From: a virus | Taxonomy: Duplodnaviria > Caudoviricetes | IMG/VR virus record: IMGVR_UViG_3300050142_000050 | Coordinates: 1-64,000 of that record | Direction: 5' to 3' (one strand) | DNA length: 64,000 nt | Part shown: positions 1 to 64,000 of the stretch, piece after piece | How positions within the stretch are numbered: position 1 is the stretch's first letter | Layout of the letters: every line of letters starts with the position of its first letter | Notes under the pieces: generated by a model | What the model was told of the DNA's origin: nothing | Seen by the model: the letters and a program-made list of their open reading frames with translations, nothing else | Databases searched by the model: none | Position numbers and translations under genes: made by a program

Positions 1-100
1 ATAATGGTGATCTCGAAGATCTCCATACCGAGGTGCTCGGTTTCTTGGCATATATCGAATCTCAACGCATCGCTAACGACGGATAAAAAGATAGGTATAG

Positions 101-126
101 GGGTGAGGGGCAATTGCCCCTCACCC
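101..126. terminator. Perfect 26-bp GC-rich palindrome just downstream of sbcC
   Basis: gggtgaggggcaattgcccctcaccc is its own reverse complement and lies 15 nt past the sbcC stop. Confidence 0.6.
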
Positions 127-140
127 TACTATCCTTATTT

Positions 141-2705
141 TTACTTGATATCGACATTGAGGTTGTACTTTTCAGGTAAGACCATGTTGCCTTCCTTCAG
201 CACGATTGTCTCACTGTCGGCAAAACCCTCATGGATACTCGCATGATGGTTCACCAAGAAGAGTTGTGATACAATCCCATCATCCAAGAGCTTCCTCAAG
301 AGGAGGACTAGGTTCTGCTTATGCTTGGTGTCGAAGGTTCTACCTGCTTCATCGAGACACAGAGGGATACCAGTCTTACCCAGTACCATACGCAGTCCGA
401 TATTGAGAGCTAGGTTGATGATCTCGGTCTGACCATCAGAGCACTTCGAGATATCTCTCACGGTATCGTAATCGCCTTTGACGAGGATCTCGTAGGAGAT
501 ATCCTTACTAGGGTCGATATGTTCGAGTTCTAGAGGTACTGTCCAAATATAACCGATGACGATGTTGGCAGCATCGATCACTTTGTTCATGAAGTCAGCT
601 GTCGATCGTCTTGGGATAGACACGAGGACCTTCTCGATCCTTTCTTGTTCTGCCTTCTCCTTCTCGACAGTAGCGAGTTCCTTCACGATCTCTTCATCAT
701 AACGGGCTCTGATGGATGTCTGGTCTCTCAAGACTCGTTCGATCTCACCCAGTCTGATTAGGAGTTTGGATCTCTCCTCACCGATAGATGCCTTTAGAGA
801 TGTGAGCTGATCGAGATCATAGCGATCAGCTACCATTTCTACAGACTGTGTACAACACTTAACCAAGTCGGCGATCTCATCCTTCACGGAATTGTACTGT
901 CGGATGTTCCAGATCTTCACACTGAGTCCACGTATCTCTGCTGAGATACTCTCATTTGAGCTAGAAAGCTCACTGAGCGTGTCTTTGATCTTTTTGATAT
1001 CCATTACTATCTTCACGGAATCGACGTTCTGTGAGCCTATACGGGCATTCCTGAGGGTATAGGCTGAATCTAGATCAGAGATGATTTCCCTAAACTGGTT
1101 CCACTTACGGATGTGGGTGTATAGAGCCATCATCCGATTGGTGATAATGGACGTGTTGTATTGTACAGTGTAGAGGACATCGATCCCTTTGAGGACATGG
1201 TGCAAGACTGGATTGGTCCTGGCCATATCCACGATACGAGAAAGGTTCTCCATGTGGGGTTTCGTGTTATTGAGATAGGTAGCAAGAGCTTGTGATGCCC
1301 ACTCCAGTCTACCTTTCTTGTAATACATCTTCCTGAGCTTGCGACGCAGTTTTTCACGCTGTTCTTCAGCTTCGGAATATTCAGCAAAGAAGTGACTGTA
1401 CAGGGGACATCTGTTCTTAGCACAGTTGTCGACAGGTATGTCACGTGGTGAAATCGAATGCCTGCGTTCCAGAGCTACTAGACGGCTCTCTGTGTCGGCT
1501 ATGATACCGTCAGCAGATGCTAGGCGGTTCTGGTACCTATTGAGACTCGCTTCGCGCTTATAACGCTTCCTACGGGAACACAGACGATGTTCCATGTTTG
1601 TAAAGACACTCAAGAGTGACTTGAGTTGGAAAATATCATTCTCCAGCTCATCGAGATCAGTAGATGATACTTCCACTGGTGGCTTTTCCACCGTGGCTTT
1701 ATCCCGGTGGATCTCGAGATTTTTGATGTTCTCCTCGATCTGTGAAAGATCGCTATCGGGACCTATCTCCTCATAGCGCAGTTCTAGATCTCTGAGTTCA
1801 TCTTGGAGCTTGGTATATTGCTCCATGAATCCACGATGACGCTCTTGGAGGGTGATATTCCTACTCGTGAGCCGATCGAGGATATCGCTGCGGACACTGT
1901 CATCTCTCTCCACATCGGAAAGATCTCTGAGATCCCTGCGCAGCCGCTTTGTCTTCTGTCTATAGGCATCGATAGTCTGAGTCATATTGAGGGGATGATC
2001 TGAGGGCGAGCGGCCATTCAGGTGGACCTCAATCGTCGAGAGATATCCTTGGAAGAGACCGAGGTCTTTCTCGAGCTGCTCTTTCTCCACTCGCATATCC
2101 GTCAGGATCTCATCACTCATCAACTCTTGCTCGAGCGTCATCTTCTTGAGCATGAGACGGGAGATGATCGCTTTACATCCTCGGATGGAAGATTGGATCT
2201 TACGATGCTTCTCAAACACGAAACGTAGATCAGCGGGGTTAGCCCGCATGATGAAGTCCTTGCGTTCAGAGGCTTTGGCTTTAGCCAGATTGATCCGATG
2301 GGCGATTAGACTCTCTGTGATGTCATCGATACCCAGATGCGTTTCGATGAGTACCTGTTGTTCATCTGTTGTACCACCTTCATTCACATTGGGGGTAGAA
2401 CTATCCCCGATGAAGAACTCATGGGGAGAAGATGGTTTCTTGTAATCGGTGGAGAGGGAATAATCAGTGCCATCCACCTCGAAATCGAGGATACGACGAC
2501 CTGACTTATTACCAGTAGTGTCGCCATAGAGACTGCGGGATTGAGGTGCTGGTATGAGCTGGGAAAGGAATGCTGACTTACCGCACCCATTCGTACCGAT
2601 GATGATTGCGATACGGGATGTGAAATGTGCTTCGATGCGGTAGATGTCTGCCTCTTTGAGGAGATTGAAGTCCTCCAGTAGGACCCGTTTGATAATCATT
2701 GTCAT
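141..2705 (-). CDS. sbcC: SbcC/Rad50-like SMC ATPase
   Basis: N-terminal Walker A GTNGCGKS, long coiled coil, central Cys pair (CAKNRC), C-terminal signature CSDGQ and Walker B LCLDE. Confidence 0.88.
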   Translation of the reverse strand: MTMIIKRVLLEDFNLLKEADIYRIEAHFTSRIAIIIGTNGCGKSAFLSQLIPAPQSRSLYGDTTGNKSGRRILDFEVDGTDYSLSTDYKKPSSPHEFFIGDSSTPNVNEGGTTDEQQVLIETHLGIDDITESLIAHRINLAKAKASERKDFIMRANPADLRFVFEKHRKIQSSIRGCKAIISRLMLKKMTLEQELMSDEILTDMRVEKEQLEKDLGLFQGYLSTIEVHLNGRSPSDHPLNMTQTIDAYRQKTKRLRRDLRDLSDVERDDSVRSDILDRLTSRNITLQERHRGFMEQYTKLQDELRDLELRYEEIGPDSDLSQIEENIKNLEIHRDKATVEKPPVEVSSTDLDELENDIFQLKSLLSVFTNMEHRLCSRRKRYKREASLNRYQNRLASADGIIADTESRLVALERRHSISPRDIPVDNCAKNRCPLYSHFFAEYSEAEEQREKLRRKLRKMYYKKGRLEWASQALATYLNNTKPHMENLSRIVDMARTNPVLHHVLKGIDVLYTVQYNTSIITNRMMALYTHIRKWNQFREIISDLDSAYTLRNARIGSQNVDSVKIVMDIKKIKDTLSELSSSNESISAEIRGLSVKIWNIRQYNSVKDEIADLVKCCTQSVEMVADRYDLDQLTSLKASIGEERSKLLIRLGEIERVLRDQTSIRARYDEEIVKELATVEKEKAEQERIEKVLVSIPRRSTADFMNKVIDAANIVIGYIWTVPLELEHIDPSKDISYEILVKGDYDTVRDISKCSDGQTEIINLALNIGLRMVLGKTGIPLCLDEAGRTFDTKHKQNLVLLLRKLLDDGIVSQLFLVNHHASIHEGFADSETIVLKEGNMVLPEKYNLNVDIK

Positions 2706-2790
2706 CTGTCTAGTCCTAGTGCAATCTATATCTCAAATGATGGGGCCTATAGTTGACTTCTTAAATTCCAAACTCATGGAATTTCAACTT

Positions 2791-2805
2791 CATATTACCA
2801 CTATG
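2791..2805 (+). promoter_or_regulatory. Putative early (virion RNAP) promoter CATATTAC-N5-TG
   Basis: Matches the phiKZ early promoter core TATATTAC; the same extended motif recurs at 5073, 37822, 47696 and 57302. Confidence 0.65.
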
Positions 2806-2810
2806 CAAAC

Positions 2811-2891
2811 AAGCAAAGTAGTTAGCTCAATCGGTGAGAGCAACATGGAGACATGTAGGTTGGTGGTTCGAGTCCATCACTAGGGATGCTT
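2811..2891 (+). ncRNA. tRNA-like RNA or pseudo-tRNA with a GAGA tetraloop instead of an anticodon loop
   Basis: T8A9, D-stem GCTC/GAGC, 5-bp stem ACATG/CATGT with 4-nt loop GAGA, variable loop AGGTT, T-arm GGTGG-TTCGAGT-CCATC, only 4 bp of acceptor stem (TAGT/ACTA), no CCA. Confidence 0.65.
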
Positions 2892-2922
2892 GTAAAATTT
2901 CGTTTTGTCAGGGAGGTCCCTT

Positions 2923-3165
2923 ATGTTTTCTTATACCACACTGATCGGTACTGATATAGGTCTTATCGCACTTGGTTGTATTCTTCTGGTGATGATCGCT
3001 CTCCTGGGTTATGTCTTCTATCTCGACCAGGTCGAGGAAGATGCCACGGATGAGGCGATGCTCAAGCTCATCGAAGAGATCTTCGTCACGGGTTTCCAAC
3101 CTGAAGATAAAGAAGCCGATGTAAAGAGGAAGCCCTTGCATCAGCTGGGTGACATCGGTTTCTAA
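2923..3165 (+). CDS. Small membrane protein
   Basis: GGGAGG RBS at 2911-2916, ATG at 2923, one long hydrophobic segment followed by an acidic tail. Confidence 0.65.
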   Translation: MFSYTTLIGTDIGLIALGCILLVMIALLGYVFYLDQVEEDATDEAMLKLIEEIFVTGFQPEDKEADVKRKPLHQLGDIGF

Positions 3166-3230
3166 TTTACATCTTCCAAGGCGAGATCGATGTCCTAGCA
3201 CCATGGAAGGTCAATAAGTGAAGATATCTA

Positions 3231-3254
3231 GGAGGGGTGGAATTCCACCCCTCC
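3231..3254. terminator. Perfect 24-bp palindrome
   Basis: ggaggggtggaattccacccctcc, intergenic. Confidence 0.55.
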
Positions 3255-3291
3255 TTTCAACTCCATTCATTTTTGCTAAGGAGAAGTAGTA

Positions 3292-3915
3292 ATGTCCGAT
3301 ACGAAAAAGAAGTATACCTCTTCCTTACTACCGGCAAACATGTTTCCTCATCATGAGGAATATACCCTCGAGGGAGTCGTGTTGAAATATTCCACCGAGG
3401 AGAAAGGCTGGTACATGGAGTCCGACTCGGAGATCCAGCCTGTGACTGCCGGTCGTCTCATGGTCAAGCACATGAACATTCGTGAGGTGAGGGTCAGCTA
3501 CACTACTGTGGGGCAGTTTATCATCGTCATCCGGCATACCACTCCGATGTTCAGGATCATCAGTACGGTGGAGATGGCGAATCAGTGGACCTCGGGAAAA
3601 CTCGATAAGGGATCGCTCCCGGTGGGTACTATCTATAACTCCGATGGAACGGAGGTCGTACCTATTCCGTCCAACTGCATATCGAGGACTAATGATAAAG
3701 CTACTATCGGTATCGATGCGAATGGGCGTCTCGTCAAGAAAGACTCGAACGGTAGGATGTTCGAGATGATCAAGCAGGGGACACCCGAACCGGGAATCTT
3801 TCTCCGTCCCGTCAAGCATACGTCCATCAGGACGTGGCTCGACCTCTATACCGATGAGGCCATCGATCTGATCCTCAAGTCGCCCATCACCACTTTCGCA
3901 ATCTACGACATTTAA
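3292..3915 (+). CDS. Hypothetical protein, paralog family A
   Basis: AGGAG RBS; shares motifs with the ORFs at 4046 and 5787. Confidence 0.75.
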   Translation: MSDTKKKYTSSLLPANMFPHHEEYTLEGVVLKYSTEEKGWYMESDSEIQPVTAGRLMVKHMNIREVRVSYTTVGQFIIVIRHTTPMFRIISTVEMANQWTSGKLDKGSLPVGTIYNSDGTEVVPIPSNCISRTNDKATIGIDANGRLVKKDSNGRMFEMIKQGTPEPGIFLRPVKHTSIRTWLDLYTDEAIDLILKSPITTFAIYDI

Positions 3916-4045
3916 TCCAAACCATTTACAAAAGGAACATACCCATGTCCGATAAAGATTTCAATCGTCCTCTCAAGCACGGCTTCACTCACTCACCGCG
4001 GTAGGAGACGCTGCGAAGGGGCTCAAGTCTTTTTTCACGAGAGAT

Positions 4046-5023
4046 GTGACCGTAAGTGTATCCCATAGTCTCGTAATACTAGCTGGTAGTCCCGCCCCAA
4101 CTGCTGTGAGAATTTCTCTAAATAAAGGTGCTACTCCGACCCATGTTGCGGAACAATGGTTGGAGATCGGCGGTCTGATGGGCTATCGAAACCTCGAGGT
4201 TTTTGAAATTAAGTTTGATGCTTTCCGTATGTTGAGGATCGACTTCGACAAATCCGAGGCATATGTCGTGGAGGACGGGGAGTCTTTCAAGCTCGATGTA
4301 AAGAAAACAGCTAGGTTAGTGATACCCGCGCAGATTGAAGGTGTCGATTCTGATCACCTCATGCAACATCTCCCCAATGAGCAGGAAGAAGATCACTCGT
4401 CTCATACTCTGGAATCCACCAGGCTCCACCTGTCCTCATTCGAGAAAGAACCTGAATCCGAATGGAATGGTATCTCCCACAAGCGTATCTCTTTCGACGT
4501 CATAGTCAAGGGTGATACTACCGAAGGGTGGATACTGACATCTGTCGCAGATGTCGACCCCATCCATATCGGTCAGTACCTCCTCAGGAATCTGTCTGGT
4601 AAGCATCGGAAGGAACGGGTTCGTCTCGGTAACTACCTTATTGTGGTCCATCTGGCTGACAAGGTCTTCTCGGTGAGAGACCTGATCTCGGAGTGTGACT
4701 CGTGGGTTTATACTGGAAATGGTGATCGCTACTCTGCTTCGGAAAAGCCTTGTATATACCACCAAGACGGATCCCGCATGGCGCTGTTGGACATGTACCT
4801 CACATGTAGGAATCCATCGAGTGGACTTCGTGTCTCAGAGGACGGCCGAGTATTTCTGTGTAATAGTTATAATTATCTTCATATTACCTACGATAGAGGT
4901 ACCATCAGGTTGACACCCGTCGAGGATGTTTTTCTGAAACATTGGCCCAGTGTTGATTTCGCAGAACTCTCAACGATCATGCTTCGTGAGAAATGCGACA
5001 GATTCGTGTGCAACAGCCTGTGA
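4046..5023 (+). CDS. Hypothetical protein, paralog family A (5' end possibly frameshifted, candidate start 3945)
   Basis: C-terminal half aligns by eye with 3292; weak GTG start, while a strong RBS-ATG at 3945 is in another frame. Confidence 0.7.
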   Translation: MTVSVSHSLVILAGSPAPTAVRISLNKGATPTHVAEQWLEIGGLMGYRNLEVFEIKFDAFRMLRIDFDKSEAYVVEDGESFKLDVKKTARLVIPAQIEGVDSDHLMQHLPNEQEEDHSSHTLESTRLHLSSFEKEPESEWNGISHKRISFDVIVKGDTTEGWILTSVADVDPIHIGQYLLRNLSGKHRKERVRLGNYLIVVHLADKVFSVRDLISECDSWVYTGNGDRYSASEKPCIYHQDGSRMALLDMYLTCRNPSSGLRVSEDGRVFLCNSYNYLHITYDRGTIRLTPVEDVFLKHWPSVDFAELSTIMLREKCDRFVCNSL

Positions 5024-5072
5024 TCTGAAGGAGGATCTTACGACCTCCTGAAAATCATTTTATTCTTATCCG

Positions 5073-5087
5073 CATATTACTCTATTG
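5073..5087 (+). promoter_or_regulatory. Putative early promoter CATATTAC-N5-TG
   Basis: catattac tctat tg, upstream of the strongly codon-biased gene at 5150. Confidence 0.65.
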
Positions 5088-5149
5088 AAGACCACGAGAA
5101 TGTTTGTAAATCTCGATCTTCTTTTTCGCGAAAAATAAGTGAGGTAACC

Positions 5150-5698
5150 ATGTCCAAAGAAAACGAAACCGTGAAGCCCTTCGATGAAGATGGCAAGATT
5201 CAGCTGCTGGCTGATCTGCTGCGTCAGGAATCGGTCGTCGACAAGTCCGGTGTTGTCAATGTCTCCTCGAAGAGCCTGGGCGTCGTGTTCGACAAGCGCG
5301 CTGAAGATGTCGGCGCTGACGTCACCTATGATGCCTTCAAGAAGGGCACTGACATTCTGTCGGACGTCTTGACCAGTGCGGCCGTCGTCGCTCATCGCAT
5401 CAACGATGAAAAGTTTGCTGCTGCTTCGAATGAAGACAAGGCCAGCGAAGATTTCCGCAACAGCCTGACCACCGACGTGCGTCTGAAGACGCCCGGCGGC
5501 TCGACCGAAGTCACGGCCAACTTCCAGACGACGCATCGCGTGCCCGGCAAGGCCGACGACAACGGCAACCCGGTCTACTCGACCAAGTATGGCACCACCG
5601 GTGTGTCGATCAATGCCAAGATGCGCATCGATCCGGCCCTGCACCAGCACAACTCGCGTCGTATCCTTTCGACGATCGAGGAAGTGAGCGCCAGCTGA
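5150..5698 (+). CDS. Hypothetical protein, probably highly expressed
   Basis: GAGG RBS, strong C/G-ending codon bias like chmA and the capsid gene, followed by a GCAA-loop hairpin at 5731-5757. Confidence 0.85.
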   Translation: MSKENETVKPFDEDGKIQLLADLLRQESVVDKSGVVNVSSKSLGVVFDKRAEDVGADVTYDAFKKGTDILSDVLTSAAVVAHRINDEKFAAASNEDKASEDFRNSLTTDVRLKTPGGSTEVTANFQTTHRVPGKADDNGNPVYSTKYGTTGVSINAKMRIDPALHQHNSRRILSTIEEVSAS

Positions 5699-5786
5699 CA
5701 TCAGGCTGAGCCTGATAATTACAAGTGATGGGGGTGGGGGCGCAAGCCTCCGCCCTCACTCATCATTATTTTTGGAGTGTCCTGAT

Positions 5787-6275
5787 ATGGCCAGCTATTA
5801 TTCGAGTTCGTATTTCTCACTCCCTTACAAAGACGAAGAGACTGCACAGAAAATGATGCAGATCTCTTTCATCGACCAGCATGGTGATGAAATTGAGGGT
5901 GTGGTATTCGAAGTCCTCAAAGAAACCAAACGTCTTTACGTCGGTATCGACGAACAAGCGGATACCATCGGTATCGGGCGGTGGATGCTGAAAGCAGGTC
6001 GGCTCAACGGTGCGACCGGTAATAACGCTGCCAACGTAGTGTACTCATGTTCCAAGAAGTGCGAGGATGGTTTCGGTGGGGCAGTGGTGGTGGTCTACCA
6101 CATCGGCCAGAGTATACTCGTGATTGATACTGCCGATATCGCATCCAGGATCGAGGCGCAGCAGGCTATCGGACGTGATATCCCGATTTCCACATTGTAC
6201 GGACCTGATGATGAGTCGATGGCTAGTCATCTTCACTACCTGAGGACCATCACTACACCTGTAATGGAGGGGTAA
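5787..6275 (+). CDS. Hypothetical protein, paralog family A
   Basis: GGAG RBS before ATG 5787; motifs IGRWMLK, GAVVVVYH and IPISTLYGPDD resemble 3292 and 4046. Confidence 0.7.
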   Translation: MASYYSSSYFSLPYKDEETAQKMMQISFIDQHGDEIEGVVFEVLKETKRLYVGIDEQADTIGIGRWMLKAGRLNGATGNNAANVVYSCSKKCEDGFGGAVVVVYHIGQSILVIDTADIASRIEAQQAIGRDIPISTLYGPDDESMASHLHYLRTITTPVMEG

Positions 6276-6277
6276 TC

Positions 6278-6472
6278 ATGTCTATCATTACAGACGGAAG
6301 GCTCGAGAAGTTCAAAACGAATGTCGAACAGAAGAAGGTGACCGTCAACTCCATCCTGAAGCTATGTGATGCAGGATATTACGAAGAGCCCGAAGAACGG
6401 CACCGCATCGATATTCCGTATACTGCGAGCTCGATCACTATCAAAACTCGTCGCAGTGTTACGGAATATTAG
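6278..6472 (+). CDS. Small hypothetical protein
   Basis: GGAGG RBS, tightly coupled to the upstream ORF. Confidence 0.6.
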   Translation: MSIITDGRLEKFKTNVEQKKVTVNSILKLCDAGYYEEPEERHRIDIPYTASSITIKTRRSVTEY

Positions 6473-6514
6473 TCTACGGTTCGAGAGTTCTCTTGTTCTG
6501 GCGAATCAGCCATT

Positions 6515-7156
6515 GTGATACATGCCGCCTCATGTGGTGACCAATCCAACTTCGGGACGGAAGGTCACTCTCTGGCGACAGCGCTCACCTATGGGTCTAA
6601 GGATGTGGTGTGGTTCCATCTCGATGACCATGGGATACCTCATCGTCCTATCACATCCGAGCGCTATGAGGTTTCACCTCCTACGGAAGAAGTGGTGATC
6701 AGTGGACTTGCTCCATTCAGCTTAGCCCTGATATCAGGGCATCTCATCGGCTTCAGGATCGCGACTAGTGATGATGCGTCCAGATTGGTGACGATCGAAC
6801 ATCGAGCACAAAAAGATACCATTCGTTTTCATACAGGTGAGTATCTACAAGTATGGGGTAAAGACGTTCTTGGGGAAGATACCAAGCTCTTCGAATGTAC
6901 TCCTTACGACAGGGCTTATGTCGATGAGACCATTGACATTCACACTAGGCTCTATATGGATCCTTGTGAGTACTCGGGGCACGTGAAGCTCTCGGAATAT
7001 GCACTCGAGTCTATTCGACAGCTCAAGTCCGTGATACGGGAATCTGCGACCTTCATCAGCAGCCTTGTCTTGGATAAATGGATCGATGAGGAATCTGTAT
7101 CGGATATCAGGAAACTGCTATCTGACGTACTCGTGGAACGTCACGACAAGTCGTGA
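6515..7156 (+). CDS. Hypothetical protein
   Basis: 213-aa ORF in the + strand accessory run; start uncertain. Confidence 0.65.
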   Translation: MIHAASCGDQSNFGTEGHSLATALTYGSKDVVWFHLDDHGIPHRPITSERYEVSPPTEEVVISGLAPFSLALISGHLIGFRIATSDDASRLVTIEHRAQKDTIRFHTGEYLQVWGKDVLGEDTKLFECTPYDRAYVDETIDIHTRLYMDPCEYSGHVKLSEYALESIRQLKSVIRESATFISSLVLDKWIDEESVSDIRKLLSDVLVERHDKS

Positions 7157-7323
7157 AAAAGATCATAGCCAAGATAGTGATACTGGTGTACGCTACAGTA
7201 TTCGCACTCGTCCCATTCGGTGCTAAGCCGGATGGAATCATTCTGATCACCTGTAGTATCGGAAATGTGATATTCTGTTATTATGGTGCCTATCTGATGA
7301 TACGCTGTATAGGAAAGATTTGA
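7153..7323 (+). CDS. Small two-TM membrane protein (56 aa, not in the ORF track)
   Basis: GTGA start/stop overlap with the upstream gene; translation MKKIIAKIVILVYATVFALVPFGAKPDGIILITCSIGNVIFCYYGAYLMIRCIGKI. Confidence 0.55.
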   Translation: MKKIIAKIVILVYATVFALVPFGAKPDGIILITCSIGNVIFCYYGAYLMIRCIGKI

Positions 7324-7403
7324 ACCATGACTACCTCTCCTGACAAGGAATCAATTGATCTGACGAGTAACCTGACCGCAGTAGCGAATCAATAACAAAT
7401 AGT

Positions 7404-7450
7404 AGGAGGAGGGGCGTCTGCCCCTCCTCCTCTCTATCCTTATTTTTTTG
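7404..7450 (+). terminator. Intrinsic terminator between convergent genes
   Basis: 12-bp stem aggaggaggggc/gcccctcctcct followed by a T-rich run. Confidence 0.7.
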
Positions 7451-8024
7451 GTTTCTTCGCATTCTGGATGACATCTCCTACGAAGTCTCGTCTGATCATA
7501 CCGACACCATGAGCGATGGCATCGATCTCATGTTCGGAGATTTCTGTGGAATCTGTACGAGCCAGGAATGATACTGACATATAGGCCTTACGCATAGCGT
7601 CCTTATCGGCCGCTCCAGAGCCCGTCAGAGCCTTCTTAGAGATAGTCGGCGGTACTTCTACCACATCGAGCTTACACTCGCTCCAGGCGGCTCTGCGGAG
7701 CTGATGGATGGCCAATGTCAAAGAGACGAATGCACTCATGAACTTACATGCGAATGCTCCTTCAGAACAGACTACATTAGGTTTGAGTTCACGGATGAGT
7801 TCTGAGTATTCCTCATAGATAGCCACCAGGGTGCAGAACTGCTTCTGATAGATCTTGAGCATGTCTTTGAGACGCCTCACGATCTTGGTACCATCGATGG
7901 TACCGTGCTTGAGCACTGTGACTTTGAGAGGATGGAGGCTATCCACTCTGAGATAGGCCCACCCTGACACGGTAGTAGCAGGATCGATCGCCAGAACAGT
8001 GAATGGGAGAGGTGGGGCCATCAT
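7440..8024 (-). CDS. ruvC: RuvC-like Holliday junction resolvase
   Basis: LAIDP (catalytic D), CSEG (E), SKKALTGSGAADK and HEIDAIA motifs. Confidence 0.85.
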   Translation of the reverse strand: MMAPPLPFTVLAIDPATTVSGWAYLRVDSLHPLKVTVLKHGTIDGTKIVRRLKDMLKIYQKQFCTLVAIYEEYSELIRELKPNVVCSEGAFACKFMSAFVSLTLAIHQLRRAAWSECKLDVVEVPPTISKKALTGSGAADKDAMRKAYMSVSFLARTDSTEISEHEIDAIAHGVGMIRRDFVGDVIQNAKKPKK

Positions 8025-8033
8025 AAGTCATCT

Positions 8034-8063
8034 ACAGGTGGGAGGGATATCCCTCCCACCTGT
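8034..8063. terminator. Perfect 30-bp palindrome
   Basis: acaggtgggagggatatccctcccacctgt. Confidence 0.55.
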
Positions 8064-8092
8064 CCTTTCGATATGGACTGTGTTTCATAGGA

Positions 8093-8485
8093 TCAAACTT
8101 TGAGACCATTACTCAACGCGGTCAGACAGATGATCCATTCGAACAACATAGTTATCATAGCTACCACATAAGCGGCGACTGTCGCAATCCTTCGTTGATT
8201 ATCCGAACCGACATTACTCTCCACCCTGATGGAGAAATATGCCGCATTGCGATATAGATGGATACCCATGATGGTACCGAGGAAGATGTCGTTAAATACG
8301 AATCCACTGAGAGCCGGTATCGCGATACCGGCGGTCACGAGGATACTCGCATTCGAAGTCAATCCATAAATGAGTTGCCATGGATTACTGGATAGACTAT
8401 CGACCTTGCGCATCAACCAGACGGTACACATCAGAGCGTACCCCCAGTATAGCGGGAGACAGATGAGGATAAGCGTACTCGTCAT
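8093..8485 (-). CDS. Small multi-TM membrane protein
   Basis: 130 aa, 3-4 hydrophobic segments. Confidence 0.65.
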   Translation of the reverse strand: MTSTLILICLPLYWGYALMCTVWLMRKVDSLSSNPWQLIYGLTSNASILVTAGIAIPALSGFVFNDIFLGTIMGIHLYRNAAYFSIRVESNVGSDNQRRIATVAAYVVAMITMLFEWIICLTALSNGLKV

Positions 8486-8703
8486 GAGAACAGTCTCGTC
8501 AGACCGCTATATAGCGCTGAGTAAGGGAATCCCAATGCCCATACCAGCGATACACAGGCCAGGGACCAGAGGGTCGTGGGAATCCACTCACGATCGAGGA
8601 GATGCATGATAGCCAGTACTACTGTTATCAGGACACCACAGAGGATAGCGAGGAGAGAAAAGATTGCCACGATGATCAGTGAGATAAGCATGAAGGTAGC
8701 CAT
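8482..8703 (-). CDS. Small two-TM membrane protein
   Basis: ATG at 8703 (MATFMLISL...) directly after the upstream stop; ATGA overlap with the next gene. Confidence 0.6.
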   Translation of the reverse strand: MATFMLISLIIVAIFSLLAILCGVLITVVLAIMHLLDREWIPTTLWSLACVSLVWALGFPYSALYSGLTRLFS

Positions 8704-8705
8704 GG

Positions 8706-8906
8706 TTACTTGATCCTCCGGAAGCGAGTACTCAGCGCCTTGGCTTTCATGGCCACGATGATGAACAACCATGCGAAGATGACCACCAGCTTTTCATAGA
8801 TGGTCATTCGTACTTTGGCATCCTCATCATCGATGGCCCGTAGGAAGGTTGCCCCTATCAGACCCCAAATGATGAGGCCTGCGAGGATACATGCTAATTG
8901 GAACAT
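8706..8906 (-). CDS. Small two-TM membrane protein
   Basis: GAGG RBS, two hydrophobic helices, basic C-terminus. Confidence 0.6.
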   Translation of the reverse strand: MFQLACILAGLIIWGLIGATFLRAIDDEDAKVRMTIYEKLVVIFAWLFIIVAMKAKALSTRFRRIK

Positions 8907-8915
8907 GGTTTCACC

Positions 8916-10676
8916 TCATTGTGATTTGGTAGATAGGAATTCCTTAAAGAGAGCATTGACTTCTGCAAAGCCTGGTAGACCCAGGAATTCAGTACCCAAT
9001 TCCATCCCATTAGATTCCGGTGTGATTTGATAACTGCACAAGACCTCGATTGCATCCTCCTCACTGTAATACTTCTGGACATGAGGTCCTCTGACAGAGA
9101 GGATGGTAGCCACCTTGGTCTGCTTTGAGATATTAGCCACGATGGTGTTCGTGGGATATTGCGCTGAGAAGTCGAGGTCATTACCCCAGAAGAAACAGCG
9201 TGTATTGTGGTTAGGCCAATCCTTAAAGAGTTTGGCACCTGCTGCCACCAGATTACCTGGTTCGAGCACAGCGCCACCTTCATTGAGGAGCTTTTCATCT
9301 GCGACACCTTCGACATTGACGCCGGTACCTAAGATGTAGCCTTTCTTCTTCCAACTATCGAAGAGGACGTTGGTTGCCTTCACAGTCTGTCTGGGGAAGC
9401 ATTCCACAGGTGTGATGTCTGCACCCAGTACCATGGACGTGAAGTCATTGTTACGCCACTCCAGGAGCTGTAGGACGATCGTATCCCACATACCGTAGAC
9501 CACGTAAGATGACATCTTCTGGGAGAGCATCGCACGGTGCCAGTCGGCTGTCTGGAGACTATCGAATTCCGCAGTGTCAGGGAGCTTTAGCTTACCCCCC
9601 AGATTATACTTCGTTGCGATATCATCCAGCGCATAGGAAGGCTCCTTACCTTCCACAGTACGCACATAGCTGTACAGGGAAGTAGAGTCCACAAACTGGA
9701 AGTGAGCTGATGCCGTCAACCAGTGCCACTTCTGGGTGAAGTGGTGTGTCTTCTTGGTATCCTCCTTATAGCGCACCTGCGCAAAAGGAGTACCCCGTAA
9801 TTCAGGTGCTACGAGGATATCCTCGTACCTCACGTTATTTTCACGTAAGACTTTGAGGATTTCGGGAATATCGAAGTTGATATTCCAGACGCCCATGAAA
9901 GAGACCTTGGTCTCGTGGATCCTATCAAAGATCCAACGGATCATGTCTACTTCGTGATCGCCTTCGAAGTAATGGAAGGTGAATGGGAGTTGGTCGGCAT
10001 AACGACCTACCGACTTTTTATTCTCATCGAAGATACGTGCGATAAGAGGTTCGACGTGTTCAGCTACTTTCCTCTTAATGAGATCGATGGTGACAGGTAC
10101 GTGTTTACCATCCTGGATCTCCCACATGAAGGACTTCTTGACCGCCGTAAACACTTTAGACCCTACGGTCACTGTGATGATGGGCAGTCGTCCTTCAGAC
10201 TCTGGTAACAGCGATCGTTCGATGTCCAGGAAGCCTGTGGTGAAAGTATGATTGATGCGACCTACTTTCTGGAGGTCGTCCTTATACTTCATAGCAGCAA
10301 ATGCTGGGAGTGTGATGTTACCTCCATAGATGAAGGGACTCTCCAACACAGCCTGACGCTGCTTACGTCCCATGAAGTTAGGGGTATAGCCATTGAGCTC
10401 ACGGAACATCTCACGCTCACGGTGCTTGAAGGGTACCGTGATACACTTGAGCTTACTCTGGTGCTCAAATTCCTTCTTGTCTGTATGATTACGAAACTCA
10501 GGGGCAGTCACCCAGAACCTGACCTCTGGGTTCTTGAGTACTCGTAGGGATGGAGTGATCTCTCCACTCTCCCTCTCCACAATCTCTGAAATAACTAACG
10601 CATCACCATCCATTTCGGTGACTGCGATGTAGGAGCTGTGGAGCATGGTACGAGCTACGATCTTGTCCTTGCTCAC
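8916..10676 (-). CDS. Split family-B DNA polymerase, N-terminal part (3'-5' exonuclease plus motif A)
   Basis: ExoI FLDIE, ExoII WNINFDIP, ExoIII YGMWD and motif A DLDFSAQYP; the ORF ends before motifs B and C. Confidence 0.75.
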   Translation of the reverse strand: MSKDKIVARTMLHSSYIAVTEMDGDALVISEIVERESGEITPSLRVLKNPEVRFWVTAPEFRNHTDKKEFEHQSKLKCITVPFKHREREMFRELNGYTPNFMGRKQRQAVLESPFIYGGNITLPAFAAMKYKDDLQKVGRINHTFTTGFLDIERSLLPESEGRLPIITVTVGSKVFTAVKKSFMWEIQDGKHVPVTIDLIKRKVAEHVEPLIARIFDENKKSVGRYADQLPFTFHYFEGDHEVDMIRWIFDRIHETKVSFMGVWNINFDIPEILKVLRENNVRYEDILVAPELRGTPFAQVRYKEDTKKTHHFTQKWHWLTASAHFQFVDSTSLYSYVRTVEGKEPSYALDDIATKYNLGGKLKLPDTAEFDSLQTADWHRAMLSQKMSSYVVYGMWDTIVLQLLEWRNNDFTSMVLGADITPVECFPRQTVKATNVLFDSWKKKGYILGTGVNVEGVADEKLLNEGGAVLEPGNLVAAGAKLFKDWPNHNTRCFFWGNDLDFSAQYPTNTIVANISKQTKVATILSVRGPHVQKYYSEEDAIEVLCSYQITPESNGMELGTEFLGLPGFAEVNALFKEFLSTKSQ

Positions 10677-10737
10677 TATACGTCTCCTGAACTATTAGTC
10701 TCATTAGATGGTAGCATAGACTAATAGATAAAAAAGA

Positions 10738-10761
10738 GAGGGGAGGGTCTCCCCTCCCCTC
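10738..10761 (-). terminator. Hairpin downstream of the major capsid gene
   Basis: gaggggaggg-tctc-ccctcccctc, with an A-run on the left that reads as a U-tract on the minus strand. Confidence 0.7.
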
Positions 10762-10797
10762 CCTCTTCTTTCATCTTTAGGTCAGCAGACTTCAAGA

Positions 10798-13035
10798 TTA
10801 CACGGTCGGAGCCGAGTTCGTGGCCGAACCCAGAGCGATCGGCGTCAGAGCCGACACCGCCGTACCGTTGGTCGTGATCGTGCCGTAGTTCAGAACATTC
10901 AGGGCGACACCCATACGGTTCTGGAACAGTACCACTTCACGGCTCATCGCGGCGTAGCGACGCACGGCCGCACCACCGGGCTGGTTGACATAGTTCACCG
11001 ACAGCTGACCGCAATCGCGGATCGTGGCAGCCGACAAGATGTCTTCCATCTTCGAGGCGATCACCGGGAACGCGAACAGCTTGCCCTTCATCGAGTTGAT
11101 CGAGCTGCGCACGATGTCCAGACGGAACTTGCCGCCGAAGTCGATCGACACGTCAGCGCCGTCCTTGTTCGTCGACACCTGACCACCGATATCGGTGTAG
11201 TTGTTGACGCTCAGGATCAGGTCGACCAGGGTGCTGTGAGCAATGGCCTTGAACACCGGAGCTTCGCCGTCGTACTGCAAGCCCATCAGCGAATCGGTCA
11301 GCAGGCTCGAACACAGCATTTCGATGCGGTTACGCACCACCGCAGCGGCTTCGGCCAGACGGGTCGATTCGTTCATCAGGTTGTAGTCATGATCAGCGAA
11401 GTCGATGGAGCCGGTGCGGGCCATCGAGTACACCTGACCCGAAGCCAGCGAGTTGTTGTCCAAGCGATTGAACAGCGCCGTTTCCGGATACAGAGTGGCT
11501 TCCTGGTTGGCGGTGGTCACCGAACCCAGCTGCGTGGTCAGGATGGTCAGACCACGGATGTCGTTGCCCTGAGCCATGGCAGTCGACAGCACTTCGATCG
11601 AGTCCTTGTCCAGTTCCTGGGCCAGGGTCGATTCCACCATGAACACCTTGCCCATGGGTACGGTGAACTGCATGTGCGCACGGTTCATGCGGATGGCAGT
11701 GGTTGCCTTGCGCATGTTTTCTTCGTTCCACGACAGGTCTGTCGTGAAAGCGATGACCTTGGCGGTCAGCGAAGCGAACAGAGCGTTGGTGGTGGCACCA
11801 GGGGTCACGCCAGGCTTGGCCTGGAGAACCGGGGTCACAGCACCGGCCGAGCCAGTCAGGATACCGAACGACAGGTCGACCGTCGACGTGAAGTTGGTGA
11901 CCTTCAGAGCAACCGAAGCTTCGGTCAGAGCGGCAGCGATTTCCGAAGCCACTTCGGTGTCGGTAGCCGTGTACTTCTGACGAGCAGCGGTCAGCACCGG
12001 AGTGACCGAGAACATCGCCAGACGTTGACCCGAGCGATCAGCAGCAGGAGGAACGGCATAGCCGGCGCCCTGGATGTGGCTCGTGGTGAACTTGAAGACT
12101 TCGGTCTTGGTGACGCCGCCCACGGAAGCCGAAACTTCGATCAGCAGGTTGGTGACCAGGCCGCCTTCAGCGATCGTGTCCGACAGGTCGTCCTTGTCAT
12201 AACCGACAGTGGCAGTGTCGAGAGCCAGCTGCTTGAGCTGGATCTGGTTGCCACCCACCTTGAAGTAGCGCTTGTCGGCTGTGTACAGCACGCTGTCGGT
12301 ATCCTGCGAAGGTACCGGCACGATGCGCTTGGGCGTCGTGTCGAGCATCGAAGGGTTCAGCTGGAGGTCACGGAAGCGCGTGGTGTTGTCAGCATAACGC
12401 GAAGCAGCAGTGCTGTTGGCAGCCTGCGTCTTGGCCCAGTCGTAGATTTCCGGAATCGGAACCACGATGCGGAAGGTGTCGTTTTCTTCGTTCACGCGGG
12501 CGAACATCTTGTCCATCGCGTTGGCGCGTGGACGCAGAATCGCCAGAGTGCCGCCCAGACGAGGGTCGATCGCCTTGTCGATGGTCGAACCGATCGACTC
12601 GGTGCCCAGGATGTCCAGGTGCAGGTTCTCGCTGCGGAATGCCGAAGCAGCCACATGACCCATCATCGATTCCATCGACTGGATGTTGACGCTCGGGTCA
12701 ATCTGCGAAGGATCGGTGTGCTTCATGGCGCCGGTGTGGTAAGCACCATCGCAGTTCATCAGCAGGGTTTCGAGGACCTGGGGAACGAAGCGGTCAGCAC
12801 CCTTGTAGAACTGCTTCAGCTCGTTGGCCAGGGACTTCATCTGCGGCGGCTGATGACCGGTCGGCACCAGAGTCGGGGCATTGCCCATCGATTCCAGAGC
12901 CGTTTCCAGAACAGCGCCGGTCTGCGTCAGGGTGTTATTAGTAATGCGCACTGCGGTGGCGATGTCGGCAGCCGAGTCCGACTTATTCCCCAGGGCAACA
13001 GCGGCCATTTCGCGAAACTGCTTCAGCTTACTCAT
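10798..13035 (-). CDS. Major capsid protein (phiKZ gp120-like)
   Basis: 745 aa, extreme codon bias, N-terminal ALE/SME/GTE sites matching the phiKZ prohead protease motif S/A/G-X-E; synteny with the gp119-like gene and dnaB. Confidence 0.8.
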   Translation of the reverse strand: MSKLKQFREMAAVALGNKSDSAADIATAVRITNNTLTQTGAVLETALESMGNAPTLVPTGHQPPQMKSLANELKQFYKGADRFVPQVLETLLMNCDGAYHTGAMKHTDPSQIDPSVNIQSMESMMGHVAASAFRSENLHLDILGTESIGSTIDKAIDPRLGGTLAILRPRANAMDKMFARVNEENDTFRIVVPIPEIYDWAKTQAANSTAASRYADNTTRFRDLQLNPSMLDTTPKRIVPVPSQDTDSVLYTADKRYFKVGGNQIQLKQLALDTATVGYDKDDLSDTIAEGGLVTNLLIEVSASVGGVTKTEVFKFTTSHIQGAGYAVPPAADRSGQRLAMFSVTPVLTAARQKYTATDTEVASEIAAALTEASVALKVTNFTSTVDLSFGILTGSAGAVTPVLQAKPGVTPGATTNALFASLTAKVIAFTTDLSWNEENMRKATTAIRMNRAHMQFTVPMGKVFMVESTLAQELDKDSIEVLSTAMAQGNDIRGLTILTTQLGSVTTANQEATLYPETALFNRLDNNSLASGQVYSMARTGSIDFADHDYNLMNESTRLAEAAAVVRNRIEMLCSSLLTDSLMGLQYDGEAPVFKAIAHSTLVDLILSVNNYTDIGGQVSTNKDGADVSIDFGGKFRLDIVRSSINSMKGKLFAFPVIASKMEDILSAATIRDCGQLSVNYVNQPGGAAVRRYAAMSREVVLFQNRMGVALNVLNYGTITTNGTAVSALTPIALGSATNSAPTV

Positions 13036-13050
13036 TGTGGAGCACTCCAG

Positions 13051-14694
13051 TTAAAAATTTTCGACAAAAGAATCAAGGTCGAGAGTCTTGAGCATATCCT
13101 TGGTGGCGTCGACCGTCGCTACCCAGAGTCGGCTATTTACCCACTCGGAGAGCTTGGCTTTTGCCTCCGGTGATACGTCCACCGAATCGTCCTCCTGCAA
13201 CTTCTTACACAAAGCTGCAACCTGTTGGCGATACAGGTATGCATTCGACCCTTCACCCGATCGATCAGTCGGGATCAGATCTATATTATTTTTCTCTTCT
13301 GCACTCATAGGGTCAGGTTCCTGATCCGTTCCGTCCTGAGTAGCATCAGGGTTTTCGTCTTGACTTTCACCGTCGGAGGAAGTATCTTCACCCTCTTGAG
13401 AAGGTGGAGTATCTTCGTTGTCTCCCACAGTATCGTCATTTTCTTTATTCTGATCAGCCGGTTGAGATTCATCGCCTTCGTCAGGCGTGTCACCCTGATC
13501 CTCGGTAGGGGCTTCTTCTGGGGTGTCAGCTTCCTCTACAGGAGCCTCATCCTCAGGAGTTTCCTCTTCCTCATCCTTCTGTTCGGGCTTATTAGCCAGA
13601 GCTTCCAGAGCGATGTCGACGTCGAGCGAATTAGGCGTGATGCGACGTTCAAAGTCAGGATAGTCGAGCTGTGATTGGGTCACAGTACTCAGACGCTTAC
13701 GATCCCATTCGACGTCGTAACCAGATTCGTTCTGATTCAGAATGTCGCTGAACAGTCGACGGATCAGATTCGAGTTGATCAGATACGTCGGTACATTCTG
13801 CTTGGCATTGTTATAAATGCTACTCTGAGTCAGGAAATGGTAGTGGGCCTTGGAGACCATACCGACACGAGTGTCGAAGTCTGCGGCGATGGTAGCCGCA
13901 GTGTTATTGATGACCAGGGCACGAGGTACTGACATCGACTCCACGTACTCACCCTGGAAGTCCGAGAGGAACGAGAAGCCCTCCAGGAGAGCCACCAGGA
14001 GACTCACAGCCGCCGTACCGTTACCGTATCCGGTGAAGTAGGAACGACCGATGGTGATGAAATCGATCATCGAGCTCAACAGCGCCCAGATCGGAGTCGT
14101 CTGGAGTACCGGAGCATTGTACGTGTCATTGGGTGTCCGGTAGGTCACCTTGGGAGCCGTCAGGACGATCGGATCATTGGCGGCCATGTAGATGTCACCG
14201 AAGATGGACATCCGGAACTCATTGACCGTGATCTTCTCAGGGTGACCCGATCTCGCGAACATGATGCCGCACAGACGGATGATCGACTTCTGGTTGTCAG
14301 TGAAATCACGAGTCGCAATAAGCGTCGCGAAGTCCTTGTAGTCCAGAGAAGCAAAACTCATCGAGTCCACGCTCAAGATGTCTTCGAGCCTCGTGAGAAG
14401 TTCTTTTTCTTTCGGGGTGACATCACTGTGACTGACGAGGAACTTGTAACGCTCCTTCAGGCAATCGGCGATCATAGCGCCGATGGCGCTGGAATAGTTC
14501 TTTGCAAAAAGACCATCCCACTCGCTGGACAGCTTCAGGTTGGGCTTGTCTTTCAGGCCGTAACCTTCGACGTACACACCCGCCAGGAACAAGGCGTGGA
14601 AGAATTCCGCAAACACAGCTGGTAGGTCTTGTTTGGGTACTGCCCCAACCGAATGGGACAGTGAAAAGACCCTGTCTCCTTCATTGTAAAACAT
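13051..14694 (-). CDS. Virion/head protein (phiKZ gp119-like) with a long acidic linker
   Basis: Lies between dnaB and the capsid gene; ALE site followed by an E/D/P/T-rich region. Confidence 0.6.
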   Translation of the reverse strand: MFYNEGDRVFSLSHSVGAVPKQDLPAVFAEFFHALFLAGVYVEGYGLKDKPNLKLSSEWDGLFAKNYSSAIGAMIADCLKERYKFLVSHSDVTPKEKELLTRLEDILSVDSMSFASLDYKDFATLIATRDFTDNQKSIIRLCGIMFARSGHPEKITVNEFRMSIFGDIYMAANDPIVLTAPKVTYRTPNDTYNAPVLQTTPIWALLSSMIDFITIGRSYFTGYGNGTAAVSLLVALLEGFSFLSDFQGEYVESMSVPRALVINNTAATIAADFDTRVGMVSKAHYHFLTQSSIYNNAKQNVPTYLINSNLIRRLFSDILNQNESGYDVEWDRKRLSTVTQSQLDYPDFERRITPNSLDVDIALEALANKPEQKDEEEETPEDEAPVEEADTPEEAPTEDQGDTPDEGDESQPADQNKENDDTVGDNEDTPPSQEGEDTSSDGESQDENPDATQDGTDQEPDPMSAEEKNNIDLIPTDRSGEGSNAYLYRQQVAALCKKLQEDDSVDVSPEAKAKLSEWVNSRLWVATVDATKDMLKTLDLDSFVENF

Positions 14695-14801
14695 AAGCTG
14701 CCCTCTTGTATCGATAGGGTTAGTTTTTTGTCATAGTATCGCCAGGAGGCCTACCTTCACGAGGGTATCGCTTTTTTATCAAAGCTAACGCCCTAGATCA
14801 T

Positions 14802-16412
14802 GTGCTCATTTCGAAGGACATCTCAATGCTCGTCGACGACTCACTCTATCTCGAAGTGTTGTTGTTGGTACTGTGTGATCATTCCACGAAGACTCGTGAT
14901 TTGGTCAGCTCGTTTCTCGAGGTGGAGGAAGAGGCATTCCGTAAACGAGAGTTTGGGGGTGATCTCGATCCACTGATCGTAACATACCGCAGCTTCATCC
15001 GGACTGTCATGACTGAAGACATCACTATCAATGGTGATGTGGCGGTCAAGACTCTTCAACTCAAGATCCAATCCAACGAAGTCCTCAAGGACAACCCAGA
15101 GTCTCGAGATCTCCTGATCGACATCGTCTCTGGTTCGAGTACTATTACCGAGCGTCAGCTCGATGGCTATCTTTCTAATCTGCGTAATGTGATGATCATG
15201 CGCGATGCCGAAGACCGGATCCGAAAGCTCTTCGGTAAGGTGAGGCAGATTAGCGAGATCAAAGATCCCAATTTGAAGAACTTGGAAATCGAGCAATTGG
15301 TAGCAGCGTCCAATACGCTGGCCGAGACTCTCTCCAAGAAAGTGAATGAGGCGGAGGAGAAGAACTCTGAACACTTCATCTCACTATCCGATACAGACAG
15401 TATCCTCAAAGCTCTGACCCGCTACGAAGAGCGCAATGTGCTCGGTGGGGTCAACTGCGGTCTCCAAGGTCTCAATAGGGCACTGGGTGATCGTGGTGCT
15501 ATGGGTCTGGGTGAAATCTGGGCATTTGCTGCAAGGTCTCACCATTTCAAATCAGGTATCCTCACTCTCATCGCACTGTGGGCTGTGATCTACAACACAT
15601 ATGTGGTGCCTCCTGGTAAGAAGGCACTCGTGTGGTTTATTTCACTGGAAGACGAGCCGAGCAAGATCCTCGTCAAGATACTGCGATTGGTAGTGGCTCG
15701 CAAAGAAGGGAGGGTCTGCACTCCAGAAGATCTCAAACCTGAAAATGCAGTCGAGTACTTGAAGGAGTATTTCGCACAGTTCAATGTCGAACTGATGATC
15801 GATAAGTTCGCACCGACCGACTTCTCGTATGGTGTGTATGTTCGCAAGTTCAACAGCTTTGTAGAAGCGGGTTATCACCCTGTGGTGGTACCTCTCGACT
15901 ACATGTCTGCTGCGACTGGCGACCCTTCGGGTGAAATGGGTATCCGTGGTCGAGATAGTTCGAGTGATCGAATTGTCGTCGAACAGAATTACATCCGCTT
16001 CCGCCACCATGCGATGGATAATGGTTACCTGTTACCCACAGGTCACCAGCTATCGCGTAAGGCTGACGATATGGCAGGGGAACCTGGTCGTCATCACGTG
16101 GTGAAGAGATTCCATCCTGGTCTCATGGCCAATACCTCTGACGTGATGCGTCAGGTAGATGGTCTCATCTTTACCAATATCGAGAGTAACCTGGATGGTC
16201 ACAAATTCTTGACCTTCCTCCTTTACAAGAACCGCGGTAACGAGGATACCGTCGAGTCCCACAAGTTCTTCGCCTATCCGTTCTGTAAGATGGGTATCAT
16301 GGATGACTTGGAAGGACCAGCTCAATTCGTTACTGATATCAATGCTTGGTCACCACCGGATATCCATCCGGATTTGGCTACCCGTGCAGAAGAGGATAAC
16401 AGCCTCTTTTGA
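14802..16412 (+). CDS. dnaB: DnaB-like replicative helicase
   Basis: GLQGLNRALG, divergent Walker A AARSHHFKS, FISLED, PLDYM and GHQLSR motifs. Confidence 0.82.
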   Translation: MLISKDISMLVDDSLYLEVLLLVLCDHSTKTRDLVSSFLEVEEEAFRKREFGGDLDPLIVTYRSFIRTVMTEDITINGDVAVKTLQLKIQSNEVLKDNPESRDLLIDIVSGSSTITERQLDGYLSNLRNVMIMRDAEDRIRKLFGKVRQISEIKDPNLKNLEIEQLVAASNTLAETLSKKVNEAEEKNSEHFISLSDTDSILKALTRYEERNVLGGVNCGLQGLNRALGDRGAMGLGEIWAFAARSHHFKSGILTLIALWAVIYNTYVVPPGKKALVWFISLEDEPSKILVKILRLVVARKEGRVCTPEDLKPENAVEYLKEYFAQFNVELMIDKFAPTDFSYGVYVRKFNSFVEAGYHPVVVPLDYMSAATGDPSGEMGIRGRDSSSDRIVVEQNYIRFRHHAMDNGYLLPTGHQLSRKADDMAGEPGRHHVVKRFHPGLMANTSDVMRQVDGLIFTNIESNLDGHKFLTFLLYKNRGNEDTVESHKFFAYPFCKMGIMDDLEGPAQFVTDINAWSPPDIHPDLATRAEEDNSLF

Positions 16413-16456
16413 TCACCTCCTAGTTTCTCTTTCACAACGCGCAAAGGACGCTTATC

Positions 16457-17536
16457 ATGGAACTCGCAAAGAACCGCACCGCTGTATCGCTGAACATCGC
16501 TCCTCCGACCGATGGTAACAAGCGTGACAAGAACTATCCCAAGATGTTCCGTCCTCGTGGGGGCATCGACCATCAGACGCTGATGTCGGAGGATCGTCTG
16601 AACTTCACCATCGTCGGTGACTTCTGCGGCAAGGACCGCAATGTACCGGCTATCTGGAATTCGCGTGAGCTCGATCGTGCATCGACGATCATCGTGATGA
16701 CTGCTGATGAGGACTTCCTCCCCTTCGGTCCTCAGGACACCATGGGTGAGCTGCTTCCCATCAATCAGAAGGAAGCGCGCATCCGTGCTGGTGCTACCAC
16801 GCTGAAGCAAGGTTCGATCGTGGTGATCGGTATCTACTCGAAGGGATCGGGTGAGACGGCTCTGTACATCTGCCGTGTCGACTCGGTGGGCTTCGATAAG
16901 GTGGAATTCAACCACCGCAAGAATGACGTCCCTGCGGCGCTGTTGTCGACCCTGTATGTCCTGCGCTCGTCTGTGGTGCGCGGGAATGTGGAAACCTACT
17001 GCACCACCTACTACGGTCAGGAAGATTATGCGGAGTCGCTGGCATCCTCGCTGGGCACCCACGTCCTGAGCGTCCTGTGGGATGCGATTCCCTTCTTCCC
17101 CTGGCGTGCGCACTTCCGTCCGGTGGAAACCACCACGCGCAATACCAAGGGGATCCAGAAGTGGATCGATGCAGTGCGTGCCGATACAGTCGGTACCGAT
17201 GAACAGCCTGCGGTCCTCGCTCCTATTTCCTACTCGGAATTCGAGGAGAAGTGTCAGGAGTTCTTCACGGCGTCAGTGGCCGACACCATCAATGCAGGTC
17301 GACACCTGTCCGCGTATGATACGTTCCCCACGATCACGACCTATCGTCTGGGTACCGACATCTTTGCATTCGTCGGCAGCTCGTCGTACTATGTGAAGCT
17401 GGACAATGATCCCGAAGTGGTGGTGGTGGAGTCGGCACTGGCTGGTGATACCAATCTGGCCGAGCGCACCTTCATCGCGATCGATGAGGGTGATTTGGGC
17501 GTGGGTATCTACCGTGCGCTCTCGCTCCACTTCTGA
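16457..17536 (+). CDS. Hypothetical protein, probably highly expressed
   Basis: AAAGGA RBS, strong codon bias, no family recognised. Confidence 0.8.
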   Translation: MELAKNRTAVSLNIAPPTDGNKRDKNYPKMFRPRGGIDHQTLMSEDRLNFTIVGDFCGKDRNVPAIWNSRELDRASTIIVMTADEDFLPFGPQDTMGELLPINQKEARIRAGATTLKQGSIVVIGIYSKGSGETALYICRVDSVGFDKVEFNHRKNDVPAALLSTLYVLRSSVVRGNVETYCTTYYGQEDYAESLASSLGTHVLSVLWDAIPFFPWRAHFRPVETTTRNTKGIQKWIDAVRADTVGTDEQPAVLAPISYSEFEEKCQEFFTASVADTINAGRHLSAYDTFPTITTYRLGTDIFAFVGSSSYYVKLDNDPEVVVVESALAGDTNLAERTFIAIDEGDLGVGIYRALSLHF

Positions 17537-17676
17537 ACGACCGGATGAGCGGGTGGTACCCTTCTGTAAAAGGATAGGGTATCACTCGTGGTTGGAGTCT
17601 CTCGAATCTTCTTCGACAGACTTGAGTGTGGGGTTCCCTCCGGGGAACCCCACTATACCCCTTATCGTAGAACAAG

Positions 17677-18237
17677 GTGATTCCCATGAGTAACCCTCCT
17701 ACCTATCGCTTCTTGACTATCCCGAATATCGAGGAGATCGAAGAGGTACTTCCACCCATCACCTCCGAGTTGATCAGCTTCGGTCGAGGTTGTTCTCAAA
17801 GTACCGATAGTGTTATATATGCAATCTTCTTCAATGAGGGTCTCGATCACTGGTACAAATATCCTGCTAAGGATGGTGATACCTTCATGCTATCCGAGAA
17901 ACTTTACCAGATCGGTTACGACGATGTATTCGAGACATTCGGCATCGCCGGTGTGTACGCGATGAGGGACATAGTCGTTTCAGGGACCTCGGCGATTGGT
18001 ATGACGAAGTGTCTCAATATGCCCGATGCTACATTCGCTCTTCTCAATACGACCAGTGGGGATAGTGTATTCCAGCGTCATTTCGGTGGGGAAGAAATGC
18101 GGGGTCTACCAAACGGTGGTATCCAGATCGGGCATATCCAACTGGGTAAGGATCATAGTAGCATCCCTCTGGGTGATCGACGTGCTATCGAAGCAGTTAC
18201 CGCTATTTGGCGGTATCTGACCTTCATCGGTTATTGA
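17677..18237 (+). CDS. Hypothetical protein, paralog family B
   Basis: Motif IFFNEG...HWYKYP..DGDTFML. Confidence 0.7.
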   Translation: MIPMSNPPTYRFLTIPNIEEIEEVLPPITSELISFGRGCSQSTDSVIYAIFFNEGLDHWYKYPAKDGDTFMLSEKLYQIGYDDVFETFGIAGVYAMRDIVVSGTSAIGMTKCLNMPDATFALLNTTSGDSVFQRHFGGEEMRGLPNGGIQIGHIQLGKDHSSIPLGDRRAIEAVTAIWRYLTFIGY

Positions 18238-18743
18238 TTGAGGAGTACTATTCGATGATCAAGAAAATGTCAAATTGGCCTGGTAAGGAAGAGGGCGATC
18301 CGAGCGAAATCCTCAAGTTGGAATGGAAATTTCCTTCTTCGGATATGGTGCTCAGCAGCTACATGCTACAGCCTGGCGTTCTCTGGGGCATCTTCAAAAA
18401 CGATAAAGGTGAGATGTGCCGATGTCGTTTGACAGATGGTGCAATGTTCGTTCTTCAGAATTCTGCGGTTCGTGTGTCCACCGTCGGCGACCCTTCGGGT
18501 GAAATTACGCTCATGGTCTCCCGCCAGATCCAGATTACAGAGGAACCCGAACTACCCGTCGACGAATGTATTGTCGACTTCAAAGCGGTCCGAGATGGAA
18601 AAATCGTGGATATGGCGGCGGCGTATATCGGAAGAGATATGGCGGCGTGGTATACAAGCCCTCCGGAGAATAATCGGGGTCTCACGCAGCGAGAGTCGAG
18701 CCTCGAGATTATCGGAACCCCCCGTAATAAGCGGGCGGCCTAA
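18207..18743 (+). CDS. Hypothetical protein, paralog family B (true start probably about 18254)
   Basis: Motif IFKNDKG...DGAMFVL; GAGGAG RBS at about 18240. Confidence 0.65.
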   Translation: MAVSDLHRLLIEEYYSMIKKMSNWPGKEEGDPSEILKLEWKFPSSDMVLSSYMLQPGVLWGIFKNDKGEMCRCRLTDGAMFVLQNSAVRVSTVGDPSGEITLMVSRQIQITEEPELPVDECIVDFKAVRDGKIVDMAAAYIGRDMAAWYTSPPENNRGLTQRESSLEIIGTPRNKRAA

Positions 18744-18768
18744 CGGAATACGATAAGGAGTAAGCCCC

Positions 18769-19590
18769 ATGTCAAAAGAAATCAATACCCCTAAGGTAAT
18801 CCCTCCTCTCTGCGACATCCGTAATGCACCTCCGTCGAAGGAGTCGCATCTCATAATGCTCACCCGAACGGAAGATGGTCACACTCTGGCCGTCTTCTAT
18901 GATTCGACCAAACATGAATATCGCAAGATGCCAGTCGGTAATAGTGACTCTGCATATTCTCTCAGCGGCTACGTGGTCATCATCGGATGCCACGATGACG
19001 GGTGTCCTTGGGTCAAATCCTCCCATCGGATCTTCGATACTGCCCATATGGCTGAAGATGCAGACACCACAGCGTTGATGGTCCGAGAGGATGATACCCA
19101 TGATCTGTTCGTACTCTACACAGACGAGGGGCAGAATCGTGCTGTACGATCGAATAAGATCACCAGGGTCGGTACTTCGATAGAAGATACATCTGAGAAC
19201 AAAGGCCAGAAGACTCTCGGATATATCGCCAATGCGCGTATCACCGACGACTATCGTCTGGTCTTCGGGAAGCATATCGATCCCAGCAAAGGCTTTGAGG
19301 TCTTCAGGAGTTTGATCAAAAACTCAGTGGGTGGTGATCTATGTGCAATGGGAGCGCTACCCATTTGGAGTGATCTCCCTCCAGAGGGTCATTATTTCAT
19401 CGGCGAATACGTCAATGATCACGGAATCGATTATCTGTCTTTCTACGGTCACGGAGGGATTTACAATCTAGTGTCCCTTCCTGGGATGGTGGTACCGACA
19501 TCGACTGAGATTGTGACCGTTGGTGATGACATGAAGGTCACTAAGGTCGAGCGCATCGCAGGGACTGCGGATGACCCGTCCACGGCTTGA
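18769..19590 (+). CDS. Hypothetical protein, paralog family B
   Basis: AGGAG RBS; motif VFYDSTKHEYRKMP. Confidence 0.7.
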   Translation: MSKEINTPKVIPPLCDIRNAPPSKESHLIMLTRTEDGHTLAVFYDSTKHEYRKMPVGNSDSAYSLSGYVVIIGCHDDGCPWVKSSHRIFDTAHMAEDADTTALMVREDDTHDLFVLYTDEGQNRAVRSNKITRVGTSIEDTSENKGQKTLGYIANARITDDYRLVFGKHIDPSKGFEVFRSLIKNSVGGDLCAMGALPIWSDLPPEGHYFIGEYVNDHGIDYLSFYGHGGIYNLVSLPGMVVPTSTEIVTVGDDMKVTKVERIAGTADDPSTA

Positions 19591-19632
19591 GAGGACCGGA
19601 AGTCGTTCTGCGATCAGAACCGAAATCATGTC

Positions 19633-20187
19633 ATGACTGTGGGTCGACAAAAGCATCTCCTTCAGGACAGTTTGTTGGTACGGTTCGATAACAGCATCGC
19701 TAATATGGTTAGGAATAGGTTTGGGTTCGATCGATCGGGTGACGTACTATGTTTCGGTGAGCGTCGATTGATGTCGCCCGCTGGTTCGCGTGTCGGCTGT
19801 ACCCCATGTCCGAGTCTGGCCGGGATCTGGTTCGCGACTGAGGGGAAGATGATAGATCTTCGTTGGGGTAGTCCTCCCATCATCGTCGATGATCTGTACA
19901 TCAAGATGATCCGAAAAGGTGATCTTGCTATCATCATCACGGTGTACAAAGGTGCCATCAAGACGTTCGAGATCGCAAATGATTCCGATATGCGCAACTT
20001 CCTGACATTCTACAAGGGATCTCGTCAGAATAAGCCCGACCCATGCAATATCGGTGAGGCACCCACCCCTGTTGGTAGTGACCGGGATCTTCTCGTGTAC
20101 ATGGCCGAAGAGACCGACGATGGTGTGAAATGGAACCAAGTGGTCTCTGACAACAGTGGTATCATTGTGAACCGAAGCTCACAATAA
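19633..20187 (+). CDS. Hypothetical protein
   Basis: Last ORF of the + strand run, followed by a hairpin at 20191-20218. Confidence 0.6.
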   Translation: MTVGRQKHLLQDSLLVRFDNSIANMVRNRFGFDRSGDVLCFGERRLMSPAGSRVGCTPCPSLAGIWFATEGKMIDLRWGSPPIIVDDLYIKMIRKGDLAIIITVYKGAIKTFEIANDSDMRNFLTFYKGSRQNKPDPCNIGEAPTPVGSDRDLLVYMAEETDDGVKWNQVVSDNSGIIVNRSSQ

Positions 20188-20223
20188 GGCCAGGTGGAGG
20201 GCTCGCGCCCTCCACCTGTTACC

Positions 20224-21036
20224 TCACAGTGTTTTCACAGTCTTGATCAACTGGCGATAGTCTTCGGTAAAGCAGTATTCGATCTGCTGGAAATGTTCCA
20301 AGACAGTTCCATAGATCGCCAGACGCCATGCCAGCGACATCAGAGTCTTCGCCAGAACCTCCTTGTCGGAAGCCTTGTCGATCTTCATGTTCCGATGGGA
20401 AGCCGTGATCTGTCGCAGTAAGTCATTGATCTTGACGATGCGAGGATATTCCTTCTCCAAGAGAGGGATCAGCTTCTGCGCATATTCGCGCATCTGGCGG
20501 ACACCACCCGGGAAGGCCTTATCGGCAGTCATATGGCCTGCACCCACGGTCGAGAAGAGCTTGGATACGACCGCATGGTCCTTATCCTGTTCCTTCTTCC
20601 CATAGACGACGATATTGGGCACCTTGTCGTTCGAATCATCATCGATGTAATCGTAGACATCCTCCACGTCCTTGTAGAGTTCATCGCTCTTGACGCTCTG
20701 GAGGACCTTGATCAGACCATCGATGGTTTCAGGATAGTTACCGACCATGGTCTTGGGAGTGTGGAAAATGATCGAGTCCATTTCGAGGACAGGAGCATGG
20801 TCTTCGACTTCCTTGATCACTCGCGGCGAACGCATGAACAAGACCTGGAGATCGATGTGGGAGAACTCACGCAGGTAGTTGGTATAACCGCGAATGAAGT
20901 TACCCATGTAGTAGGAAATGAAGTCCTTCGCGCGGGCTCCGAACGAAAGTGCTTCCAGACCATAAGGGTCATCGATCAAGAATTCCAAGCGCTTGAGCTG
21001 CTTGTTCATCTCGGTTTGAAAGTTATGCTCGGACAT
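20224..21036 (-). CDS. Putative virion (head) protein
   Basis: N-terminal GLEALS possible protease site; helical; in a late minus-strand operon. Confidence 0.55.
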   Translation of the reverse strand: MSEHNFQTEMNKQLKRLEFLIDDPYGLEALSFGARAKDFISYYMGNFIRGYTNYLREFSHIDLQVLFMRSPRVIKEVEDHAPVLEMDSIIFHTPKTMVGNYPETIDGLIKVLQSVKSDELYKDVEDVYDYIDDDSNDKVPNIVVYGKKEQDKDHAVVSKLFSTVGAGHMTADKAFPGGVRQMREYAQKLIPLLEKEYPRIVKINDLLRQITASHRNMKIDKASDKEVLAKTLMSLAWRLAIYGTVLEHFQQIEYCFTEDYRQLIKTVKTL

Positions 21037-22483
21037 CGGTCAAGAACTCCAGAGTTTGATGGTTGTCGCCCATGGCGTAAAGATTGGCTGAGATCAGATG
21101 ACCATCACATTTCCCGAAGGTCAGCGCAGTGATATCCAAGCGCGGGAACGAACCCGTGATAGTTACCCTGGGGAGGTCATTGATCTTGAAAGCGATACGC
21201 CCTCGGGTGTAGCTGAATGCGAACGTGTTCACGCCGTCAGACAGGCCCAGAGCGGCTCTGATGGTACCGTCCACACTGAAGAAGACTGTGTCCCGATTGC
21301 GGACCACAACGATCTTGTCCAGGGTCAAGACTGGTACTGAGAAATCAGCACCTTTATTGTCGACTGCGAAGTCGTAGGTAAAGCTCCCTGTCAGAGCATC
21401 CATCTGGGGATAACCCACAAAGTAAGACAGATCGATTGTCTGTCCCGAACAGTAGGTGGTTGCAGATAGAGACACCGGAGTGGGTTGGTTACCCAGTGCG
21501 CGCGATGTGAATGCATGAGCCACCGCAAAGATCGCACGAGGTGAAAGACCGTTACGATCCGACAGATCCTCTGCGTCATCGTAGTACCTCACAGAAATGC
21601 CCTGAGAAGGGTTTGTAGCCCGTGTACGGTAGCGGACGGACACTCGTGACACATCGCCTCGGATCGGCGCCATACGGACCGCAGGACCGTCATTCACGAT
21701 AGTCGTGGACTGTGAGTCGAAGTCGATCAGAGTGTAGGAGTCAGGATCACCCTTACAGAACACCTTGAAGACAGAGCCAGCACGCTCACGCTTGAGGTAG
21801 AAGGTGGTCGTGTAACCAGTGGAAGCAACAGTCGTGGATGCGATGTCCACACCGAATACACCATAGGTGTTTGTCTCACGAATGGTCTTGAAGTTGAAAG
21901 GATAACCTCCCAAAGTCTGATCCGTACCAAAGGTGGTATTGACCAAGACACCTGCTTGAGAATCCCAAGTGCCCGTGTTCGTATAGGTGATGTCATTGAA
22001 CAGTGGTACTGTACCGATGCCCAGGGTGAAATCACCGTAGGAGTCGACCCCATATTGACTGGCCACTTCCATAACACCACCGTTGCGGGTACGGTAACGA
22101 TTCGTCACCGGTGTGATGTTTTGCAAGGTACCATTGATGAAGGGGAGGTTGTAGGCTGCAATAAGCGACCACATCGGTGGGAGGTCAGGTACGGTACCTG
22201 GCATCACCTTACTCACGATCGTGTCGATGTAGACAGGTGTAACCTGTTCCACAGTCACACGGTGAGGATTGGAGAAGTCAGCCAAGTGATCATCGATCTG
22301 TTCCTCTTGTTCCATCAAGAAACTCTGAGAAACGAAGTTTTCACCGTTCTGGAGGTACTCATAGAGAGCAGCCAGCGAGAAGCCTGTACCTACCGGAGGT
22401 ACATTACCAGATTTTTCAGAAGCATCAAAGCCTCCGATCGACCCACTGGTGTGCGGATATAGCGGAATGTTGTTATCAGCCAT
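21023..22483 (-). CDS. Putative virion/tail-associated protein
   Basis: HLADFSNPHRVT motif typical of jumbo phage tail-associated proteins; beta-rich. Confidence 0.6.
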   Translation of the reverse strand: MADNNIPLYPHTSGSIGGFDASEKSGNVPPVGTGFSLAALYEYLQNGENFVSQSFLMEQEEQIDDHLADFSNPHRVTVEQVTPVYIDTIVSKVMPGTVPDLPPMWSLIAAYNLPFINGTLQNITPVTNRYRTRNGGVMEVASQYGVDSYGDFTLGIGTVPLFNDITYTNTGTWDSQAGVLVNTTFGTDQTLGGYPFNFKTIRETNTYGVFGVDIASTTVASTGYTTTFYLKRERAGSVFKVFCKGDPDSYTLIDFDSQSTTIVNDGPAVRMAPIRGDVSRVSVRYRTRATNPSQGISVRYYDDAEDLSDRNGLSPRAIFAVAHAFTSRALGNQPTPVSLSATTYCSGQTIDLSYFVGYPQMDALTGSFTYDFAVDNKGADFSVPVLTLDKIVVVRNRDTVFFSVDGTIRAALGLSDGVNTFAFSYTRGRIAFKINDLPRVTITGSFPRLDITALTFGKCDGHLISANLYAMGDNHQTLEFLTDVRA

Positions 22484-22500
22484 GATCTGATCCTAACTCA

Positions 22501-23718
22501 TTAAGCCCGGTCAAAGACTAGCAGGCTGCGGATACTGAACTGGGATGTCTGGAGGACATCTCCTGTCTCCAGGACAAAGTCCACTCCGTCACTACCGGAG
22601 ATAGAAGGACTACCCAATTTGGTATCACCAAAATCCAAAGTAGATTTCGTGATGCGGTTCCCCGAGCTGTCTGTGATGTAATTACCACTTTCATCGACGA
22701 GATAGACAGCAGCACGACCACCTGCTTCGGTATAGGTGTGCTTAGTGGTATCCTCGATCGTCACTACCTGATGATAGGTCGTAAAGGGCATGACCACTGG
22801 ACCCACATTCGTGGTGTGGGTGGATACGATCCCCTCATTGATGACGGTGTATGTCAAAGTACCATCAGGTGTCAGTTCGAGGACGAGCCTACCGTCATTG
22901 GTGAAAACTCCATCTGGATCAGTCTGCTCAGATCCATCGAAGAGGATAGATAGCTTACGATCCTGATCGACTCCGATATCGATCGTGCGGGTACCATTGG
23001 AGAAGGTCACGATCGTGGATCGTTCTGGTGGGTAACCGATATAGGTGAGGTCCACACCTAGTCGATCGAGACTACCTTCGATTTGTGTGGTGAATCCCAT
23101 GGAGAGGTCCCCAGGGATCATGAAGGGAGAAGTCGATGATGTCGAGAAGATCGCATTCCACTGTTCAAGTGGGAGGACGTCATCGCAGTGCTGGATATAA
23201 CGCTTATCCGTCAGGGTGGTACTGAAAGGAAGGCGATAGAGTTCCTGCTCCGTGACGAGCCAAGTACCGACCACGAGCGACTCATTGCGTTCAGGGTTGT
23301 CGCAATGGCGATAGTCGATCGACACTGATGGATAGATGTTGCGAGGTACCAGACCATTCTCATTGGTCACCGAGTTGTAGAGCATGCGGTTGAGTTGTAC
23401 TCTGCGCAGTACTTCCAGTAAGAGATAACCAGACCCCACAGTCGTGTCATATGTGATGCGCGATACAGGTGTGGTGACCATTTGGTTATAGGTACCATAT
23501 ACCTTATCGAGTACCAGATTGGTTACCGATGCACTGTCATTGTGAGGATCATCATAGTCCACCCCATGATCGGTGAACAAAGAGGCCTTTACCTTGAACG
23601 AGTTATGTTTCTCATGGACGTCAGACAAAATAGTGACTACGTCAGTATATGTCTCCGGCTTGAGGAGATCACCGTGATTATTGTTTACGGCGACCCAGTC
23701 TTTTAATATGGTAGACAT
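22501..23718 (-). CDS. Putative virion structural protein
   Basis: DHGVDYDDPH variant of the same motif; Thr/Asp-rich beta composition. Confidence 0.55.
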   Translation of the reverse strand: MSTILKDWVAVNNNHGDLLKPETYTDVVTILSDVHEKHNSFKVKASLFTDHGVDYDDPHNDSASVTNLVLDKVYGTYNQMVTTPVSRITYDTTVGSGYLLLEVLRRVQLNRMLYNSVTNENGLVPRNIYPSVSIDYRHCDNPERNESLVVGTWLVTEQELYRLPFSTTLTDKRYIQHCDDVLPLEQWNAIFSTSSTSPFMIPGDLSMGFTTQIEGSLDRLGVDLTYIGYPPERSTIVTFSNGTRTIDIGVDQDRKLSILFDGSEQTDPDGVFTNDGRLVLELTPDGTLTYTVINEGIVSTHTTNVGPVVMPFTTYHQVVTIEDTTKHTYTEAGGRAAVYLVDESGNYITDSSGNRITKSTLDFGDTKLGSPSISGSDGVDFVLETGDVLQTSQFSIRSLLVFDRA

Positions 23719-23863
23719 GGAGCCGATACTCCCTATTAGGCCTATAATTCACATAGCATACGGTGGCCACAGGTAGGGCATAATACCGAAGTTTAATGTT
23801 TTCTGCTCCTGTCTGATGGTATGATCAATTCTAGAAATAATCACCTCGAAAGGTAGACTCCCC

Positions 23864-25342
23864 ATGGCAGGATTCAGCGTCCCTCTTTTTTCTACCGAAG
23901 GCACTGAAGAGGATAGTGCCGGCTATCGTCCCTATATCAACACGGGTACCAACCTCGATATCCTGAACGGGAAGTTCATTGCAGGGTTCGATGGTCGTGT
24001 GATCCTCTCTGGTGGTCTGGGTAACACCACAGCCACTATTGCCGAAGGTAACAAGTTCAAATCCACGTGGCAGCATGGTAACATGGTAGGTGCCATGGAA
24101 CGCTGGCCTGGCAGCCAGGGTCGTATCTATGAGACCGAGTTCGGTTCGATCGATACCGGACGTATCTCACGTATGTCTCAATTCCATCATGATGATCCTG
24201 AGAAGCGGGCGCTCCACGTGGCCGACCTCTCTCAGCGTATCAAGGTCTATGACGTGGGTACTGAGACGGGTGAACACTTGGAGTCCTTTATGGACTACAT
24301 GCGTGAGATCCGTGATGAGAAGATGAAGAATGCCAAGAGTTGGACTGTCGAGACTGAAGTAGCTGATCCCTTCACTGGGAAGCCTTATCGGATGCTCTTC
24401 CCCACATTCATCGGCATTGACTCTTGGTCAGAAGCTCTGGTGAAACACGTCGATACTCGTAATGAGAGTTATGACGGGGACACCGAGATGAAAGAGAAGC
24501 GCACCATCCATTTGGATGAAGGTTGGAACAAGTCGTACCTGATGCGGCAGCTCCCTGGTATCTGTGTACAAGGTGGGTTGTACACCATGCTGACTGCCCA
24601 CTTGGGTAAGAAGTTTGCGATGGACCCAGGTAAGCCCAATAAGAAAGACCTGACTCACATGGGTCAGGATGAAATGGCCAAGGGTGTCGGACCCAAGTTC
24701 CTCTTCTTGATGAACACCATCATCAAGATCGCCAATGCGACTGAATTGCGGCATGATGCCGACAAAAGCCAGACGCGCTATCCCTCCAAGAATTCCTATG
24801 TGTCGGCCACCGACCTCATGGAACTCGCGCTGGTGATCGTGCGCAGTAAGAATGGTGCTTCTGGCTATCAGGCTTCTGCTGTGGCCTCTCAGGCTGGTGG
24901 TATCATCCCTGGTCTGACTGACTATCGTAACTTGGGTGATAAGTTCAAGTATGCTGGTCTGGGAAGTGCCAACAAGGTACGTACTCCATGGCTCGACAAT
25001 TTGGATCTGGGTCGTACACGCATCTACGATCAAGCGCGCGATCCTTTCGTAGCACGTGCTCTGGAAATCACGTATCAGATCGCATTCATCCAGAGCAACT
25101 GGAACTTATCACTCCTACCTGCTCACTTCACCACACCTATCGATGATGTGGTGGAACTTCTCTCCAAGCAGGGGTATGCTACCAGCGACATCCTCCACTC
25201 GCGTGGATGGTGGACCTACACCGACTCTGGTATCGATATCCCTTACTTGTCGCTGGACGATATCTTGCGTATCGCCAGTGGGACTTACAAACCCAAGTTC
25301 ATTCCTGTGTCCAATCATACCGCACCCAAAAAGGATGCATAA
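23864..25342 (+). CDS. uvsX: UvsX/RecA-like recombinase
   Basis: INTGTNLDILNG, P-loop AEGNKFKST, YETE, Walker B IGIDS. Confidence 0.8.
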   Translation: MAGFSVPLFSTEGTEEDSAGYRPYINTGTNLDILNGKFIAGFDGRVILSGGLGNTTATIAEGNKFKSTWQHGNMVGAMERWPGSQGRIYETEFGSIDTGRISRMSQFHHDDPEKRALHVADLSQRIKVYDVGTETGEHLESFMDYMREIRDEKMKNAKSWTVETEVADPFTGKPYRMLFPTFIGIDSWSEALVKHVDTRNESYDGDTEMKEKRTIHLDEGWNKSYLMRQLPGICVQGGLYTMLTAHLGKKFAMDPGKPNKKDLTHMGQDEMAKGVGPKFLFLMNTIIKIANATELRHDADKSQTRYPSKNSYVSATDLMELALVIVRSKNGASGYQASAVASQAGGIIPGLTDYRNLGDKFKYAGLGSANKVRTPWLDNLDLGRTRIYDQARDPFVARALEITYQIAFIQSNWNLSLLPAHFTTPIDDVVELLSKQGYATSDILHSRGWWTYTDSGIDIPYLSLDDILRIASGTYKPKFIPVSNHTAPKKDA

Positions 25343-25379
25343 TGGAGGAGGATGGGCGTGAGCCCATCCTCCACTCATA

Positions 25380-26156
25380 TCAGAATGCAAACCATCCAGA
25401 GCCGTTGCACTTGATGAAGGCTTTGTTAGCGCCGCCACCTGCGGTGACAGGCTGATTCCAAGCACTCACTGGTACCGCTGCATCGGTGATGAAAGCGATG
25501 TAACCGAGCGAAGTAGGAGAGCAAGTCGGGAGTGCTCCAAACGCCACAGGATTGAGACGGAGGTTGTTGATCGTGACAGGTGCACTACCCTTGGGAGCGA
25601 TCGTCAGACCGATCGTAGTGTCCGTACCGCGAGGATAGATCTGCGCAGGAGAACCAGTGACTGATCCTCCAAGATAGACGCCATTGACATGGTTACCAGC
25701 CTGATAGAACTGATGGATCGAACTCCCAGCCGAGTTGTGGATCACCAAGCCTTGATCACTGTACTGGAGAGTACCAGCAATGGTGGTACCAGGCTTCACG
25801 CTGATGGAGAACTGACGGTTACCCGAGATGTTGGCCCACTTGATGTCCATCCCATTGATGAGATTGATCACATCAGCTGAGGATGCATTGTCGCAAGGAA
25901 TGGATGCCGGCGAGCCACACCCAAAGGTAATCGGCTGTCGGATCAATTGGACTGCTGTCCAGGTGTTGGGATTGACCAGGAGGAGGGCGAGTGCCTGATT
26001 GAGGGAAGCCCGGCGAGTGATGCCGTTCTGGACGACAGGGATCAGTTCCTGACCATTGAGGCTGGTCGTGATGGGGAGGTTAGCGATAGTGCTCTGACCA
26101 TACGCCACCTGAGGTGTGAGGACCAGGGCCAAGAAGGCTAAGAGGATGCGAAACAT
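25380..26156 (-). CDS. Signal-peptide-bearing, tail-fiber-like protein
   Basis: GGAG RBS and ATG at 26156; MFRILLAFLALVLTPQVAYG leader; C-terminal LPTC...GGGANKAFIKCNGSGW. Confidence 0.65.
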   Translation of the reverse strand: MFRILLAFLALVLTPQVAYGQSTIANLPITTSLNGQELIPVVQNGITRRASLNQALALLLVNPNTWTAVQLIRQPITFGCGSPASIPCDNASSADVINLINGMDIKWANISGNRQFSISVKPGTTIAGTLQYSDQGLVIHNSAGSSIHQFYQAGNHVNGVYLGGSVTGSPAQIYPRGTDTTIGLTIAPKGSAPVTINNLRLNPVAFGALPTCSPTSLGYIAFITDAAVPVSAWNQPVTAGGGANKAFIKCNGSGWFAF

Positions 26157-26210
26157 GATGGATTCTCCGATTTTATTGAGATTCAAACTATAGTCACTAA
26201 GGAGGCTACT

Positions 26211-26531
26211 ATGAAAGTCGAATACGATATCGATAAAATCAATCCTGAGGGCCGTGTGCGTGTGAACTTCATCTTCGGTGAAGGTCTGGAGCATCCCCAC
26301 CTCGTACGCGTCGTACGGGACTCTGAGGGCAATGTGAACAAAGAGCTCTTCGAAGAGGCTGTCAAGTCCATCGGTGATCTCCTCCTCAAATCGGTGACTA
26401 CTGTGGTCGAAACGATCGATGATGAAGCTGTCGATGAACAGATCGTGACCACCGAACCTATCGCTGAAGAGCCGGTGGTCGAAGTGGTCGAGACTCCTGT
26501 GAAGCCCAAACGTACTCGCAAGAAAAAATAA
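26211..26531 (+). CDS. Hypothetical protein with an acidic then basic tail
   Basis: AAGGAGG RBS, coding-like codon use. Confidence 0.75.
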   Translation: MKVEYDIDKINPEGRVRVNFIFGEGLEHPHLVRVVRDSEGNVNKELFEEAVKSIGDLLLKSVTTVVETIDDEAVDEQIVTTEPIAEEPVVEVVETPVKPKRTRKKK

Positions 26532-26638
26532 TGAGGATACCCCTACGATTCTGTTGACAGTCTCTGAGATATGAGTTATTGATTATCGTGTGGGTATCCC
26601 ATTTGGATATCTGTAGTTTCGGTTAAGCGGGGGTTAAC

Positions 26639-27076
26639 ATGGGGTCAGGGCTGGTATTCATGCCATTCGTCACATGGATCAATTACTTCTTCCCGTCTCT
26701 ATCCGGCTACACACACATCATCGCTCCTCTTCTGATGGTCGTCTTGGGTTTCTTCTCAGTAGCTACGAAGATCATGCCGATACCCGGTCATGTGTTCGAA
26801 GTCCCTGATTTGGAATCCATAGACGTGGAGCTCAAGGACAGTAGCGTCCTAGTGCTCTGGTCCACCAAACTGACGAGAGTGATGACAATCGGTGCAAACT
26901 GGTTGATTTCTACAAAGCCCTACGGGGTTATGTTTCGCGTAGCTCAGAGACTGAGAGTTGTCCATCGGATACAGACTATCCGAGAGGGCAAGAATAAAGG
27001 GTCTAAATTCTCCAAACCGGAGAAGTTCGTCCCTCACGTCGAAGATGAAGACAATAGGGGAAATTCCAATGACTGA
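26639..27076 (+). CDS. Membrane protein, holin/antiholin candidate
   Basis: N-terminal TM segments, charged C-terminus, close to the endolysin and spanin genes. Confidence 0.45.
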   Translation: MGSGLVFMPFVTWINYFFPSLSGYTHIIAPLLMVVLGFFSVATKIMPIPGHVFEVPDLESIDVELKDSSVLVLWSTKLTRVMTIGANWLISTKPYGVMFRVAQRLRVVHRIQTIREGKNKGSKFSKPEKFVPHVEDEDNRGNSND

Positions 27077-27638
27077 CGACAATGAATCGGGCAACAAACC
27101 CGTCAATCAGCAGGTGGTGGTACCTGAGATCGTGAAAATCCAGACCAACACCCCGAGTGCCACCGACTTCGAGAAGGTACTCGAGGTGCCCCACAAGCAT
27201 CGCACCAAGAAGATGATCGAAGCGGCACTGACGCTGGCTCGTGATTTCTTTGCAGCGGCAGGTGATATCCCTGACACGGTGGCTCGTCTGCGCGCTATGG
27301 TGAAGACTGCCGACAACACTGTCGAGAGCCTGATCACACAGCTCGATGAAGAACGTGCGCAGGCTACCAAGGATGCCGAAGAGAAGGATCGCATGATCGA
27401 GACTCTCCAGGTGACCATCACCCGTCTGGATGCGAAGGTCGCTGAACTGATAGATGTTCGCGACGGTCAGGCTATCAGACTCGATGTAGCACTGAATGAC
27501 GTCAAGAGTCTTCGTCATCGTAACGAGGAGCTCCTTCGCGCACATGACGGAATCGTCGGTCATCTGAAGAACGGTGAGATCGAACGCCCCGAACGTACTC
27601 GTCTGGCCAAGAAGATCATCAAGATCCTCATCGGCTAA
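27069..27638 (+). CDS. Coiled-coil protein
   Basis: ATG 27069 with RBS; heptad-rich C-terminal half. Confidence 0.7.
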   Translation: MTDDNESGNKPVNQQVVVPEIVKIQTNTPSATDFEKVLEVPHKHRTKKMIEAALTLARDFFAAAGDIPDTVARLRAMVKTADNTVESLITQLDEERAQATKDAEEKDRMIETLQVTITRLDAKVAELIDVRDGQAIRLDVALNDVKSLRHRNEELLRAHDGIVGHLKNGEIERPERTRLAKKIIKILIG

Positions 27639-27683
27639 AATACACCGATAGTGATAGGAGGGACCTCGCGGTCCCTCCTATCC

Positions 27684-28370
27684 TTATTTATCTGTTTTGA
27701 GTGCTTCAGGAGCACCGTCGCTCACGACGAACCATCCTCTAGCTACGCCTTCTTCGAAGAACTTGCGCAAGTAGAGGAGGACTGTTGTGTTTTCGACGAG
27801 GTGCTCGTACTCGTCTCGGGGGATGGATACCACTTCGGGAGCCACGTCTGGGCTACTGCCGCTTTTGGTATCACAATCGGTTCCACACACGCCGGCTGGG
27901 TGTTGAGATCCACCTTGAGTTGCTGCTGGCTGCAACACCCGGTTACTGCCACTACCAGGCCCAATGCGAATGCGAAGAGCATCAAGTGCTCTTTTGCTCG
28001 AGATATTGAGATCATTGTCCAGTCCTTTCGCTACTGGAGCACTCTCTTTGTGAAACCTTGCGTTCTCTTCTTCTTGCTTACGCCGGTTTTCCACTGACAC
28101 ACGAACCCTCTCGCTTATGCGATCCGTCAAAGATTTGATCTCTTTGAGGTTCTTTTCTCTTTCATCCTCGAATCCATCGAGGTTGAAAAGAGGTAGCGTC
28201 ACAATACGAAGGTTGATGTTAACATGGATACCTTCGATCCTCACCGTCTGGATAGCTCCAAACATGAAGAGGATACAGAGTGCTATGTTGAGGAAAGACA
28301 GGTTCTTGGGTAAGATACCTGTCAGAAACGCGCGGATACACGCGAATGCGGTGGTGACCATAGTGAACAT
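27684..28370 (-). CDS. Inner-membrane spanin (Rz-like)
   Basis: N-terminal TM, coiled coil, flexible linker, C-terminal helix; directly downstream of the endolysin. Confidence 0.7.
   Translation of the reverse strand: MFTMVTTAFACIRAFLTGILPKNLSFLNIALCILFMFGAIQTVRIEGIHVNINLRIVTLPLFNLDGFEDEREKNLKEIKSLTDRISERVRVSVENRRKQEEENARFHKESAPVAKGLDNDLNISSKRALDALRIRIGPGSGSNRVLQPAATQGGSQHPAGVCGTDCDTKSGSSPDVAPEVVSIPRDEYEHLVENTTVLLYLRKFFEEGVARGWFVVSDGAPEALKTDK
27743..27982 (-). CDS. Outer-membrane spanin lipoprotein (Rz1-like), fully embedded in the +1 frame of Rz
   Basis: MLFAFALGLVVAVTGC lipobox, Pro-rich mature part with a second Cys; same nested layout as lambda Rz/Rz1. Confidence 0.72.
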   Translation of the reverse strand: MLFAFALGLVVAVTGCCSQQQLKVDLNTQPACVEPIVIPKAAVAQTWLPKWYPSPETSTSTSSKTQQSSSTCASSSKKA

Positions 28371-28382
28371 GGGAAGTTGTCC

Positions 28383-29108
28383 TTATACTACGGTCTTCAA
28401 AATGGAGGTACGGATATCGGCGATCTCTTCGAGACCGATGTACCCACCATTGACGGCGCGACGTGCACCTTTGTCATCGTTCTTGGCGACGAACGGCATG
28501 ACCTTTGCCTTCTGCCAGAAAGTGATAGCTCCCACCACCATGGATTTTGGATCAGTACGGATCTGATCAGAGGTGATACCACATTCATTGAGGAGACGTT
28601 CGTATTCGGCTGCACCTGTATGTTGGATCAGACCGCCACCTCGGCGATTGAATCCATCGTCATCGTCGAGACCATTGAGCTCATTGCCCATACGGCCGCC
28701 GTAGACCTTGTTGCCCAAGATGCGGTCTTCGTCACCATCCTCAGGGTTACCATCCCACACAAAGGGTTTGGCGGACTCGAGTGTGGGGAAGCGCTTGGGC
28801 CAGATCTTGCAGATTCGTTCGGCGGAGGTGAATCGCATACCCTCAGAGAAGCGTACATAGCCACCGGTCTCGTGCGCGGTCTGTGCCACGAACTCGGCCA
28901 GTTGTCGGGGGGCCGATAGGATACCTGAAGCCGGGAGTAGCTCAGCCATGAACTTGGCGATCTCTGGCATCGGAGATGTGATCTTACCTTCGGTCGCGAT
29001 ACGCAGGATACCGAGCATAGTGTTCTTACCGAACACTCCGTCCACACCGCCTGTGTAATAGCCGAGTTTGGTGAGATTGGTTTGTGTTTTTGGAATATCG
29101 ATGGTCAT
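28383..29108 (-). CDS. Modular endolysin: peptidoglycan-binding domain plus GH19 lysozyme
   Basis: LTKLGYYTGGVDGVFGKNT; AQTAHETGG; RGGGLIQHTG; RRAVNGGYIGL. Confidence 0.88.
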   Translation of the reverse strand: MTIDIPKTQTNLTKLGYYTGGVDGVFGKNTMLGILRIATEGKITSPMPEIAKFMAELLPASGILSAPRQLAEFVAQTAHETGGYVRFSEGMRFTSAERICKIWPKRFPTLESAKPFVWDGNPEDGDEDRILGNKVYGGRMGNELNGLDDDDGFNRRGGGLIQHTGAAEYERLLNECGITSDQIRTDPKSMVVGAITFWQKAKVMPFVAKNDDKGARRAVNGGYIGLEEIADIRTSILKTVV

Positions 29109-29189
29109 AGTAGATGACTCCTAGATATAAATTTAGGTACATAGCATGGGCAGATAGGGAGAGGGGCAGATGCCCCTCTCCCTACTAAA

Positions 29190-29564
29190 TCAATAGAAAC
29201 TGATAGCGGCACTGATCGTGTCGGTACCACCATTCTTCTTGAGACGGAACGGATGATAGCCCCGAACATAGAAGGTCTGATGAACATGTTCATCAGTCAG
29301 GGTCTCGACGGGGTTGTCGTATTTGTCATAGACCACCCAGTTCTCCCAGGGATATTCATCATCATTATCCCGCATGAACCGATAGCTACAGTTCAGAAAC
29401 TCGACATCATCTTCGACTGTCGGTACGAATCGCTGTGGAGTGAAACTCCCAGTAATAGTCCTGATCTGGAACTCATAAGTCGAGGCGGTTATGCGAGCGA
29501 TTTTCTCACCATCCCATTTCTTAGCCAGGGTGGCAGTATTGGCGGTTTGACGAATAAGGGGCAT
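29190..29564 (-). CDS. Hypothetical protein (tail-fiber accessory?)
   Basis: In an operon downstream of the fiber-like gene. Confidence 0.55.
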   Translation of the reverse strand: MPLIRQTANTATLAKKWDGEKIARITASTYEFQIRTITGSFTPQRFVPTVEDDVEFLNCSYRFMRDNDDEYPWENWVVYDKYDNPVETLTDEHVHQTFYVRGYHPFRLKKNGGTDTISAAISFY

Positions 29565-29582
29565 TGTGGATCCTTCCAGGCG

Positions 29583-30026
29583 TCAGCTATTCTTCAGCGT
29601 GACAGAAGCGGTGTCGGTCACCGATACCTTCACACTCTTAGCATCTCCGCCAAAATAATGAATGATTGACTTCGGTGTACCGCTGACCACAGCAGTCTTT
29701 ACAGAATTTACCACCGAGCCGTCGAACTTCGTAATGGAGAAGGTGACTTGTCCTGATCCTTCGACATAGAAGCGATAGAGTGCTCCTAAGTTATACCAGA
29801 GATCGGGTACCATCTTGGCAGATGCGGGTACATCACCAGATGGGTTAACGCTACCATATTCGTTTTCGAAATAGGTAGTCAATACCTTCTTGGTAGTGAT
29901 TGGATCATAGTTACCAGCATTGTCGAGACTAGCATAAGCCGTCCTCGAGTAGATGGCACTACCGATCATGATTGTCACTGATACAGTGTTGGACTCTCGG
30001 TTGAATTTATCGATCCTGACGATCAT
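29583..30026 (-). CDS. Hypothetical protein (tail-fiber assembly-like)
   Basis: AAGGAG RBS; immediately downstream of the fiber gene. Confidence 0.55.
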   Translation of the reverse strand: MIVRIDKFNRESNTVSVTIMIGSAIYSRTAYASLDNAGNYDPITTKKVLTTYFENEYGSVNPSGDVPASAKMVPDLWYNLGALYRFYVEGSGQVTFSITKFDGSVVNSVKTAVVSGTPKSIIHYFGGDAKSVKVSVTDTASVTLKNS

Positions 30027-30038
30027 GATCTCTACTCC

Positions 30039-31130
30039 TTAAGGGGTCACCCAGGCTTCACCATTCCAGATGGAAGTGGGAGTGGGTTGCGCGGGAGGTT
30101 GAGCGTAGAGTGGGATCGAGTTCACGACAGCGGTCGCGGTCCACTGGACAGATGCGGCACTGTCGTTAGACTGAAGGACGAAGCCAGTACCATCAGAGTT
30201 GATGTTACCGCCTACGTTATCACCGTTGGTAGCTGCGGCGTTGGAGTCGGCATAGCTCACGACGAATGTGATGTATTCCTTATTGTCGACGATGAACGGA
30301 ATGGGGAAGGTACTTCCACCGCCGCCCGGCTCATATGCAGTACCCTTACCGCGCTGCGCCAACTTCCACTTACCGGCAAAGAGTGGGCGATAATCCCATT
30401 CGATCCAACGACCATCCGAGATGGATACACGACCCCATACACATTCGCTCTTACGAACGAAGTCTGATGCGTGGTAGCCATCGAGAAGATCGGCATTCAT
30501 ACCTGAGCCTGGACCATCATTGCCGTCGGTCCACACTGAATGACCATCGGGAGTCAAACGCAGATCGGTACTGGTGAAGGTAGCCATGATCTGATTGGTG
30601 GTAGCATTGAAGATTTCGAGCTCGCCCTGTACGCGATGACGTACCCGGAGTTCATCACCACCGGTCAAAGACAAGGCCAATGCCGAATTCTCTGAGTCGC
30701 CCAGGATTGTGATCATACCTGCCAGTATTTTGGATGATGTACCCAGGACTTCCTGCCAGATGGGATTTCCTTCAGGGTTGGTACCCACATTCCAATACAG
30801 ACGACTAGTCGTCGCATTGATGTAGAAAGCACCGGCTGGGATGATCGTACCAGTGATAGTCCGATTGGGAGCGGACTCATACGCACCCACGAACATGCTA
30901 CCCAACTGGGTGACAAGGTTCTGGGCAGTGTTGATGGCTGCAAGTGCAGTAGCGACCGAGTTCGACACCGCTGTCGCATTAGCGTCAGTGGCGGTCTTGA
31001 GAGACAACATCTGATCCATGGATGCGGCGAGCCATCCGTGGAATCCAGAGAGACTTTGGGTGATGGGTTTTATCCGCATATCCACGATGTGGGATAGATA
31101 GGTGGATAATCTTGAGTGAATACGCATCAT
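30039..31130 (-). CDS. Tail fiber-like protein
   Basis: VWTDGNDGPGSGMNADLLDGYHASDF fiber motif; C-terminal TFPIPF fiber-tip-like segment. Confidence 0.7.
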   Translation of the reverse strand: MMRIHSRLSTYLSHIVDMRIKPITQSLSGFHGWLAASMDQMLSLKTATDANATAVSNSVATALAAINTAQNLVTQLGSMFVGAYESAPNRTITGTIIPAGAFYINATTSRLYWNVGTNPEGNPIWQEVLGTSSKILAGMITILGDSENSALALSLTGGDELRVRHRVQGELEIFNATTNQIMATFTSTDLRLTPDGHSVWTDGNDGPGSGMNADLLDGYHASDFVRKSECVWGRVSISDGRWIEWDYRPLFAGKWKLAQRGKGTAYEPGGGGSTFPIPFIVDNKEYITFVVSYADSNAAATNGDNVGGNINSDGTGFVLQSNDSAASVQWTATAVVNSIPLYAQPPAQPTPTSIWNGEAWVTP

Positions 31131-31247
31131 GGAATCTCCGATACATCCGCCTGTCAGCGATCATAAAATTACAAAAGAGTTATACTATTCAGTCAGAGGT
31201 CTGTTCCATGCTATGAAACCCCTCTAGAACGAGTTAGGATCTAGGGC

Positions 31248-33110
31248 ATGACTACGTTATATCATCGAGTGGAGGACCAGTCTAGGTCCATCCTCTATAA
31301 CACCGCCGAGACTGTAGTGAAGGCACTCCTGGAAGATATCGGCCAGAGTGAGTATATGGAAGAAGCCATCTATATCACCAGTGGCTTCACGACGACTTCT
31401 GACTACACTGACGGTAACGGTAATGTGAACATGATCCGTAATCGTTGTAATGTGAAACTCGAATACGTCCTCGATAAGTCACAAGTACCATGGCCAGTCG
31501 AAACTCCCTATACCACGACGGCATCGTTGCGCGGTGTGGGAAATGTGGGACGCCATCCTCTGGTGTTGATCGATGCTGATTCGTCGGTGATGATCGAATA
31601 TCAGACTGTACCATGCGCACTCAATCTCGACTTCGAGTTGATCTATCAGTCCTACGACGATGCGTTGCGGGCGATGGATGTCTTGATGACGAAATATCGA
31701 GGAACTCTCCTGACCGCACCATTTGACATTCCTTTGGATATGTCAGTACCTCGTTCACTCATCGAGTTTCTTGTGTTTGTCTATACCTCGAAAGAGGATT
31801 ACAAGAACAAGACCTTCCTGCAATATCTCCAAGATAAGCAGATCACCCGTTTCGGATTCGATGTCCGTAAGAGTGATATCGGGAGCGATGATCCCTTCGT
31901 GGAACTCAAGGTCCATGCAATCCAATCTGGTGCGCAGTGTCAGGTGACCATGGATCAGAATGAACCTGAGGCTGACATGGTGGATAATCTACCAGATAGT
32001 TTCTCGGTCAAATTCCGTGCACAGTTCCAGTTTGGTAGGCCGATAGCTTTCATTGTCAACTGTCAGCCGGCTATCGACAACAATCTCATCCCTGCTGAAC
32101 TCTTTTCGAGTAAGACAGCTCAGGGTCACTATAACCCCAAGATGCCCACCCTCTATGACAACATCGGGTTCTCGACTACATTCAGTACGTCGGCCGATGG
32201 GCGTGGGCAGTTTGTTCGGTTCAATCGATACCCTGAGTATGACGACTGGGTACCCCGTGACAGTCTCTATCTCAAGTTCGAGTATAACCCTCTGTTGATC
32301 CAGCACTTCACGCTTGATCCTGGGGTGACTCAGATTGACCTGAAGGCTATGGGTGATATCGAACTCAATCCGATCGCTATCGATATCCTAACAGTGGGCG
32401 GGCAGTCGGTACTCGAGTTTGGTTCACTGCTCCATGTGGGTATATGGGCTGATGACACTCAGATGACATCGGGTGTCTCTATCTCTGATGATCTGGTGGT
32501 ATCGATCGATACCTCTATCAAGAGCCGTAATTATCGATTGGTGATTTCTGAGACGACCAACATCCAGTATACTGATCTGATGTGGAACAGCATCTTGATG
32601 AAGTATCGCTACTTCTTCCCACTGACGATTGCTCGCAATATCAGTGAACTCATCGATGTCGGGTGTTTTGTAACGACTGTGGATTCTGGGTTCTATTCGA
32701 CCCTGGTCAATATGTCGAATGCAGGTACCCTCGGTACGGTGCTGAGTAAGATGATCGCAGATGGTGATGACACCTCAGTCCTACTTGGCTATGCATCCAC
32801 CACAGATCAACTTACCTCATATCTGGTCGATCGAAATTCGATGGTGAGGAACTATACTCTCCCTACGGATGCGTCTGCTGAGTCAGTCAAGCTCCGTTAT
32901 TACTATTCGAAATATGCATCTGTGAAGAGTCGTTCTCTTCTCACTGTGTTTGTGGGGATTGCTTTCTCGAAGGGGTATTTGGCAGAGGAAGATATTCCTT
33001 CTGTGAACTTCGAACCGAACCGAGAAGTCTTCCCACTCTTTACCACCGATGGAGGGTATTATGGCATTAACACCCCGTTTAGGGTCCTCTCTGGTACCAT
33101 CAGCCGATAA
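31248..33110 (+). CDS. phiKZ-like virion structural protein
   Basis: First gene of a four-gene late operon; TATG late-promoter-like site at 31212. Confidence 0.55.
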   Translation: MTTLYHRVEDQSRSILYNTAETVVKALLEDIGQSEYMEEAIYITSGFTTTSDYTDGNGNVNMIRNRCNVKLEYVLDKSQVPWPVETPYTTTASLRGVGNVGRHPLVLIDADSSVMIEYQTVPCALNLDFELIYQSYDDALRAMDVLMTKYRGTLLTAPFDIPLDMSVPRSLIEFLVFVYTSKEDYKNKTFLQYLQDKQITRFGFDVRKSDIGSDDPFVELKVHAIQSGAQCQVTMDQNEPEADMVDNLPDSFSVKFRAQFQFGRPIAFIVNCQPAIDNNLIPAELFSSKTAQGHYNPKMPTLYDNIGFSTTFSTSADGRGQFVRFNRYPEYDDWVPRDSLYLKFEYNPLLIQHFTLDPGVTQIDLKAMGDIELNPIAIDILTVGGQSVLEFGSLLHVGIWADDTQMTSGVSISDDLVVSIDTSIKSRNYRLVISETTNIQYTDLMWNSILMKYRYFFPLTIARNISELIDVGCFVTTVDSGFYSTLVNMSNAGTLGTVLSKMIADGDDTSVLLGYASTTDQLTSYLVDRNSMVRNYTLPTDASAESVKLRYYYSKYASVKSRSLLTVFVGIAFSKGYLAEEDIPSVNFEPNREVFPLFTTDGGYYGINTPFRVLSGTISR

Positions 33111-34359
33111 TACGGTACCCAGTGATATTCCCAATACCCAATCTGATGCTACCATGGCCATGGACTATCTCTCTGACGGTGTCCTCAACAAGGTGGCTGT
33201 GGACATGGGTCAGTATCCCAAGGTCCATGCTGGTATCTTGGGTTTTGTCAAGGGTAAGCGTGTACCTTGTACCTATTACCGCGTAGTCAAGACCACTGGG
33301 GCGAACGTACGCTCACATGTGGCTGACTATGCAACCACAATCAATCCGAACAATGTTGAATATATCAAGATCTTGAACTTCGAGATCACCCTACAAAAGG
33401 GATTCGAGTTCTCGGCCAATAACGAGACTGCTAGTGGTAGCATGACGGCTACCGCCTACTTCTACCCCAATAGTAATCCGTCTATCGCTGATCTGGTGAT
33501 CCTACCTACCGGTGATGGTCGTCGAGGCATCTTCCGTGTCTCAAAGATCGATATCAGTGGTTGGCAGAATGATCGGGGCTACTCGGTCACTCTATCACTT
33601 CAGTCCTTCATGGATCAGAGTGATGAAGCTGCTTTTGAGATGAGTGTCCGTAAGGTACTCGTGTTTGATAAGGCTAACTTCCTCGGGGGTACTCATGCTC
33701 TCATCACGGAAGAGACCTATCGCTATCTCCAAAAGATCGGACAGTTCCGTGCCAATCTGTTTCGACACTTCCACATGCAGTTCTTCGATCGAGATCGTAG
33801 TTCTTACTTCCGAGCAGATGCGGTATATGACCCCTATGTGACGAAGTTCATGTCGAAGAAGATTTCGATGGACTACAACCTCCCTATCCCCAAGAATCTC
33901 ATGGGGATGATTGAGGAGGACTATCGCTATTCGATCTGGTCTCGTCTGGAAGAAACCTTCAATCCTTCTCTGGTGGATCTACGGCGCTATACCGTGGGTA
34001 CGTCCTACGGGATGACGAAGATGAGTGGGTTCATCTCTGAGCTCTATGATCGCACGATCGTGAGTCTGACGAGTTCGAATGAGAATGGCGAAAGTTCTTA
34101 CGTGTTTTCTGAGAGCTTCTATGATGGTGCTGTTAGTACGATGACATCATTGGAGTCTGATGTACGCACGATGATCATCAATAGAACTGAGCCTGATCTG
34201 GGACCGATGATCGATAATTATCTGTCACTGGCTACCTCTCTTCCTAAGGACCGTGCGTTCTACCTGATTCCGATCTATATCCACATGTGTGATATGGCTA
34301 AGGATCACAGGTTTGCGAAGATCGACTCCTCCTCTATGAATTACAAATCCACGGAGTGA
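33061..34359 (+). CDS. phiKZ-like virion structural protein
   Basis: GGAGG RBS and ATG 33061; YP...P...D....GDGRRGIFRV motif recalled from phiKZ-family virion proteins. Confidence 0.55.
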   Translation: MALTPRLGSSLVPSADNTVPSDIPNTQSDATMAMDYLSDGVLNKVAVDMGQYPKVHAGILGFVKGKRVPCTYYRVVKTTGANVRSHVADYATTINPNNVEYIKILNFEITLQKGFEFSANNETASGSMTATAYFYPNSNPSIADLVILPTGDGRRGIFRVSKIDISGWQNDRGYSVTLSLQSFMDQSDEAAFEMSVRKVLVFDKANFLGGTHALITEETYRYLQKIGQFRANLFRHFHMQFFDRDRSSYFRADAVYDPYVTKFMSKKISMDYNLPIPKNLMGMIEEDYRYSIWSRLEETFNPSLVDLRRYTVGTSYGMTKMSGFISELYDRTIVSLTSSNENGESSYVFSESFYDGAVSTMTSLESDVRTMIINRTEPDLGPMIDNYLSLATSLPKDRAFYLIPIYIHMCDMAKDHRFAKIDSSSMNYKSTE

Positions 34360-34363
34360 GAAG

Positions 34364-35110
34364 ATGGCAATTGTAGCTTATGTCACCCCACACCACGAGC
34401 TGATTCAGCGTAAGTTTGAGGTCCTCGTACCGATGCACTATCACCCTGGTGGGCGAGCGGACTATGATCCACTCGCTACCCAGCAGAAGGTGGATCCTTT
34501 GGAATTCACTTATCGGATGGTGACCATCGATGATCGACCCAATATCCCATTCGTCCACATCGAGAATCCTCACGCGAAGGGTCGTGTCTTCTACGAGATT
34601 CCTATCCTGATTGACATGAAGGAAAGGGGTGTACCTTTCACCTTTATGGATTGGGCAGATACAGTCCATTGTTTCGACACGATCGATCGTTATCTGATCT
34701 ATGTCTACGACTACATCGAACGTCGGTCTGAGGAGCATGTGAACTTCTGTCGGAGACTCATCAAGCTTCGTGAAGGTGTCTATCCTCTCTGGTTCAAGTT
34801 CATGAGGGAAAATCCCACAGCAGAAGATGAGCTCTATGCTGGTGGTTCCAAGAAGGACGACATCGTCAACTTCATGGCTAGGATGCTCGGTAAGGGTATC
34901 GAGACAGCCGATCCAGTCTTGCGTAGACGTAAGCCTCCTTATGACTTGGAAGCTCTACAGGTCGTCAAGCAGGAAGTCGTGGTATCACCTACCAGTGATA
35001 ACTTCATGGCTGGTCTGGGCATCTCCACAGTCAAGAAGGATGAGATCCTCTCTGACAGTGGCAACGGATTCGACTTCAATGCGTTCCTGAATGGGAATCT
35101 CAACAAGTAA
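34364..35110 (+). CDS. Conserved hypothetical (virion operon)
   Basis: 248-aa ORF coupled within the operon. Confidence 0.6.
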   Translation: MAIVAYVTPHHELIQRKFEVLVPMHYHPGGRADYDPLATQQKVDPLEFTYRMVTIDDRPNIPFVHIENPHAKGRVFYEIPILIDMKERGVPFTFMDWADTVHCFDTIDRYLIYVYDYIERRSEEHVNFCRRLIKLREGVYPLWFKFMRENPTAEDELYAGGSKKDDIVNFMARMLGKGIETADPVLRRRKPPYDLEALQVVKQEVVVSPTSDNFMAGLGISTVKKDEILSDSGNGFDFNAFLNGNLNK

Positions 35111-35122
35111 CGGAGATAGCCC

Positions 35123-36436
35123 ATGAAGAACGTAGTCTTACGTGAGGCGGCTGATCGGGTGGTGGCGAATCGCAAGGTTCTCTATCACTCGGTGAGTATG
35201 CAGCTGACTGACTCTGCTACTGGTAGTAGGAATGCAGCAGTCAAGTTCATCAACAATTTCCGAGTCACTCAGAACTTTGCTGAAGACATCTCCATGGCGA
35301 TTTATATCTCGTGGAAGATGACGCCTTGGTCTCTCCTATATGTCGCAGGAGATGGTCCTCCTAATGCATCTGTCACGATCGCTCCTTGTGATATCGTCGG
35401 TAGATGGGATGTGGAGGATGCTAAAGTCCTCAAGGGTGAGTTGGTCTTGATTGTGGACCCTGCCGTACTGGCTAAGGCTAAGGCCATGCCTAACTCAGGA
35501 CACCTGACAGATCTCATCGATTGTTCTGGTATGCTGGTTTATCCATCGGCTCTCAAAGCCCGCAGTAGCCGTATCGGAGGGGTACTCCCTAAAGCCTCAG
35601 TCGAGGATGCTATTCACTACATCGCGAATCAATTCGGGATGTCATCAGTGGCTATGCCTCCTCCCAACAACAAGCATGTGTATGACAATATCGTCTTGGA
35701 TGGATATTCCAGCCTCGATGAATGCATGTACAAGCTCCAGCAGAAGTATGGAGTCTACGAAGCGGGTATCTCCACTTGGGTGAAGAAGAATAACAACCTA
35801 GTGGTATGGCCTGCCTATGACACCACTCTGTCGCAGTCCAACAGTGAGATCACCTTCTATCAAGTCGACCAGGGAGACTATGCAGGCACGAATGGCCTGG
35901 GTAGGTACTTGGGTAGTGATTCTTACATCGAGGTGGTCTACAACCAGTCTCCGGTCATTACAGACCTATCTGTGGTGGGGGCAGAAGCTGCTGGGTCTGG
36001 ATTCGTCATGCTCAAGGCTAGTTCCTCTGGCGGTGGTCGCACGACAGTCGACTCCAAGGATGGTGCTAAGTTCACTGAGGATCACACCGTCACTGTCCAT
36101 CTCAACAAGGTACAGGGTGGTGTTAAGGATGCGAAGCGGGTGACCTATATAGGTAAGACCGATAATCCTTATCCGAAGATGGCACAGATCCTTTCCACTC
36201 AAGCCATTTTGGCTAAGATGGATTGGGCTTTCTCATCGCCATTCAGTCTCCATCCTTTTACCAAGGTGACCTATCAGTTCGACGATAACGACGTCCTCAA
36301 GAAGAGGACTGGTGTCATCGAGAGTATCGAGACCATTTCGAAACTGACTATGCAACGCAATGATAATTTCGAATCTATCTTTGCTCTGTCATCGACATTC
36401 ACCCTGCGTCTTTCTAAGAAAGCCACGACTGGATAG
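35123..36436 (+). CDS. Putative baseplate hub-like protein
   Basis: LQQKYGVY helix within a beta-rich architecture; operon context. Confidence 0.45.
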   Translation: MKNVVLREAADRVVANRKVLYHSVSMQLTDSATGSRNAAVKFINNFRVTQNFAEDISMAIYISWKMTPWSLLYVAGDGPPNASVTIAPCDIVGRWDVEDAKVLKGELVLIVDPAVLAKAKAMPNSGHLTDLIDCSGMLVYPSALKARSSRIGGVLPKASVEDAIHYIANQFGMSSVAMPPPNNKHVYDNIVLDGYSSLDECMYKLQQKYGVYEAGISTWVKKNNNLVVWPAYDTTLSQSNSEITFYQVDQGDYAGTNGLGRYLGSDSYIEVVYNQSPVITDLSVVGAEAAGSGFVMLKASSSGGGRTTVDSKDGAKFTEDHTVTVHLNKVQGGVKDAKRVTYIGKTDNPYPKMAQILSTQAILAKMDWAFSSPFSLHPFTKVTYQFDDNDVLKKRTGVIESIETISKLTMQRNDNFESIFALSSTFTLRLSKKATTG

Positions 36437-36467
36437 TTTAGGATGGAGGGCGTGAGCCCTCCATCCT

Positions 36468-37631
36468 CTATCTCTTATTGAGGTATTCGTACATACCCAC
36501 TAAACGAGTCCTGATGGTCTCACGATAGGGGAGTGAGTTTGAGATGTTATTCCACACCTCACTCCTGACCCAATGATAGATCTCTCGCTTTACATCCCTT
36601 TCGAAGGAAATCACTTCAGGGAGCTTGGATAGAGATGTGGTGACGAGGATCATCTCCCACCATGAGAGGTGGAGGATACAGGTAGCCCAAGGTTGCGTAC
36701 TGTCCGGGGATGGGATCGAATTCTTACCCAGTTCTAAGTAGTACTGGGTGAATGTCGTATCAGGAGATAGCTTGAGAGATGACAGAGCCACTAGAGGTGA
36801 AATAGATCCCTTGATCAAATCTGTCCTGAGAGCCTCCACATCGCGCTGTGCTGCGTTGAAGGTAGTACCCAGGGTATCACCGTTGATATTGTCCCAGAGG
36901 GTCATCGTAAAGGATCTGAGAGGTGATCCGCTGATGAGTGTCTTCCTGAAGTTGTTCCTGATCCACAAAGACACTGAATCCTTGACCAGGGTAGGAATCA
37001 CGATCTCTTCATGGAGGAAGTTCATGATGATGAGTTCGAGATTACCATCGGTACTGTGGGACTCGAAGTAGGAAAGGAACTTGGACACGAGTGAGACTGT
37101 GTCGAGAGTGTATACGACAAACTTAGGACCTACCCCATGGTAGAGGAGTTTGGCCTGGTGAGCTGTGTAGACAAGATCACAGTCGGATATGTCCATCATC
37201 CTGAAAGGACGAATGTTATCCCATCGGGCATCCTGATAAGAGACATAGTGCGGAATGTCAATCATCGGATGCTTGCGGCGCACAGGGATGATGACTTCAT
37301 CGCACTTTACTCGACTACTGATGAAGTAGTTCGAGCTGGGTCGTGTTTTGACCACACGTGAATCGATGGGTTGTTCCAGCTCGCGGATCATGAAGGTCAG
37401 ATCGGTAAGATCGAACTTCTTGTCGAGATAGAGAGGGATCACCACTTCGAGATCTACAGACTTGATGATCTCAGCCAGGAGACGCACTCCGTATGAATTG
37501 GAGTTCGTGTAGGAAGAACGACGAATAGACTCCTCGATCTTCACATTGGTGAACTGGAGGAACTGGTTCACCTTGGGAAGGAGGCGTGTCCTCTCCTGCC
37601 GCAGATACGTCAGGAAGTGATTGTTATACAT
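36468..37631 (-). CDS. Conserved chimallivirus protein divergent from chmA
   Basis: 387 aa; synteny with the reverse-strand gene upstream of chmA in phiKZ-like phages. Confidence 0.55.
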   Translation of the reverse strand: MYNNHFLTYLRQERTRLLPKVNQFLQFTNVKIEESIRRSSYTNSNSYGVRLLAEIIKSVDLEVVIPLYLDKKFDLTDLTFMIRELEQPIDSRVVKTRPSSNYFISSRVKCDEVIIPVRRKHPMIDIPHYVSYQDARWDNIRPFRMMDISDCDLVYTAHQAKLLYHGVGPKFVVYTLDTVSLVSKFLSYFESHSTDGNLELIIMNFLHEEIVIPTLVKDSVSLWIRNNFRKTLISGSPLRSFTMTLWDNINGDTLGTTFNAAQRDVEALRTDLIKGSISPLVALSSLKLSPDTTFTQYYLELGKNSIPSPDSTQPWATCILHLSWWEMILVTTSLSKLPEVISFERDVKREIYHWVRSEVWNNISNSLPYRETIRTRLVGMYEYLNKR

Positions 37632-37821
37632 GTTACCCTCTGACGGTTCGTGATGGAAGTCATACGATGTGCTATATTTACAGATATAATAAACGAGTAT
37701 TTTTACTAAGCAGTAGTAGGTGTATACTGTGATCAGTACCTGGACCGTTTAGGTCCTGGTTTACTGGAGGCTCTATGCGCTATATTCTGGAGAAGGCCAA
37801 ATCTCATGGAGATTGACCCTT

Positions 37822-37836
37822 CATATTACCAGTGTG
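37822..37836 (+). promoter_or_regulatory. Putative early promoter of chmA
   Basis: catattac cagtg tg. Confidence 0.7.
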
Positions 37837-37983
37837 AATGCGATACGTGATGATTAAAATCTTTACGATCGTGTTCGTTCTGCTATAGCGAAGACTAGAA
37901 ATTGAAGCTTCTATACTGGTCATTCGTGTTCCCCTCGAAAAGATCTATCGAGGGTTATTTCATACAAAGTGGAGAATTTTCCC

Positions 37984-39669
37984 ATGGCAGTCGCTGAAAA
38001 CGGTCAACCCACCCCCACCCCGGCATCGCAGGGTGTGGTACCTCCCTCGCACAAGGCTGAGGAAGCGTCCTACAGCACCGGTGCTTACGTTCGTCCTCCC
38101 GCCGACGGCGGCCTGGTCGGCCTGATGAGCGCCCTGAATGCTCCTTCGGTTTCGCCGGAAATCAAGCCCTTCTTGGAAAAGCTGCTCGAGAACCTGAAGG
38201 CTTCGGTCGGCGGTGCTTCGTTCACCAATGTCCGTTGTGAACATGTGGTCGGCTCGCCCAACTCGTTCATCATCGTCCTGCCGTCGACTCGCTACGAGAA
38301 GTCGGAGATGATCTTCCCGCTGCGCTTCGTGGGCGCTGCTTCGACGATCCAGAACTCGACGGATCCCGAAAGCAAGTTCATCAAGAACGCAGTCGAGGCC
38401 TACACCGCAGGTCGTTCGAACCAGATCCTGGTGGGCTCGCTGATCGTCCTGACTCGTGCCGAAGATATGGCTCGCGTCGATCAGGTGACCGAAACCATCC
38501 GTCGTGCATTCGTGTGGCACGACAATCAGGATGCCCACAACGCCACAGCATCGGGCTTTGCCGGCTACGAGCTGATCGTCACGACCGACGAGGCTACCGC
38601 ATCGGAAATTCTGAAGCGTCACTCGACCACGAGCACTCAGGTTCGTATCGATGTCGCGATGAACGTCATGCTGCGCCGTCCTCGCCGCGCTGGCTACCTC
38701 GCCTATCAGGAACAGGGTGATGATCGACCGATCCCGCTGGGCTCGATCGGTGGTTATGTTGACTTCCCGGGTGAACAGCCGGAATTCAATCCTGCGCAGA
38801 ACACGCAGGTCATGCGTCAGAAGCCGCTGGTCTACATCACTGCGATGCAGTGCGACCTGCCCATCGCTCCTGTGATCGCAATGTTGGTGTCGGCCTTCAC
38901 GTCGGAAGTCATCAACAACCGTCGTTTCTGGCTGCAACAGTACATCCCGACCCTGGGCGGTACCGATCCGATCCATCCCGGCGTACTGGCTCCCGACCCG
39001 CAGACCAACACGCCGGCCGATATCCCGACCGACGTGCATCTGGAAGAATTCGCATCGGCTGTGTTCGCCGATGTCGACGTCGCTATCCAGTTCCAGGATG
39101 GTCACGACAACCTGCCGCATCTGGCAGAAATGCTGAACTCGGCAAGCGCCCCTGACTTCGTGCGTGAATGCGCTCGTTTCTTCGGCGTGGGCGAAGACCT
39201 GTTCCCGCAGGGGATGGTTCCTACCCAGCACTACCGCTCGGACATCGAAGGTGTCTATGGTTCGTGGGATGGTAACCTGCGCGATTCGCGCTACATCGAC
39301 TTCGTCAACTATGCCTCCAAGCATGGTCTGGCCAGCTGTAACGAGAAGACCAAGACGCTGCTCCTGCGTCGTGACTACCCGGCTCAGACGCGTGAACGCG
39401 CTCTGGAGATCTCGAACATCATCGCGAACTCCGGCCAGGTCTTCCGTCCTCTGTATGACACCTCGGTCCACATCGTCGCTCGAGGCTTTGTGAACGCGGT
39501 GACCCATGCGATGAGCCGTGCTGGTGTGACGATCACCAACCCGAGCGCGCCGATCACTGCTCAGAATGTTGCCTACTGGCAGCAGGTCGCCGGCAATGTC
39601 AACGTCGCTCGTGCCATCGGTGCTGGCAGCTACAACGGCCCCGCCTACAACGGTGGTCGCGCCTGGTAA
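37984..39669 (+). CDS. chmA: Chimallin, phage nuclear shell protein
   Basis: About 560 aa, strongest codon bias, early promoter, directly upstream of the nvRNAP beta' N-terminal gene as in phiKZ gp54/gp55; GGAG RBS favours ATG 37984. Confidence 0.78.
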   Translation: MAVAENGQPTPTPASQGVVPPSHKAEEASYSTGAYVRPPADGGLVGLMSALNAPSVSPEIKPFLEKLLENLKASVGGASFTNVRCEHVVGSPNSFIIVLPSTRYEKSEMIFPLRFVGAASTIQNSTDPESKFIKNAVEAYTAGRSNQILVGSLIVLTRAEDMARVDQVTETIRRAFVWHDNQDAHNATASGFAGYELIVTTDEATASEILKRHSTTSTQVRIDVAMNVMLRRPRRAGYLAYQEQGDDRPIPLGSIGGYVDFPGEQPEFNPAQNTQVMRQKPLVYITAMQCDLPIAPVIAMLVSAFTSEVINNRRFWLQQYIPTLGGTDPIHPGVLAPDPQTNTPADIPTDVHLEEFASAVFADVDVAIQFQDGHDNLPHLAEMLNSASAPDFVRECARFFGVGEDLFPQGMVPTQHYRSDIEGVYGSWDGNLRDSRYIDFVNYASKHGLASCNEKTKTLLLRRDYPAQTRERALEISNIIANSGQVFRPLYDTSVHIVARGFVNAVTHAMSRAGVTITNPSAPITAQNVAYWQQVAGNVNVARAIGAGSYNGPAYNGGRAW

Positions 39670-39690
39670 GGCGAATAACAAAAGGGATAG

Positions 39691-39733
39691 GGGTAGGAGG
39701 GTTTTCCCTCCTACCCTCTTCTCTTCATTTTTT
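39691..39733 (+). terminator. chmA terminator
   Basis: gggtaggaggg-tttt-ccctcctaccc followed by a pyrimidine/T run. Confidence 0.7.
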
Positions 39734-39753
39734 AACACATCGGAGTATGACAC

Positions 39754-39882
39754 ATGCCGAAGACGATTGAGGAAGCTTTCGAGCTCTCCGTAGAAGCGGC
39801 TAAGAAGCTGCATGATACCAAGGTGGTGACGACGGTCGTCAACACACCGCGCGAGCGGCGTCCTTTGGGTCTGTATAGTTAG
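39754..39882 (+). CDS. Small 42-aa protein (not in the ORF track)
   Basis: GGAG RBS; MPKTIEEAFELSVEAAKKLHDTKVVTTVVNTPRERRPLGLYS; biased codons. Confidence 0.55.
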   Translation: MPKTIEEAFELSVEAAKKLHDTKVVTTVVNTPRERRPLGLYS

Positions 39883-39937
39883 TAAACTAGCAATCTAAGA
39901 GGGGTATGCTTTAGCACCCTCTAGACTAGGATATCCG

Positions 39938-41260
39938 ATGACTCAGGAAAATATCCAAGAAGAAGATCTGAACGGTATTATGACAGATACCGATCTGAGC
40001 ATCCTCAGACTCGTCGATCATGATAACCAGTTCGTTGTCAGTGGTCGCAACCTCAATGGGAAGGTGAATGTCCTTAACTCTTACGACCTCAACTCAGGGG
40101 ACTTCGTAAGTAGTATCATCGAAGTCATCGCTTCTAATGGGAGTAATGGTGACTCGGTGGCTCATTGCGACTGTGGGTGCACTGAGGGTGATCAACGTAT
40201 CGGTAGTAGGTGTCGTGAATGCGGTACTTTCGTGCAGAAGCGTGAGATCACTGATGATGACAATCTGACCAATGCGAATTGGTTCAGGTGTCCTGAGGAA
40301 TTGGCTTCGGGATGGTTGCATCCTGTCGTATACATGATCCTCTCCAACTGGCTCGTCTATGAGCGCAAGAAGAAAGGTGGTCGCAACTACCTCGACGATA
40401 TCCTCAATGTCGACGCTGAGGTCGACTATGAGATCGCCAATGTGGTGAATGGTCGTGGGTTCCAATATCTGCGCGACAACTTCGATCGACTGATGGACTT
40501 CTTCATCAATGACCATCCGAAAATTTCGGAGAAGTCTGAGTCGAAGACTATGCGCTTCTTCCTTGACATGTACAAGGATGTCATCTGGTGTCGGTATATA
40601 CCGATCATGCCAGCAGCGCTCAATCCCATCACCAGTCGTGATCCTGACAGTGTCCAGGCTTCACGTCAGATCGATCCCATCACTACCCATGTGATGGAAG
40701 CGGCATCTATCCTCTCGGAGATCGACTTCGGGACTAAGCGCCGTAAGGATCGTCAGCTCAAGGTAGAGCGACAAGTGTGGGCAGCCTATCAGGCTATCAT
40801 CGCCTACAATGAAGAAGCCACTCGTAAGTTCCACTCGACGAAGAAGGCTATCCCTCGTACACAGATGCTGGGTGCTCGTATGCACCTCACATTCCGTGCG
40901 GTGATCGGTCCCATCATCGGTGAGCACGTACACGACGAACTCCACATCCCGTGGTCCATCGGCGTGAACACTTTGCGGGTGCACATCATCGGTATCCTCC
41001 AGAACCGATATGACTACATGCTCGTAGATGCTCAGCGCATCCACAGTCGAGCTATTACGACCTATGACAAAACAGTCGATGACATCATGAAGTCTTTGAT
41101 TGAGGAGAGTCCATGTCACGGTCTACCTGTACTGTGGCACCGCCCTCCATCTATCCGGGATGGTAACGTGATGCTCAAGCGCGTCACGCGTATCAAGACG
41201 GACATCAACGATCCATCAATTAGTATGACGCCTATCGACGTCGCTCTCCCAAATGCGGAT
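39938..41260 (+). CDS. nvRNAP beta' N-terminal subunit (phiKZ gp55-like), exon 1
   Basis: Zn ribbon CDCG...CREC, GARMHLTFRAVI, HRPPSI; ends in NAD of the catalytic NADxDGD motif. Confidence 0.88.
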
Positions 41261-41627
41261 TAACTATTAGTCCTACGTCATCGAGAGGTGACGGTAAATA
41301 TCTCCTTAATTGCGGGGAAGTCTCATTAAGTTCTCACACACCAAGTGGATCATGGAAACATGATAATCCATGGCGACGCTAATTACGTCGGTACGGTAAA
41401 AGATGTGAGATAGAGAAAATCCGCAGCCAAGTGCCTAAGTCCTTCTTGGATATGGTAAAGGTTCAACGGCCATCGCAGGCATGCGAGTAGGGATCGAGTG
41501 ATCCCGAAATGGGAGACCCCTCCTCTGGAGGGTGAAGATATGGTCTGTTCCTACATGAGAATGTAGGCGGAGCTGCCTCTATATGAGGACAAGCCGGGTG
41601 AGTCTAACGAGCTCACTGGACATCAAG
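41261..41627 (+). ncRNA. Group I intron (367 nt, no homing endonuclease) in the nvRNAP beta' gene
   Basis: P1 ggat|taa-cta-tta-gtcc with U.G at the splice site; P aattgcggggaa 41308, Q aatccgcagc 41418, R gttcaacggccat 41461, S aagatatggtc 41535; terminal G; splicing restores NAD-YDGD. Confidence 0.92.
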
Positions 41628-41804
41628 TATGACGGGGACACGCTGGCAGGGATTCTGCTGGTAGAATGGGAGATGGTAAAAGCCATGCGGCGTATGTCGA
41701 CCGACAATCTGATCTGGGATCGCAACACAGGGCGAGTCAGCGAGGAAATCGGTGTGTCCAAAGACGTCGCTCAGGTCATGAATAGGTTCTTGGGAGTTCT
41801 TTAA
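41628..41804 (+). CDS. nvRNAP beta' N-terminal subunit, exon 2
   Basis: Begins YDGDTL, in frame after the intron-terminal G (58 aa; spliced product 499 aa). Confidence 0.88.
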   Translation, partial: YDGDTLAGILLVEWEMVKAMRRMSTDNLIWDRNTGRVSEEIGVSKDVAQVMNRFLGVL

Positions 41805-41859
41805 CTTAATAGATCACCATGATCATTTGAGTTAGAGGTAAGAGAACGGGGAACAACAG

Positions 41860-42471
41860 ATGGCAATTATCCGTATCAATCCAGGTGTTTCTTCGGGATA
41901 CGGGATGCCGAGTCTTTCGACGTTGATGGGATCTGGTGTGAGTGGTAGTGTCTTTGACAGTATCAACACCAATGCTCATGACGCTTTGTTCGCAGAGCGT
42001 TTTGCAGGGTTGCACCAGAACTTCATGGATCTCCATGTCAAGCCACTCGAAGCGGTGGCTCGTGAAGTAGGTGGTCTGTTCAATCAGGCTACTAACCCCA
42101 ACGTCTATCGACCACTGATCTCGGAGAATGACTTCTATGCAATTCCAAACTGCATGGAACTCCCGATCATGATGATGCCTGAAATGCGTAAGCTCCTAGT
42201 GGAGGGACGCATCAATGGTTTCGGCTATACCCCGGAAGATATCCCGGAAGACGACTCGTTCGGGCGAGTGCTCGATCGATTCCACGTACCCGACGTGGAA
42301 GCTGCATCCAATAAGGATGGCTATTTCACAGTGACTGCCAGGTTCGAAGAATTCGACCCTGTGTTGGACGACACGCAATTCTACGCATTGCGCCGTACTC
42401 GCGGTGCTATCCGTAAGTTGTTGGAAGACACGGAGCTCGATCCGACGGACATCGGCACGATTCGTGGGTGA
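41860..42471 (+). CDS. Conserved chimallivirus core hypothetical protein
   Basis: Follows the beta' gene; GRINGFGY motif; synteny. Confidence 0.6.
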   Translation: MAIIRINPGVSSGYGMPSLSTLMGSGVSGSVFDSINTNAHDALFAERFAGLHQNFMDLHVKPLEAVAREVGGLFNQATNPNVYRPLISENDFYAIPNCMELPIMMMPEMRKLLVEGRINGFGYTPEDIPEDDSFGRVLDRFHVPDVEAASNKDGYFTVTARFEEFDPVLDDTQFYALRRTRGAIRKLLEDTELDPTDIGTIRG

Positions 42472-42533
42472 TAGTGGAGGGTCCTAGGACCCTCCACTCT
42501 TTCCCTATAATTTTTTATCGAGGAGACTCTATC

Positions 42534-42803
42534 ATGAGTAAACATATACTGACAGTCGACAAGAGACTCGCGGTTTCTTCGATCGTGATCCCGATGATCC
42601 TCCATAACCAGGGTATGAGATATCTCGGCCACCGTATGGACGTAGAGGCGGTCAGTAATACCGACGGTGAGTTTGTCGTATCCTACGCTTACTCCGACAT
42701 CGATCCTGAGCGTAGTGATGATGATCTGAGTACCATCCGCATGCTACATAAATCTCATTATAGCATGATGTGGGATGACATATACGAAGTCGGTGAGCTG
42801 TAA
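42534..42803 (+). CDS. Small hypothetical protein
   Basis: GAGGAG RBS, ATG 42534. Confidence 0.6.
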   Translation: MSKHILTVDKRLAVSSIVIPMILHNQGMRYLGHRMDVEAVSNTDGEFVVSYAYSDIDPERSDDDLSTIRMLHKSHYSMMWDDIYEVGEL

Positions 42804-42821
42804 CGACGAAAGGGTCGACCT

Positions 42822-43598
42822 ATGTCCGGAGTAGAAGTACAACTCAAGATGACTGGTCCTGAAGAGGACCTCAATACCCTCTATGAGGGACTCAAGAGAA
42901 CAAGGTGGCTCAACATCCCATTCGGACCTCATTGTCCTCCTGGGATAGAAGGTATCACTTCCAAGCTTATGAAAGAGCTTGATCCCGAAGTTCCAGGTGT
43001 GAAACTCTTACGTGAGGGTGGTTATACCTGCGTCTACGACTGGATGAAGAAGAATTGGGGTACTGAGCATGCTGAGATCACACGGGTCGATAAGAAGACC
43101 GTGGTCGAAGTACGGATCGATCCGGGTCATGACAACGTATATCCCATCTTGAACCACATCCGTGCTCAGTTTCCTAATGTCACCTTCGACTATGCTGATA
43201 GCGACACATTTGGTGTAGCTTATGAGCAGCAATATACACCAGGGATGATCCACATCCCGATCAAAGAGGAGACCATGAGTCATCTCAGTCTCGATCGGTC
43301 GTATGAGTTCGGGGATCCTGATTATACCTGGGATGGTAAACCCCTGACTATGTATGAAAGAGATCAGCTGTTCGAAAGAGATATGGAACATCTCAATGCC
43401 ACTTATGAGATAGAGTGTTATTGTTGTACCGATAAACAGTTCTATCCTGGATTTGGGTATGTACCCGATGTCGAAGCTGTGAGTGATAATGCTGGATATT
43501 TCGAGATAACAACTCGGACTAACGAGTTCTGCCCGCCTATGCCGGATGAAGTGATGAGATCACACAGAGTACTATATGCCCTAACGAATCAAACCTGA
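42822..43598 (+). CDS. DUF1281/YubB ferredoxin-like domain protein
   Basis: YDWMKKNWGT motif and ...FPNVTFDYAD. Confidence 0.55.
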   Translation: MSGVEVQLKMTGPEEDLNTLYEGLKRTRWLNIPFGPHCPPGIEGITSKLMKELDPEVPGVKLLREGGYTCVYDWMKKNWGTEHAEITRVDKKTVVEVRIDPGHDNVYPILNHIRAQFPNVTFDYADSDTFGVAYEQQYTPGMIHIPIKEETMSHLSLDRSYEFGDPDYTWDGKPLTMYERDQLFERDMEHLNATYEIECYCCTDKQFYPGFGYVPDVEAVSDNAGYFEITTRTNEFCPPMPDEVMRSHRVLYALTNQT

Positions 43599-43603
43599 GG
43601 ATA

Positions 43604-44026
43604 TTGGTCATGGTAGGAATTCTGACTCTAGGCGGTAGTCTCACGATCACCGACCCACTGCGCATCATCGCTTATGTCATCAGGATGGCATGCTCAGTAC
43701 CAGCAGGTGCTGTGGATGATCTAGGTGGCTACATCTATTCCTTCAGGGAAATGGCCGGTCGACTGGGTCATGATCCTGATGGTCTGGCAGCTGAGATGAC
43801 ACGGTCCCTCAATGGTACCTACAGGCGCATCTTCACCGATACTCGGAGCGTGGTCGCATCTGTGACGGTCACTAAGTATGAGGATACTCGTACCTATGAC
43901 TTGAAACTCAATGTGATGTTCTCCAAAGAGAATGGGGATCTCGATACGCTAGGTACTGACATCACGATCGAAAACGGACAGATCGTCGTACCGACTGGTT
44001 CATTGGATCAGTATTTTGCAGACTAG
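43604..44026 (+). CDS. Conserved chimallivirus hypothetical protein
   Basis: Synteny within the chmA-nvRNAP block. Confidence 0.55.
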   Translation: MVMVGILTLGGSLTITDPLRIIAYVIRMACSVPAGAVDDLGGYIYSFREMAGRLGHDPDGLAAEMTRSLNGTYRRIFTDTRSVVASVTVTKYEDTRTYDLKLNVMFSKENGDLDTLGTDITIENGQIVVPTGSLDQYFAD

Positions 44027-44090
44027 TTAGGAGATAGTGGATTTATACTCTACCTCTCCATCGGCATGATATGCAATAAGGAGATATCCC

Positions 44091-44729
44091 ATGTCGGAAG
44101 AAAAAGAAAAACAACCCATCAGTCTGGAATTCTTCGACCTGTGTCGTACTGAGTTCATTCAGGATCTGGATGGACCCATCGTACTGTCAGCTTCGGAGTT
44201 CGCTCCTTATCAGGAGGCATTCTATCCTGACAAAGAGCGGTATGAGAATGATGGCGAGTATCGTAAGCATCTGTCTCAGGTGCGTGCGGCAGCTCAGTCG
44301 CAGTTGCGGTGGTCGCCCTATCGTTATTTCATCATCGTGAGTGATACCAATCGCGATGAAGTACTCCTGACGACTATCCCGATCTTCAATCGGATCAGTA
44401 GCGATCGGTCGGAACGACTCTCTCGGCGTCAACCTGGCGGTAGTCCTCTGGCTAATAAACTGGCGGATCTGGATGCAGTATCCAGCTTCGAGTCGCTCAT
44501 GGAGAGTAATCATACCCCAGAGATGGTGGAATACTTCCAGAAGGCCAATATGCGGACCAAGGTCTTGCATACCCTCTGGATGACAAAGACCGCTACTGAT
44601 GCACAGCTCGCAGAGCGTGGTTATAAGCGTGTCGATGGTGTGATCTATCCCCTCGAGGATGATCCTGAGGCCCCCAAGCCGGTAGGTACTATCGTACCCA
44701 CACTCGAGTTCGATGACGATGAGGACTGA
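44091..44729 (+). CDS. Conserved chimallivirus hypothetical protein
   Basis: AAGGAG RBS; upstream of sbcD; acidic C-terminus. Confidence 0.65.
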   Translation: MSEEKEKQPISLEFFDLCRTEFIQDLDGPIVLSASEFAPYQEAFYPDKERYENDGEYRKHLSQVRAAAQSQLRWSPYRYFIIVSDTNRDEVLLTTIPIFNRISSDRSERLSRRQPGGSPLANKLADLDAVSSFESLMESNHTPEMVEYFQKANMRTKVLHTLWMTKTATDAQLAERGYKRVDGVIYPLEDDPEAPKPVGTIVPTLEFDDDED

Positions 44730-45870
44730 ACCTAAGTTCCTCATGATGTCCGATCTCCACTATGGCTCTAGGGATATTCCTCCGCATGAGATGGCGGATG
44801 CTTTCAGGAAGACTGTGTTCCCCATGGTCGGTGATGTTGACTTGATCTGCATCAATGGGGACTTCTACGATGATGCGATTGAATTTGACTCCGTCACATT
44901 CGATTGTGTCTATAATCTGATCGTGGATTTGATGCGCGAGTGCCAGCAACATGGGACTAAGTTGAGACTCATGCAAGGTACTTGGACGCATGATCGTGGT
45001 CAGGTCCAGAAGTTCGATCTTTTCTACAAGAGCCATCAGTTCGACTTTGACTTCCGTTTCGTCAGGAATATCGATTTTGAGGAGATCTCCTTTGGGGAGA
45101 AGACTCTTCGATTTATGTATGTCCCTGACGATATCGGTTACACCTCTTCTGAAGATGCCGTACAGGCTATCAAGGAAAAGATGAGTGATCGAGGGTGGGA
45201 CTATGTCGATTATGGTTGTATGCATGACTTCTTTGACTTCACATTCCCCAAGAATGTGAGCACTGAATACCGTCGTGTATATCGAGAGGAACAATTCCCA
45301 TTCGTCCATAAAGCGATCAATGTGGGTCATGTCCATCAATACCGAGTAGGTCCGATGAGTAAGGCCATCTCCAATGGTGGATTCGATCGCTATGTCCATG
45401 GTGACGAAGATGCTAAGGGGATGATCCTCTATGTCGATAAGGAAGATAGCTACACGGCCACTTTTGTGGAGAACAAGTTTGCAGCTGTCTTTGACACATT
45501 GGTGATCCCAGAGAGTCTCACGACTGAACAGATCACCAAGCTCATCACAGATCATCTCAATAGTCTCGCGACTGACCGCAGAGTCAATCTGAGGTTTGTG
45601 GTGGACACGATCAATAAGTGGTCAGTGATCCGTGAGTGGATGAGGGATAATTACCGAGACGTCAGATGTTCGATGAAGAGATCAAAGACTGTCACTCCGA
45701 TCAAGATGGTCAATGGTCCCCTCCTCACGACCAGCAGTAGTGCAGAACCTGAAGAGATTCCCACTCCTGCTAATCTGGCTACTTTGGTAAAAGCCATGCT
45801 CAATCCTGAAGATCCAATCACGATCGATGAGATCCAGAAACATTTGGATGGTCCTGTAGGAACGTCCTAG
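44713..45870 (+). CDS. sbcD: SbcD/Mre11-like metallophosphoesterase nuclease
   Basis: SDLH, NGDFYD, GTWTHD, MHD and GHVH phosphoesterase motifs. Confidence 0.87.
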   Translation: MTMRTEPKFLMMSDLHYGSRDIPPHEMADAFRKTVFPMVGDVDLICINGDFYDDAIEFDSVTFDCVYNLIVDLMRECQQHGTKLRLMQGTWTHDRGQVQKFDLFYKSHQFDFDFRFVRNIDFEEISFGEKTLRFMYVPDDIGYTSSEDAVQAIKEKMSDRGWDYVDYGCMHDFFDFTFPKNVSTEYRRVYREEQFPFVHKAINVGHVHQYRVGPMSKAISNGGFDRYVHGDEDAKGMILYVDKEDSYTATFVENKFAAVFDTLVIPESLTTEQITKLITDHLNSLATDRRVNLRFVVDTINKWSVIREWMRDNYRDVRCSMKRSKTVTPIKMVNGPLLTTSSSAEPEEIPTPANLATLVKAMLNPEDPITIDEIQKHLDGPVGTS

Positions 45871-45887
45871 TCTAGGGATGGTATTCC

Positions 45888-46808
45888 ATGAGGCAATTTC
45901 CAGATAAGACTAAAATGCCCCTCTCACAAGACGGGAGTGAGGTCATCCGTGGTTCTTCCATGGGTTTCAACCTCATCCTGAAATTGTGGGAGGAGGCATC
46001 TTTGGTGGATATCAATCCGAGGACGAATGCGATCCTCGTGTCGGTAGCTACCATATTCCGAAACGTGTGGGATACCCCCAACATCGATCGGAGTAAGATG
46101 AGTGAATGGGTACTCAACGACATCTTCATGCTTGCTGACTATGTGGATACCTATCTGCATCATACAAGCATGGTCCATGAGATGAAGCGTAAGCTTCCCA
46201 TCATCATCTATTTTCCCAAATACAGCGCTATCAGAGAGGATAGACGTAAGCCCCTCACTGATCGTGACAAACTCTTCGAAGAGGCCTATACGGCCTTCAG
46301 TAAGCGAGGGGTGATAGATGGTCAAGTAGTCCACCAGACACCTAAGTGTAAGGTGTTCACCTCGATTGTGGGGTCTGCTCACGGATTACCCTTCCGAGAA
46401 CTAGCAGCTCAGTTGCGCATGTACTCCACACTGTCCGACGTCCTATATACTCCGGGTTCTCCGTCCTATCTCATTAGTCACAATGACTTGGACTTCTATT
46501 TCCTGGACATCGTCAGGAACTCGTCCATCTTGCGCAGTCATACTGGCGCACTGATCGGTAAGAAAGATCTTGCGAAGAGGATAGATTCCAGTGGGATAAT
46601 TCCTTTCAATCCTCTAACGCATGGTATGTTTGGTGACAAAGTCATGGTGAAAAGACTCCTCGATATCAAGGGGAAGAAACTCATCATGGATGCGGCAGCC
46701 AAAGAGAATTGGTTGATCCGCTCTGAAGGAGATATCGCTCGAAGTGTCGCCAAGATACTCTCGATTCCCCTGTCGGATGTGATGAAAATGCGCATCCGTG
46801 GAGTGTGA
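45888..46808 (+). CDS. Conserved chimallivirus protein (phiKZ gp66-like)
   Basis: Position after sbcD; TIFRN, YFPKY, SH..LDF, LRSHTG and IPFNPLT motifs. Confidence 0.55.
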   Translation: MRQFPDKTKMPLSQDGSEVIRGSSMGFNLILKLWEEASLVDINPRTNAILVSVATIFRNVWDTPNIDRSKMSEWVLNDIFMLADYVDTYLHHTSMVHEMKRKLPIIIYFPKYSAIREDRRKPLTDRDKLFEEAYTAFSKRGVIDGQVVHQTPKCKVFTSIVGSAHGLPFRELAAQLRMYSTLSDVLYTPGSPSYLISHNDLDFYFLDIVRNSSILRSHTGALIGKKDLAKRIDSSGIIPFNPLTHGMFGDKVMVKRLLDIKGKKLIMDAAAKENWLIRSEGDIARSVAKILSIPLSDVMKMRIRGV

Positions 46809-46857
46809 TATTCTATGAATAACCCAGGCCGTAACTGGCCTTTTTGAGGGAACCTGT

Positions 46858-47607
46858 ATGTCTGATAAGCCCCAATATGCGAAGACCGAGTTTGGCGATA
46901 TCGTCCACAATAGTCTGGTCACTTCGACTGCCAAGGAAAATCGTGAGGCCAAACTGAGCCTCAGCGTCTTCAAGGGCAATGCCTCATTTTCGGTCAATAT
47001 CGGTACTGGTGGTTCGCCCTGGCGTCAGGGTCTGACTGCTCCCTACCGCATCGCTATCGCTGCGGTACTGCGTGAGATCCGCAAACAACCCAACACCTGT
47101 CGCCAGACCATCGGTGTGAAGGCTTTCGAGAAGGATCCCCAGACAGGTCGTCTCTCTCCAAAGCCCACCGGTACGATCACGATCGGTATCGATGATCAGA
47201 TGACCCTCTTCATCGAGCTGGCCTTCAACACCCTCAATGGTGGCCAGCGTCTCACCTTCCCGATCAAGATTCCAGGTACTCTGGATATGTCGGAAACCTC
47301 GCTGACCGAGCGTGATCTGATTTGCATCTGCATCGACTATGTGATCGATGGTCTGATCACCCAGGCAGGTCTGGGCGTACGACTCTCGTCCGTGCGCTCG
47401 CAGCGTCCTGGTGGCGGTGGTGGTAACTGGGGTGGCAACAACCGTCAAGGCGGTGGTGGCGGTGGTTGGAATGGCGGCGGCAACAACGGCGGTGGCCAGC
47501 GCCAGGGTGGCTGGAACGGTGGAAACTCCGGAGGCGGTAGCTCTGGTGGTGGCAACAATGGTGGCGGTGGCGCTGCCAGCGACGATGACGACGGTATCGC
47601 GTTCTAA
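46858..47607 (+). CDS. chmC: ChmC-like nucleic-acid-binding protein with a Gly/Asn-rich tail
   Basis: Immediately upstream of the gp68-like gene; GGGGNWGG repeats and an acidic DDDDGIAF end; assignment by synteny. Confidence 0.55.
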   Translation: MSDKPQYAKTEFGDIVHNSLVTSTAKENREAKLSLSVFKGNASFSVNIGTGGSPWRQGLTAPYRIAIAAVLREIRKQPNTCRQTIGVKAFEKDPQTGRLSPKPTGTITIGIDDQMTLFIELAFNTLNGGQRLTFPIKIPGTLDMSETSLTERDLICICIDYVIDGLITQAGLGVRLSSVRSQRPGGGGGNWGGNNRQGGGGGGWNGGGNNGGGQRQGGWNGGNSGGGSSGGGNNGGGGAASDDDDGIAF

Positions 47608-47695
47608 TCGCACAATCACAGACAGAGGGTGGGCCACACGGCCCACCCTCTAGACTATGGATTATCCTTCAGTATACTGAATGTGATTTAATCCT

Positions 47696-47710
47696 CATAT
47701 TACTCACATG
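47696..47710 (+). promoter_or_regulatory. Putative early promoter
   Basis: catattac tcaca tg, upstream of the gp68-like subunit gene. Confidence 0.65.
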
Positions 47711-47792
47711 ACCATTAAACTTGCTGATGGTTTCTCTGAAACTTAAATAGTTTCCATCACAAATTGATATGTAATATAGCGAGGGGTCATCT

Positions 47793-49481
47793 ATGCTGAA
47801 CATCATCACTACAGCGACGACTGCCGGTAAACGAGAGTTTTCGGCATCGATTCGTTATCTGACTAAAGGGGAAATGTCCCCAGACGTCACGTTCATGGTG
47901 AGGTCCTTCAAGAAGTGCTCTACCCCAGAGAAGGGAGAGAAGACTGAGGACTGGGAGGACGAAAGCGACAGCGAGACTGTCAAGTCCATGTATCCTGCCA
48001 ATCTGTTCTTCAACAAGTTGACCGACGAAGAGCAGGGTGAACTCTACGACATGTATGTCAGGGTGAAAGACCTGATCGGTCGTATGAATCTGGAGAACTA
48101 CCGTGTCATCCAGGATTTGATCCGTAAGCGAGTGACACAGACGCTCAAGGTCATCAATATCGCCAATCGGTTGGTGGAGTTTGCAGCGGATCCCATCTTC
48201 CTCTATCCGGACCTGACAGAAGCCGGTAAGGGTGCAAACCACACTGAGGAGCGGACCTACCATCACGGTGACTATCTGGTCCTCACGGGTATTTCTATCC
48301 TGAGCAAGATCGTCTACCCAATCTGCGGTGAGATCCACAATCTTCCTCGTATCATCGGGGATGAGACTCTCTTCGACATGATTGGGTTGGATATCATCGA
48401 ACCCACATTGGAGTCTGGTCCTTTTGGTCCTGTATACAACAAGCTCCAGAATACCATCCGCAAGACTGTCACGACCACTTTGGAGCGCCAGGATAAGGCA
48501 CTCAACAATCAGGCTCAGGATACTCGCTTCGTCTTGAGCCACTCGGGTGGATTTAAGGGTCGTTTCATCGACTCGGTTATCGCCCACATCATCACACGTA
48601 GGATGGCTTCCTTTAGCCCGTCCACTATGGTCAGGGGAAAACGCCCCAATGCGATGGTCTTCATCGACAATGCGATTACTCGTTCGACTGTGTCGAAGAT
48701 CGCTGGTATGAAGAAAGGTATGACAGTCGTACCTCGCTGGGAACTCAGTAGTGGTGATGGTGAGCAGGATAACGCATCCATGCTCGATCACATCTCACGT
48801 TCTGGGTCCAGGCCGATCGACTACTCGGTCATCACAGCTGTGAGCGCTGAGCGTCATGTCATCCCCAAGATGCTGGCTCTCTTCGATACACCGATCGATG
48901 TGTATTTGAGTGCGCTTGAGTATTATCGTATCCATCCCTTTGAGATCTCTTGCTTCACCCAGAGTATGGCGGCATCCTTTGCTGGTATGCGCTTTGGTGG
49001 ATCCAAGTGTCTCAACTGGCTACCCAATCCCATCTATGTACAGCTGGTTACGATCATGCAAATCTGGATGGTGCAAAATGGGTTGCATCGGGTGGCTTCC
49101 TTGTGCTCTGCGATCAACTCAGAGGACATCATCGATGCTGCGGACTCGACAGTACCGATCATCGCTATCCGTGAGCGTACGCCCATGGAGAAGGAATACA
49201 CGCTGTGCGAATCCTTGTTCCGGGGTAATGTCACCCGGGAAGTCGCAGGCTCCAAGAGGCGTGGAGCTAAGAAGGAAGTCGAAACCATCGGTTTTCGTAC
49301 CCTGATTTCCGGACTCGTCGAATGGCTCGGTCAGTACTCCCATAAGGAGAACATGGCTCCGAGTATCTGGAAGCTCAGGGGTGAAGAAGACTATCCCATC
49401 CACATGTCGGAATGTACAGTCGAGTCTACAATCATGGTCGACGTATGTCGTTACTATCTGATGATGCATAGCTCGACTTGA
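47793..49481 (+). CDS. nvRNAP promoter-specificity subunit (phiKZ gp68-like)
   Basis: 562 aa; synteny after chmC; no catalytic motif available to confirm. Confidence 0.6.
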   Translation: MLNIITTATTAGKREFSASIRYLTKGEMSPDVTFMVRSFKKCSTPEKGEKTEDWEDESDSETVKSMYPANLFFNKLTDEEQGELYDMYVRVKDLIGRMNLENYRVIQDLIRKRVTQTLKVINIANRLVEFAADPIFLYPDLTEAGKGANHTEERTYHHGDYLVLTGISILSKIVYPICGEIHNLPRIIGDETLFDMIGLDIIEPTLESGPFGPVYNKLQNTIRKTVTTTLERQDKALNNQAQDTRFVLSHSGGFKGRFIDSVIAHIITRRMASFSPSTMVRGKRPNAMVFIDNAITRSTVSKIAGMKKGMTVVPRWELSSGDGEQDNASMLDHISRSGSRPIDYSVITAVSAERHVIPKMLALFDTPIDVYLSALEYYRIHPFEISCFTQSMAASFAGMRFGGSKCLNWLPNPIYVQLVTIMQIWMVQNGLHRVASLCSAINSEDIIDAADSTVPIIAIRERTPMEKEYTLCESLFRGNVTREVAGSKRRGAKKEVETIGFRTLISGLVEWLGQYSHKENMAPSIWKLRGEEDYPIHMSECTVESTIMVDVCRYYLMMHSST

Positions 49482-49503
49482 CATCTCACTAGGTGAGGTA
49501 TTT

Positions 49504-50802
49504 ATGTCGTATTCCACGATACATGCTGAGGTGCTCAAACGGGCACCTGTGGGACATGAAGAAGTAGGTTTCTCAACGATCGGGGATAGGTTAAACCTCC
49601 CCGTCGCAGAGGTGCCGACCCATGACCGATATGACGACGAAGGTGACAATCAGTCCATCGTCATGTCGGTGGGTGATCCTCTGGCTATCAGGATAGATCA
49701 CCCCCACAAAATCCTGAAGACCATGGGGATCTCCTCTAAGGGAGGTAAGGATAGTCTTACCTCCACTCTCCACTACATCTTCGATGAAAAGACAGTGGTG
49801 CCTTACCGCACCAAGATCGAGACCGGTCCTCAAGCCGGAAATGTAGTGACCCATATGCCTAACCTCAACTACATACGCTCAGCTGTATTTGGGGCCAGTG
49901 GTATCTCCACAGATTGTACCTCCGCAATCGTTGAGGAAGTGGTGAAAATTCAGCAGACTGGTAGGAGGAGTTCCTTCTCTGGCGAGTGGGCTGAGGAGAA
50001 CCTGATTCCAATCGTGGAGAGATGTCCGTCTACCAGATTGGACTTTGGATCGAGGTGGTTCCTCGACTTCGGTGATGGCCTCATCGAAGAGATGGATAAA
50101 GTCGATGGTTATTCGTTCGGGGGGAGTGATGCCGATAGGTTGGTGGATATGGTCATTCCACCGATGAAGTATCTACCCACTGCGTTCAGTTCTTACACTG
50201 AGAATGCAGCTCCGATGAACCACCTGTGGCCGCTCTACAATCGGAACTTTTCCGAATGGAACAATGGGACCCCTATCGAGATCCCCAATCTACCTCCAAA
50301 GGCGAGGTTCATGACCAACCCAACAGGGTTTCCTTCCACCCTCAACTTCCTCGATAGGTTACCCTTCACAGATGTCAATGTCGATATCCTGATGACGGTA
50401 GAGAAAGTCCATCATTTCGTCAATAGCGGCATCTACAACAGGTATAGTGGATATTCACTCCGTAACCTGGGTAACATCGAATATGACGAGCAACTCGAGC
50501 TCCTATTCCCAATCGATGTACTGCGATGGGTAGTGATGGAATTTTCAAGGAGTCCTGGGTTCCACTGGCAGGTGGCGTATGAGATAGAGACTCGTCCCAT
50601 CAAAATGAAGATCGTGAAAACGATAGGAGAAGAAGCTTCGGTCTTCATCTACGATTACGCCAGTGATGAAAAAGCAGCCCCTATCTGCGGTGCTTATTTT
50701 GACATATCTTTGGTGTCGCTTGCACCTACTTCGATCATGGATCCGTCTATCAGCGTACAACGTCCTTCCCAAGACGATCGAAGCTTCATATTACAAACAT
50801 GA
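49504..50802 (+). CDS. Hypothetical protein
   Basis: GAGGT RBS; no family recognised. Confidence 0.7.
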   Translation: MSYSTIHAEVLKRAPVGHEEVGFSTIGDRLNLPVAEVPTHDRYDDEGDNQSIVMSVGDPLAIRIDHPHKILKTMGISSKGGKDSLTSTLHYIFDEKTVVPYRTKIETGPQAGNVVTHMPNLNYIRSAVFGASGISTDCTSAIVEEVVKIQQTGRRSSFSGEWAEENLIPIVERCPSTRLDFGSRWFLDFGDGLIEEMDKVDGYSFGGSDADRLVDMVIPPMKYLPTAFSSYTENAAPMNHLWPLYNRNFSEWNNGTPIEIPNLPPKARFMTNPTGFPSTLNFLDRLPFTDVNVDILMTVEKVHHFVNSGIYNRYSGYSLRNLGNIEYDEQLELLFPIDVLRWVVMEFSRSPGFHWQVAYEIETRPIKMKIVKTIGEEASVFIYDYASDEKAAPICGAYFDISLVSLAPTSIMDPSISVQRPSQDDRSFILQT

Positions 50803-50859
50803 ACAGCTGTTGTCCTATGAAAAAGGTGCTGTTTCAATTTTCACAAACGGGAGTTAATC

Positions 50860-52623
50860 ATGTCCTTTGAAATCCCTGCATCCATGCTCAGCTCGCCAGC
50901 AATCGCGCCAGCTTCGAGCACGACTTCCGGTTTTGGTACCCCCAATATGGCTGTGGAGCATGTACCTGAGCACCATGGGAGGAGTGGGCTCATCAAGTCG
51001 ATCGGTGAGCGCGCTGTGTTCATCTACTTCTTCGAAGGGGTGCCCAATCAGTTCCTCGATCAGGCTATCCGCCCCTACCATTACAACATCGATGACCGCA
51101 CAGCTTCGGTCACGGGTGACATGGTGCAGATGGTGATGGCCGCCAAGATACCAGTCGATGCCGCAGTGAAGAATATCAGCAATACAGTGAATCTGTCCGG
51201 GGCTATTATGCCTTCGACCGACATGCGGATGCAGTTTCAAGCATCACAACTCTCGGATAACTATCGTTTCCTGATGATCACCAGCGAGCAAGTCGGGAAA
51301 CCCATCGGTAATGCTGGTGGCCCAGGTACTCGAATTCGTCGCATCTATACTGGTGTCGTGATGGGAGGTGAACCGGTATCCAAGACTCTCTTCTTGGCTG
51401 GTAGACACTCGGATGCCATCAACCCTAACGCGGGTCTCCTCATCACCCAGAAGACGGTACTGAGTAACAGGGTATCGTACAATGGACTCGGAGTGAGTGG
51501 TGATCAGGTATCCGTCCGTGAGTCGAACAGCTACTACCACGGTACGCTTGCTAAGAACATGACTGTGCACAGTGCGAACGATCTCTCGAGTCGGGTAGCT
51601 TCCCTCATGCCCAACAACGTACTCGCAGGTGTGGAACTCGATATCGAGAATGGTCAGTATCTGGCGTCTCCGAGCTACGAGCTCGACGCATCGACGGATG
51701 TCGCTGCCACGACTATCTCGAATAAGTTCCATGGCGGTAAGCTCCACATGGAAAATCTGATCGGTGGGGCAATTAACGGAAATGTCGAGAACCAACGGAC
51801 ATCGATGGGATCCTTCGGTGTGGACTCGTACAGCCGTAATTATGAGCAGTCGGCGAACATCGCGCCGCTCGAGTGCTTCCGTCATGCACTGACGCAGCAT
51901 ACTGCGCCCAGTACTTTGTCGGAGCTGGACTTCGATGAACACCAACTCGTGAATCTCCGTCAGCTCGATCAGAAGTTCGGCAATGATCTGGAGATGACCA
52001 TCGACCGTTTGAACCGCCCGATGTATTACGGCACGGCTGATCAGACTCAGAATGGTATCATCAATCAGTTGTCGACGATGCTGATCCACATGGTATCGAC
52101 AGTGATGACCGACTATGGTCTGGGTGACATGCGCTTCGACTATCGAGCCATGAAGGATCCAGTGTTCGGGAATATGGTCCCGTCATGGAACATCCAGCAC
52201 TCCGCACCGTTCTGGCCGACTGCTACTGAGACGGAAGTTCTCATGCGCACGGATGCTGCGAAGAGTGTTCTGGAGTCGACGGTCTTTAAGATGATCTTCG
52301 ATTCCTATCACGACTTCTACGTCTCCATGCGCGTGGATACGACTGGTCATTCCGCATGTCGTCTTTCCCTCGTCGAACAGGGAATGATCTCGGAGGTCGA
52401 CTTCGAGATCCCGACTGCATTGGGTGGTCTCGTATCGCCGATGATGGCTGACTCCCCGGCATTCGCCTACAACGGTGGTCGACTCATCGAGTTCTGGGAT
52501 GCGGTATCCCCGGATGCCAATCAGATCTCGAACAATCCGGATATCGTGACAGCGAATGCTGCACGCGCCGCTGTCCCGGAGTCGAACTTCCGTGACGGTC
52601 TGCGTACCGGTTGGAATATCTGA
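50860..52623 (+). CDS. picA: PicA/Imp1-like nuclear import factor (phiKZ gp69-like)
   Basis: AVFIYFF...DQAIRPYHYN resembles my recollection of the gp69 family; synteny between gp68-like and gp70-like genes. Confidence 0.5.
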   Translation: MSFEIPASMLSSPAIAPASSTTSGFGTPNMAVEHVPEHHGRSGLIKSIGERAVFIYFFEGVPNQFLDQAIRPYHYNIDDRTASVTGDMVQMVMAAKIPVDAAVKNISNTVNLSGAIMPSTDMRMQFQASQLSDNYRFLMITSEQVGKPIGNAGGPGTRIRRIYTGVVMGGEPVSKTLFLAGRHSDAINPNAGLLITQKTVLSNRVSYNGLGVSGDQVSVRESNSYYHGTLAKNMTVHSANDLSSRVASLMPNNVLAGVELDIENGQYLASPSYELDASTDVAATTISNKFHGGKLHMENLIGGAINGNVENQRTSMGSFGVDSYSRNYEQSANIAPLECFRHALTQHTAPSTLSELDFDEHQLVNLRQLDQKFGNDLEMTIDRLNRPMYYGTADQTQNGIINQLSTMLIHMVSTVMTDYGLGDMRFDYRAMKDPVFGNMVPSWNIQHSAPFWPTATETEVLMRTDAAKSVLESTVFKMIFDSYHDFYVSMRVDTTGHSACRLSLVEQGMISEVDFEIPTALGGLVSPMMADSPAFAYNGGRLIEFWDAVSPDANQISNNPDIVTANAARAAVPESNFRDGLRTGWNI

Positions 52624-52710
52624 AAAAATATTGAAATATCATCGCAAATAGTGTGACGTAGTGAGGGCAGCTGCCCTCACTACTACACTTGGAATTATGG
52701 AAGGTTATCC

Positions 52711-53970
52711 ATGGCTTACACAATCAAAGATGTGACCTCCGATTTGCGGAAGGTCTTGACCCTCACTGGTGAGGTCGATGCAGACAGTGATGGGTTTATG
52801 GTCCATCGGGATGACCGCACTCAAATCAAGCTGGTGCGCAGCAAGAAAGATGACGACTCGCGGGCTGTGGTCCTGTTCCAGGATCCTCTCCCCAAGGGTG
52901 ACAATTTCGTCTTCAATCCCTACTCAGAGTCGATGGGTAGCTCGTCTATCCCCTCGAACTTCTTCTACAAGGCGGCTCGGACCAATTTGTCCTTCACCAT
53001 GATGGACACAGTCATCTGGCTCGCCAAGGAACTGCTGGCGCACAAGAAGGCTCTGGAAGCTAAGGAGGAACATCGACTCTCCTCGGCTATCCTGCGCCTT
53101 ACGTCGGTGAAGTTGGATGGTAAGCGTGGTCAGATCATCGATGCTGTCGATGATGAGTTCATCAATGAGCTCAAGAAGATCACCGATGCGGTCGGTCCTG
53201 AACTGACCCACATCACCTATCACAATCGCCAGATGCGTGCGACGGCAGTTGTGGGCTGTCTGTCCGAGTCCACCTGGGATGAGAACTACGGTCGTGGTAT
53301 CCGCAAGAAGTCTCTCCAGGCTTTCAAGGCTCTGATCATGGGTCTCCTGGGTATCAAGACTCCTGCGGATCTCGACACAATCGAGGTTCGTTACGACGTC
53401 GACTCAGGGGCGGCTGCAAAGTTCACGACCATTGTGACTCTGTATGTGAAGATCTACTCGGGCTTTGCTGAGGTTCTGGCCAATGTTCTGATCCATGATC
53501 TGAACCTGTCCGACCTTATGGAAGTGGTGGACAATATGTCCAACGCCACTCGTCTAGCGAAGCATTCCTCACAGCCTATCCTGCCGGTGGCGTCTCCCAA
53601 GTCGACAGCCCCCGCCAATACAGCGCATGTCACCAGTCCTTCTGGCTACAGTGCGCCCGTGGTGGCATCCTACGGCGCCAATCGTTCGAACTACTCGGCA
53701 CCTGCGGTACCTGGGACGACTGTTGGTCGTTACTCGGCTCCGATGGCGGCAGCTTCGCACTACCAAGCACCTCAGGCGCACTATGCTCCGGCATATACTC
53801 CTCCGGTCAATTATGGTGCGCCCATGTATCCGCACAATCCAGCATTCGCTCCTGCGGGTTATGGCGCACCTATGGGCTATGCTGCTCCCATGCAGCCTCT
53901 ACCGTTGATGCAGACGAACAGCACCGTTCATCGTCCCGGCAACAGTGCCGCCAACCGTCGCGGTATCTAA
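52711..53970 (+). CDS. Conserved core protein (phiKZ gp70-like) with a YxAP low-complexity tail
   Basis: FNPYSE motif; synteny; Ala/Pro/Tyr-rich C-terminus. Confidence 0.55.
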   Translation: MAYTIKDVTSDLRKVLTLTGEVDADSDGFMVHRDDRTQIKLVRSKKDDDSRAVVLFQDPLPKGDNFVFNPYSESMGSSSIPSNFFYKAARTNLSFTMMDTVIWLAKELLAHKKALEAKEEHRLSSAILRLTSVKLDGKRGQIIDAVDDEFINELKKITDAVGPELTHITYHNRQMRATAVVGCLSESTWDENYGRGIRKKSLQAFKALIMGLLGIKTPADLDTIEVRYDVDSGAAAKFTTIVTLYVKIYSGFAEVLANVLIHDLNLSDLMEVVDNMSNATRLAKHSSQPILPVASPKSTAPANTAHVTSPSGYSAPVVASYGANRSNYSAPAVPGTTVGRYSAPMAAASHYQAPQAHYAPAYTPPVNYGAPMYPHNPAFAPAGYGAPMGYAAPMQPLPLMQTNSTVHRPGNSAANRRGI

Positions 53971-54023
53971 TGACAAATGGGAGGGTAGCTGATGCTACCC
54001 TCCTATCTAATCGAGGGTGATTT

Positions 54024-55217
54024 ATGATATCGGTTAACCTAGAATTACCCTTCAGTAAAATTGCATCCGAAAGTCAGCGATTCTACATCGATCGTGAGAC
54101 GATCATAAGTGGCCTACCAGGGCCTTCTTCTGTCGGAGGCGCACTTCCACCAGCAGATGGCTCTCTAACGCCTGACAGTGGCTTAAAACGCATTTCAGAC
54201 GATGTAGGGACACTGCACCTGGGATCGTGTGCGATGATACCCAGTGGGACACTCGTCAAACACATCAGCGCCCCTACGAGTTACAAGTACATATGTGAAG
54301 CTGTCTACCGGGTAGCTGGTGGTATATCGACATGTATGTATCTCACACATATCGGTCCTCTCGATCATAAGACAGGTGTGTCCACTCCTGCGGTCGAGAA
54401 GTTGACATATAGTGACAGGCCTCCTTATCGGGCGATTGGATTACCTATCCAGTCGTTACTCGATCCCACAGAGTTCGGTGTAAGGAGTGAGGTCGATAGT
54501 AAAGACTTCAACATCGTTCCTCCTATCTACGACGTGAGGGCTCTCGATAGCTTCCTCACAGGGCATCACTATATGCAGCATAGGAAGCCCTACTCGCACA
54601 ACTTCAATCCCATCAGGGGAGATATGCCGCACATCTATCGCAGTGCGGTCCATGGGGAATTCCAAGAAGATGTGAGGGGTTGGAGATACTCCTATGGTGA
54701 CGATCCATTCTTGGGTTTCGATACCCGATGTCTTTACCAGACAGTTGTGGAGAACACCAAGCACGCCACGATTGTCTACAATGAAGACCTCTTCGATGAA
54801 CCTGCTATCGATAGCGTACGGGGACTACGAGAGTCGTTCCATGTGACTGTCGATATGGACAATTGTCGATATAGGTTACCTCAATCCCACGAGCTGAATC
54901 TAGTCGACTATCTCGACCCTTATCGACTCATCTTTGGGACCACCCCTGGTAGAGATAGAAATATCGCTAACCGGATCTGCTCGATCCTCCACAAAGCCGC
55001 AAAGAGTTACTACTGCTTCCTGATCAGGAGAGGATATTTCGAGAACTGGCCAGTAGCTAGGCCAGTGACGATGACGCTGATGAAGAATCATCTCGAAGAG
55101 TTCGTTATCGTAGTGGATGATCAAAGAGTGGGTGAGACCTTCGTATTTTACACAGCAGTTCCTATTCTCATGTTGACGACATGGGCTGTGGAATCTGTAC
55201 TCGGGAAGGGCAGCTAA
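54024..55217 (+). CDS. Hypothetical protein
   Basis: GAGGG RBS; followed by a terminator. Confidence 0.65.
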   Translation: MISVNLELPFSKIASESQRFYIDRETIISGLPGPSSVGGALPPADGSLTPDSGLKRISDDVGTLHLGSCAMIPSGTLVKHISAPTSYKYICEAVYRVAGGISTCMYLTHIGPLDHKTGVSTPAVEKLTYSDRPPYRAIGLPIQSLLDPTEFGVRSEVDSKDFNIVPPIYDVRALDSFLTGHHYMQHRKPYSHNFNPIRGDMPHIYRSAVHGEFQEDVRGWRYSYGDDPFLGFDTRCLYQTVVENTKHATIVYNEDLFDEPAIDSVRGLRESFHVTVDMDNCRYRLPQSHELNLVDYLDPYRLIFGTTPGRDRNIANRICSILHKAAKSYYCFLIRRGYFENWPVARPVTMTLMKNHLEEFVIVVDDQRVGETFVFYTAVPILMLTTWAVESVLGKGS

Positions 55218-55240
55218 ATAGCGCCCTTCCTATTTTTTTT
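55204..55240 (+). terminator. Rho-independent terminator
   Basis: ggaagggc(a)gct-aaat-agcgcccttcc followed by tatttttttt. Confidence 0.8.
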
Positions 55241-55258
55241 GGTTTAAGGACTTTGCAC

Positions 55259-56293
55259 ATGACTGATCAAATGAAAGGTCCGTATTCCGTCTTCGAAGGT
55301 TATGCCGCAGAAGACTTAGGTGACAGTACGACTATCATCAAATTCGTGTCTGAAGACATCCTACCATCGAGCATCAATGGCGATATCGCAGCAGGGGTCA
55401 CCGACTCCGTGATCAATCTCAAGGATCATGCTGGTAATCCCATCACCAAGAAGATCTCGACCTCTAACCATCTACCTGCCACATGGATGGGTGGATCTAA
55501 CCGGCACAGTCCCCCTCTCATCCGAAAGGGTGAACCATTGGAGATCATCCAGTATCACGGTCAGGATAAGTACTTCTGGCGTGAGACTGGGATGGGTGGT
55601 ACATATCGGACCACCGATCGTATCTATCTCGAACTGTCATCTACTGATCCCAAAAAGCCAGGTGTGGTCAATGATGACACCAACCGATGGATCCTCTATG
55701 CTGATACTGACAAGAAGAAGTTCGGTATCCGAACGTCTATCGCTAATGGTGAGGTAGGTAAGTTCCATATCGAAGGTGATCTGACTGCTGGTACATTTAC
55801 CCTGACTGATGGTGAGGGCGATGACTCCAACAATGTCGTCTTCGATACGGGGGCTGATAGCGGTGTCCCTATATTCAGCGTGTCGCTGGGTGAGAAGGCA
55901 TCTTTCCAGATGACCAATCAGGATCTCATGATCAACATCCCTCGCAAGTTCATTGTGAAGAGCGGCGAACGAGTCTTGTTTGATTCTCCTCTCACAGTCT
56001 TCAACGAATCGAGGAAGGGCTCGATCATCTTCAATGCTCTCAATATGGCACTCAATGCCACATCATCATTGGTGATTACCTCAAGTGTCTTCTCGGCCAT
56101 CGTTTCTGCTACCAAGCTCATGGGTACCACAGTGCTCGATAAGCTGCGTGTCAGTAAGTTCGGGAAGGGACCTGTGGGGAGTGCCCCATCTCCTGTGTCA
56201 GTGGGCGATCCTTATTCAGCAGATGCCTCATCTCCGTCTGCATCACCAGATAGTGATCTAGGTACACCTGTCACTTCACTCCCCGTGGCTTAA
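55259..56293 (+). CDS. Baseplate central spike-like protein (phiKZ gp164-like)
   Basis: AAGGA RBS and ATG 55259; W...NRHSPPLIRKGE...YFW OB-fold motif followed by beta-helix-like repeats. Confidence 0.55.
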   Translation: MTDQMKGPYSVFEGYAAEDLGDSTTIIKFVSEDILPSSINGDIAAGVTDSVINLKDHAGNPITKKISTSNHLPATWMGGSNRHSPPLIRKGEPLEIIQYHGQDKYFWRETGMGGTYRTTDRIYLELSSTDPKKPGVVNDDTNRWILYADTDKKKFGIRTSIANGEVGKFHIEGDLTAGTFTLTDGEGDDSNNVVFDTGADSGVPIFSVSLGEKASFQMTNQDLMINIPRKFIVKSGERVLFDSPLTVFNESRKGSIIFNALNMALNATSSLVITSSVFSAIVSATKLMGTTVLDKLRVSKFGKGPVGSAPSPVSVGDPYSADASSPSASPDSDLGTPVTSLPVA

Positions 56294-56303
56294 GGAATAA
56301 GAA

Positions 56304-56849
56304 ATGATTTGGCCTTTTACAAAACGTCGGGATGTGATCGTCCCTGATCGAATGAGCGATATCTTCGCTGATGAATGCCGTGTGATTGAACGTCAGGTCA
56401 TTGCCTTGGCTATCAAGTTCAAGCTGGTGACTGCTGCGGATGATAAGACTGTCAAACTCAAGGTCTATGGTGAGATCGACGAGCCTTGGCGTGAAGTCGT
56501 ATTAATGACAGACTGGCGTACATTGATTGAGGCAGTGTCTGATCAGTGGTCAGGTGTCACTGAGGTGGCTGCCGGTACGAACAGTCTCATCGATGAGCGA
56601 GTCCATCCGATCAAGCTCCATGCTGAGTTCTGGAATGGGATACGTGATCTCCATCTGCGGATAGTGGGGTCAGTATCAGGTGATGCTCTGGCTACTGTCA
56701 AATCACGGATCTTCCGTGCTATGACTATCGGCTTCGATGAGAAGTTTGCCAAAGACATGTCCATCCTCATCGATGATCAGTATCCTGATCTCTGGGTAGT
56801 TGTGATGATCTCGATACTGTGTCGCAATTCCACACTCGACTATAACTGA
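56304..56849 (+). CDS. Hypothetical protein, spike-associated
   Basis: AAGGA RBS, coupled to the spike gene. Confidence 0.6.
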   Translation: MIWPFTKRRDVIVPDRMSDIFADECRVIERQVIALAIKFKLVTAADDKTVKLKVYGEIDEPWREVVLMTDWRTLIEAVSDQWSGVTEVAAGTNSLIDERVHPIKLHAEFWNGIRDLHLRIVGSVSGDALATVKSRIFRAMTIGFDEKFAKDMSILIDDQYPDLWVVVMISILCRNSTLDYN

Positions 56850-56884
56850 TATAGGTGAGGGGCGATGAGCCCCTCACCTATCTA

Positions 56885-57229
56885 TCAAATCACTTCTTCA
56901 GATTGTGAGGACATGAACTTTTGATAAAGATCACTGATGAAGCTATCCTCAGGGATAGACAGTGTGATCTGCTTACGGAACTCGAAATCATTGGGGATAC
57001 CATTGATCTTGAGGACGATCCATTCGATGTCATAGTGACGAGACATTTCCAATTTGAGGAATTGTCGCATCCGATAGGCATATCGTTCAGCTGTCTGAGG
57101 AGTCAGTTCGAATTTTGCTGAATTAGCGAGGATGTAGTCGATATGGTCATCGACGAATTGTACCCAGTCTGGATTGCTAGGACCATAGGTGAAGTCCAGA
57201 CACTGCTTGACGATTGATGTGATCGGCAC
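56885..57229 (-). CDS. Small conserved protein (LysM/baseplate-wedge-like)
   Basis: YRMRQFL...WIVLKINGI...L.IP pattern. Confidence 0.5.
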   Translation of the reverse strand: MPITSIVKQCLDFTYGPSNPDWVQFVDDHIDYILANSAKFELTPQTAERYAYRMRQFLKLEMSRHYDIEWIVLKINGIPNDFEFRKQITLSIPEDSFISDLYQKFMSSQSEEVI

Positions 57230-57301
57230 CAGTAGTCTCCATTAAATAAAATAGTTCCCACCATGCGATGGTGTGATCTTATTTCAGGGTGGTTGAAACG
57301 C

Positions 57302-57316
57302 TATATTACTACTCTG
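57302..57316 (+). promoter_or_regulatory. Putative early promoter TATATTAC-N5-TG
   Basis: tatattac tactc tg, upstream of the nvRNAP beta gene. Confidence 0.7.
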
Positions 57317-57404
57317 GAAATAGACCTGACAGGTGCTCACTTCCTCAAAATATAGGGTTCTCCAAAATAGGAGTTCTCTCTTTTCACAAAAGGGGTCAAC
57401 ACAA

Positions 57405-58667
57405 ATGCCTAGTAATATTGGCAAGGAATATCCCTATCTTGCAAACACCACAATGGACGTTCGTCTGTTGGGTATGCCATATCTACTCACATCGTTCCCA
57501 CAGCAGATCTCAGGATCTCGTGGTGACATGTACAACCACCACCAAGCACAAGCGATGGTGCTCAATAAGCCGGGTCTGGCTGGTGTGTTCTCTGGATTGG
57601 AACCTCAGTTCCGTGAACACATGGTGGAACCTCTAACGCGTCCGCATCGGGTGAAGGTCCTCAGGGTCATTCCGAAGTACCGCAGGGGTTTCATGGACAA
57701 CTGGGCCAAGAATTGTCCAGAGCGTTATGTGATCGTCGAGACAGAGGAAACCAATCCCAAGACCGGAAACAAGTTCGGTAGGTTGGACGTCTTGACGATC
57801 AGTACCTATTACGAAGGTGCTAATGGATTCGGCTATCTGCCGATCCTCAAGAATGTGGACAAGCTGACAGTCGGAGCCTATCTGGATCCTGACATGATCT
57901 TCTCCCATTCCCCTGGGATCATCGGTGACGATTATGGCTTCGGTGTGGATCTCAATGTGATCTATGGATCCTTTGCTGAGACCATCGAGGATGCTTTCGT
58001 CATCAGTGAATCAGCAGCGAAGAAGCTGGAGACCACTGAGGTCAAGTCCCACATCATCAATGTGGTACCTGATCGTCGTCCCCTCAACCTCTATGGTGAC
58101 GATAGTCTCCCGCAGTTCCTCCCCAACATCGGGGACTTCGTGCGTGAAGATGGTATCCTCTGCGGGCAGCGTCCTTCGCACTGGGCGACTGTGGCAGCTG
58201 ATGCTGATCCTAATGCCCTCAAGGAGGTATTGCCCTTCCAGGACAAGTTGTGGCGTCCTGCTGGCATGACTGGTGACACTAAGGTGATCGACGTCACCTT
58301 TGCAGCTAACCTGAACAACATCGGTGATTGTTATCCCCAAGTGGAGCGGCACATCAGCGACTATGTGACTGGGTGCTGTAAGTCACTGCTGGAAGTCTTC
58401 TACCAGTACTGTGAGCCGATTGGGAATCGTCCTCCTCTCCTCACTCCAACAAATCGCATGAACGAACTCTTCGTCCGTGCGTTCAAGCACTTCATCGGGA
58501 TGGGAGGACGCGATGTCCGTCTCGATGGTATCTTCAAGTCCGAGATGAAGCGTAGTCAGCTGGAAGGATTCGACGGACGTCCTGTCGAGTTCATTCAGGC
58601 TAAGGTGGTGACAGCTAAACGCCGTAAGGTGACTGCTACATCGAAGCTTACTGATAAATCGGGTGGT
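57405..58667 (+). CDS. nvRNAP beta C-terminal subunit (phiKZ gp71-73-like), exon 1
   Basis: SRGDMYNHHQAQA, GVDLNVIYGSFAETIEDAFVIS, ends KLTDKSGG; RBS and ATG at 57405. Confidence 0.87.
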
Positions 58668-59028
58668 TTACACTAAGCCTCCATAATCTGAGAAGGTTAT
58701 GGAAATCTCCTCTAATTGCGGGGAAGCCCTTAGAGCTCAAGATACCAAGTCTGAGAATAACTCTCTCAGATGGCCGATGTAATCAATCGGGTATGGTAAC
58801 AACTCTTGAGATTGGGTAATCGCGCAGCCAAGCAGGGCCTCTATGGGGTTTTGAAGGTCCAACGGCTAACCGCTTACCACGGTGTAGGAGTCAGTGACTC
58901 CGAAATGGGGAGCACCCTACTCTAACGAGAGGGTGAAGATATAGTCTGCTCACATGTGAGAGCATGTGCGGAGCTGCCTCTATACGAGGACGAGCCGGGT
59001 GAGTCTAACGAACTCACTGGACAGTAGG
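58668..59028 (+). ncRNA. Group I intron (361 nt, no homing endonuclease) in the nvRNAP beta gene
   Basis: P1 ggt|tta-cac-taa-gcc with U.G; P aattgcggggaa 58714, R gtccaacggcta 58857, S aagatatagtc 58936; terminal G; splicing gives KLTDKSGG-KGV, aligning with the beta motif KLAGRHGNKGV. Confidence 0.9.
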
Positions 59029-60243
59029 AAAGGAGTCAGTGCCGTAATCTGGCCTGATAGCTATATGCCCGTCGATGAGTACGGCAACGTAGCTGAAGTG
59101 ATGATCGGTGGCTCCACATTCGTGAGCCGTAATAATCCGAGTGGTCCCATCGAAGTGGGAATCAACTTCATCAGCGAGATTGTCAGGAAGCGTGCTCACA
59201 CGATCAAGGTATCGTCCGGTACTGAGGAAGCCTTGAAGGAAGTCCTCGAATGGTGCAAAGATGTCAATCCGATGTATCACAAGGTCATCGAGGAAACATA
59301 CACCACACCGGTTCAGCGTGAAGCCTTCTTGAACGACATGCTCAAGCAGTTCCGAGTATGGGCTCCGCCTACGTTGGATACGTTTGCGCCGACGGAGGAG
59401 GATCGTCTTAACGTCCTCAGGAACTTCTCGATGTGGTCTGAGAAGTATGGTGCGTATCCGACACACATCACGCGCCTGATTCCACAAGCGGATGGTACCC
59501 TCAAGAAGTTCGTCTCTGACGATAAGTTTGTGATCGGTAAGAAGTATATCCTTCACCTCAGCAAACTTCCTACCCAGACAGCTCCTGGGTTTGCTTCGAC
59601 TAACCACATGGGTATCCCAATCAAGTCCAGTCAGGAGAGTAAGTTCTCCCCTGTGAGCTTGAGTCCTTACAAATTCGGTGAGGATGAAATCCGTGTTATG
59701 TCGATGGACTCTTCTGTCAAGGAAGTGGGACGCCTGATGGCGCTCTATGCTAACTCGCCCACGGGTGTGAAGCAAGTCATCCGTACGATCTTGGAAGCTG
59801 AGCATCCTACTCGGATCGCTCGTACTCCTATTTCGAATGGTGAATTGGCACGAACCAACACAGTGCTCAGGGCGTTCCATTCTTCGACGACTGCATTGGG
59901 TGTGGAAACCCGCAATACGCTGGTGACCAGTCAGATGCAGATCCCTGATGAGATTCGTCGGATCATCGCTGATTCGGAAATCTTTGTACCGCCTGGTGAG
60001 GATGATGATGAATCTCATCTCCCCAAGCCGGTGGCTACACGGCAGAAGAAGAAGCCTCGTAAGACGGCTCCTACCACAGCTGAGGTGGAAGCTATCGAAG
60101 GTGAGATGATCCTCCCGGAGTCGGACCTGGGAGTAGCTGACGTCACGCCGGTCGAGATCAGCACTGAGATCGATATCGAGACCGATATCCAGGGTATGTA
60201 TGGTGAGTTAGGAGGGAACTATTCCTCCGATGACGATGATTGA
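59029..60243 (+). CDS. nvRNAP beta C-terminal subunit, exon 2
   Basis: KGVSAVIWPDSYMPVDEYG, SRNNPS, LHLSK, KFGEDE; acidic tail. Confidence 0.87.
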   Translation, partial: KGVSAVIWPDSYMPVDEYGNVAEVMIGGSTFVSRNNPSGPIEVGINFISEIVRKRAHTIKVSSGTEEALKEVLEWCKDVNPMYHKVIEETYTTPVQREAFLNDMLKQFRVWAPPTLDTFAPTEEDRLNVLRNFSMWSEKYGAYPTHITRLIPQADGTLKKFVSDDKFVIGKKYILHLSKLPTQTAPGFASTNHMGIPIKSSQESKFSPVSLSPYKFGEDEIRVMSMDSSVKEVGRLMALYANSPTGVKQVIRTILEAEHPTRIARTPISNGELARTNTVLRAFHSSTTALGVETRNTLVTSQMQIPDEIRRIIADSEIFVPPGEDDDESHLPKPVATRQKKKPRKTAPTTAEVEAIEGEMILPESDLGVADVTPVEISTEIDIETDIQGMYGELGGNYSSDDDD

Positions 60244-60301
60244 TTGAGTATCGGTGGGAGGAAGCTCCTCCCACCATTTTCACAAATGGGGTGATCTAGA
60301 T

Positions 60302-62326
60302 ATGGTAGAAGTCTATAACCCTTCGCGCGTGTTGTCAGAAGACTGGCGTACTATGTGCGTCGAACGCCGATTTGAGCCAGTGGCTCTAGAGACCCTCGAA
60401 GGTCCCATCGAGATGAACTATGCTTATCTCTTGGTGAACCTGATGATCAACATGCCGATCATCGAACGGGGATTTCCCATCCCGGGTATGAAGACGGTTT
60501 TCCCCATGAGGACAATCTATGGGAACAAAGTCCAAGCCGGACTCCTCGAGAACGTAGTCCAGTATCTCGAGTCCCATGGATATGTCCGTGACAATCTCGG
60601 ACGATCCGTCATGAGTGTGGCTCAGGCCAGCCACAACATCTATTATTCGCACTTGGCTGGCTATGCGATCCCTCTCGACATCTTCTCGATCGCGAAGACG
60701 TTCCTCCAACCTGAAGTCGAGGCTCTCCTTGATCCTGGGTATGGGGATAAGTCTGATCAGGATATCCATCGGATGTCCGAGCAGTTCCGCAACAACTGTA
60801 AGAGGTTGACTGATCTGCTCAAGTCGTCGAGCCTTCCCTTCAACGCGCTGCGGTCTCCTTTGATCACTGGGTCGCTGAAGGAACAGCAGTTCTGGCAATT
60901 CGCTATGTCGGTGGGACCTCGTTCCGACTCTGACGAGCGAATCTTCCTGGAGCCGGTGGATGGTGCATTCCTTACAGGTATGAAGGACATTATCGACTTT
61001 GCTCTGGAAAGTCGTGCTGCTGCTAAGGCTAAGTATTACAGTTATCAGTTCATGCCCCAGGCGGCATATACCTCACGTAAGAACCACATCCAGACTTCGG
61101 TGTTCAGGTATCTGTACCGAGGCGACTGTGGCTCTAAGGTATTCCTTGAGTATCACCCGACCAAGGAGACCTTCGATTATCACCTAGGACGGTTCTACAA
61201 GACCGACGATGGTGGTCTGCGTGAGATTACCACCGATAACAAGCATGAGGTCCTCAACAAGGATATCCTCCTACGAGATCCTCATGGATGTCGCTATGTG
61301 GATGGTGTCTGTGAGGTCTGCATGGGGACCATCAGTAAGCACTTCCCGACCGATGGTAACATCGGTTTCATCGCTAACTCGAAGACTACGTCTCCGATGG
61401 CTCAGGCGGTGTTGTCGGCAAAGCACTTGGCGATGCCGATCGTGATGCTCTATTCCATCCCGCCCAAGTTGGTTGATATCTTCTACTCCAACAAGAACAA
61501 TGACATCTACTTCCACGACCGCATCAAGTCTGTGGCTAAGAATCGAGCCATCGGTTTCGATGTCAAGGATGTCAAGAAGATCGATGACCTCCAGCACACT
61601 ACGAGTGATGATCTCAAGTCCTCGTATTATTCGAAGATCATGCGTCTGACATACGCAGAGATCGACGATCGTGATACCATCGGGAGGATCATCGTCAAGT
61701 CGAACATGGAGTCCGAGGTGGGTAAAGCCTATCCTCATCTCGCGACTGAAGTGCTCAACATCATCCGTAAGGATCCTAGCGTCCTTATCAGGCAGGGGAA
61801 TACTATCTGGCTCCGGCTGGACAAGATCGACCTCGACAAGCCCGTGATGCAGTGCACTGTCATGAATGACTCGATTCGTTTCTATGTGGCTGACTTCCGA
61901 GAGTTCGTCACGACACGCGTCGAGCGTTATACTTCGGCTAACTTGGCACTGCGGGATCTGTGCAAGATCATCTGGGGACGTGTGGGTGCACACTCCAGTC
62001 TGATCTCTATCCTCCTGCGGTCATGCTTGGTGACGAGTGCCACCGACTATTCCATCCCAGCGATCAAAGATCCTGATGATGTGATGTATGCTCGTCAATC
62101 CAAGATCATACCTATGCGGAGTGTGGCTAATTACTTCGCATTCCAGGGCTATGCCCAGAGTCGGTGCAAAACAGGGATGTTCATCATTCCTAAGCGCCGT
62201 GGTCAGTTCGATGAAATGATGGGTTATACAGACACCATCGCCCGTGATGCTAATTGGCCACCCTATTCGGATGTTCTCCATGAGATCCCGATGGGCACCA
62301 ATGAGACGATCGGTTTCTACCACTGA
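60302..62326 (+). CDS. nvRNAP beta' C-terminal subunit (phiKZ gp74-like)
   Basis: YRGDCGS, LRDPHGCRYVDGVCEVCMG Zn site, NIGF...AQAVLSAKH trigger-loop region. Confidence 0.87.
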   Translation: MVEVYNPSRVLSEDWRTMCVERRFEPVALETLEGPIEMNYAYLLVNLMINMPIIERGFPIPGMKTVFPMRTIYGNKVQAGLLENVVQYLESHGYVRDNLGRSVMSVAQASHNIYYSHLAGYAIPLDIFSIAKTFLQPEVEALLDPGYGDKSDQDIHRMSEQFRNNCKRLTDLLKSSSLPFNALRSPLITGSLKEQQFWQFAMSVGPRSDSDERIFLEPVDGAFLTGMKDIIDFALESRAAAKAKYYSYQFMPQAAYTSRKNHIQTSVFRYLYRGDCGSKVFLEYHPTKETFDYHLGRFYKTDDGGLREITTDNKHEVLNKDILLRDPHGCRYVDGVCEVCMGTISKHFPTDGNIGFIANSKTTSPMAQAVLSAKHLAMPIVMLYSIPPKLVDIFYSNKNNDIYFHDRIKSVAKNRAIGFDVKDVKKIDDLQHTTSDDLKSSYYSKIMRLTYAEIDDRDTIGRIIVKSNMESEVGKAYPHLATEVLNIIRKDPSVLIRQGNTIWLRLDKIDLDKPVMQCTVMNDSIRFYVADFREFVTTRVERYTSANLALRDLCKIIWGRVGAHSSLISILLRSCLVTSATDYSIPAIKDPDDVMYARQSKIIPMRSVANYFAFQGYAQSRCKTGMFIIPKRRGQFDEMMGYTDTIARDANWPPYSDVLHEIPMGTNETIGFYH

Positions 62327-62388
62327 CCGAGTGATAACGAGCTCCCCACCACGTGGTGGGGAGCTACAGTTTATAGAGGTACGTTTCG

Positions 62389-63885
62389 ATGGGCACTATC
62401 AACATCTATACGACGACGCTTGGGTTCCGTGTGGGTGTGGAGCCCGATGGGACCTTGAGTAACACCAACACCTACATCTCTGAGTATGCTAGGGCATTGC
62501 AGCAGTGGGACTTCGATTCCAAATCCCGTCGGTATGAGAAGGTGGAAGATTTCTACCACTACGACGAGACCACGAAGACTGCGTATTTCCCCAGGTACGA
62601 TCTCGAGCGATTTATTTCCTTCATCTGTTATTACGGACATAAGGAAAACATCATCCCAGTGGCACCTGTCAAAGGTGATCCAGCGAAATTCTACATGTTG
62701 CCGCATATCACGTATAAAGACGAACTCCAGAAAGAAGCTGTCGAGTTTATCACGGACGAGAAGAATGGTCCGGTACGTGCATTGGCAATTCAAACAGGCA
62801 GAGGTAAGACCACGGCCACAGTGATGGCGATGTCACACCTAGGTGTGCGTACCATGGTGACTATGACTACGCGCCTGGAGCAGTGGGTACCTGCTATCAA
62901 GCAGTATGCAGCGGTAGACGATGGAGAGATTTACACCATCAAAGGTGAACCATCTCTCACCAAGATCATCCGCATGGCTGAACGTAAGGATAAGCTCCCC
63001 AAGATCATCCTAGCATCGGCTCAGACTCTCAAGAACTACATGAAGTATAAGGAAGGTTATCGACACCTACCTAATCCTTCTACCTTCTGCGAGTTGCTGG
63101 GTATCGGCATCATCGCCGATGACGAATATCACGAGCACTTCCACACCAATTTCATGATGGGATTGCTGTTTAATGCAGCTGTCTATATCCCAGTATCTGC
63201 CACACTGGTGGTGAACCACAAGTTCATCCGTGGTATCTTTGACAAAGTTGTACCTCAAAAGGTAAGGTTTGGCGGAGAGTACGCCAAATACGTCAAGGTG
63301 TTGGAGTGTTCGATGGAGTTTGGCGGTCACCTGGTCAAACCTCATCACTACAAGCAACGAGGTGCGTATAGCCAATCGAAGTTTGAGGAATTCCTCTTAT
63401 CTGAGAAAGGCGCACCTCTCATGGAAATGTACTGGAGGAAGGCTATCCTACCTCTAGTCACAGAGCAGTACATCGAACTAGCAGAAGAAGGAGAAAAGCT
63501 ACTTATCATCGCGAATACTCGTGCCATGTGCGAAGAGCTACAGGTACGACTGAAGAGAATCACAAATCGTTCTATCGGTATCTTCGTATCGGGTGTCTCT
63601 ACGACAGTGCTCGATAAGTCGGATATCATCCTGTCTACCCCGGGTAGTGCAGGAACTGGTCGGGACGTGGCTATGCTGCGCTCATGCATCGTACTGGAAA
63701 ATACAGCTAGTGAGGCTCGTATTATTCAGTTCTTAGGTCGACTGCGTATGATGAAGTCTGGTAATATCCCAGTCTTTGTCACATGCTACTTCTCATGTAT
63801 CCCTCAACATCAGAGGTATGCAACAATCCGCTCAATGCTCTATGCAGAAAGAGCAAAGGAGTTAATCTATCGGAGATTATCATGA
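62389..63885 (+). CDS. SF2 (UvsW-like) DExH helicase (phiKZ gp75-like)
   Basis: IQTGRGKT, DEYH, VSAT, GTGRD and QFLGRLR motifs. Confidence 0.85.
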   Translation: MGTINIYTTTLGFRVGVEPDGTLSNTNTYISEYARALQQWDFDSKSRRYEKVEDFYHYDETTKTAYFPRYDLERFISFICYYGHKENIIPVAPVKGDPAKFYMLPHITYKDELQKEAVEFITDEKNGPVRALAIQTGRGKTTATVMAMSHLGVRTMVTMTTRLEQWVPAIKQYAAVDDGEIYTIKGEPSLTKIIRMAERKDKLPKIILASAQTLKNYMKYKEGYRHLPNPSTFCELLGIGIIADDEYHEHFHTNFMMGLLFNAAVYIPVSATLVVNHKFIRGIFDKVVPQKVRFGGEYAKYVKVLECSMEFGGHLVKPHHYKQRGAYSQSKFEEFLLSEKGAPLMEMYWRKAILPLVTEQYIELAEEGEKLLIIANTRAMCEELQVRLKRITNRSIGIFVSGVSTTVLDKSDIILSTPGSAGTGRDVAMLRSCIVLENTASEARIIQFLGRLRMMKSGNIPVFVTCYFSCIPQHQRYATIRSMLYAERAKELIYRRLS

Positions 63886-64000
63886 TTCCTCAATTCACAC
63901 AGACGAATGCGTTCCGCGTCAATGAATGGGCCCCTAATGGCGATGTCGCCCGGGTCCTTTCGGAGACACAATTTGACGGCTTTGGTGGGCTCGAGATCAA
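63882..64000 (+). CDS. Partial ORF running off the window end
   Basis: ATGA overlap with the helicase stop; MIPQFTQTNAFRVNEWAP... open to the edge. Confidence 0.5.
   Translation, partial: MIPQFTQTNAFRVNEWAPNGDVARVLSETQFDGFGGLEI

Follow-up and report, generated by a model that had tools for sequence, protein, structure and literature searches.

What is an RNA that has the whole body of a tRNA, and neither of the ends at which a tRNA works, doing directly behind a phage promoter that is probably early? The tRNAs carried by phages are usually explained either as codon supply or as replacements for host tRNAs cut by defense nucleases. A whole tRNA body with both ends closed fits neither explanation, and points to a role exercised through tRNA recognition. 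Such a module, 85 nt long, spans 2809-2893 on the plus strand of the stretch of DNA analyzed here (the window), which is the opening 64 kb of the virus record IMGVR_UViG_3300050142_000050 (249.6 kb, estimated to be 89% complete); the record represents a giant phiKZ-type phage from leaf litter, and the module would lie at the 5′ end of one of its transcripts. With considerable confidence, we regard the module as a real, tRNA-derived, non-decoding, transcribed leader element. The locus is laid out as follows.

141-2705, minus strand: SbcC-like ATPase (Pfam SMC_N), the divergent neighbor.
2791-2805, plus strand: promoter-type motif CATATTAC-N4-ATG, phiKZ-type and probably early, with CATATTAC at 2791-2798 and ATG at 2803-2805.
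2809-2815, plus strand: outer helix, 5′ strand ACAAGCA, pairing with 2887-2893; the would-be tRNA leader (pair probabilities 0.72-1.0 in the 85-nt module).
2816-2818, plus strand: internal loop, 5′ side AAG, at tRNA positions 1-3 (sequence and fold).
2819-2822, plus strand: acceptor-stem remnant, 5′ strand TAGT, positions 4-7 (the Rfam tRNA alignment begins at model position 4).
2823-2824, plus strand: U8 and A9 (Rfam alignment).
2825-2841, plus strand: D arm GCTC/GAGC with a 9-nt loop containing A14, A15, G18, G19, and A21 (sequence and Rfam alignment).
2842, plus strand: A26 (Rfam alignment).
2843-2856, plus strand: equivalent of the anticodon arm, a perfect 5-bp stem ACATG/CATGT with the GNRA tetraloop GAGA at 2848-2851 (pair probabilities 0.94-1.0).
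2857-2861, plus strand: variable loop AGGTT with G45, G46, and U48, the last able to pair with A15 (sequence and Rfam alignment).
2862-2878, plus strand: T arm GGTGG-TTCGAGT-CCATC, a 5-bp stem with one G-U pair and the canonical T loop TTCGAGT (sequence, Rfam alignment, and fold).
2879-2882, plus strand: acceptor-stem remnant, 3′ strand ACTA, positions 66-69 (the Rfam alignment stops at model position 67).
2883-2886, plus strand: internal loop, 3′ side GGGA, in the place of positions 70-73, with no CCA after it (sequence and fold).
2887-2893, plus strand: outer helix, 3′ strand TGCTTGT; the would-be trailer (fold).
2894-2922, plus strand: A/U-rich spacer and ribosome-binding site GGGAGG, the latter at 2911-2916 (sequence).
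2923-3165, plus strand: first gene of the operon, encoding an 80-aa orphan protein (gene called in the assemblies).

Compared with a canonical phage tRNA (RF00005), the module has the same D arm, variable loop, T arm, and 5-bp anticodon stem, and the elbow and core bases are all kept (U8-A14, A15-U48, G18, G19, A21, G22-G46, A26-A44, G53-C61, T54-A58, T55, and C56); no pair in the D, anticodon, or T stems is broken, and the arms and intact elbow described in a first-pass annotation of this DNA are all found where it had placed them. The departures from tRNA are at the two functional ends only. At one end, the 7-nt anticodon loop, with its U33 and anticodon, is absent, and 4 nt of GAGA closed by a G-C pair stand in its stead; the same annotation had rightly seen a perfect stem with a GNRA cap that cannot decode, and the Rfam alignment agrees, with 4 nt where the model expects a 7-nt loop. 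At the other end, the acceptor stem has 4 of the 7 pairs, followed by a 3 × 4 internal loop (AAG/GGGA) and then by 7 bp of pairing between leader and trailer, and discriminator, CCA, and free 3′ end are all lacking; the earlier account of the acceptor holds for the 4 bp, the internal loop, and the missing CCA, but had given the outer helix (ACAAGCA/TGCTTGT) 5 bp rather than 7. Both alterations are constructive: a random 4-nt loop is GNRA in 1 of 32 cases, and a perfect 7-bp helix in random flanks has P ~0.002 with offsets of 0-5 nt allowed.

The ancestry of the module is that of a tRNA. The Rfam tRNA model RF00005 matches 2819-2882 (+) over model positions 4-67 with 37.4 bits, where the gathering cutoff is 29; its E-value comes to 3e-4 when the whole window is searched with all 4227 Rfam families, and 2.7e-7 when this genome is searched with the tRNA family alone. 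A chance match is ruled out by this score. At the module Rfam gives the tRNA family only, and ARAGORN calls neither a tRNA nor a tmRNA in the window (its default run on the genome likewise leaves the module uncalled), as had been predicted from the letters. These same two results dispose of the tRNA-like domain of a tmRNA, in which one would expect CCA and a reading frame for the tag besides the acceptor and T arm; a working tRNA is ruled out by the lack of an anticodon loop, the incomplete acceptor stem, and the lack of a free 3′ end. The minimum free energy (MFE) structure of the 85-nt module is the cloverleaf, at -24 kcal/mol with helix probabilities of 0.5-1.0; for the 110-nt stretch the MFE z-score is a modest -1, as is common among RNAs the size of a tRNA.

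The first-pass annotation had considered that the tetraloop might be an assembly error, or that relatives might carry a normal 7-nt loop here. The former is ruled out by identity of the sequence across independent samples: four contigs were compared and are identical in the module, which is present in 24 public runs (no RNA dataset is listed among the public runs containing it). As for the latter, the nearest relatives found have no tRNA or tRNA-like element of any kind at this spot. Specifically, i) relatives of the SbcC-like neighbor outside the lineage are all at or below 39% identity, and the two nearest (39% and 29%) have a matching gap without a tRNA-like element, although one of them has a TATATTAC motif in it; ii) whole-record scans of five cultured phiKZ-like phages give tRNA matches of normal length only; iii) an exact-word search of IMG/VR with the element returned nothing; and iv) blastn of the 1-kb region against 50,697 phage records gave no match, while the element alone finds ordinary tRNAs in those records at ~76% identity, the nearest being tRNA-Met, Ile, and Arg. 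No diverged relative carrying the element was found, and the module as a single case is weakly supported. Within the lineage, comparison of four runs shows 11 variable sites in 2340-2511 but not one in 2512-3500, so that no covariation is seen there. In the variant strain, which appears in three runs, all 11 differences fall inside a 170-bp part of the SbcC-like gene, and most are a multiple of three apart; on sequence this variation looks like a recombination patch.

The SbcC-like gene also identifies the phage. It has tblastn matches in 275 jumbo-phage records, several of them annotated SbcC and including Phikzvirus PA7, OBP, and Agricanvirus Simmy50 (identity to cultured relatives at most about 31%), and we therefore count this phage among the phiKZ-like giant phages. 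In cultured phiKZ-like phages the divergent partner of SbcC is a baseplate assembly gene across a gap of 20-70 bp; in the window, an operon of small genes (2705-7200) occupies that spot, and the two of its products that were searched are both orphans. The 80-aa protein, which has a hydrophobic N-terminal stretch and, by eye, a putative single membrane helix, has no homologue but itself among 5.8 billion proteins, and the search with the 207-aa product of a downstream gene was likewise empty. Judged by this gene content, 2705-7200 is a probable insertion site for accessory genes, and the module thus sits in a lineage-specific accessory region.

The outer helix begins 4 nt after the ATG of the promoter-type motif, so that the module directly follows it, much as the first-pass annotation had reported. 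The word CATATTAC occurs 18 times on the plus strand of the 249.6-kb genome and not once on the minus strand, and is usually followed by C-N3-RTG; within the window its sites are at 2791, 4880, 5073, 37822, 47696, and 50787. The form TATATTAC, which we take to be the consensus word of phiKZ-type early promoters, shows the same asymmetry when followed by N4-RTG: plus-to-minus counts are 12:0 in Phikzvirus PA7, 13:0 in BRkr, 3:0 in OBP, 3:0 in Simmy50, and 11:0 in the uncultured phage G002, and reversed-pattern controls give 0-1. To judge from these counts, the CATATTAC/TATATTAC-type motif is a conserved, presumptive promoter signature of phiKZ-like phages. Early promoters of the phiKZ type are described as AT-rich motifs ~10 bp upstream of the start, with strong strand bias (PMC11512511; PMC8244752). 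Since the published early motifs sit at that distance (PMC11512511), transcription would begin near 2803-2806, and the module would be the 5′ end of the transcript.

Is the module alone of its kind? We scanned IMG/VR for tRNA D and T arms too closely spaced for a normal anticodon arm and obtained 105 loci, corresponding to 82 distinct elements with shortened anticodon arms; 20 of the 82 have a 4-5-bp stem with a 4-nt loop, and 6 of these 20 loops are GNRA, against the 1 in 32 expected. Elements of our working class have canonical D and T arms and, in place of the anticodon arm, a 4-5-bp stem capped by 3-4 nt; the module is built in this way, in common with L061 and about 20 other distinct IMG/VR elements. 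It shares the D and T arms and the 4-nt-capped 4-5-bp stem, often with a GNRA loop, with the look-alikes L044, L048, L076, L022, L049, L101, and L061; no kinship in sequence with the other look-alikes was seen beyond what any tRNAs share. Most of the others differ from it in their position in tRNA arrays and in their 7-bp acceptor stems, some with CCA, whereas the module has a closed, extended acceptor and a place in a 5′ leader. For several look-alikes located within phage tRNA arrays, the full model gives 50-57 bits; these retain an acceptor stem of 7 bp and encode CCA. Our literature searches turned up no publication on phage tRNA look-alikes that lack an anticodon.

Three groups within the scan may be recorded here. 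The 71-nt look-alikes of L044 (1213-1283 and 1524-1594), L048, L076, L107, and L113 lie in the arrays of huge phages with at least 40 tRNA genes, and have a GCAA or GAAA cap, 7-bp acceptor stems, and an encoded CCA. A family made up of L022, L046, L066, L093, and L011 has a 5-bp stem with a TTCT or TTTT cap and a 7-bp acceptor stem, and is directly preceded by a hairpin. In a further family (L041, L081, L086, L091, L096, and L100) a 7-bp acceptor stem is combined with an anticodon stem of only 3 bp, whose 8-nt loop is rich in A, and a conserved 40-nt leader stands in front.

One look-alike, L061, also has a phiKZ-type promoter directly ahead of it, as the module does. It lies on a 235.8-kb contig (34% GC) that is a second phiKZ-type jumbo phage by its PhiKZ_MCP match, and L061:10681-10810, equivalent to G002:213959-214090, reads in order TATATATTAC-N4-ATG, tRNA look-alike, a run of seven T residues, and the next promoter. 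The look-alike scores 43.1 bits and has a 5-bp stem with the 4-nt loop ATCT, and its variable loop and T loop are identical to those of the module; ARAGORN calls no tRNA in it. With a T-run of its own, the unit stands free and is not a leader. The two phages have no neighboring genes in common around these elements, and no relatives of the L061 phage were found among cultured phages. L061 may be an independent case, with the reservation that a freshly disabled tRNA gene would keep its promoter too. Two specific promoter-anchored scans of IMG/VR returned L061 only, and in a promoter-anchored metagenome scan all tRNAs among the matches listed were normal.

We consider it somewhat probable that the module is kept by selection. 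The first-pass annotation had called the cap selected rather than decayed; its structural reading stands, and selection is arguable from anatomy and recurrence only, the recurrence among phiKZ-type phages being the one analogue, L061. As to what might be selected, the L-shaped body of a tRNA is kept while both working ends are closed, one by the GNRA cap and the other by a leader/trailer helix that would bury the acceptor. With a phiKZ-type promoter, probably an early one, ahead of it, the module would form the first ~90 nt of the orphan-operon transcript, and it could mimic the tRNA body while remaining inert, bound by some factor with an affinity for the tRNA elbow and anticodon stem; it should resist anticodon-loop cutting, charging, CCA tailing, and (probably) RNase P, and would thereby act as a competitive ligand or decoy, its target most plausibly a host tRNA-targeting nuclease; and it would be made from the very first transcripts, perhaps to be freed from the mRNA when the A/U-rich spacer is cut. 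Decoy, elbow ligand, and processing element had all been put forward as candidate functions in the first-pass annotation. We favor a decoy or competitive ligand because the changes are limited to the two substrate ends and both add order, while the body is untouched. The free-standing L061 unit would fit a role in trans, and the decoy idea has a precedent in print. Against it is the lack of comparative support in the lineage: relatives are without the element, and the downstream genes are orphans. The modest z-score of the fold, and the shift of the predicted fold in longer contexts, also count against it. We therefore hold a trans-acting decoy or ligand to be a tentative proposal, at best somewhat short of an even chance.

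The geometry of the transcript suggests another role, in which the module is purely a cis-acting 5′ leader and does nothing in trans: its compact fold would shield the early mRNA from 5′-end-dependent decay, mark a site for processing, or, through competition with sequence downstream, govern how accessible the ribosome-binding site is. The module begins ~4 nt past the presumed start and ends 29-30 nt ahead of the start codon; there is no room for a second promoter after it, so that the first gene must be transcribed through it, and a consensus scan finds no terminator after it. Other leaders from this type of promoter are roughly 25-50 nt long, and here the leader would be ~32 nt if the module were removed; one could take the leader for an ordinary one into which the 85-nt module has been inserted. 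Moreover, in longer sequence contexts the predicted fold shifts, and the outer helix's 3′ strand has an alternative partner in the ribosome-binding region. But a simple hairpin would suffice as a stabilizer, which leaves retention of the full set of elbow bases unexplained, and the L061 analogue is not a leader at all. An exclusively cis-acting role thus seems to us unlikely, if well worth keeping in mind.

Equally, the module could be a dying tRNA gene, that is, a promoter-driven phage tRNA that has lost its anticodon loop and acceptor end, and whose tidy features are luck. It is confined to a single lineage and an orphan accessory region and is absent from relatives, and its nearest blastn matches are the ordinary phage tRNAs given above; loss of tRNA genes is plausible in this phage, which has one standard tRNA left in the whole genome (tRNA-Thr at 102,829, by Rfam and default ARAGORN) where a related phage group carries 13. 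Decay, however, should also hit the stems and tertiary bases, and none is damaged; the altered sites have instead gained order, and the 7-bp helix (P ~0.002) reaches beyond the borders of the tRNA. By our reading GAGA, having no U33, is not one 3-nt deletion of a canonical loop, so that more than one mutation is required. Finally, the same outcome is met in the L061 phage and in many other phages, with GNRA loops in excess. We accordingly rate simple decay as doubtful, on a par with the purely cis-acting leader.

The poorest of the alternatives is a Y-RNA-like scaffold, in which the outer helix with its internal loop would be the binding site for a protein (a ring of the Ro60 type, or another) and a nuclease would be recruited through the tRNA-like part, as in bacterial Ro60-Y RNA-PNPase: the layout of a stem from the 5′ and 3′ ends, an internal loop, and a non-decoding tRNA-like domain is indeed that of the bacterial and phage YrlA/Yrn1 Y RNAs (RF02553), and the order of D then T arm with a closed stem at the anticodon position resembles D. 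radiodurans Yrn1 (PMC4201824), but YrlA itself is permuted, with its closed stem at the acceptor position (PMC4201824), whereas the arms of the module run D, closed stem, T as in tRNA, a whole-genome search with the YrlA model is empty to an E of 10, and the 249.6-kb record (the phage record alone, estimated to be 89% complete) contains no TROVE/Ro60 or RtcB gene that might supply a partner protein, so that a YrlA-type Y RNA is ruled out and the scaffold in general is very improbable.

In its acceptor end the module differs from the tRNA-shaped RNAs that are cut from longer transcripts. A 7-bp acceptor stem is a principal determinant of cleavage by RNase P (PMC4201824). Processing signals of the RNase P-dependent class have an unbroken stack of acceptor and T arm, which puts the cut at position +1. 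Of this stack the module has the T arm and 4 bp, but no pairing at positions 1-3, and its leader is engaged in a helix; with the acceptor open just where cleavage is expected, it is probably not a good RNase P signal, and the closed acceptor end thus tells against the classical processing signal entertained in the first-pass annotation. Reportedly, mascRNA is derived from MALAT1, and the C4 RNA of phages P1 and P7 is excised from its own operon leader by RNase P. Elements of the mascRNA/C4 type need an RNase P-competent acceptor stem. Like them, the module is tRNA-shaped, lies inside a longer transcript, and has no working anticodon; it differs in that its acceptor is broken at the expected cleavage site and clamped by the leader-trailer helix.

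The module, then, is of a known kind, a tRNA-mimicking RNA, and what is distinct is its form: within a recurring and apparently undescribed set of look-alikes, it combines a closed acceptor, a leader position, and a promoter of the phiKZ type. If the decoy reading is true, a giant phage would deploy an RNA-based anti-defense at the earliest moment of infection, and the ~90-nt RNA would provide a simple handle for finding the host factor that it binds. More speculatively, phiKZ-type (nucleus-forming) jumbo phages might practice RNA-only counter-defense from their first transcripts, using an uncuttable, unchargeable copy of the tRNA body to soak up a host nuclease or elbow reader before phage translation needs the tRNA pool, with the module and L061 as two independently built examples; this we regard as improbable, and offer as a conjecture.

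Two further observations concern the surroundings of the module. A near-identical ribosome-binding context, A(A/G)GGAGGTCC(C/T)TTATG, occurs at two genes behind this type of promoter, at 2910-2925 of the window and at ~218800-218830 of the genome, and a small hairpin is possible over its Shine-Dalgarno bases. The window also contains two group I introns, at 41251-41567 and 58658-58968, with nearly equal Rfam scores of 76.5 and 76.4 bits.

Follow-up and report, generated by a model that had tools for sequence, protein, structure and literature searches.

A probable endonuclease-free group I intron in the metal-binding motif of a jumbo-phage RNA polymerase gene

In the genome of an uncultivated jumbo phage of ~250 kb, the stretch 41261-41627 is very probably an ordinary self-splicing group I intron, the removal of which would be needed to obtain a catalytic subunit of the non-virion RNA polymerase (nvRNAP). 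Judged by homology, the interrupted gene is a homologue of phiKZ gp55, which encodes the N-terminal piece of the nvRNAP β′ subunit. In β′ subunits the aspartates of the DxDGD motif, three in NADFDGD, chelate the catalytic Mg2+, and it is this motif that is split. Introns at the nvRNAP β′ motif are already known from phiKZ and are common in relatives; the intron described here (intron 1) is an endonuclease-free new example. The DNA analysed, referred to as the window, corresponds to positions 1-64,000 of an IMG/VR record of 249,638 bp, a metagenomic assembly with an estimated completeness of 89%. The phage occurs in leaf-litter metagenomes, and all 24 runs on record that contain the region 40700-42200 are leaf-litter DNA, with no RNA run among them. 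The features of the locus, the sister introns and the insertion points in relatives are compiled in Table 1.

Table 1. Features of the interrupted nvRNAP β′ gene, of intron 1 and of related introns (positions in the window unless stated otherwise; insertion points in nt relative to that of intron 1)
Feature	Position	Strand	Sequence, partner strands or carriers	Basis
Exon 1 of the nvRNAP β′ N-terminal gene, 441 codons	39938..41260	+	ends ...DVALPNAD	phrog_2987, 7OGP
Predicted group I intron (intron 1), 367 nt, ORF-less, IA-type	41261..41627	+		RF00028, fold, covariation
P1 hairpin, 7 bp	41257..41273	+	GGAU/UAA 41257-41263 with internal guide UUAGUCC 41267-41273	Rfam alignment, MFE fold
P2, 7 bp	41276..41293	+	GAGA loop	7/7 pairs compensatory among relatives (columns 63-69/74-80)
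P3, encloses P4-P6 and P7.1/P7.2	41301..41516	+	41301-41306 with 41511-41516	columns 88-93/328-333, MFE fold
P element	41308-41317	+	AAUUGCGGGG	
P4	41310..41426	+	41310-41316 with 41420-41426	consensus, MFE fold
P5, with P5a-c, inside P4		+	41321-41324 with 41413-41416	P5a, P5b, P5c: several compensatory pairs each
Q element	41418-41428	+	AAUCCGCAGCC	
R element	41461-41471	+	GUUCAACGGCC	
P7 pseudoknot, putative guanosine-binding helix	41466..41548	+	ACGGCC 41466-41471 with GGUCUGU 41542-41548	paired by hand
P7.1	41473..41486	+	41473-41477 with 41482-41486	consensus (columns 270-283, 307-322 for P7.1/P7.2), MFE fold
P7.2	41490..41505	+	41490-41495 with 41500-41505	consensus with compensatory pairs, MFE fold
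P8	41518..41532	+		consensus, MFE fold
S element	41534-41545	+	GAAGAUAUGGUC	
P9	41550-41567	+		consensus, MFE fold
P9.1	41574-41591	+		MFE fold
P9.2	41595-41619	+		consensus, MFE fold
Omega-G, last intron base	41627	+	G	only G that yields an in-frame junction matching the course of intact homologues
Exon 2, 58 codons + stop	41628..41804	+	starts YDGDTLAG	phrog_2987, P0004, alignment A1
Intron 2, 361 nt, ORF-less, nvRNAP beta gene (phiKZ gp71/73 family)	58668..59028	+		RF00028, 76.4 bits
Intron 3, 1808 nt, virion RNAP β′ N-terminal gene (phrog_2986)	record 109566-111373	-	GADHDGD/KVS	
Insertion point A/PNADFDGD	-12 nt		Xanthomonas phage LucasX, unannotated, LUCX_60/61	54.7 bits
Insertion point N/ADFDGD	-6 nt		phiKZ	
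Insertion point NA/DFDGD	-3 nt		L016, with HNH	
Insertion point NAD/FDGD	0		intron 1; L011 and L010a, with HNH; L017a, without; probably L009	
Insertion point FDGD/	+12 nt		L010b, L012, L013, L014, L017b	

The two exons match one and the same protein family in direct succession. Exon 1 (441 aa) aligned with positions 6-418 of the profile phrog_2987 (E 2e-65), which is annotated in PHROG 2987 as 'RNA polymerase beta subunit', and exon 2 (58 aa) with positions 419-474, i.e. contiguous with exon 1. The best solved structure for exon 1 was PDB 7OGP chain A (E 2e-32), the phiKZ nvRNAP subunit gp55+gp56.1 deposited as 'PHIKZ055 … PHIKZ056.1', and this alignment stops exactly at PNAD. Exon 2 is 57% identical to the C-terminus of an intact homologue (P0004), and the nvRNAP β′ of AR9 has YDGD at the position matching the exon 2 start. 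Searches against Pfam gave no significant match for either exon. An earlier sequence-only reading had assigned the split motif to an RNAP gene; phrog_2987 and 7OGP bear this out, the gene being that of the N-terminal piece of nvRNAP β′. Membership in the gp55 family is further indicated by the homology of the metal-binding motif itself and by a phiKZ-like gene context. A downstream gene of 203 aa resembles PhiPA3 055/phiKZ gp59 in size and position, with a weak match to phrog_3254 (E 1.7e-4), and the beta gene, the second β′ piece and a helicase are found at 57333-63885 in the same order as in phiKZ gp71-75. We also considered the upstream ORF (37969-39666) as chimallin, the nuclear-shell protein, but it had no PHROG match and reached only E 0.13 in BLASTP against phiKZ gp54. 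Since it is not identifiable as a nuclear-shell protein, we do not claim that the phage forms a nucleus. The closest cultured phages show less than 28% protein identity; a megablast search of the phage collection with the gene returned no matches, and a scan of IMG/VR viral contigs with exon 1 confirmed no relatives.

The boundaries proposed from the letters alone are found in the DNA as described. The upstream ORF (39938-41263) remains open through AAT GCG GAT (41252-41260) until an in-frame TAA at 41261-41263, the first codon of the intron, which lies in the 3′ half of the 5′ strand of P1. TAT GAC GGG GAC begins at 41628, directly after G41627, giving an intron of 367 nt as stated before. 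Joining 39938-41260 to 41628-41804 yields ...PNAD/YDGDTLAG... in a product of 499 aa, which is the length of the closest intact homologue, P0004. In the alignment termed A1, the sequence DVALPNAD/YDGDTLAGILLVEWEM... runs without gaps against 13 intact homologues. Together with the equal length of P0004, this gapless alignment supports the exact junction more strongly than any other evidence not derived from RNA, and the profile match likewise agrees with the predicted split of the NAD(F/Y)DGD motif. Thus, excision of the stretch leaves a continuous frame that is colinear with uninterrupted homologues. The spliced mRNA is predicted to read ...CCAAAUGCGGAU/UAUGACGGGGAC... (GCGGAU/UAUGAC) at the junction. 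Because the first base of the intron and that of exon 2 are both T, the spliced mRNA alone would leave an ambiguity of 1 nt; we placed the cuts at 41260/41261 and 41627/41628 according to the group I rules, by which the U at -1 is paired to G and the intron ends in G. Contigs of four DNA runs contained neither the joint of the spliced form nor an intron-less allele in the bins that were covered, uncovered bins being uninformative. The only partial contig matches in these runs came from contigs of the sister intron 2, which cross-aligned to 41528-41622.

As to the ribozyme itself, the group I identity that had been suggested is upheld by Rfam. RF00028 matched 41251-41567 over the full model (1-253) with 76.5 bits and E 1.2e-17, the gathering score being 50. 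P1 is visible, as had been noted: the conserved U and G of the model fall on U41260 and G41270, whose U·G wobble defines the 5′ splice site, and the hairpin is closed by a loop of only 3 nt (CUA). All four core elements P, Q, R and S could be located. A single-sequence MFE fold (z = -3.0 vs shuffles) recovered P1-P5, P5a-c, P6a/b, P7.1, P7.2, P8, P9, P9.1 and P9.2. In an RNAalifold consensus of seven related introns, i.e. intron 1, its two sisters in the same genome, those of three metagenomic relatives and the phiKZ gp55 intron, 58 of 85 pairs showed compensatory change; the helices with such pairs are P2, P3, P4, P5, P5a-c, P6, P7.1, P7.2, P8, P9 and P9.2. P7, as a pseudoknot, is outside what RNAalifold can draw. 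When paired by hand it covaries at two positions among 11 introns (GGCC/GGUC, GGCU/AGUC, GACU/AGUC, GAUC/GAUC). The intron thus combines the RF00028 score with the U·G wobble, the omega-G and a covarying P3-P8 core with a P3/P7 pseudoknot. On its predicted fold it is of subgroup IA, the usual phage type, which is recognised by two extra helices, P7.1 and P7.2, lying between P7 and the 3′ strand of P3. With about 2 bp, P10 is weak. In agreement with the earlier statement that no endonuclease is encoded, the longest ORF wholly inside the intron has 27 codons; intron 1 is therefore not a homing intron in the sense of one that encodes an endonuclease. Neither flanking gene, the gp59-like 203-aa gene or a 566-aa ORF, is an endonuclease.

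From this anatomy and from the covariation we infer that splicing takes place and that it is autocatalytic. In the pre-mRNA, the last bases of exon 1 (GGAU) would pair with the internal guide UUAGUCC to form P1, and an external guanosine bound in P7 would attack after U41260. The freed exon 1 would then attack after G41627, joining GAU to UAU and restoring the 499-codon frame, in which the metal-binding motif reads NADYDGD. Translation of RNA that is not spliced would reach D441 only, with the stop at the opening TAA of the intron. This product, which had been called catalytically dead, can soundly be expected to be inactive, because it lacks two of the three catalytic aspartates, whose role in Mg2+ binding is established. 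Under the conditions of a long-read transcriptome study of phiKZ, splicing of the gp56, gp72 and gp179 introns was reportedly not seen in any read (10.1101/2023.10.13.562163), and efficient in vivo splicing of this intron family is therefore poorly documented at the RNA level.

Intron 1 would belong to a family of related introns that populate active-site motifs of jumbo-phage RNA polymerase genes, and the relatives of the host gene show how crowded this site can be. A search of 5.8 billion proteins retrieved 30 relatives with 36-53% identity and a bimodal length distribution: 13 of them (482-499 aa) read through ...PNADFDGDNLAG..., and ~15 (424-446 aa) end in or just past the motif. Accordingly, 13 of ~28 relatives have no intron, and introns are found in about half of the metagenomic relatives. 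When exons were mapped on nine fetched contigs of relatives, on LucasX and on phiKZ, five different insertion points of group I introns emerged within a coding stretch of 24 nt; Rfam supports all of these introns except those of L009 and L013. Two relatives, L010 and L017, carry two introns each, separated by an exon of 12 nt (TTC GAY GGT GAT), and the intron of L013 holds a LAGLIDADG ORF in addition to an HNH ORF. Most of the related introns carry an HNH homing endonuclease in the P1 loop, where the ORF separates the 5′ splice site from the internal guide; in L011, for example, GCGGAU pairs with GUCCGC ~850 nt downstream. The P1 loop of intron 1 has 3 nt, so this intron would be unable to move on its own. 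In a spread sample of 60 of 141 tblastn matches in cultured phages, which is a coarse survey, none ended at NAD; the matches in phiKZ-like phages and LucasX ended before the motif. Intron 1 and its relatives thus show a dense targeting of one catalytic motif, which offers material for studies of intron competition in co-infection.

Three of these introns (L011, L010a and L017a) share the nucleotide insertion point of intron 1 (…GCN GAT / TTY GAY GG…). Rfam classes all three as group I (88-93 bits), and the proteins that they interrupt share 43% identity with that of the phage studied here. L017a is ORF-less like intron 1 and of similar size (363 nt), whereas the P1 loops of L011 and L010a accommodate HNH ORFs of 290 aa and 428 aa, respectively. 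It would be tempting to regard the same-site introns as orthologues. However, their identity to intron 1 (57-63%) is no higher than that of its paralogues or of introns at other sites, and a simple vertical relationship is for this reason not supported.

The novelty implied in the sequence-only reading was overstated, because phiKZ has an intron in the same motif of the same gene, its fused protein is contained in 7OGP, and L017 carries an ORF-less intron at the same site. The phiKZ gp55 intron was predicted in 2002, according to the citation in PMC11512511. In phiKZ, gp55 (annotated at 420 aa) precedes the HNH gene gp56, after which comes gp56.1, an ORF of 61 codons. A group I core is detected at the end of gp56 (RF00028, 75.6 bits), the exons read KAPN/ADFDGD, and spliced gp55+gp56.1 is the form present in the solved phiKZ nvRNAP structures (7OGP). 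The phiKZ intron and intron 1 share the gene family, the catalytic motif and the general group I type, and their second exons are similar in size (61 codons in phiKZ, 58 here). They differ in that the phiKZ insertion lies 6 nt upstream of PNAD/YDGD and in that the cores are only ~54% identical. In addition, the phiKZ intron encodes a 334-aa HNH protein between 5′ splice site and core, in contrast to the 3-nt P1 loop of intron 1. It had also been said that both phiKZ and PhiPA3 have HNH-associated introns in nvRNAP genes. This holds for phiKZ (gp55, gp56 HNH, gp56.1) but not for PhiPA3, whose gp55 homologue is uninterrupted and whose gp210 intron resides in the virion RNAP beta gene (PMC11620839). 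Like intron 1, the introns of phiKZ gp71/gp72/gp73 and PhiPA3 gp210 are of group I and interrupt active-site motifs, in their case in RNA polymerase genes of chimalliviruses; the gp72 and gp210 introns, however, interrupt beta genes and both have an HNH, whereas intron 1 lies in a β′ gene and has none. Intron 1 adds an endonuclease-free member to the introns in RNA polymerase active sites of phiKZ-like phages, and leaves the picture of group I introns and phage polymerases unchanged.

According to Rfam, the record contains three group I introns. The junction of intron 2 (...TDKSGG/KGVSAV) divides the phrog_3295 profile into positions 8-403 and 404-687, and its insertion point is that of the phiKZ gp71/gp72/gp73 intron, HGG/KGV. 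Intron 3 encodes an HNH endonuclease of 443 aa in its P1 loop. In phiKZ, introns occur in the same three genes (gp55, gp71/73 and gp180). Depending on the alignment, introns 1 and 2 have an overall identity of 60-63%, yet their 3′ modules (41567-41622 and 58968-59023) are identical at 53 of 56 positions, which suggests recombination between the two introns.

Could intron 1 instead be a relic that has lost the ability to splice, with the gene being a pseudogene or encoding two separate polypeptides? A lost endonuclease would fit this view, as would an in-frame ATG at 41583 that precedes exon 2, so that an ORF with a start codon (41583-41804) exists. The core helices are nevertheless all intact, as are the conserved joining segments, and they score no worse than in the HNH-bearing relatives, the exon frames are intact and conserved, and nvRNAP β′ is a core gene. 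Moreover, the sequence of the intron region is identical across at least 19 metagenomic runs, and we know of no precedent for a protein that is split between the first and the second aspartate of one metal site. With a core that is intact and covarying and with conserved exons, we consider a relic or a pair of polypeptides very unlikely. If intron 1 is spliced as proposed, the ORFs 39938-41263 and 41583-41804 are to be annotated as one gene. The same correction would apply to LUCX_60/61 of Xanthomonas phage LucasX and to many metagenomic jumbo-phage contigs in which the polymerase subunit is called truncated.

A further possibility is that intron 1 and its sister in the beta gene serve as a switch, where the efficiency of their excision sets the timing of, or the conditions for, active nvRNAP. 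Both catalytic subunits of this polymerase indeed have an intron at the active-site motif with nearly the same 3′ module, and environmental control of phage group I splicing has been reported in literature cited in 10.1101/2023.10.13.562163. Yet the gene is uninterrupted in about half of the relatives, the insertion points vary, and our search found no regulatory element. Such a distribution is more in keeping with the selfish invasion of conserved DNA than with a control device that is conserved, and with half of the relatives lacking an intron at the motif a regulatory role appears unlikely.

A protective effect, which would be a function added to self-splicing rather than a replacement for it, deserves somewhat more consideration. 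By separating GCGGAT from TATGACGGGGAC, intron 1 would destroy the recognition site of an HNH endonuclease. Relatives with HNH-bearing introns at the same site or 3-12 nt away (L011, L010, L016, L012 and L013) could supply such enzymes, and the protection possibly extends to a target of the HNH of the phage's own intron 3 in the virion RNAP gene, which shares 36-45% identity along its entire length with the endonucleases in the nvRNAP β′ introns of these relatives. There is a precedent in that an intron endonuclease of PhiPA3 cleaves the RNAP gene of co-infecting phiKZ, which lacks the intron, and thereby confers a competitive advantage (Birkholz et al. 2024, PMC11620839). Against this, any homing intron makes the allele that contains it immune as a by-product, so that selection for immunity is indistinguishable from simple persistence, and 13 of ~28 relatives have no intron at the motif. 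We put protection forward as a tentative suggestion, plausible in view of the neighbouring introns and of the PhiPA3 case yet less likely than not. With the same reserve, the 24 nt for A-P-N-A-D-F-D-G-D may be viewed as a contested landing strip, on which a copy devoid of an ORF would persist because it disrupts the endonuclease target of rivals, i.e. immunity without a weapon. If this were true, intron 1 would provide immunity in a kind of intron warfare like that of PhiPA3 vs phiKZ.

The intron family may finally be set beside the classical phage introns of T4. Those in td, nrdB and sunY are group I introns of subgroup IA2 with P7.1/P7.2, and they share with intron 1 the consensus of J3/4, J6/7 and J8/7 (AAUUGCGGG…, GUUCAAC… and GAAGAUAUAGUC, respectively). 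They likewise reside in conserved parts of their host genes, in this case genes of nucleotide metabolism, and an in-frame stop occurs shortly past the 5′ splice site. Their present or former ORFs, of the GIY-YIG or HNH type, are located in the loops of P6 or P9, whereas those of the intron 1 family are found in the loop of P1.

The nvRNAP beta gene of the phage is interrupted by a second group I intron (intron 2) at TDKSGG/KGVSAV, the slash marking the insertion point, and the ORFs at window 57333-58676 and 58966-60243 are parts of a single gene. The insertion point is identical to that of the intron in phiKZ gp71/gp72/gp73. A third intron (intron 3) is inserted at GADHDGD/KVS of the virion RNAP beta-prime N-terminal gene, and its P1 loop holds an HNH endonuclease ORF of 443 aa. 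Together with intron 1 in the nvRNAP beta-prime N-terminal gene, all three of the phage's introns are therefore located in RNAP active-site motifs. The same three RNAP genes carry introns in phiKZ.

Group I introns and tandem intron pairs in RNA polymerase genes of the phage and its relatives
Feature	Coordinates	Strand	Length	RF00028	Remark
Intron 2	window 58668-59028	+	361 nt	76.4 bits	ORF-less
Intron 3	G000:C1:109566-111373 (full virus record, outside the window)	-	1808 nt		phrog_2986 gene
Xanthomonas phage LucasX intron	L005 1952-2362 = record (MW825358.1) 62451-62861		411 nt	54.7 bits	gp55-family gene, unannotated
Tandem pair, metagenomic relative L010	L010 4291-6459				gp55-family gene
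Tandem pair, metagenomic relative L017	L017 4273-5096				gp55-family gene
Intron of metagenomic relative L013	L013 4288-6861				gp55-family gene, immediately after FDGD

The overall identity between introns 1 and 2 is only ~62%, but their P9.1-P9.2 modules (window 41567-41622 versus 58968-59023) agree at 53 of 56 positions. Such near-identical modules suggest that the two introns have recently recombined or undergone gene conversion with each other.

RNAalifold pairs the guide GUCC of intron 1 (41270-41273) with GGAC (41617-41620) close to the 3' end of the intron, and the first two pairs of this helix are retained in six out of seven related introns. The modelled helix may compete with P1 as an alternative structure. 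On the other hand, conservation of the two segments for unrelated reasons may account for the pairing.

Introns also reside in the gp55-family genes of relatives. That of LucasX (junction LKA/PNADFDGD) connects LUCX_60 and LUCX_61, each labelled 'hypothetical protein', into one gene. In L010 and L017, a 12-nt exon, TTC GAY GGT GAT, encoding just FDGD, separates the tandem introns, neither of which has an ORF in L017. The L013 intron apparently harbours two homing endonuclease genes: an HNH type (443 aa) appears to lie in the P1 loop and a LAGLIDADG type (220 aa) to be inserted 3' of P7. Because of this large insertion, the intron gave no RF00028 match at the Rfam gathering threshold.

In the RefSeq record of phiKZ (NC_004629.1, 47923-50761), gp55 (420 aa) and gp56.1 (61 aa) are still separate CDS without a join, whereas the fused gp55+gp56.1 chain of 508 residues is the form used in PDB entries 7OGP, 7OGR, 8QUE and 9RJS.

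Elsewhere in the window, RF00005 matches positions 2819-2882 (+) at 37.4 bits; the match is tRNA-like, and its anticodon region is short.

Follow-up and report, generated by a model that had tools for sequence, protein, structure and literature searches.

Paralogous td-type group I introns in phage RNA polymerase genes and probable short-patch gene conversion of their 3' domain

The closest described counterparts of the introns reported here are those of phage phiKZ, in which the same three RNA polymerase (RNAP) genes are interrupted: those for the nvRNAP beta' N-terminal subunit (in the order gp55, gp56 HNH, core, gp56.1), nvRNAP beta (gp71, gp72, core, gp73) and virion RNAP beta' (gp180, gp179, gp178). 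Introns in catalytic motifs of RNAP are already known from this phage, and the present pair adds another case. Phage T4 also has three homologous introns in one genome, in td, nrdB and nrdD (sunY). Their homology was reportedly described by Shub et al. in 1988, and Bryk and Belfort are said to have found in 1990 that spontaneous recombination shuffles domains between them. The T4 introns differ from ours in their host genes, which serve nucleotide metabolism, and in having GIY-YIG or other endonuclease ORFs, placed in other loops, but td and nrdB have the layout seen here, i.e. P9, P9.1, GGG, P9.2 with the loop AUUARCGA, then GAACAU. The intron in the PhiPA3 nvRNAP beta gene (HQ630627, about 55005-55454, misc_feature 065) is endonuclease-free. 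PhiPA3 has four RF00028 introns, and its beta' homologue gp054 is uninterrupted, unlike here. For the gp210 intron of this phage it has been shown that an intron HNH can act in inter-phage competition (Birkholz et al. 2024, PMC11620839).

We analysed a 64,000-nt window of a Caudoviricetes genome (positions 1 to 64,000 of IMG/VR record IMGVR_UViG_3300050142_000050), for which an earlier note had proposed two endonuclease-free introns, of 367 and 361 nt, in active-site motifs of nvRNAP. Both introns were confirmed (Table 1). With boundaries placed from the sequence, intron A splits beta' at NAD^YDGD and intron B splits beta at KSGG^KGV (the caret marks the junction). They match Rfam model RF00028 (gathering score 50) over model positions 1-253, at 41251-41567 with 76.5 bits and at 58658-58968 with 76.4 bits. 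The PHROG profiles phrog_2987 and phrog_3295 continue across the respective joins without a gap, and removal of the introns leaves a single continuous conserved frame with the rebuilt motifs NADYDGD and KSGGKGV. In both cases the exon ends in a U, which forms a pair with G in P1, and the final intron base is G (41627 and 59028); the splice-site sequences are GGAU^UAA...UUAGUCC for A and GGU^UUA...UAAGCC for B. No ORF of at least 45 aa lies wholly inside either intron, hence neither has a candidate homing endonuclease gene. Further details of the earlier note were also borne out: the element AATTGCGGGGAA is present in both introns, each has an in-frame stop within P1, and P7 shows a compensatory change from GGCCA/UGGUC in A to GGCUA/UAGUC in B, a C-G pair being replaced by U-A. 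No variation within the introns was seen in population contigs.

P7.1 and P7.2 hairpins separate P7 from the 3' strand of P3 (41473-41505 in A, 58869-58901 in B), where they form an insertion in the Rfam alignment. The 3' domain of A and B folds into P9, P9.1 and P9.2 and shows both the UARCGA loop and the GAACA-like tail, a layout that we also read in T4 td, T4 nrdB, phiKZ and PhiPA3. By these hairpins and this 3' domain, both introns are of the T4 td type and provisionally IA2-like, as is the third one described below. All three are predicted to be self-splicing group I introns.

Table 1. Positions in the window of the two introns, their elements and the flanking exons
Feature	Position	Strand	Basis or remark
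Exon 1 of nvRNAP beta' N-terminal subunit (phiKZ gp55 homologue), ends ...PNAD	39938..41260	+	phrog_2987 6-418, E = 2e-65; tblastn to PhiPA3 gp054, whose annotation gives similarity to phiKZ gp055
Intron A, group I, 367 nt, without ORF	41261..41627	+	RF00028; U.G at 5' splice site; terminal G
In-frame TAA, first three bases of intron A, within P1	41261..41263	+	sequence; ORF 39938..41263 stops here
J3/4-P4 element AATTGCGGGGAA of intron A	41308..41319	+	identical copy in intron B at 58714-58725
P7.2 hairpin of A, loop GAGU (41496-41499), proposed partner of the P9.2 loop	41490..41505	+	L7.2/L9.2 covariation
P9 hairpin of A	41550..41567	+	just 64% identity to P9 of B
3' block of A	41567..41622	+	53/56 identical to 58968-59023; ends 5 nt short of 3' splice site
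P9.1 of A, CGG/CCG helix enclosing a CCUC/GAGG hairpin; opens shared block	41568..41596	+	RNAfold
P9.2 hairpin of A, stem GUGAGU/GCUCAC, 7-nt loop CUAACGA (41604-41610)	41598..41616	+	RNAfold
Exon 2 of nvRNAP beta' N-terminal subunit, 58 aa + stop, begins YDGD	41628..41804	+	phrog_2987 419-474
Exon 1 of nvRNAP beta (phiKZ gp71 homologue), putative start codon, ends ...KLTDKSGG	57333..58667	+	phrog_3295 8-403; tblastn to PhiPA3 065 region, whose annotation gives similarity to phiKZ gp071
Intron B, group I, 361 nt, without ORF; insertion site that of phiKZ gp71/73 and PhiPA3 introns	58668..59028	+	RF00028; junction comparison
In-frame TAA, third codon of intron B, within P1	58674..58676	+	sequence
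P7.2 hairpin of B, loop AGU	58887..58901	+	sequence parse
3' block of B (P9.1-P9.2)	58968..59023	+	RNAfold; identity to block of A
Exon 2 of nvRNAP beta, begins KGVSAVI	59029..60243	+	phrog_3295 404-687

The earlier note had spoken of twin introns. There are in fact three copies: a third RF00028 match (75.2 bits; G000 109629-109968, minus strand), which we call intron C, interrupts the virion RNAP beta' gene beyond the window, shortly after DHDGD; this host gene is a homologue of the phiKZ gp180 region. The only HNH endonuclease gene of the genome, a single HNH_3 ORF, is located inside intron C, and the HNH ORFs of the phiKZ introns are homologous to it. No GIY-YIG or PF01844 match was found in the genome. 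A search of the genome for further copies and for endonuclease genes, as that note had suggested, yielded this HNH-bearing intron and neither a GIY-YIG gene nor an additional copy or complement of the shared 3' block. A, B and C are three paralogous group I introns, all in catalytic motifs of the RNAP genes of this phiKZ-like jumbo phage. A and B are the endonuclease-free forms, and C alone carries an HNH homing endonuclease gene.

The phiKZ introns are members of this family with the same 3' architecture, but those in its nvRNAP genes have, ahead of the core and downstream of the 5' splice site, endonuclease genes that A and B lack. In nvRNAP beta the two phages are interrupted at the identical site (DFHGG^KGV in phiKZ, DKSGG^KGV here), whereas the phiKZ beta' site (N^ADFDGD) is 2 codons upstream of that of A. 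In the virion RNAP gene, phiKZ is interrupted at NAD^FDGD and intron C is inserted about 8 codons further on. The host proteins are just 25-28% identical between the two phages. The PhiPA3 nvRNAP beta intron occupies the exact site of intron B (FHGG^KGVV), to which it is 66.6% identical, with the UGGACA tail in common. Introns of the same family also interrupt the same motifs (..^FDGD, N^ADFDGDQ, ..^KGV) in IMG/VR contigs L009, L016, L025, L028, L012, L013 and L033. Intron A shares its boundary with the phiKZ gp180 intron and with contig L028, in which a single beta' gene has two introns, one at the site of A and one near that of C. The earlier note also supposed that the introns immunise both genes against homing nucleases. 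Such immunisation is plausible because phiKZ has HNH-bearing introns at the identical position in beta and 2 codons away in beta'; it would be a general consequence of any occupied homing site.

Pairwise identity along introns A and B confirmed that their 3' blocks are near-identical (53/56) and the remainder more diverged (223/330, 68%; Fisher p = 8e-6). Identity is 64-70% in the other segments and 2/5 over the final 5 nt. Among 595 family pairs the A-B block ranks first (median 0.59, 99th percentile 0.80), even though the P9 hairpins of A and B are just 0.64 identical. The block comprises P9.1 and P9.2. The block as such is no more conserved in the family than other intron parts. The earlier note had reckoned it against its reading if the block were equally conserved in unrelated phage introns. 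The outcome is divided: this applies to the architecture and the P9.2 loop, both conserved in T4 td and nrdB, phiKZ, PhiPA3 and a Bacillus phage (the P9.1 architecture of A recurs in an intron of Bacillus phage AgentSmith), and not to the block sequence, for which the best match from an unrelated intron is 76% among 182 family introns. The block identity is 0.64 between T4 td and nrdB and at most 0.71 among the four PhiPA3 introns, and the introns of the seven IMG/VR contigs have different P9.1/P9.2 stem sequences, none exceeding 76% identity to the A/B block.

The loops of P9.2 (UARCGA) and P7.2 covary in 140 of 141 members of the family (C-G 77, U-A 56, U.G 7, C.A 1), counts that are inflated by related sequences. 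Since the patterns used to gather the family introns demand both a P7' strand and the loop motif of P9.2, conservation of the loop is in part by construction. The set of G variants was fetched by the L9.2 motif alone, and the predicted C in L7.2 was found. This covariation indicates a putative loop-loop contact. The CUAACGA loop of P9.2 would base-pair with the P7.2 tetraloop, which adjoins the guanosine-binding helix P7, and could thereby clamp the 3' domain, and hence the 3' splice site, onto the catalytic core. In contrast to the loop, the P9.2 stem occurs in 126 distinct forms among 153 distinct family blocks, with pairs 2-6 paired in 86-93%. Loop and architecture thus seem to be constrained across the family and the stem sequences unconstrained. 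Since the stems vary freely, the identity of the A and B blocks is not explained by a family-wide constraint. However, some P9.1 variants, e.g. AGUUCAUAAGAGAAC, recur in unrelated genomes, so that parts of the domain can be under constraint at the sequence level.

With the loop and architecture constrained and the stems free, the block identity would reflect recent non-reciprocal recombination between intron copies, which made the A and B blocks 95% identical, stems included. The A-B exchange would be one among several by which the three copies became mosaics of one another. The informative sites are almost evenly divided (48 uniting A and B, 52 uniting A and C, 52 uniting B and C) and fall into 73 runs, a number as low as which was never reached in 20,000 shuffles. 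Sites uniting B and C form a run of 13 at 41514-41548, and 21 of the 22 sites at 41569-41619 unite A and B. When each segment was compared with the 182 family introns, its nearest relative proved to be a sister copy of this phage: the block gave 0.93 for A-B with a runner-up of 0.76, and the upstream 100 nt gave 0.79 for B-C with a runner-up of 0.73. A block identity of at least 0.90 combined with an upstream identity below 0.70 is shown by 3/55 same-genome pairs versus 13/16,001 different-genome pairs, an enrichment of about 70-fold (odds ratio 71, p = 2e-5). phiKZ shows a similar pattern: its gp55 and gp180 introns match at 100% over a stretch that runs from P7' to a point 4-5 nt short of the 3' splice site, as against 62% upstream. 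The sharing pair consists there of the two beta' introns and here of the nvRNAP beta' and beta introns. We favour recent short-patch gene conversion between copies within one genome as the origin of the A/B block identity, its mechanism and direction being matters of interpretation. No close relative of this phage was found in viral contigs, and cultured relatives have just 25-28% protein identity; the conversion can for this reason be neither dated nor given a direction. On its 5' side the tract ends between P9 and P9.1, with little flanking homology visible, so that a single simple event is not demonstrated and several events or template switching could have contributed. Taken as a whole, the combination of paralogous td-type introns, a 3' clamp and short-patch gene conversion is the best explanation that we can offer, and we regard it as fairly probable.

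The earlier note had put beside conversion a common trans-acting partner (splicing cofactor, chaperone, maturase-like protein or RNA), selection for which would hold the block identical in both endonuclease-free introns. We consider this unlikely. The three A/B block differences, one in a loop, one in an internal loop and one in a closing pair (U.G to U-A), are all structurally neutral, which speaks for such a partner, and a differing need for a cofactor is conceivable between A and B without an ORF and C with one. However, C has different P9.1 and P9.2 stems in the same genome, and in phiKZ the block is common to the gp55 and gp180 introns, both with endonuclease genes, and not to the gp71 intron (two of three). 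The free variation of family stems with compensatory changes, the single occurrence of the block pair in the genome and a mosaic that touches other segments with other pairings of A, B and C also argue against it. Somewhat less probable still is that A and B independently acquired the 3' module from an outside donor, such as the intron of a co-infecting phage. An unrelated Bacillus phage does have an intron with a block of this type, 76% identical, and the 13 different-genome pairs show high block and low upstream identity; yet no better candidate donor occurs among the 182 family introns and the signature is strongly enriched within genomes. This too would be recombination, differing from the conversion that we favour in the donor alone. 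Recent duplication of a whole intron into the second RNAP gene, e.g. by ectopic homing or reverse splicing, with a much slower evolving block, fits the similar lengths and common architecture of A and B, but is very improbable given the low identity of the rest, including the adjoining P9 hairpin with its many compensatory changes, the segments of A and of B that are closest to C, the position of B at the exact phiKZ/PhiPA3 site, which points to an old insertion, and the ordinary family conservation of the block. Equally improbable is that the two introns serve as a regulated double checkpoint, with splicing holding back nvRNAP assembly and hence middle/late transcription: unspliced RNA would yield truncated proteins missing part of a catalytic motif, but active-site insertion and early stops are typical of phage group I introns, where conservation of homing sites accounts for them (PMC12908238), and no regulatory element or factor was identified. 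Neither a shared trans-acting factor nor such a checkpoint thus found support.

Homogenisation of the 3' module is seen in this phage, in phiKZ and in contigs L060, L155 and L164, and the homogenised tracts always end a few bases before the 3' splice site. We found no description of it in the literature for phiKZ or its relatives. It is possible, and we propose it tentatively, that homogenisation of the 3'-terminal P7'/P9-P9.2 region between paralogous introns recurs in phage genomes with several introns, targeted to the 3' end. Such conversion could be triggered by the HNH nickases of the family cutting near occupied insertion sites. Alternatively, it could be selected, giving the pre-mRNAs of the RNAP subunits the same 3'-clamp folding.

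Intron A lies in the nvRNAP beta' gene and intron B in the nvRNAP beta gene. Both match the Rfam group I intron model RF00028, at 41251-41567 (76.5 bits) and 58658-58968 (76.4 bits), well over its gathering score of 50. Exon 1 of intron A ends with AAU GCG GAU, the final U pairing with a G in P1 (GGAU↓UAA..UUAGUCC, the arrow marking a splice site here and below). The last base of this intron is a G and exon 2 begins with UAU GAC GGG GAC, and removal of the intron rebuilds NAD↓YDGD. For intron B, exon 1 ends with GGU GGU, P1 is GGU↓UUA..UAAGCC and exon 2 begins with AAA GGA GUC, which rebuilds KSGG↓KGV. Two jumbo-phage RNAP subunit profiles run over these joins with no position lost, phrog_2987 for intron A (6-418 then 419-474) and phrog_3295 for intron B (8-403 then 404-687), and thus support the exact boundaries independently; the RNAP exons gave no match in a Pfam search. 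By tblastn, the host gene of intron A is a homologue of phiKZ gp55 (PhiPA3 gp054) and that of intron B a homologue of phiKZ gp71 (PhiPA3 065 region; Erwinia phage RAY 'nvRNAP beta subunit 2'), both with only 25-28% protein identity to the matched homologues. As described in the earlier note, the two introns have the AATTGCGGGGAA element in common, P7 differs by a compensatory change (C-G to U-A), in-frame TAA stops are located within both P1 helices, and neither intron contains a sizeable ORF, i.e. both are endonuclease-free. An ATG in the P9.1 loop of intron A, where intron B has ACG, starts a 73-aa frame in phase with exon 2 (41583-41804). This frame is probably due to chance (15 stop-free codons, probability ~0.5).

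Coordinates of the introns and of their relevant parts
Feature	Sequence	Position	Strand	Size	Remark
Intron A	window	41261-41627		367 nt	nvRNAP beta' gene; read from sequence
Intron B	window	58668-59028		361 nt	nvRNAP beta gene; read from sequence
Shared block, intron A	window	41567-41622			P9.1-P9.2
Shared block, intron B	window	58968-59023			P9.1-P9.2
Intron C	whole genome (G000:C1)	109566-111358	minus		group I intron, virion RNAP beta' gene, directly after GADHDGDLTLVH
HNH_3 ORF of intron C	whole genome	111268-109937		443 aa	between 5' splice site and ribozyme core
phiKZ shared stretch	NC_004629	50450-50535		~85 nt	P7' through P9.2
phiKZ shared stretch, other copy	gp180/gp178 intron (locus L055)		minus		P7' through P9.2
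PhiPA3 RF00028 intron	HQ630627	55111-55404	plus
PhiPA3 RF00028 intron	HQ630627	74590-74895	minus
PhiPA3 RF00028 intron	HQ630627	116607-116900	minus
PhiPA3 RF00028 intron	HQ630627	191716-192004	minus

The genome, that of an uncultivated jumbo phage from leaf litter, measures 249.6 kb (~89% complete), and no close relative was found when viral_contigs was searched with beta' exon 1. Contigs of four leaf-litter DNA runs, in which rare variants are dropped, were compared with 40900-59400; they contain no joint spanning either intron, and thus no allele lacking A or B, and list no differences within introns A or B. Substitution clusters at 45681-45955 and 57266-57605 in the contigs of one run (X23, depth 4-7) correspond to a second, divergent strain. 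At 47430-47540 the contigs of all four runs break or continue with unlike, glycine-codon-rich sequence, and these breaks suggest a variable low-complexity repeat within the 46858-47607 ORF. An Rfam tRNA match at 2819-2882 (37.4 bits) has an anticodon loop of 4 bases versus 7 in the model.

Introns A and B had been presented as twins. This is not correct, as the whole-genome RF00028 search gave a third match outside the window (109629-109968, minus strand, 75.2 bits), which belongs to intron C. Exon 1 of this intron matches phrog_2986 (E = 5e-105) and the phiKZ gp180 region (29% identity). The 5' splice site is approximate, within a few bases of position 111359 of the whole genome (G000); the candidate GUGCAU↓A is uncertain, as its U would face A and not G in the best internal guide sequence found. 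The ORF of intron C has two HNH_3 matches, the first one weak, and is homologous to intron ORFs of phiKZ, PhiPA3 and Bacillus phage AgentSmith. An endonuclease encoded elsewhere had been envisaged as one possible partner of introns A and B. Genome-wide, the ORF within intron C is the only HNH_3 ORF, and no GIY-YIG or PF01844 match was found.

The block shared by introns A and B is identical at 53 of 56 positions, as previously claimed. Along the identity profile it stands out from the remainder (223/330 identical, Fisher p = 8e-6), each other segment being 64-70% identical. Of the 595 pairs formed by 35 distinct 3' domains, no other reaches the 0.93 block identity of A and B (median 0.59, 99th percentile 0.80), and the closest unrelated sequence, found in AgentSmith, matches the A/B block at 0.76. 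All other pairs with a block identity of at least 0.87 have a near-identical P9 hairpin too, whereas the P9 hairpins of A and B are identical at 0.64. Judged from these identities, constraint acting on the family of T4 td-type phage introns does not explain the block. Informative sites among the three introns group A with B (48), A with C (52) or B with C (52), and they are strongly clustered, forming 73 runs, a count as low as this being absent from 20,000 shuffles. Introns A and C match each other in P5/P4' and in P7.2, introns B and C from P8 through P7' (including 13 consecutive such sites at 41514-41548), and A and B at 21 of 22 sites in 41569-41619. On this distribution, introns A, B and C are mosaics of one another. 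When 182 family introns are compared, each segment has its nearest relative in a sister intron of its own genome.

The pattern is not confined to this genome. A block identity of at least 0.90 with less than 0.70 identity in the upstream 100 nt was present in 3 of 55 same-genome pairs versus 13 of 16,001 different-genome pairs (odds ratio 71, p = 2e-5). The three same-genome cases include phiKZ, in which the introns of gp55 and gp180 share a 100% identical stretch reaching from the P7' strand to within 4-5 bases of the 3' splice site, against ~62% identity upstream of it; we found no description of this stretch in the literature. The pattern is repeated in contig L060, and in each of these cases the shared tract ends a few bases before the splice site, where the sequence is intron-specific. 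The pattern is as predicted for short-patch gene conversion between dispersed intron copies. Bryk and Belfort (1990) reportedly demonstrated such recombination between T4 introns by experiment. Literature searches for an earlier description of P9.1/P9.2 conversion returned nothing usable.

An outside donor of the shared block is less probable, and none with more than 76% identity was found among 182 family introns. The genome contains no further copy of the block, and blastn of the 95-nt 3' domain against a phage collection gave nothing at E <=1, this query being too short for that database. The earlier note had proposed either gene conversion or selection for a common trans-acting partner. 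The mosaic structure and the same-genome enrichment favor the former. A block-specific trans factor that keeps the A and B blocks identical is disfavored, as intron C of the same genome has different stems and, of the three phiKZ introns, two have the block in common and the third does not. A recent duplication of the whole intron is inconsistent with the identity of only 64-70% elsewhere in A and B, and with the position of intron B, which is exactly that of an intron in phiKZ and in PhiPA3. It had also been suggested that the two introns would give a double splicing checkpoint. The data speak neither for nor against this improbable reading; phage group I introns normally insert at catalytic sites and carry in-frame stops early on (PMC12908238).

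In phiKZ, the three genes that host A, B and C (gp55, gp71 and gp180) are likewise interrupted by introns, and the annotation of their endonuclease genes gp56, gp72 and gp179 goes back to 2002 (cited in PMC11512511 and bioRxiv 10.1101/2023.10.13.562163). HNH-bearing introns of phiKZ occupy the beta site of intron B and neighboring beta' sites, whereas A and B are without endonuclease; PhiPA3 has an endonuclease-free intron at the exact intron B site. The proposal that A and B immunize their genes against homing nucleases is reasonable in view of these phiKZ introns, and would hold for any occupied homing site. Competition between phages has been shown to involve the gp210 intron endonuclease of PhiPA3 (PMC11620839). 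The PhiPA3 intron at 74.6 kb comes after ...VADLD↓, where gp085 ends, and lies upstream of gp084; the record does not annotate it as an intron. In locus L028 (IMGVR_UViG_3300012251_000001, ~7270-7560, minus strand), two family introns ~25 nt apart interrupt a single beta' gene. The first occupies the intron A site (NAD↓FDGD), and the second lies ~5 codons past DGD, near the intron C site.

The block folds into two hairpins 3' of P9. P9.1 is a CCUC/GAGG hairpin enclosed by a CGG/CCG helix, and P9.2 consists of a GUGAGU/GCUCAC stem capped by the loop CUAACGA. Downstream come a UGGACA tail and five further bases, the last of them being the terminal G. This layout was also read in T4 td, T4 nrdB, three phiKZ introns, four PhiPA3 introns, one Bacillus phage and 150-odd IMG/VR contigs fetched by pattern, and many such introns occupy the same RNAP motifs (..↓FDGD, N↓ADFDGDQ, ..↓KGV). 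Among 153 distinct blocks of this sample, gathered by sequence patterns and including related sequences, 126 different P9.2 stems occur, and positions 2 to 6 of the stem form pairs in 86-93% of cases, with all four Watson-Crick types represented. The P9.2 stem is therefore real and free to vary in sequence. Its loop is conserved (N-U-A-R-C-G-A), and the R covaries with the final base of the P7.2 tetraloop (RAGY). The pairs in 141 parseable introns are C-G (77), U-A (56), U.G (7) and C.A (1); the two main classes comprise 30 and 38 distinct P7.2 stems. As the G-variant set was retrieved solely through its L9.2 motif, the C found in its L7.2 is a prediction that held. From this covariation we conclude that the P9.2 loop most probably pairs with the P7.2 loop adjoining P7. 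By this contact the 3' module would act as a clamp that positions the 3' splice site at the guanosine-binding site. Literature searches for an earlier description of the contact gave nothing usable. A UUAG-like stretch after P5 was rejected as partner of the P9.2 loop: it overlaps the P5 stem, and it complements the loop well in intron C, less well in B and poorly in A. The P9.1 hairpin variant AGUUCAUAAGAGAAC is almost unchanged in unrelated genomes (the T4 nrdB intron, L050, and loci L023, L034, L060 and L164). The sequence of some P9.1 types thus seems to be constrained, possibly because they serve as a docking motif.

Group I introns in the RNAP catalytic motifs of jumbo phages are already known from phiKZ and PhiPA3, and recurrent 3'-module conversion together with the L7.2-L9.2 contact are modest additions to this arrangement. 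Intron copies of the same genome would swap segments, repeatedly so for the 3' domain, including in phiKZ, a model phage in which this can be tested at the bench, and the clear covariation of the P7.2 and P9.2 loops gives this module a structural role. For annotation, jumbo-phage genes of the gp55, gp71 and gp180 types need to be joined over such introns. Finally, the same three RNAP genes are interrupted in a very distant phiKZ relative (25-28% protein identity), at one identical codon boundary. The catalytic motifs are thus long-lived or repeatedly re-invaded homing sites.

Follow-up and report, generated by a model that had tools for sequence, protein, structure and literature searches.

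In a giant phage, the gene that encodes the C-terminal beta-like subunit of the non-virion RNA polymerase (nvRNAP) very probably carries an intact IA-type group I intron (58668-59028), which lacks an endonuclease gene and falls between two active-centre lysines of the RNAP beta subunit. The phage is an uncultivated member of the Caudoviricetes from a leaf-litter metagenome (IMGVR_UViG_3300050142_000050), and the window, meaning the whole stretch of DNA that was analysed, covers positions 1 to 64,000 of that record (64,000 nucleotides). The intron belongs to a lineage whose members sit at this exact codon boundary in many uncultivated relatives as well as in phiKZ and PhiPA3. The arrangement is already known from phiKZ and its relatives, the source-phage intron being a new example of it that reveals no new mechanism, and the known pattern now appears in a very distant relative, whose RNAP proteins are only ~25% identical to those of phiKZ.

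The interrupted gene and its locus

Gene identity had to be established with PHROGs because Pfam returned nothing for exon 1 alone, exon 2 alone or the neighbouring gene. The two exons match consecutive parts of phrog_3295, exon 1 at positions 8-403 (E 6e-56) and exon 2 at positions 404-687 (E 1e-37), the profile running contiguously over the join (403/404). The frame of exon 1 is open from 57333 in the ORF list, and its start codon is likely the ATG at 57405, to judge from an AAGGGG 9 nt upstream. The main features of the locus are as follows (in motifs, a slash marks the exon junction).

57405..58667, plus strand: exon 1 of the non-virion RNAP beta-like gene (phiKZ gp71 counterpart), ending KLTDKSGG
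58668..59028, plus strand: group I intron of 361 nt whose longest ORF has 41 aa (RF00028, P1 U.G pair, gapless protein join)
59029..60243, plus strand: exon 2 (phiKZ gp73 counterpart), starting KGVSAVIWPDSYMPVDEYGN
60254..62326, plus strand: beta'-like subunit gene (phiKZ gp74 counterpart; phrog_3015, E 2e-71)

The presence of the beta'-like gene next door identifies the locus as the gp71-73/gp74/gp75 block; a helicase gene follows at 62389-63885, and the gene order of the RNAP block is common to Deimos-Minion, RP12 and phiKZ. A megablast search of 57300-60300 against a collection of cultured phages gave zero matches, so the source phage has no close cultured relative, and IMG/VR viral contigs queried with exon 1 alone likewise returned zero relatives. 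As the earlier note had pointed out, the ORF list splits the gene in two (57333-58676 and 58966-60243), and an essential gene is thereby reported by gene callers as two unrelated fragments. The same happens elsewhere: of the 52 homologue clusters in the protein database, 19 are fragments that break off at the motif, which indicates that automated annotation of jumbo phages systematically breaks the RNAP beta-like subunit.

Splice sites and the restored reading frame

The 5' exon reads ...AAA TCG GGT GGT, its last base being 58667, and the codons that follow are TTA CAC TAA, with an in-frame stop at 58674-58676. The final intron base is G59028, directly before AAA GGA GTC, which begins at 59029 in frame with the ORF ending at 60243. 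Joining the exons yields ...KLTDKSGG/KGVSAV..., and an alignment of the joined protein with the intron-free Deimos-Minion gp254 (KITDTHGG/KGV) and RP12 ORF275 has no gaps at the junction. The splice sites that had been proposed from the letters alone, 58667/58668 and 59028/59029, thus agree with the Rfam model, the contiguous PHROG profile and the gapless homologue alignment, the latter two also bearing out the rebuilt motif KLTDKSGG/KGV. Rfam further pairs U58667 with G58677 in P1, confirming the U.G pair by which the 5' splice site had been fixed, and the TAA at 58674-58676 does lie within P1, as claimed.

The junction would differ if a real intron were cut at another 3' splice site, or a few bases away from the proposed 5' site. 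For the 3' site the only evidence is the protein alignment plus the terminal G, P10 giving no confirmation; G59027 adjoins G59028, and one relative (L019) carries its intron 8 nt upstream of this point, within the same motif. Nevertheless, only 59028/59029 keeps the frame and rebuilds GG/KGV without a gap, a terminal G followed by AAR GGN GT recurs in seven other introns, and the P1 U.G pair stands at the splice position of the model, so that a shifted site is very improbable.

The rebuilt motif KLTDKSGGKGV aligns to E. coli beta 1065-KMAGRHGNKGV; the earlier note had drawn this comparison correctly, although the counterpart it quoted, KLAGRHGNKGV, differs from the E. coli sequence. In phiKZ gp71-73, K386 and K394 contact RNA (PMC7618050), and the two lysines of the motif are the counterparts of these residues.

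Ribozyme identity and structure

The match to RF00028 spans 58658-58968 on the plus strand at 76.4 bits (gathering score 50 bits; E 1.2e-17) and covers the model completely (1-253), which is far beyond chance; a search of the phage's own genome record returned the same match. The score is on par with those of the sister introns in the same genome, and every core helix is intact, as is the conserved J8/7-P7 sequence. The structural elements are as follows, all on the plus strand.

58665..58679, plus: P1 hairpin, GGU/UUA with UAAGCC, U58667.G58677 at the 5' splice site (Rfam alignment)
58680..58703, plus: P2, 10 bp, GAGA tetraloop (minimum-energy and centroid folds, Rfam alignment)
58707..58712, plus: P3 5' strand CUCCUC, pairing with GGGGAG at 58907-58912 (folds, covarying alignment columns 73-78/294-299)
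58716..58857, plus: P4-P6 domain with extended P5 three-way junction (P5a/b/c) and P6 (covarying consensus fold)
58864..58868, plus: P7 5' strand GGCUA, pairing with UAGUC at 58942-58946; the guanosine-binding pseudoknot helix (alignment)
58869..58901, plus: P7.1 (ACCG/CGGU, 58869-58883) and P7.2 (GGAGUC/GACUCC, 58887-58901) hairpins (consensus fold, both covary)
58913..58935, plus: P8 hairpin (Rfam alignment, consensus fold)
58951..58968, plus: P9 hairpin, 7 bp, GAGA tetraloop (Rfam alignment, folds)
58969..59028, plus: 3' extension with P9.1, P9.2 (58999-59017) and terminal G59028 (folds; P9.2 covaries)

Subgroup IA is marked by two additional hairpins, P7.1 and P7.2, located between P7 and P3, and the intron, having both, belongs to that subgroup. 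Its identity as a group I intron, already recognised in the earlier note, rests on the Rfam score together with covariation across ten related introns. In the alignment-based consensus fold of these ten, compensatory changes occur in 55 of the 72 predicted pairs, among them pairs in P4, P5, P5a, P5b, P5c and P6, though the rows of phiKZ and L010 are poorly aligned in their 5' parts. For P7, counted by script, every intron keeps the pairing at all points where the alignment covers the two strands (the fifth pair is gapped in one row), and at two positions both partners have changed. The members of the same-site lineage are 54-66% identical over 280-351 aligned bases, and P5a/b/c, P7.1/7.2 and P9.2 are common to the ORF-less forms, L009 and L011. 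The guide sequence matches the intron's own exon end, and in the relatives it tracks the exon (GGU with GCC, GCU with GGC, AAU with GUU).

Some elements are less pronounced. On the exon side, P1 comprises only three base pairs; two more could form past a U.U mismatch, and their bases compete with P2. When AAAGGA (59029-59034) was read by eye against the bases 5' of G58677, no convincing P10 pairing was found; since many group I introns can do without P10, its absence does not exclude membership. The minimum-energy fold beats those of shuffled sequences by a moderate margin only (z -2.96).

The predicted splicing pathway

Splicing, and the efficiency with which it would proceed, are predicted from the sequence. 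In the pre-mRNA, the exon end GGU would pair with the guide GCC (58677-58679) to form P1, the cut being marked by U58667.G58677. A free guanosine held in P7 would attack after U58667, and the freed exon 1 would in turn attack after the terminal G59028, joining the exons as GGUGGU/AAAGGA and removing the TAA stop in P1. The joined message would then be translated into one protein of ~825 aa with the motif K-LTDKSGG-K-GV. The two conserved lysines with which the beta double-psi-beta-barrel contacts the 3' end of the RNA would thus be encoded on different exons, and unspliced RNA would for this reason give only an inactive N-terminal fragment.

It is unlikely that the intron has decayed and no longer splices, leaving a dead gene or, in a phage that can bear a further split in an already divided RNA polymerase, a beta-like subunit made as two polypeptides. 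The RNAP subunits of jumbo phages are naturally split into separate genes (PMC7598289), a GTG-start ORF at 58966 reads into exon 2, P10 is weak and P1 short, and a long-read transcriptome of phiKZ gave, under the conditions used, no evidence of splicing for the predicted introns (PMC10914365), so that splicing in the closest characterised relative is supported mainly by the fused gp71-73 subunit. This subunit is represented in PDB 7OGP by chain C ('PHIKZ071', 700 aa), which contains the joined HGGKGV. Against decay stand the intact core helices and J8/7-P7, the score like that of the sister introns, the compensatory pairing that has been kept and a guide sequence that still fits its own exon. 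Moreover, the break falls at G/K of a contiguous active-centre loop, inside a beta-barrel strand and not between domains; the ORF at 58966 has no evident ribosome-binding site ahead of it and would take its first 21 codons from the intron; and the same arrangement is kept in the 19 independent homologue clusters. A functional intron is therefore the preferred reading.

Given the metagenomic origin of the assembly, and given that the three introns of this genome share repeats able to confuse an assembler, the insert might also be a chimera or misjoin that is not part of the phage genome. This is exceedingly improbable. The 24 runs listed for the stretch, none of them an RNA run, each contain 88-100% of its sampled words, a separate JGI contig (L008) from the same phage has an identical intron, and in three of four leaf-litter runs contigs that include the intron bridge both exon-intron junctions, which rules out an assembly artefact. 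No intron-skipping joint was seen in the contigs of the four leaf-litter runs, contigs being prone to drop rare variants.

Introns at the same site in related phages

A comparison of the insertion site with the phiKZ gp71-73 and PhiPA3 introns had been proposed in the earlier note, and it places the introns at an identical codon boundary (x/KGV), which is shared by five metagenomic relatives (L009, L010, L011, L013 and L018). The shared site makes the group I reading stronger and the finding less novel.

The phiKZ intron reads CATGGTGGT, then AAT...ACG, then AAGGGCGTC; as in the source phage, it lies after the GGT of the second glycine and before an AAR lysine (GG/KGV). The host gene is the same, as is the order gp71-73, gp74, gp75 helicase, and the intron resembles that of the source phage in its RF00028 match (87.6 bits), its P7.1/P7.2 and a similar 3' tail. 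However, it is 1218 nt long and carries the HNH gene gp72 in the P1 loop, whereas the source-phage intron of 361 nt has a P1 loop of 3 nt, and it does not have the extended P5a/b/c region of the latter. The aligned intron cores are ~54% identical and the host proteins ~25%. In PhiPA3, a cultured Pseudomonas phage whose annotation describes the gene 065 region simply as a fragmented RNAP beta gene, the intron reads CACGGTGGT, then ...AAAAAG, then AAAGGAGTA, at the same insertion point. It resembles the source-phage intron in its extended P5, its guide sequence (GCC) and 65% identity across the aligned bases, but measures 450 nt, its P1 loop being ~110 bases longer; neither an endonuclease homologue nor an ORF of Pfam type was seen in it.

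In the five metagenomic relatives, exon 1 ends in T, the intron ends in G and exon 2 starts with AAR GGN GT. Four of the introns match RF00028 at 74-110 bits, and that of L010 at 37 bits, below the cut-off. A distant relative, L016 (RF00028 55 bits), was excluded when the junctions were compared, because the GGC at the end of its exon 1, in place of a T, blurs its exact 5' site. The introns of L009, L010, L011 and L013 have the same boundary and architecture as the source-phage intron, those of L009, L011 and L013 being 62-66% identical to it, and the host proteins of all four are ~40% identical to that of the source phage. The pairing of exon GCU with guide GGC distinguishes L011 and L013 from the source phage, with its GGU and GCC. 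The intron of L013 is ORF-less (345 nt), that of L010 has a 220-aa ORF, and those of L009 and L011, in contrast to the source-phage intron, contain an HNH_3/NUMOD1 ORF of 311-312 aa.

The contig L008 was considered as an independent relative at 95% and rejected, since it comes from the source phage itself and differs by a 60-nt indel in exon 1. The intron-free form of the insertion site in one relative reads GGTGGTAAAGG.

Among phage group I introns more broadly, those of T4 td, nrdB and nrdD (sunY) belong to group IA2 and, like other phage group I introns, reside in genes of nucleotide metabolism; such introns interrupt conserved, catalytically important codons of essential genes, and both ORF-containing and ORF-less forms exist (PMC12908238). 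By description, the source-phage intron resembles the T4-type introns in being a ribozyme of the self-splicing type placed in catalytically important codons, and differs from them in its host gene, which encodes RNA polymerase and is not one of DNA or nucleotide metabolism, and in the P1-loop location of its lineage's endonuclease.

Mobility and the sister introns

An ORF check of 58668-59028 found no endonuclease ORF, as the earlier note had stated; the longest ORF is 41 aa and lies on the minus strand. The intron does not encode the homing endonuclease that defines a mobile intron, and would have no mobility on its own. At the same site, L009, L011 and phiKZ have HNH ORFs, some members of the lineage carrying an HNH homing endonuclease in the P1 loop, and the lineage thus offers natural pairs of introns with and without endonuclease for the study of intron gain, loss and phage competition.

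Two further introns of the same genome belong to the same family and are of similar size, but occupy other host genes and other insertion motifs.

41261-41627: intron 1, in the gp55-like beta' gene, insertion motif NAD/YDGD
109629-109968 of the genome, minus strand: intron 3, in the virion RNAP gene, with a 443-aa HNH ORF

In phiKZ, too, these three RNAP genes are the interrupted ones; the position was compared for the 58668-59028 intron only. This points to RNAP sites under long-term or repeated occupation by one intron lineage. One tentative explanation, for which the odds are rather against, is that the endonuclease-free intron of the source phage is kept as protection of the phage, and that the three RNAP introns of the genome evolve together, trading ribozyme modules through gene conversion. 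If so, the occupied GG/KGV site would remove the target of gp72-like HNH homing endonucleases that co-infecting relatives carry, shielding the essential nvRNAP gene in interference competition of the kind that has reportedly been shown for a PhiPA3 intron endonuclease against phiKZ. The mosaic make-up of the 58668-59028 intron fits this protective, gene-conversion picture: P7-P8 matches intron 3 at 89% identity, the module from P9 to the 3' end is 80% identical to intron 1, and P2-P6 resembles the same-site introns of other phages.

Identification and boundaries of the intron

The gene for the beta-like RNA polymerase subunit is broken into two ORFs and stands in the order beta-like, beta'-like, helicase:

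57333-58676, + strand, ORF upstream of the junction, ending ...KLTDKSGGLH*
58966-60243, + strand, ORF downstream of the junction in another frame, containing ...RKGVSAVIWPDSYMPVDEYGN...
60254-62326, beta'-like gene
62389-63885, helicase gene, downstream of the beta'-like gene

The break is covered by a match to the full RF00028 model (the Rfam group I intron) at 58658-58968 on the + strand (76.4 bits, E 1.2e-17; gathering score 50), and the genome holds two further matches, at 41251-41567 and, on the minus strand, at 109629-109968. In the Rfam alignment, P1 is formed by GGU/UUA (58665-58670) pairing with UAAGCC (58674-58679), the latter strand containing an in-frame TAA at 58674-58676; because the conserved U.G wobble is U58667.G58677, the 5' splice site falls at 58667/58668. 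At the 3' boundary G59028 is followed by AAA GGA GTC, the one site that preserves the frame. The two sites thus delimit an intron of 361 nt, 58668-59028, containing no ORF longer than 41 aa.

Three independent tests support the predicted junction. Exon 1 spans positions 8-403 of phrog_3295 ('RNA polymerase beta subunit') in PHROGs and exon 2 spans 404-687, contiguous to the residue. The protein spliced in silico can be aligned gap-free over the junction with two intron-free homologues, Erwinia phage Deimos-Minion gp254 (KITDTHGG/KGV) and Ralstonia phage RP12 ORF275 (KITDCWGG/KGV). Finally, the same codon boundary is split in phiKZ gp71-73 and PhiPA3, the comparison to which the earlier note had pointed, and in the metagenomic relatives L009, L010, L011, L013 and L018; in all seven, exon 1 ends in T, the intron ends in G and exon 2 opens AAR GGN GT. 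Moving the junction away from 58667/58668 or 59028/59029 would destroy either the reading frame or the motif. Working from the sequence alone, the earlier note had placed the 5' splice site through this U.G pair, seen the stop codon in P1, joined the exons as KLTDKSGG/KGV, described the gene as two fragments in the ORF track and found no endonuclease ORF, and its account stands on each of these points. That the insert is an assembly artefact is excluded, as both junctions are bridged by contigs of several runs and an identical intron is present in a separate JGI contig.

Ribozyme fold and covariation

Folding the region gives a P2 of 10 bp with a GAGA loop, P3 (CUCCUC/GGGGAG), a three-way junction at an extended P5, the helices P6, P7.1, P7.2 and P8, a P9 that also has a GAGA loop, and the hairpin P9.2; P7, a pseudoknot that a nested fold is unable to show, pairs GGCUA (58864-58868) with UAGUC (58942-58946). 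Across ten aligned introns (this one, its two genome sisters, PhiPA3, phiKZ and five metagenomic introns), compensatory two-sided changes keep 55 of the 72 predicted pairs and occur in all helices from P3 through P9.2. P7 pairs in each row in which its two strands are both aligned, and shows two-sided change at two positions. P7.1 and P7.2, whose joint presence is a criterion for subgroup IA, place the predicted ribozyme in that subgroup. The guide follows the exon, being GGU-GCC in this intron, PhiPA3 and L009, GCU-GGC in L011 and L013, and AAU-GUU in L018, and this co-change is direct comparative evidence for the predicted 5' splice site. P10 was not found between the guide region and the start of exon 2. 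A decayed intron that no longer splices, leaving the subunit in two pieces, is unlikely, since compensatory change keeps every core element, the guide is still complementary to its own exon, and the split occurs within a contiguous loop of the active centre.

The interrupted gene and its active-centre motif

The solved structure closest to the intron-free homologue P0002, which is 43% identical to exon 1, is that of the non-virion RNA polymerase of phiKZ, 7OGP chain C ('PHIKZ071', 700 aa), with the AR9 enzyme next and then bacterial beta subunits; the gene order is that of phiKZ gp71-73, gp74 and gp75. The motif aligns to KMAGRHGNKGV of E. coli beta. The earlier label of an NTP-binding motif is a fair one; the counterpart then given, KLAGRHGNKGV, has an L in place of the E. 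coli M. The corresponding lysines of phiKZ gp71-73, K386 and K394, are reported to be universally conserved and to contact the RNA transcript (PMC7618050). The intron position is G393/K394 in phiKZ numbering, or N1072/K1073 in E. coli, so that the two lysines come to lie on different exons.

Introns at the same site in other phages

In phiKZ DNA, exon 1 ends CAT GGT GGT and exon 2 starts AAG GGC GTC, a boundary identical to that in the present phage; the solved chain contains the joined HGGKGV. PhiPA3 has a 450-nt intron in the same place, annotated merely as a fragmented gene, in which no endonuclease was seen. In the same-site introns of phiKZ, L009 and L011 the P1 loop encodes an HNH endonuclease, and in that of L010 it contains a 220-aa ORF, whereas the introns of L013 and of this phage are without an ORF. 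Both the lineage and the site being known from phiKZ, PhiPA3 and relatives, the present intron is therefore a new, distant, endonuclease-free member. A passage of PMC10914365 cites a 2002 prediction of phiKZ group I introns with the endonucleases gp56, gp72 and gp179.

Exon 1 has homologues in 52 protein clusters (P0001-P0052), of which 32 are full-length and 19 are fragments of ~400 aa ending in or just after the K-x-[ST]-x-x-x-G-x motif; this RNA polymerase subunit is routinely reported by gene callers as two unrelated proteins. Some relatives have introns at other points in or near this motif: at L019:2287-2574 the 5' splice site lies ~8 nt further upstream, after an R codon plus 1 nt, and L020:4198-4779 has two tandem introns in one gene (RF00028, 69.6 and 78.5 bits).

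Proposed splicing

Computation shows the family membership, the fold, the boundaries, the restored frame and a homologous insertion site. Guanosine-initiated self-splicing would remove the P1 stop. The product would be a single beta-like protein, about 825 aa long, probably translated from the ATG at 57405 with AAGGGG as its putative ribosome-binding site. The strongest outside support for splicing is that phiKZ has a fused subunit, which the literature calls the fused gp71-73. One long-read study, in the conditions it used, detected no splicing of the phiKZ introns (PMC10914365).

Sister introns and mosaic composition

The other two matches in the genome correspond to the following features (C1, genome coordinates; L003, the piece of the same genome holding intron 3):

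41261-41627, + strand, intron 1, group I, without an ORF (RF00028 76.5 bits, 367 nt)
39938-41260 and 41628 to about 41805, + strand, exons 1 and 2 of the host gene of intron 1
C1:109629-109968 (L003:1501-1840), minus strand, intron 3, group I (75.2 bits)
L003:1809-3140, minus strand, HNH endonuclease ORF of intron 3, 443 aa

Intron 1, with boundaries derived here, splits the catalytic NAD/YDGD motif in a beta' subunit resembling gp55 (phrog_2987), and intron 3 lies upstream of a gene weakly matching the virion-RNAP family phrog_3148; all three introns therefore lie in genes for RNA polymerase, and phiKZ has its introns in the same three genes. The intron in the beta-like gene is a mosaic. Its P2-P6 part is most similar (63-66%) to introns at this site in other phages, its P7-P8 shares 89% identity with intron 3, and the module from P9 to the 3' end shares 80% with intron 1, as seen when window 58860-59023 is set against 41460-41622 and L003. 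This pattern suggests that modules have been exchanged, or have recombined, between the three introns of this genome.

Sample and source record

The IMG/VR virus record is 249.6 kb long with a completeness of about 89%, the window being its first 64 kb, and many leaf-litter metagenome runs contain the same DNA. L008, from JGI sample 3300054974, matches window 55610-59482 and represents the same phage in another sample; its intron and exon 2 are identical to those of the window, and exon 1 differs by a 60-nt (20-codon) indel near 58220-58280. The window also contains one further RNA feature:

2819-2882, + strand, tRNA gene (RF00005, 37.4 bits)
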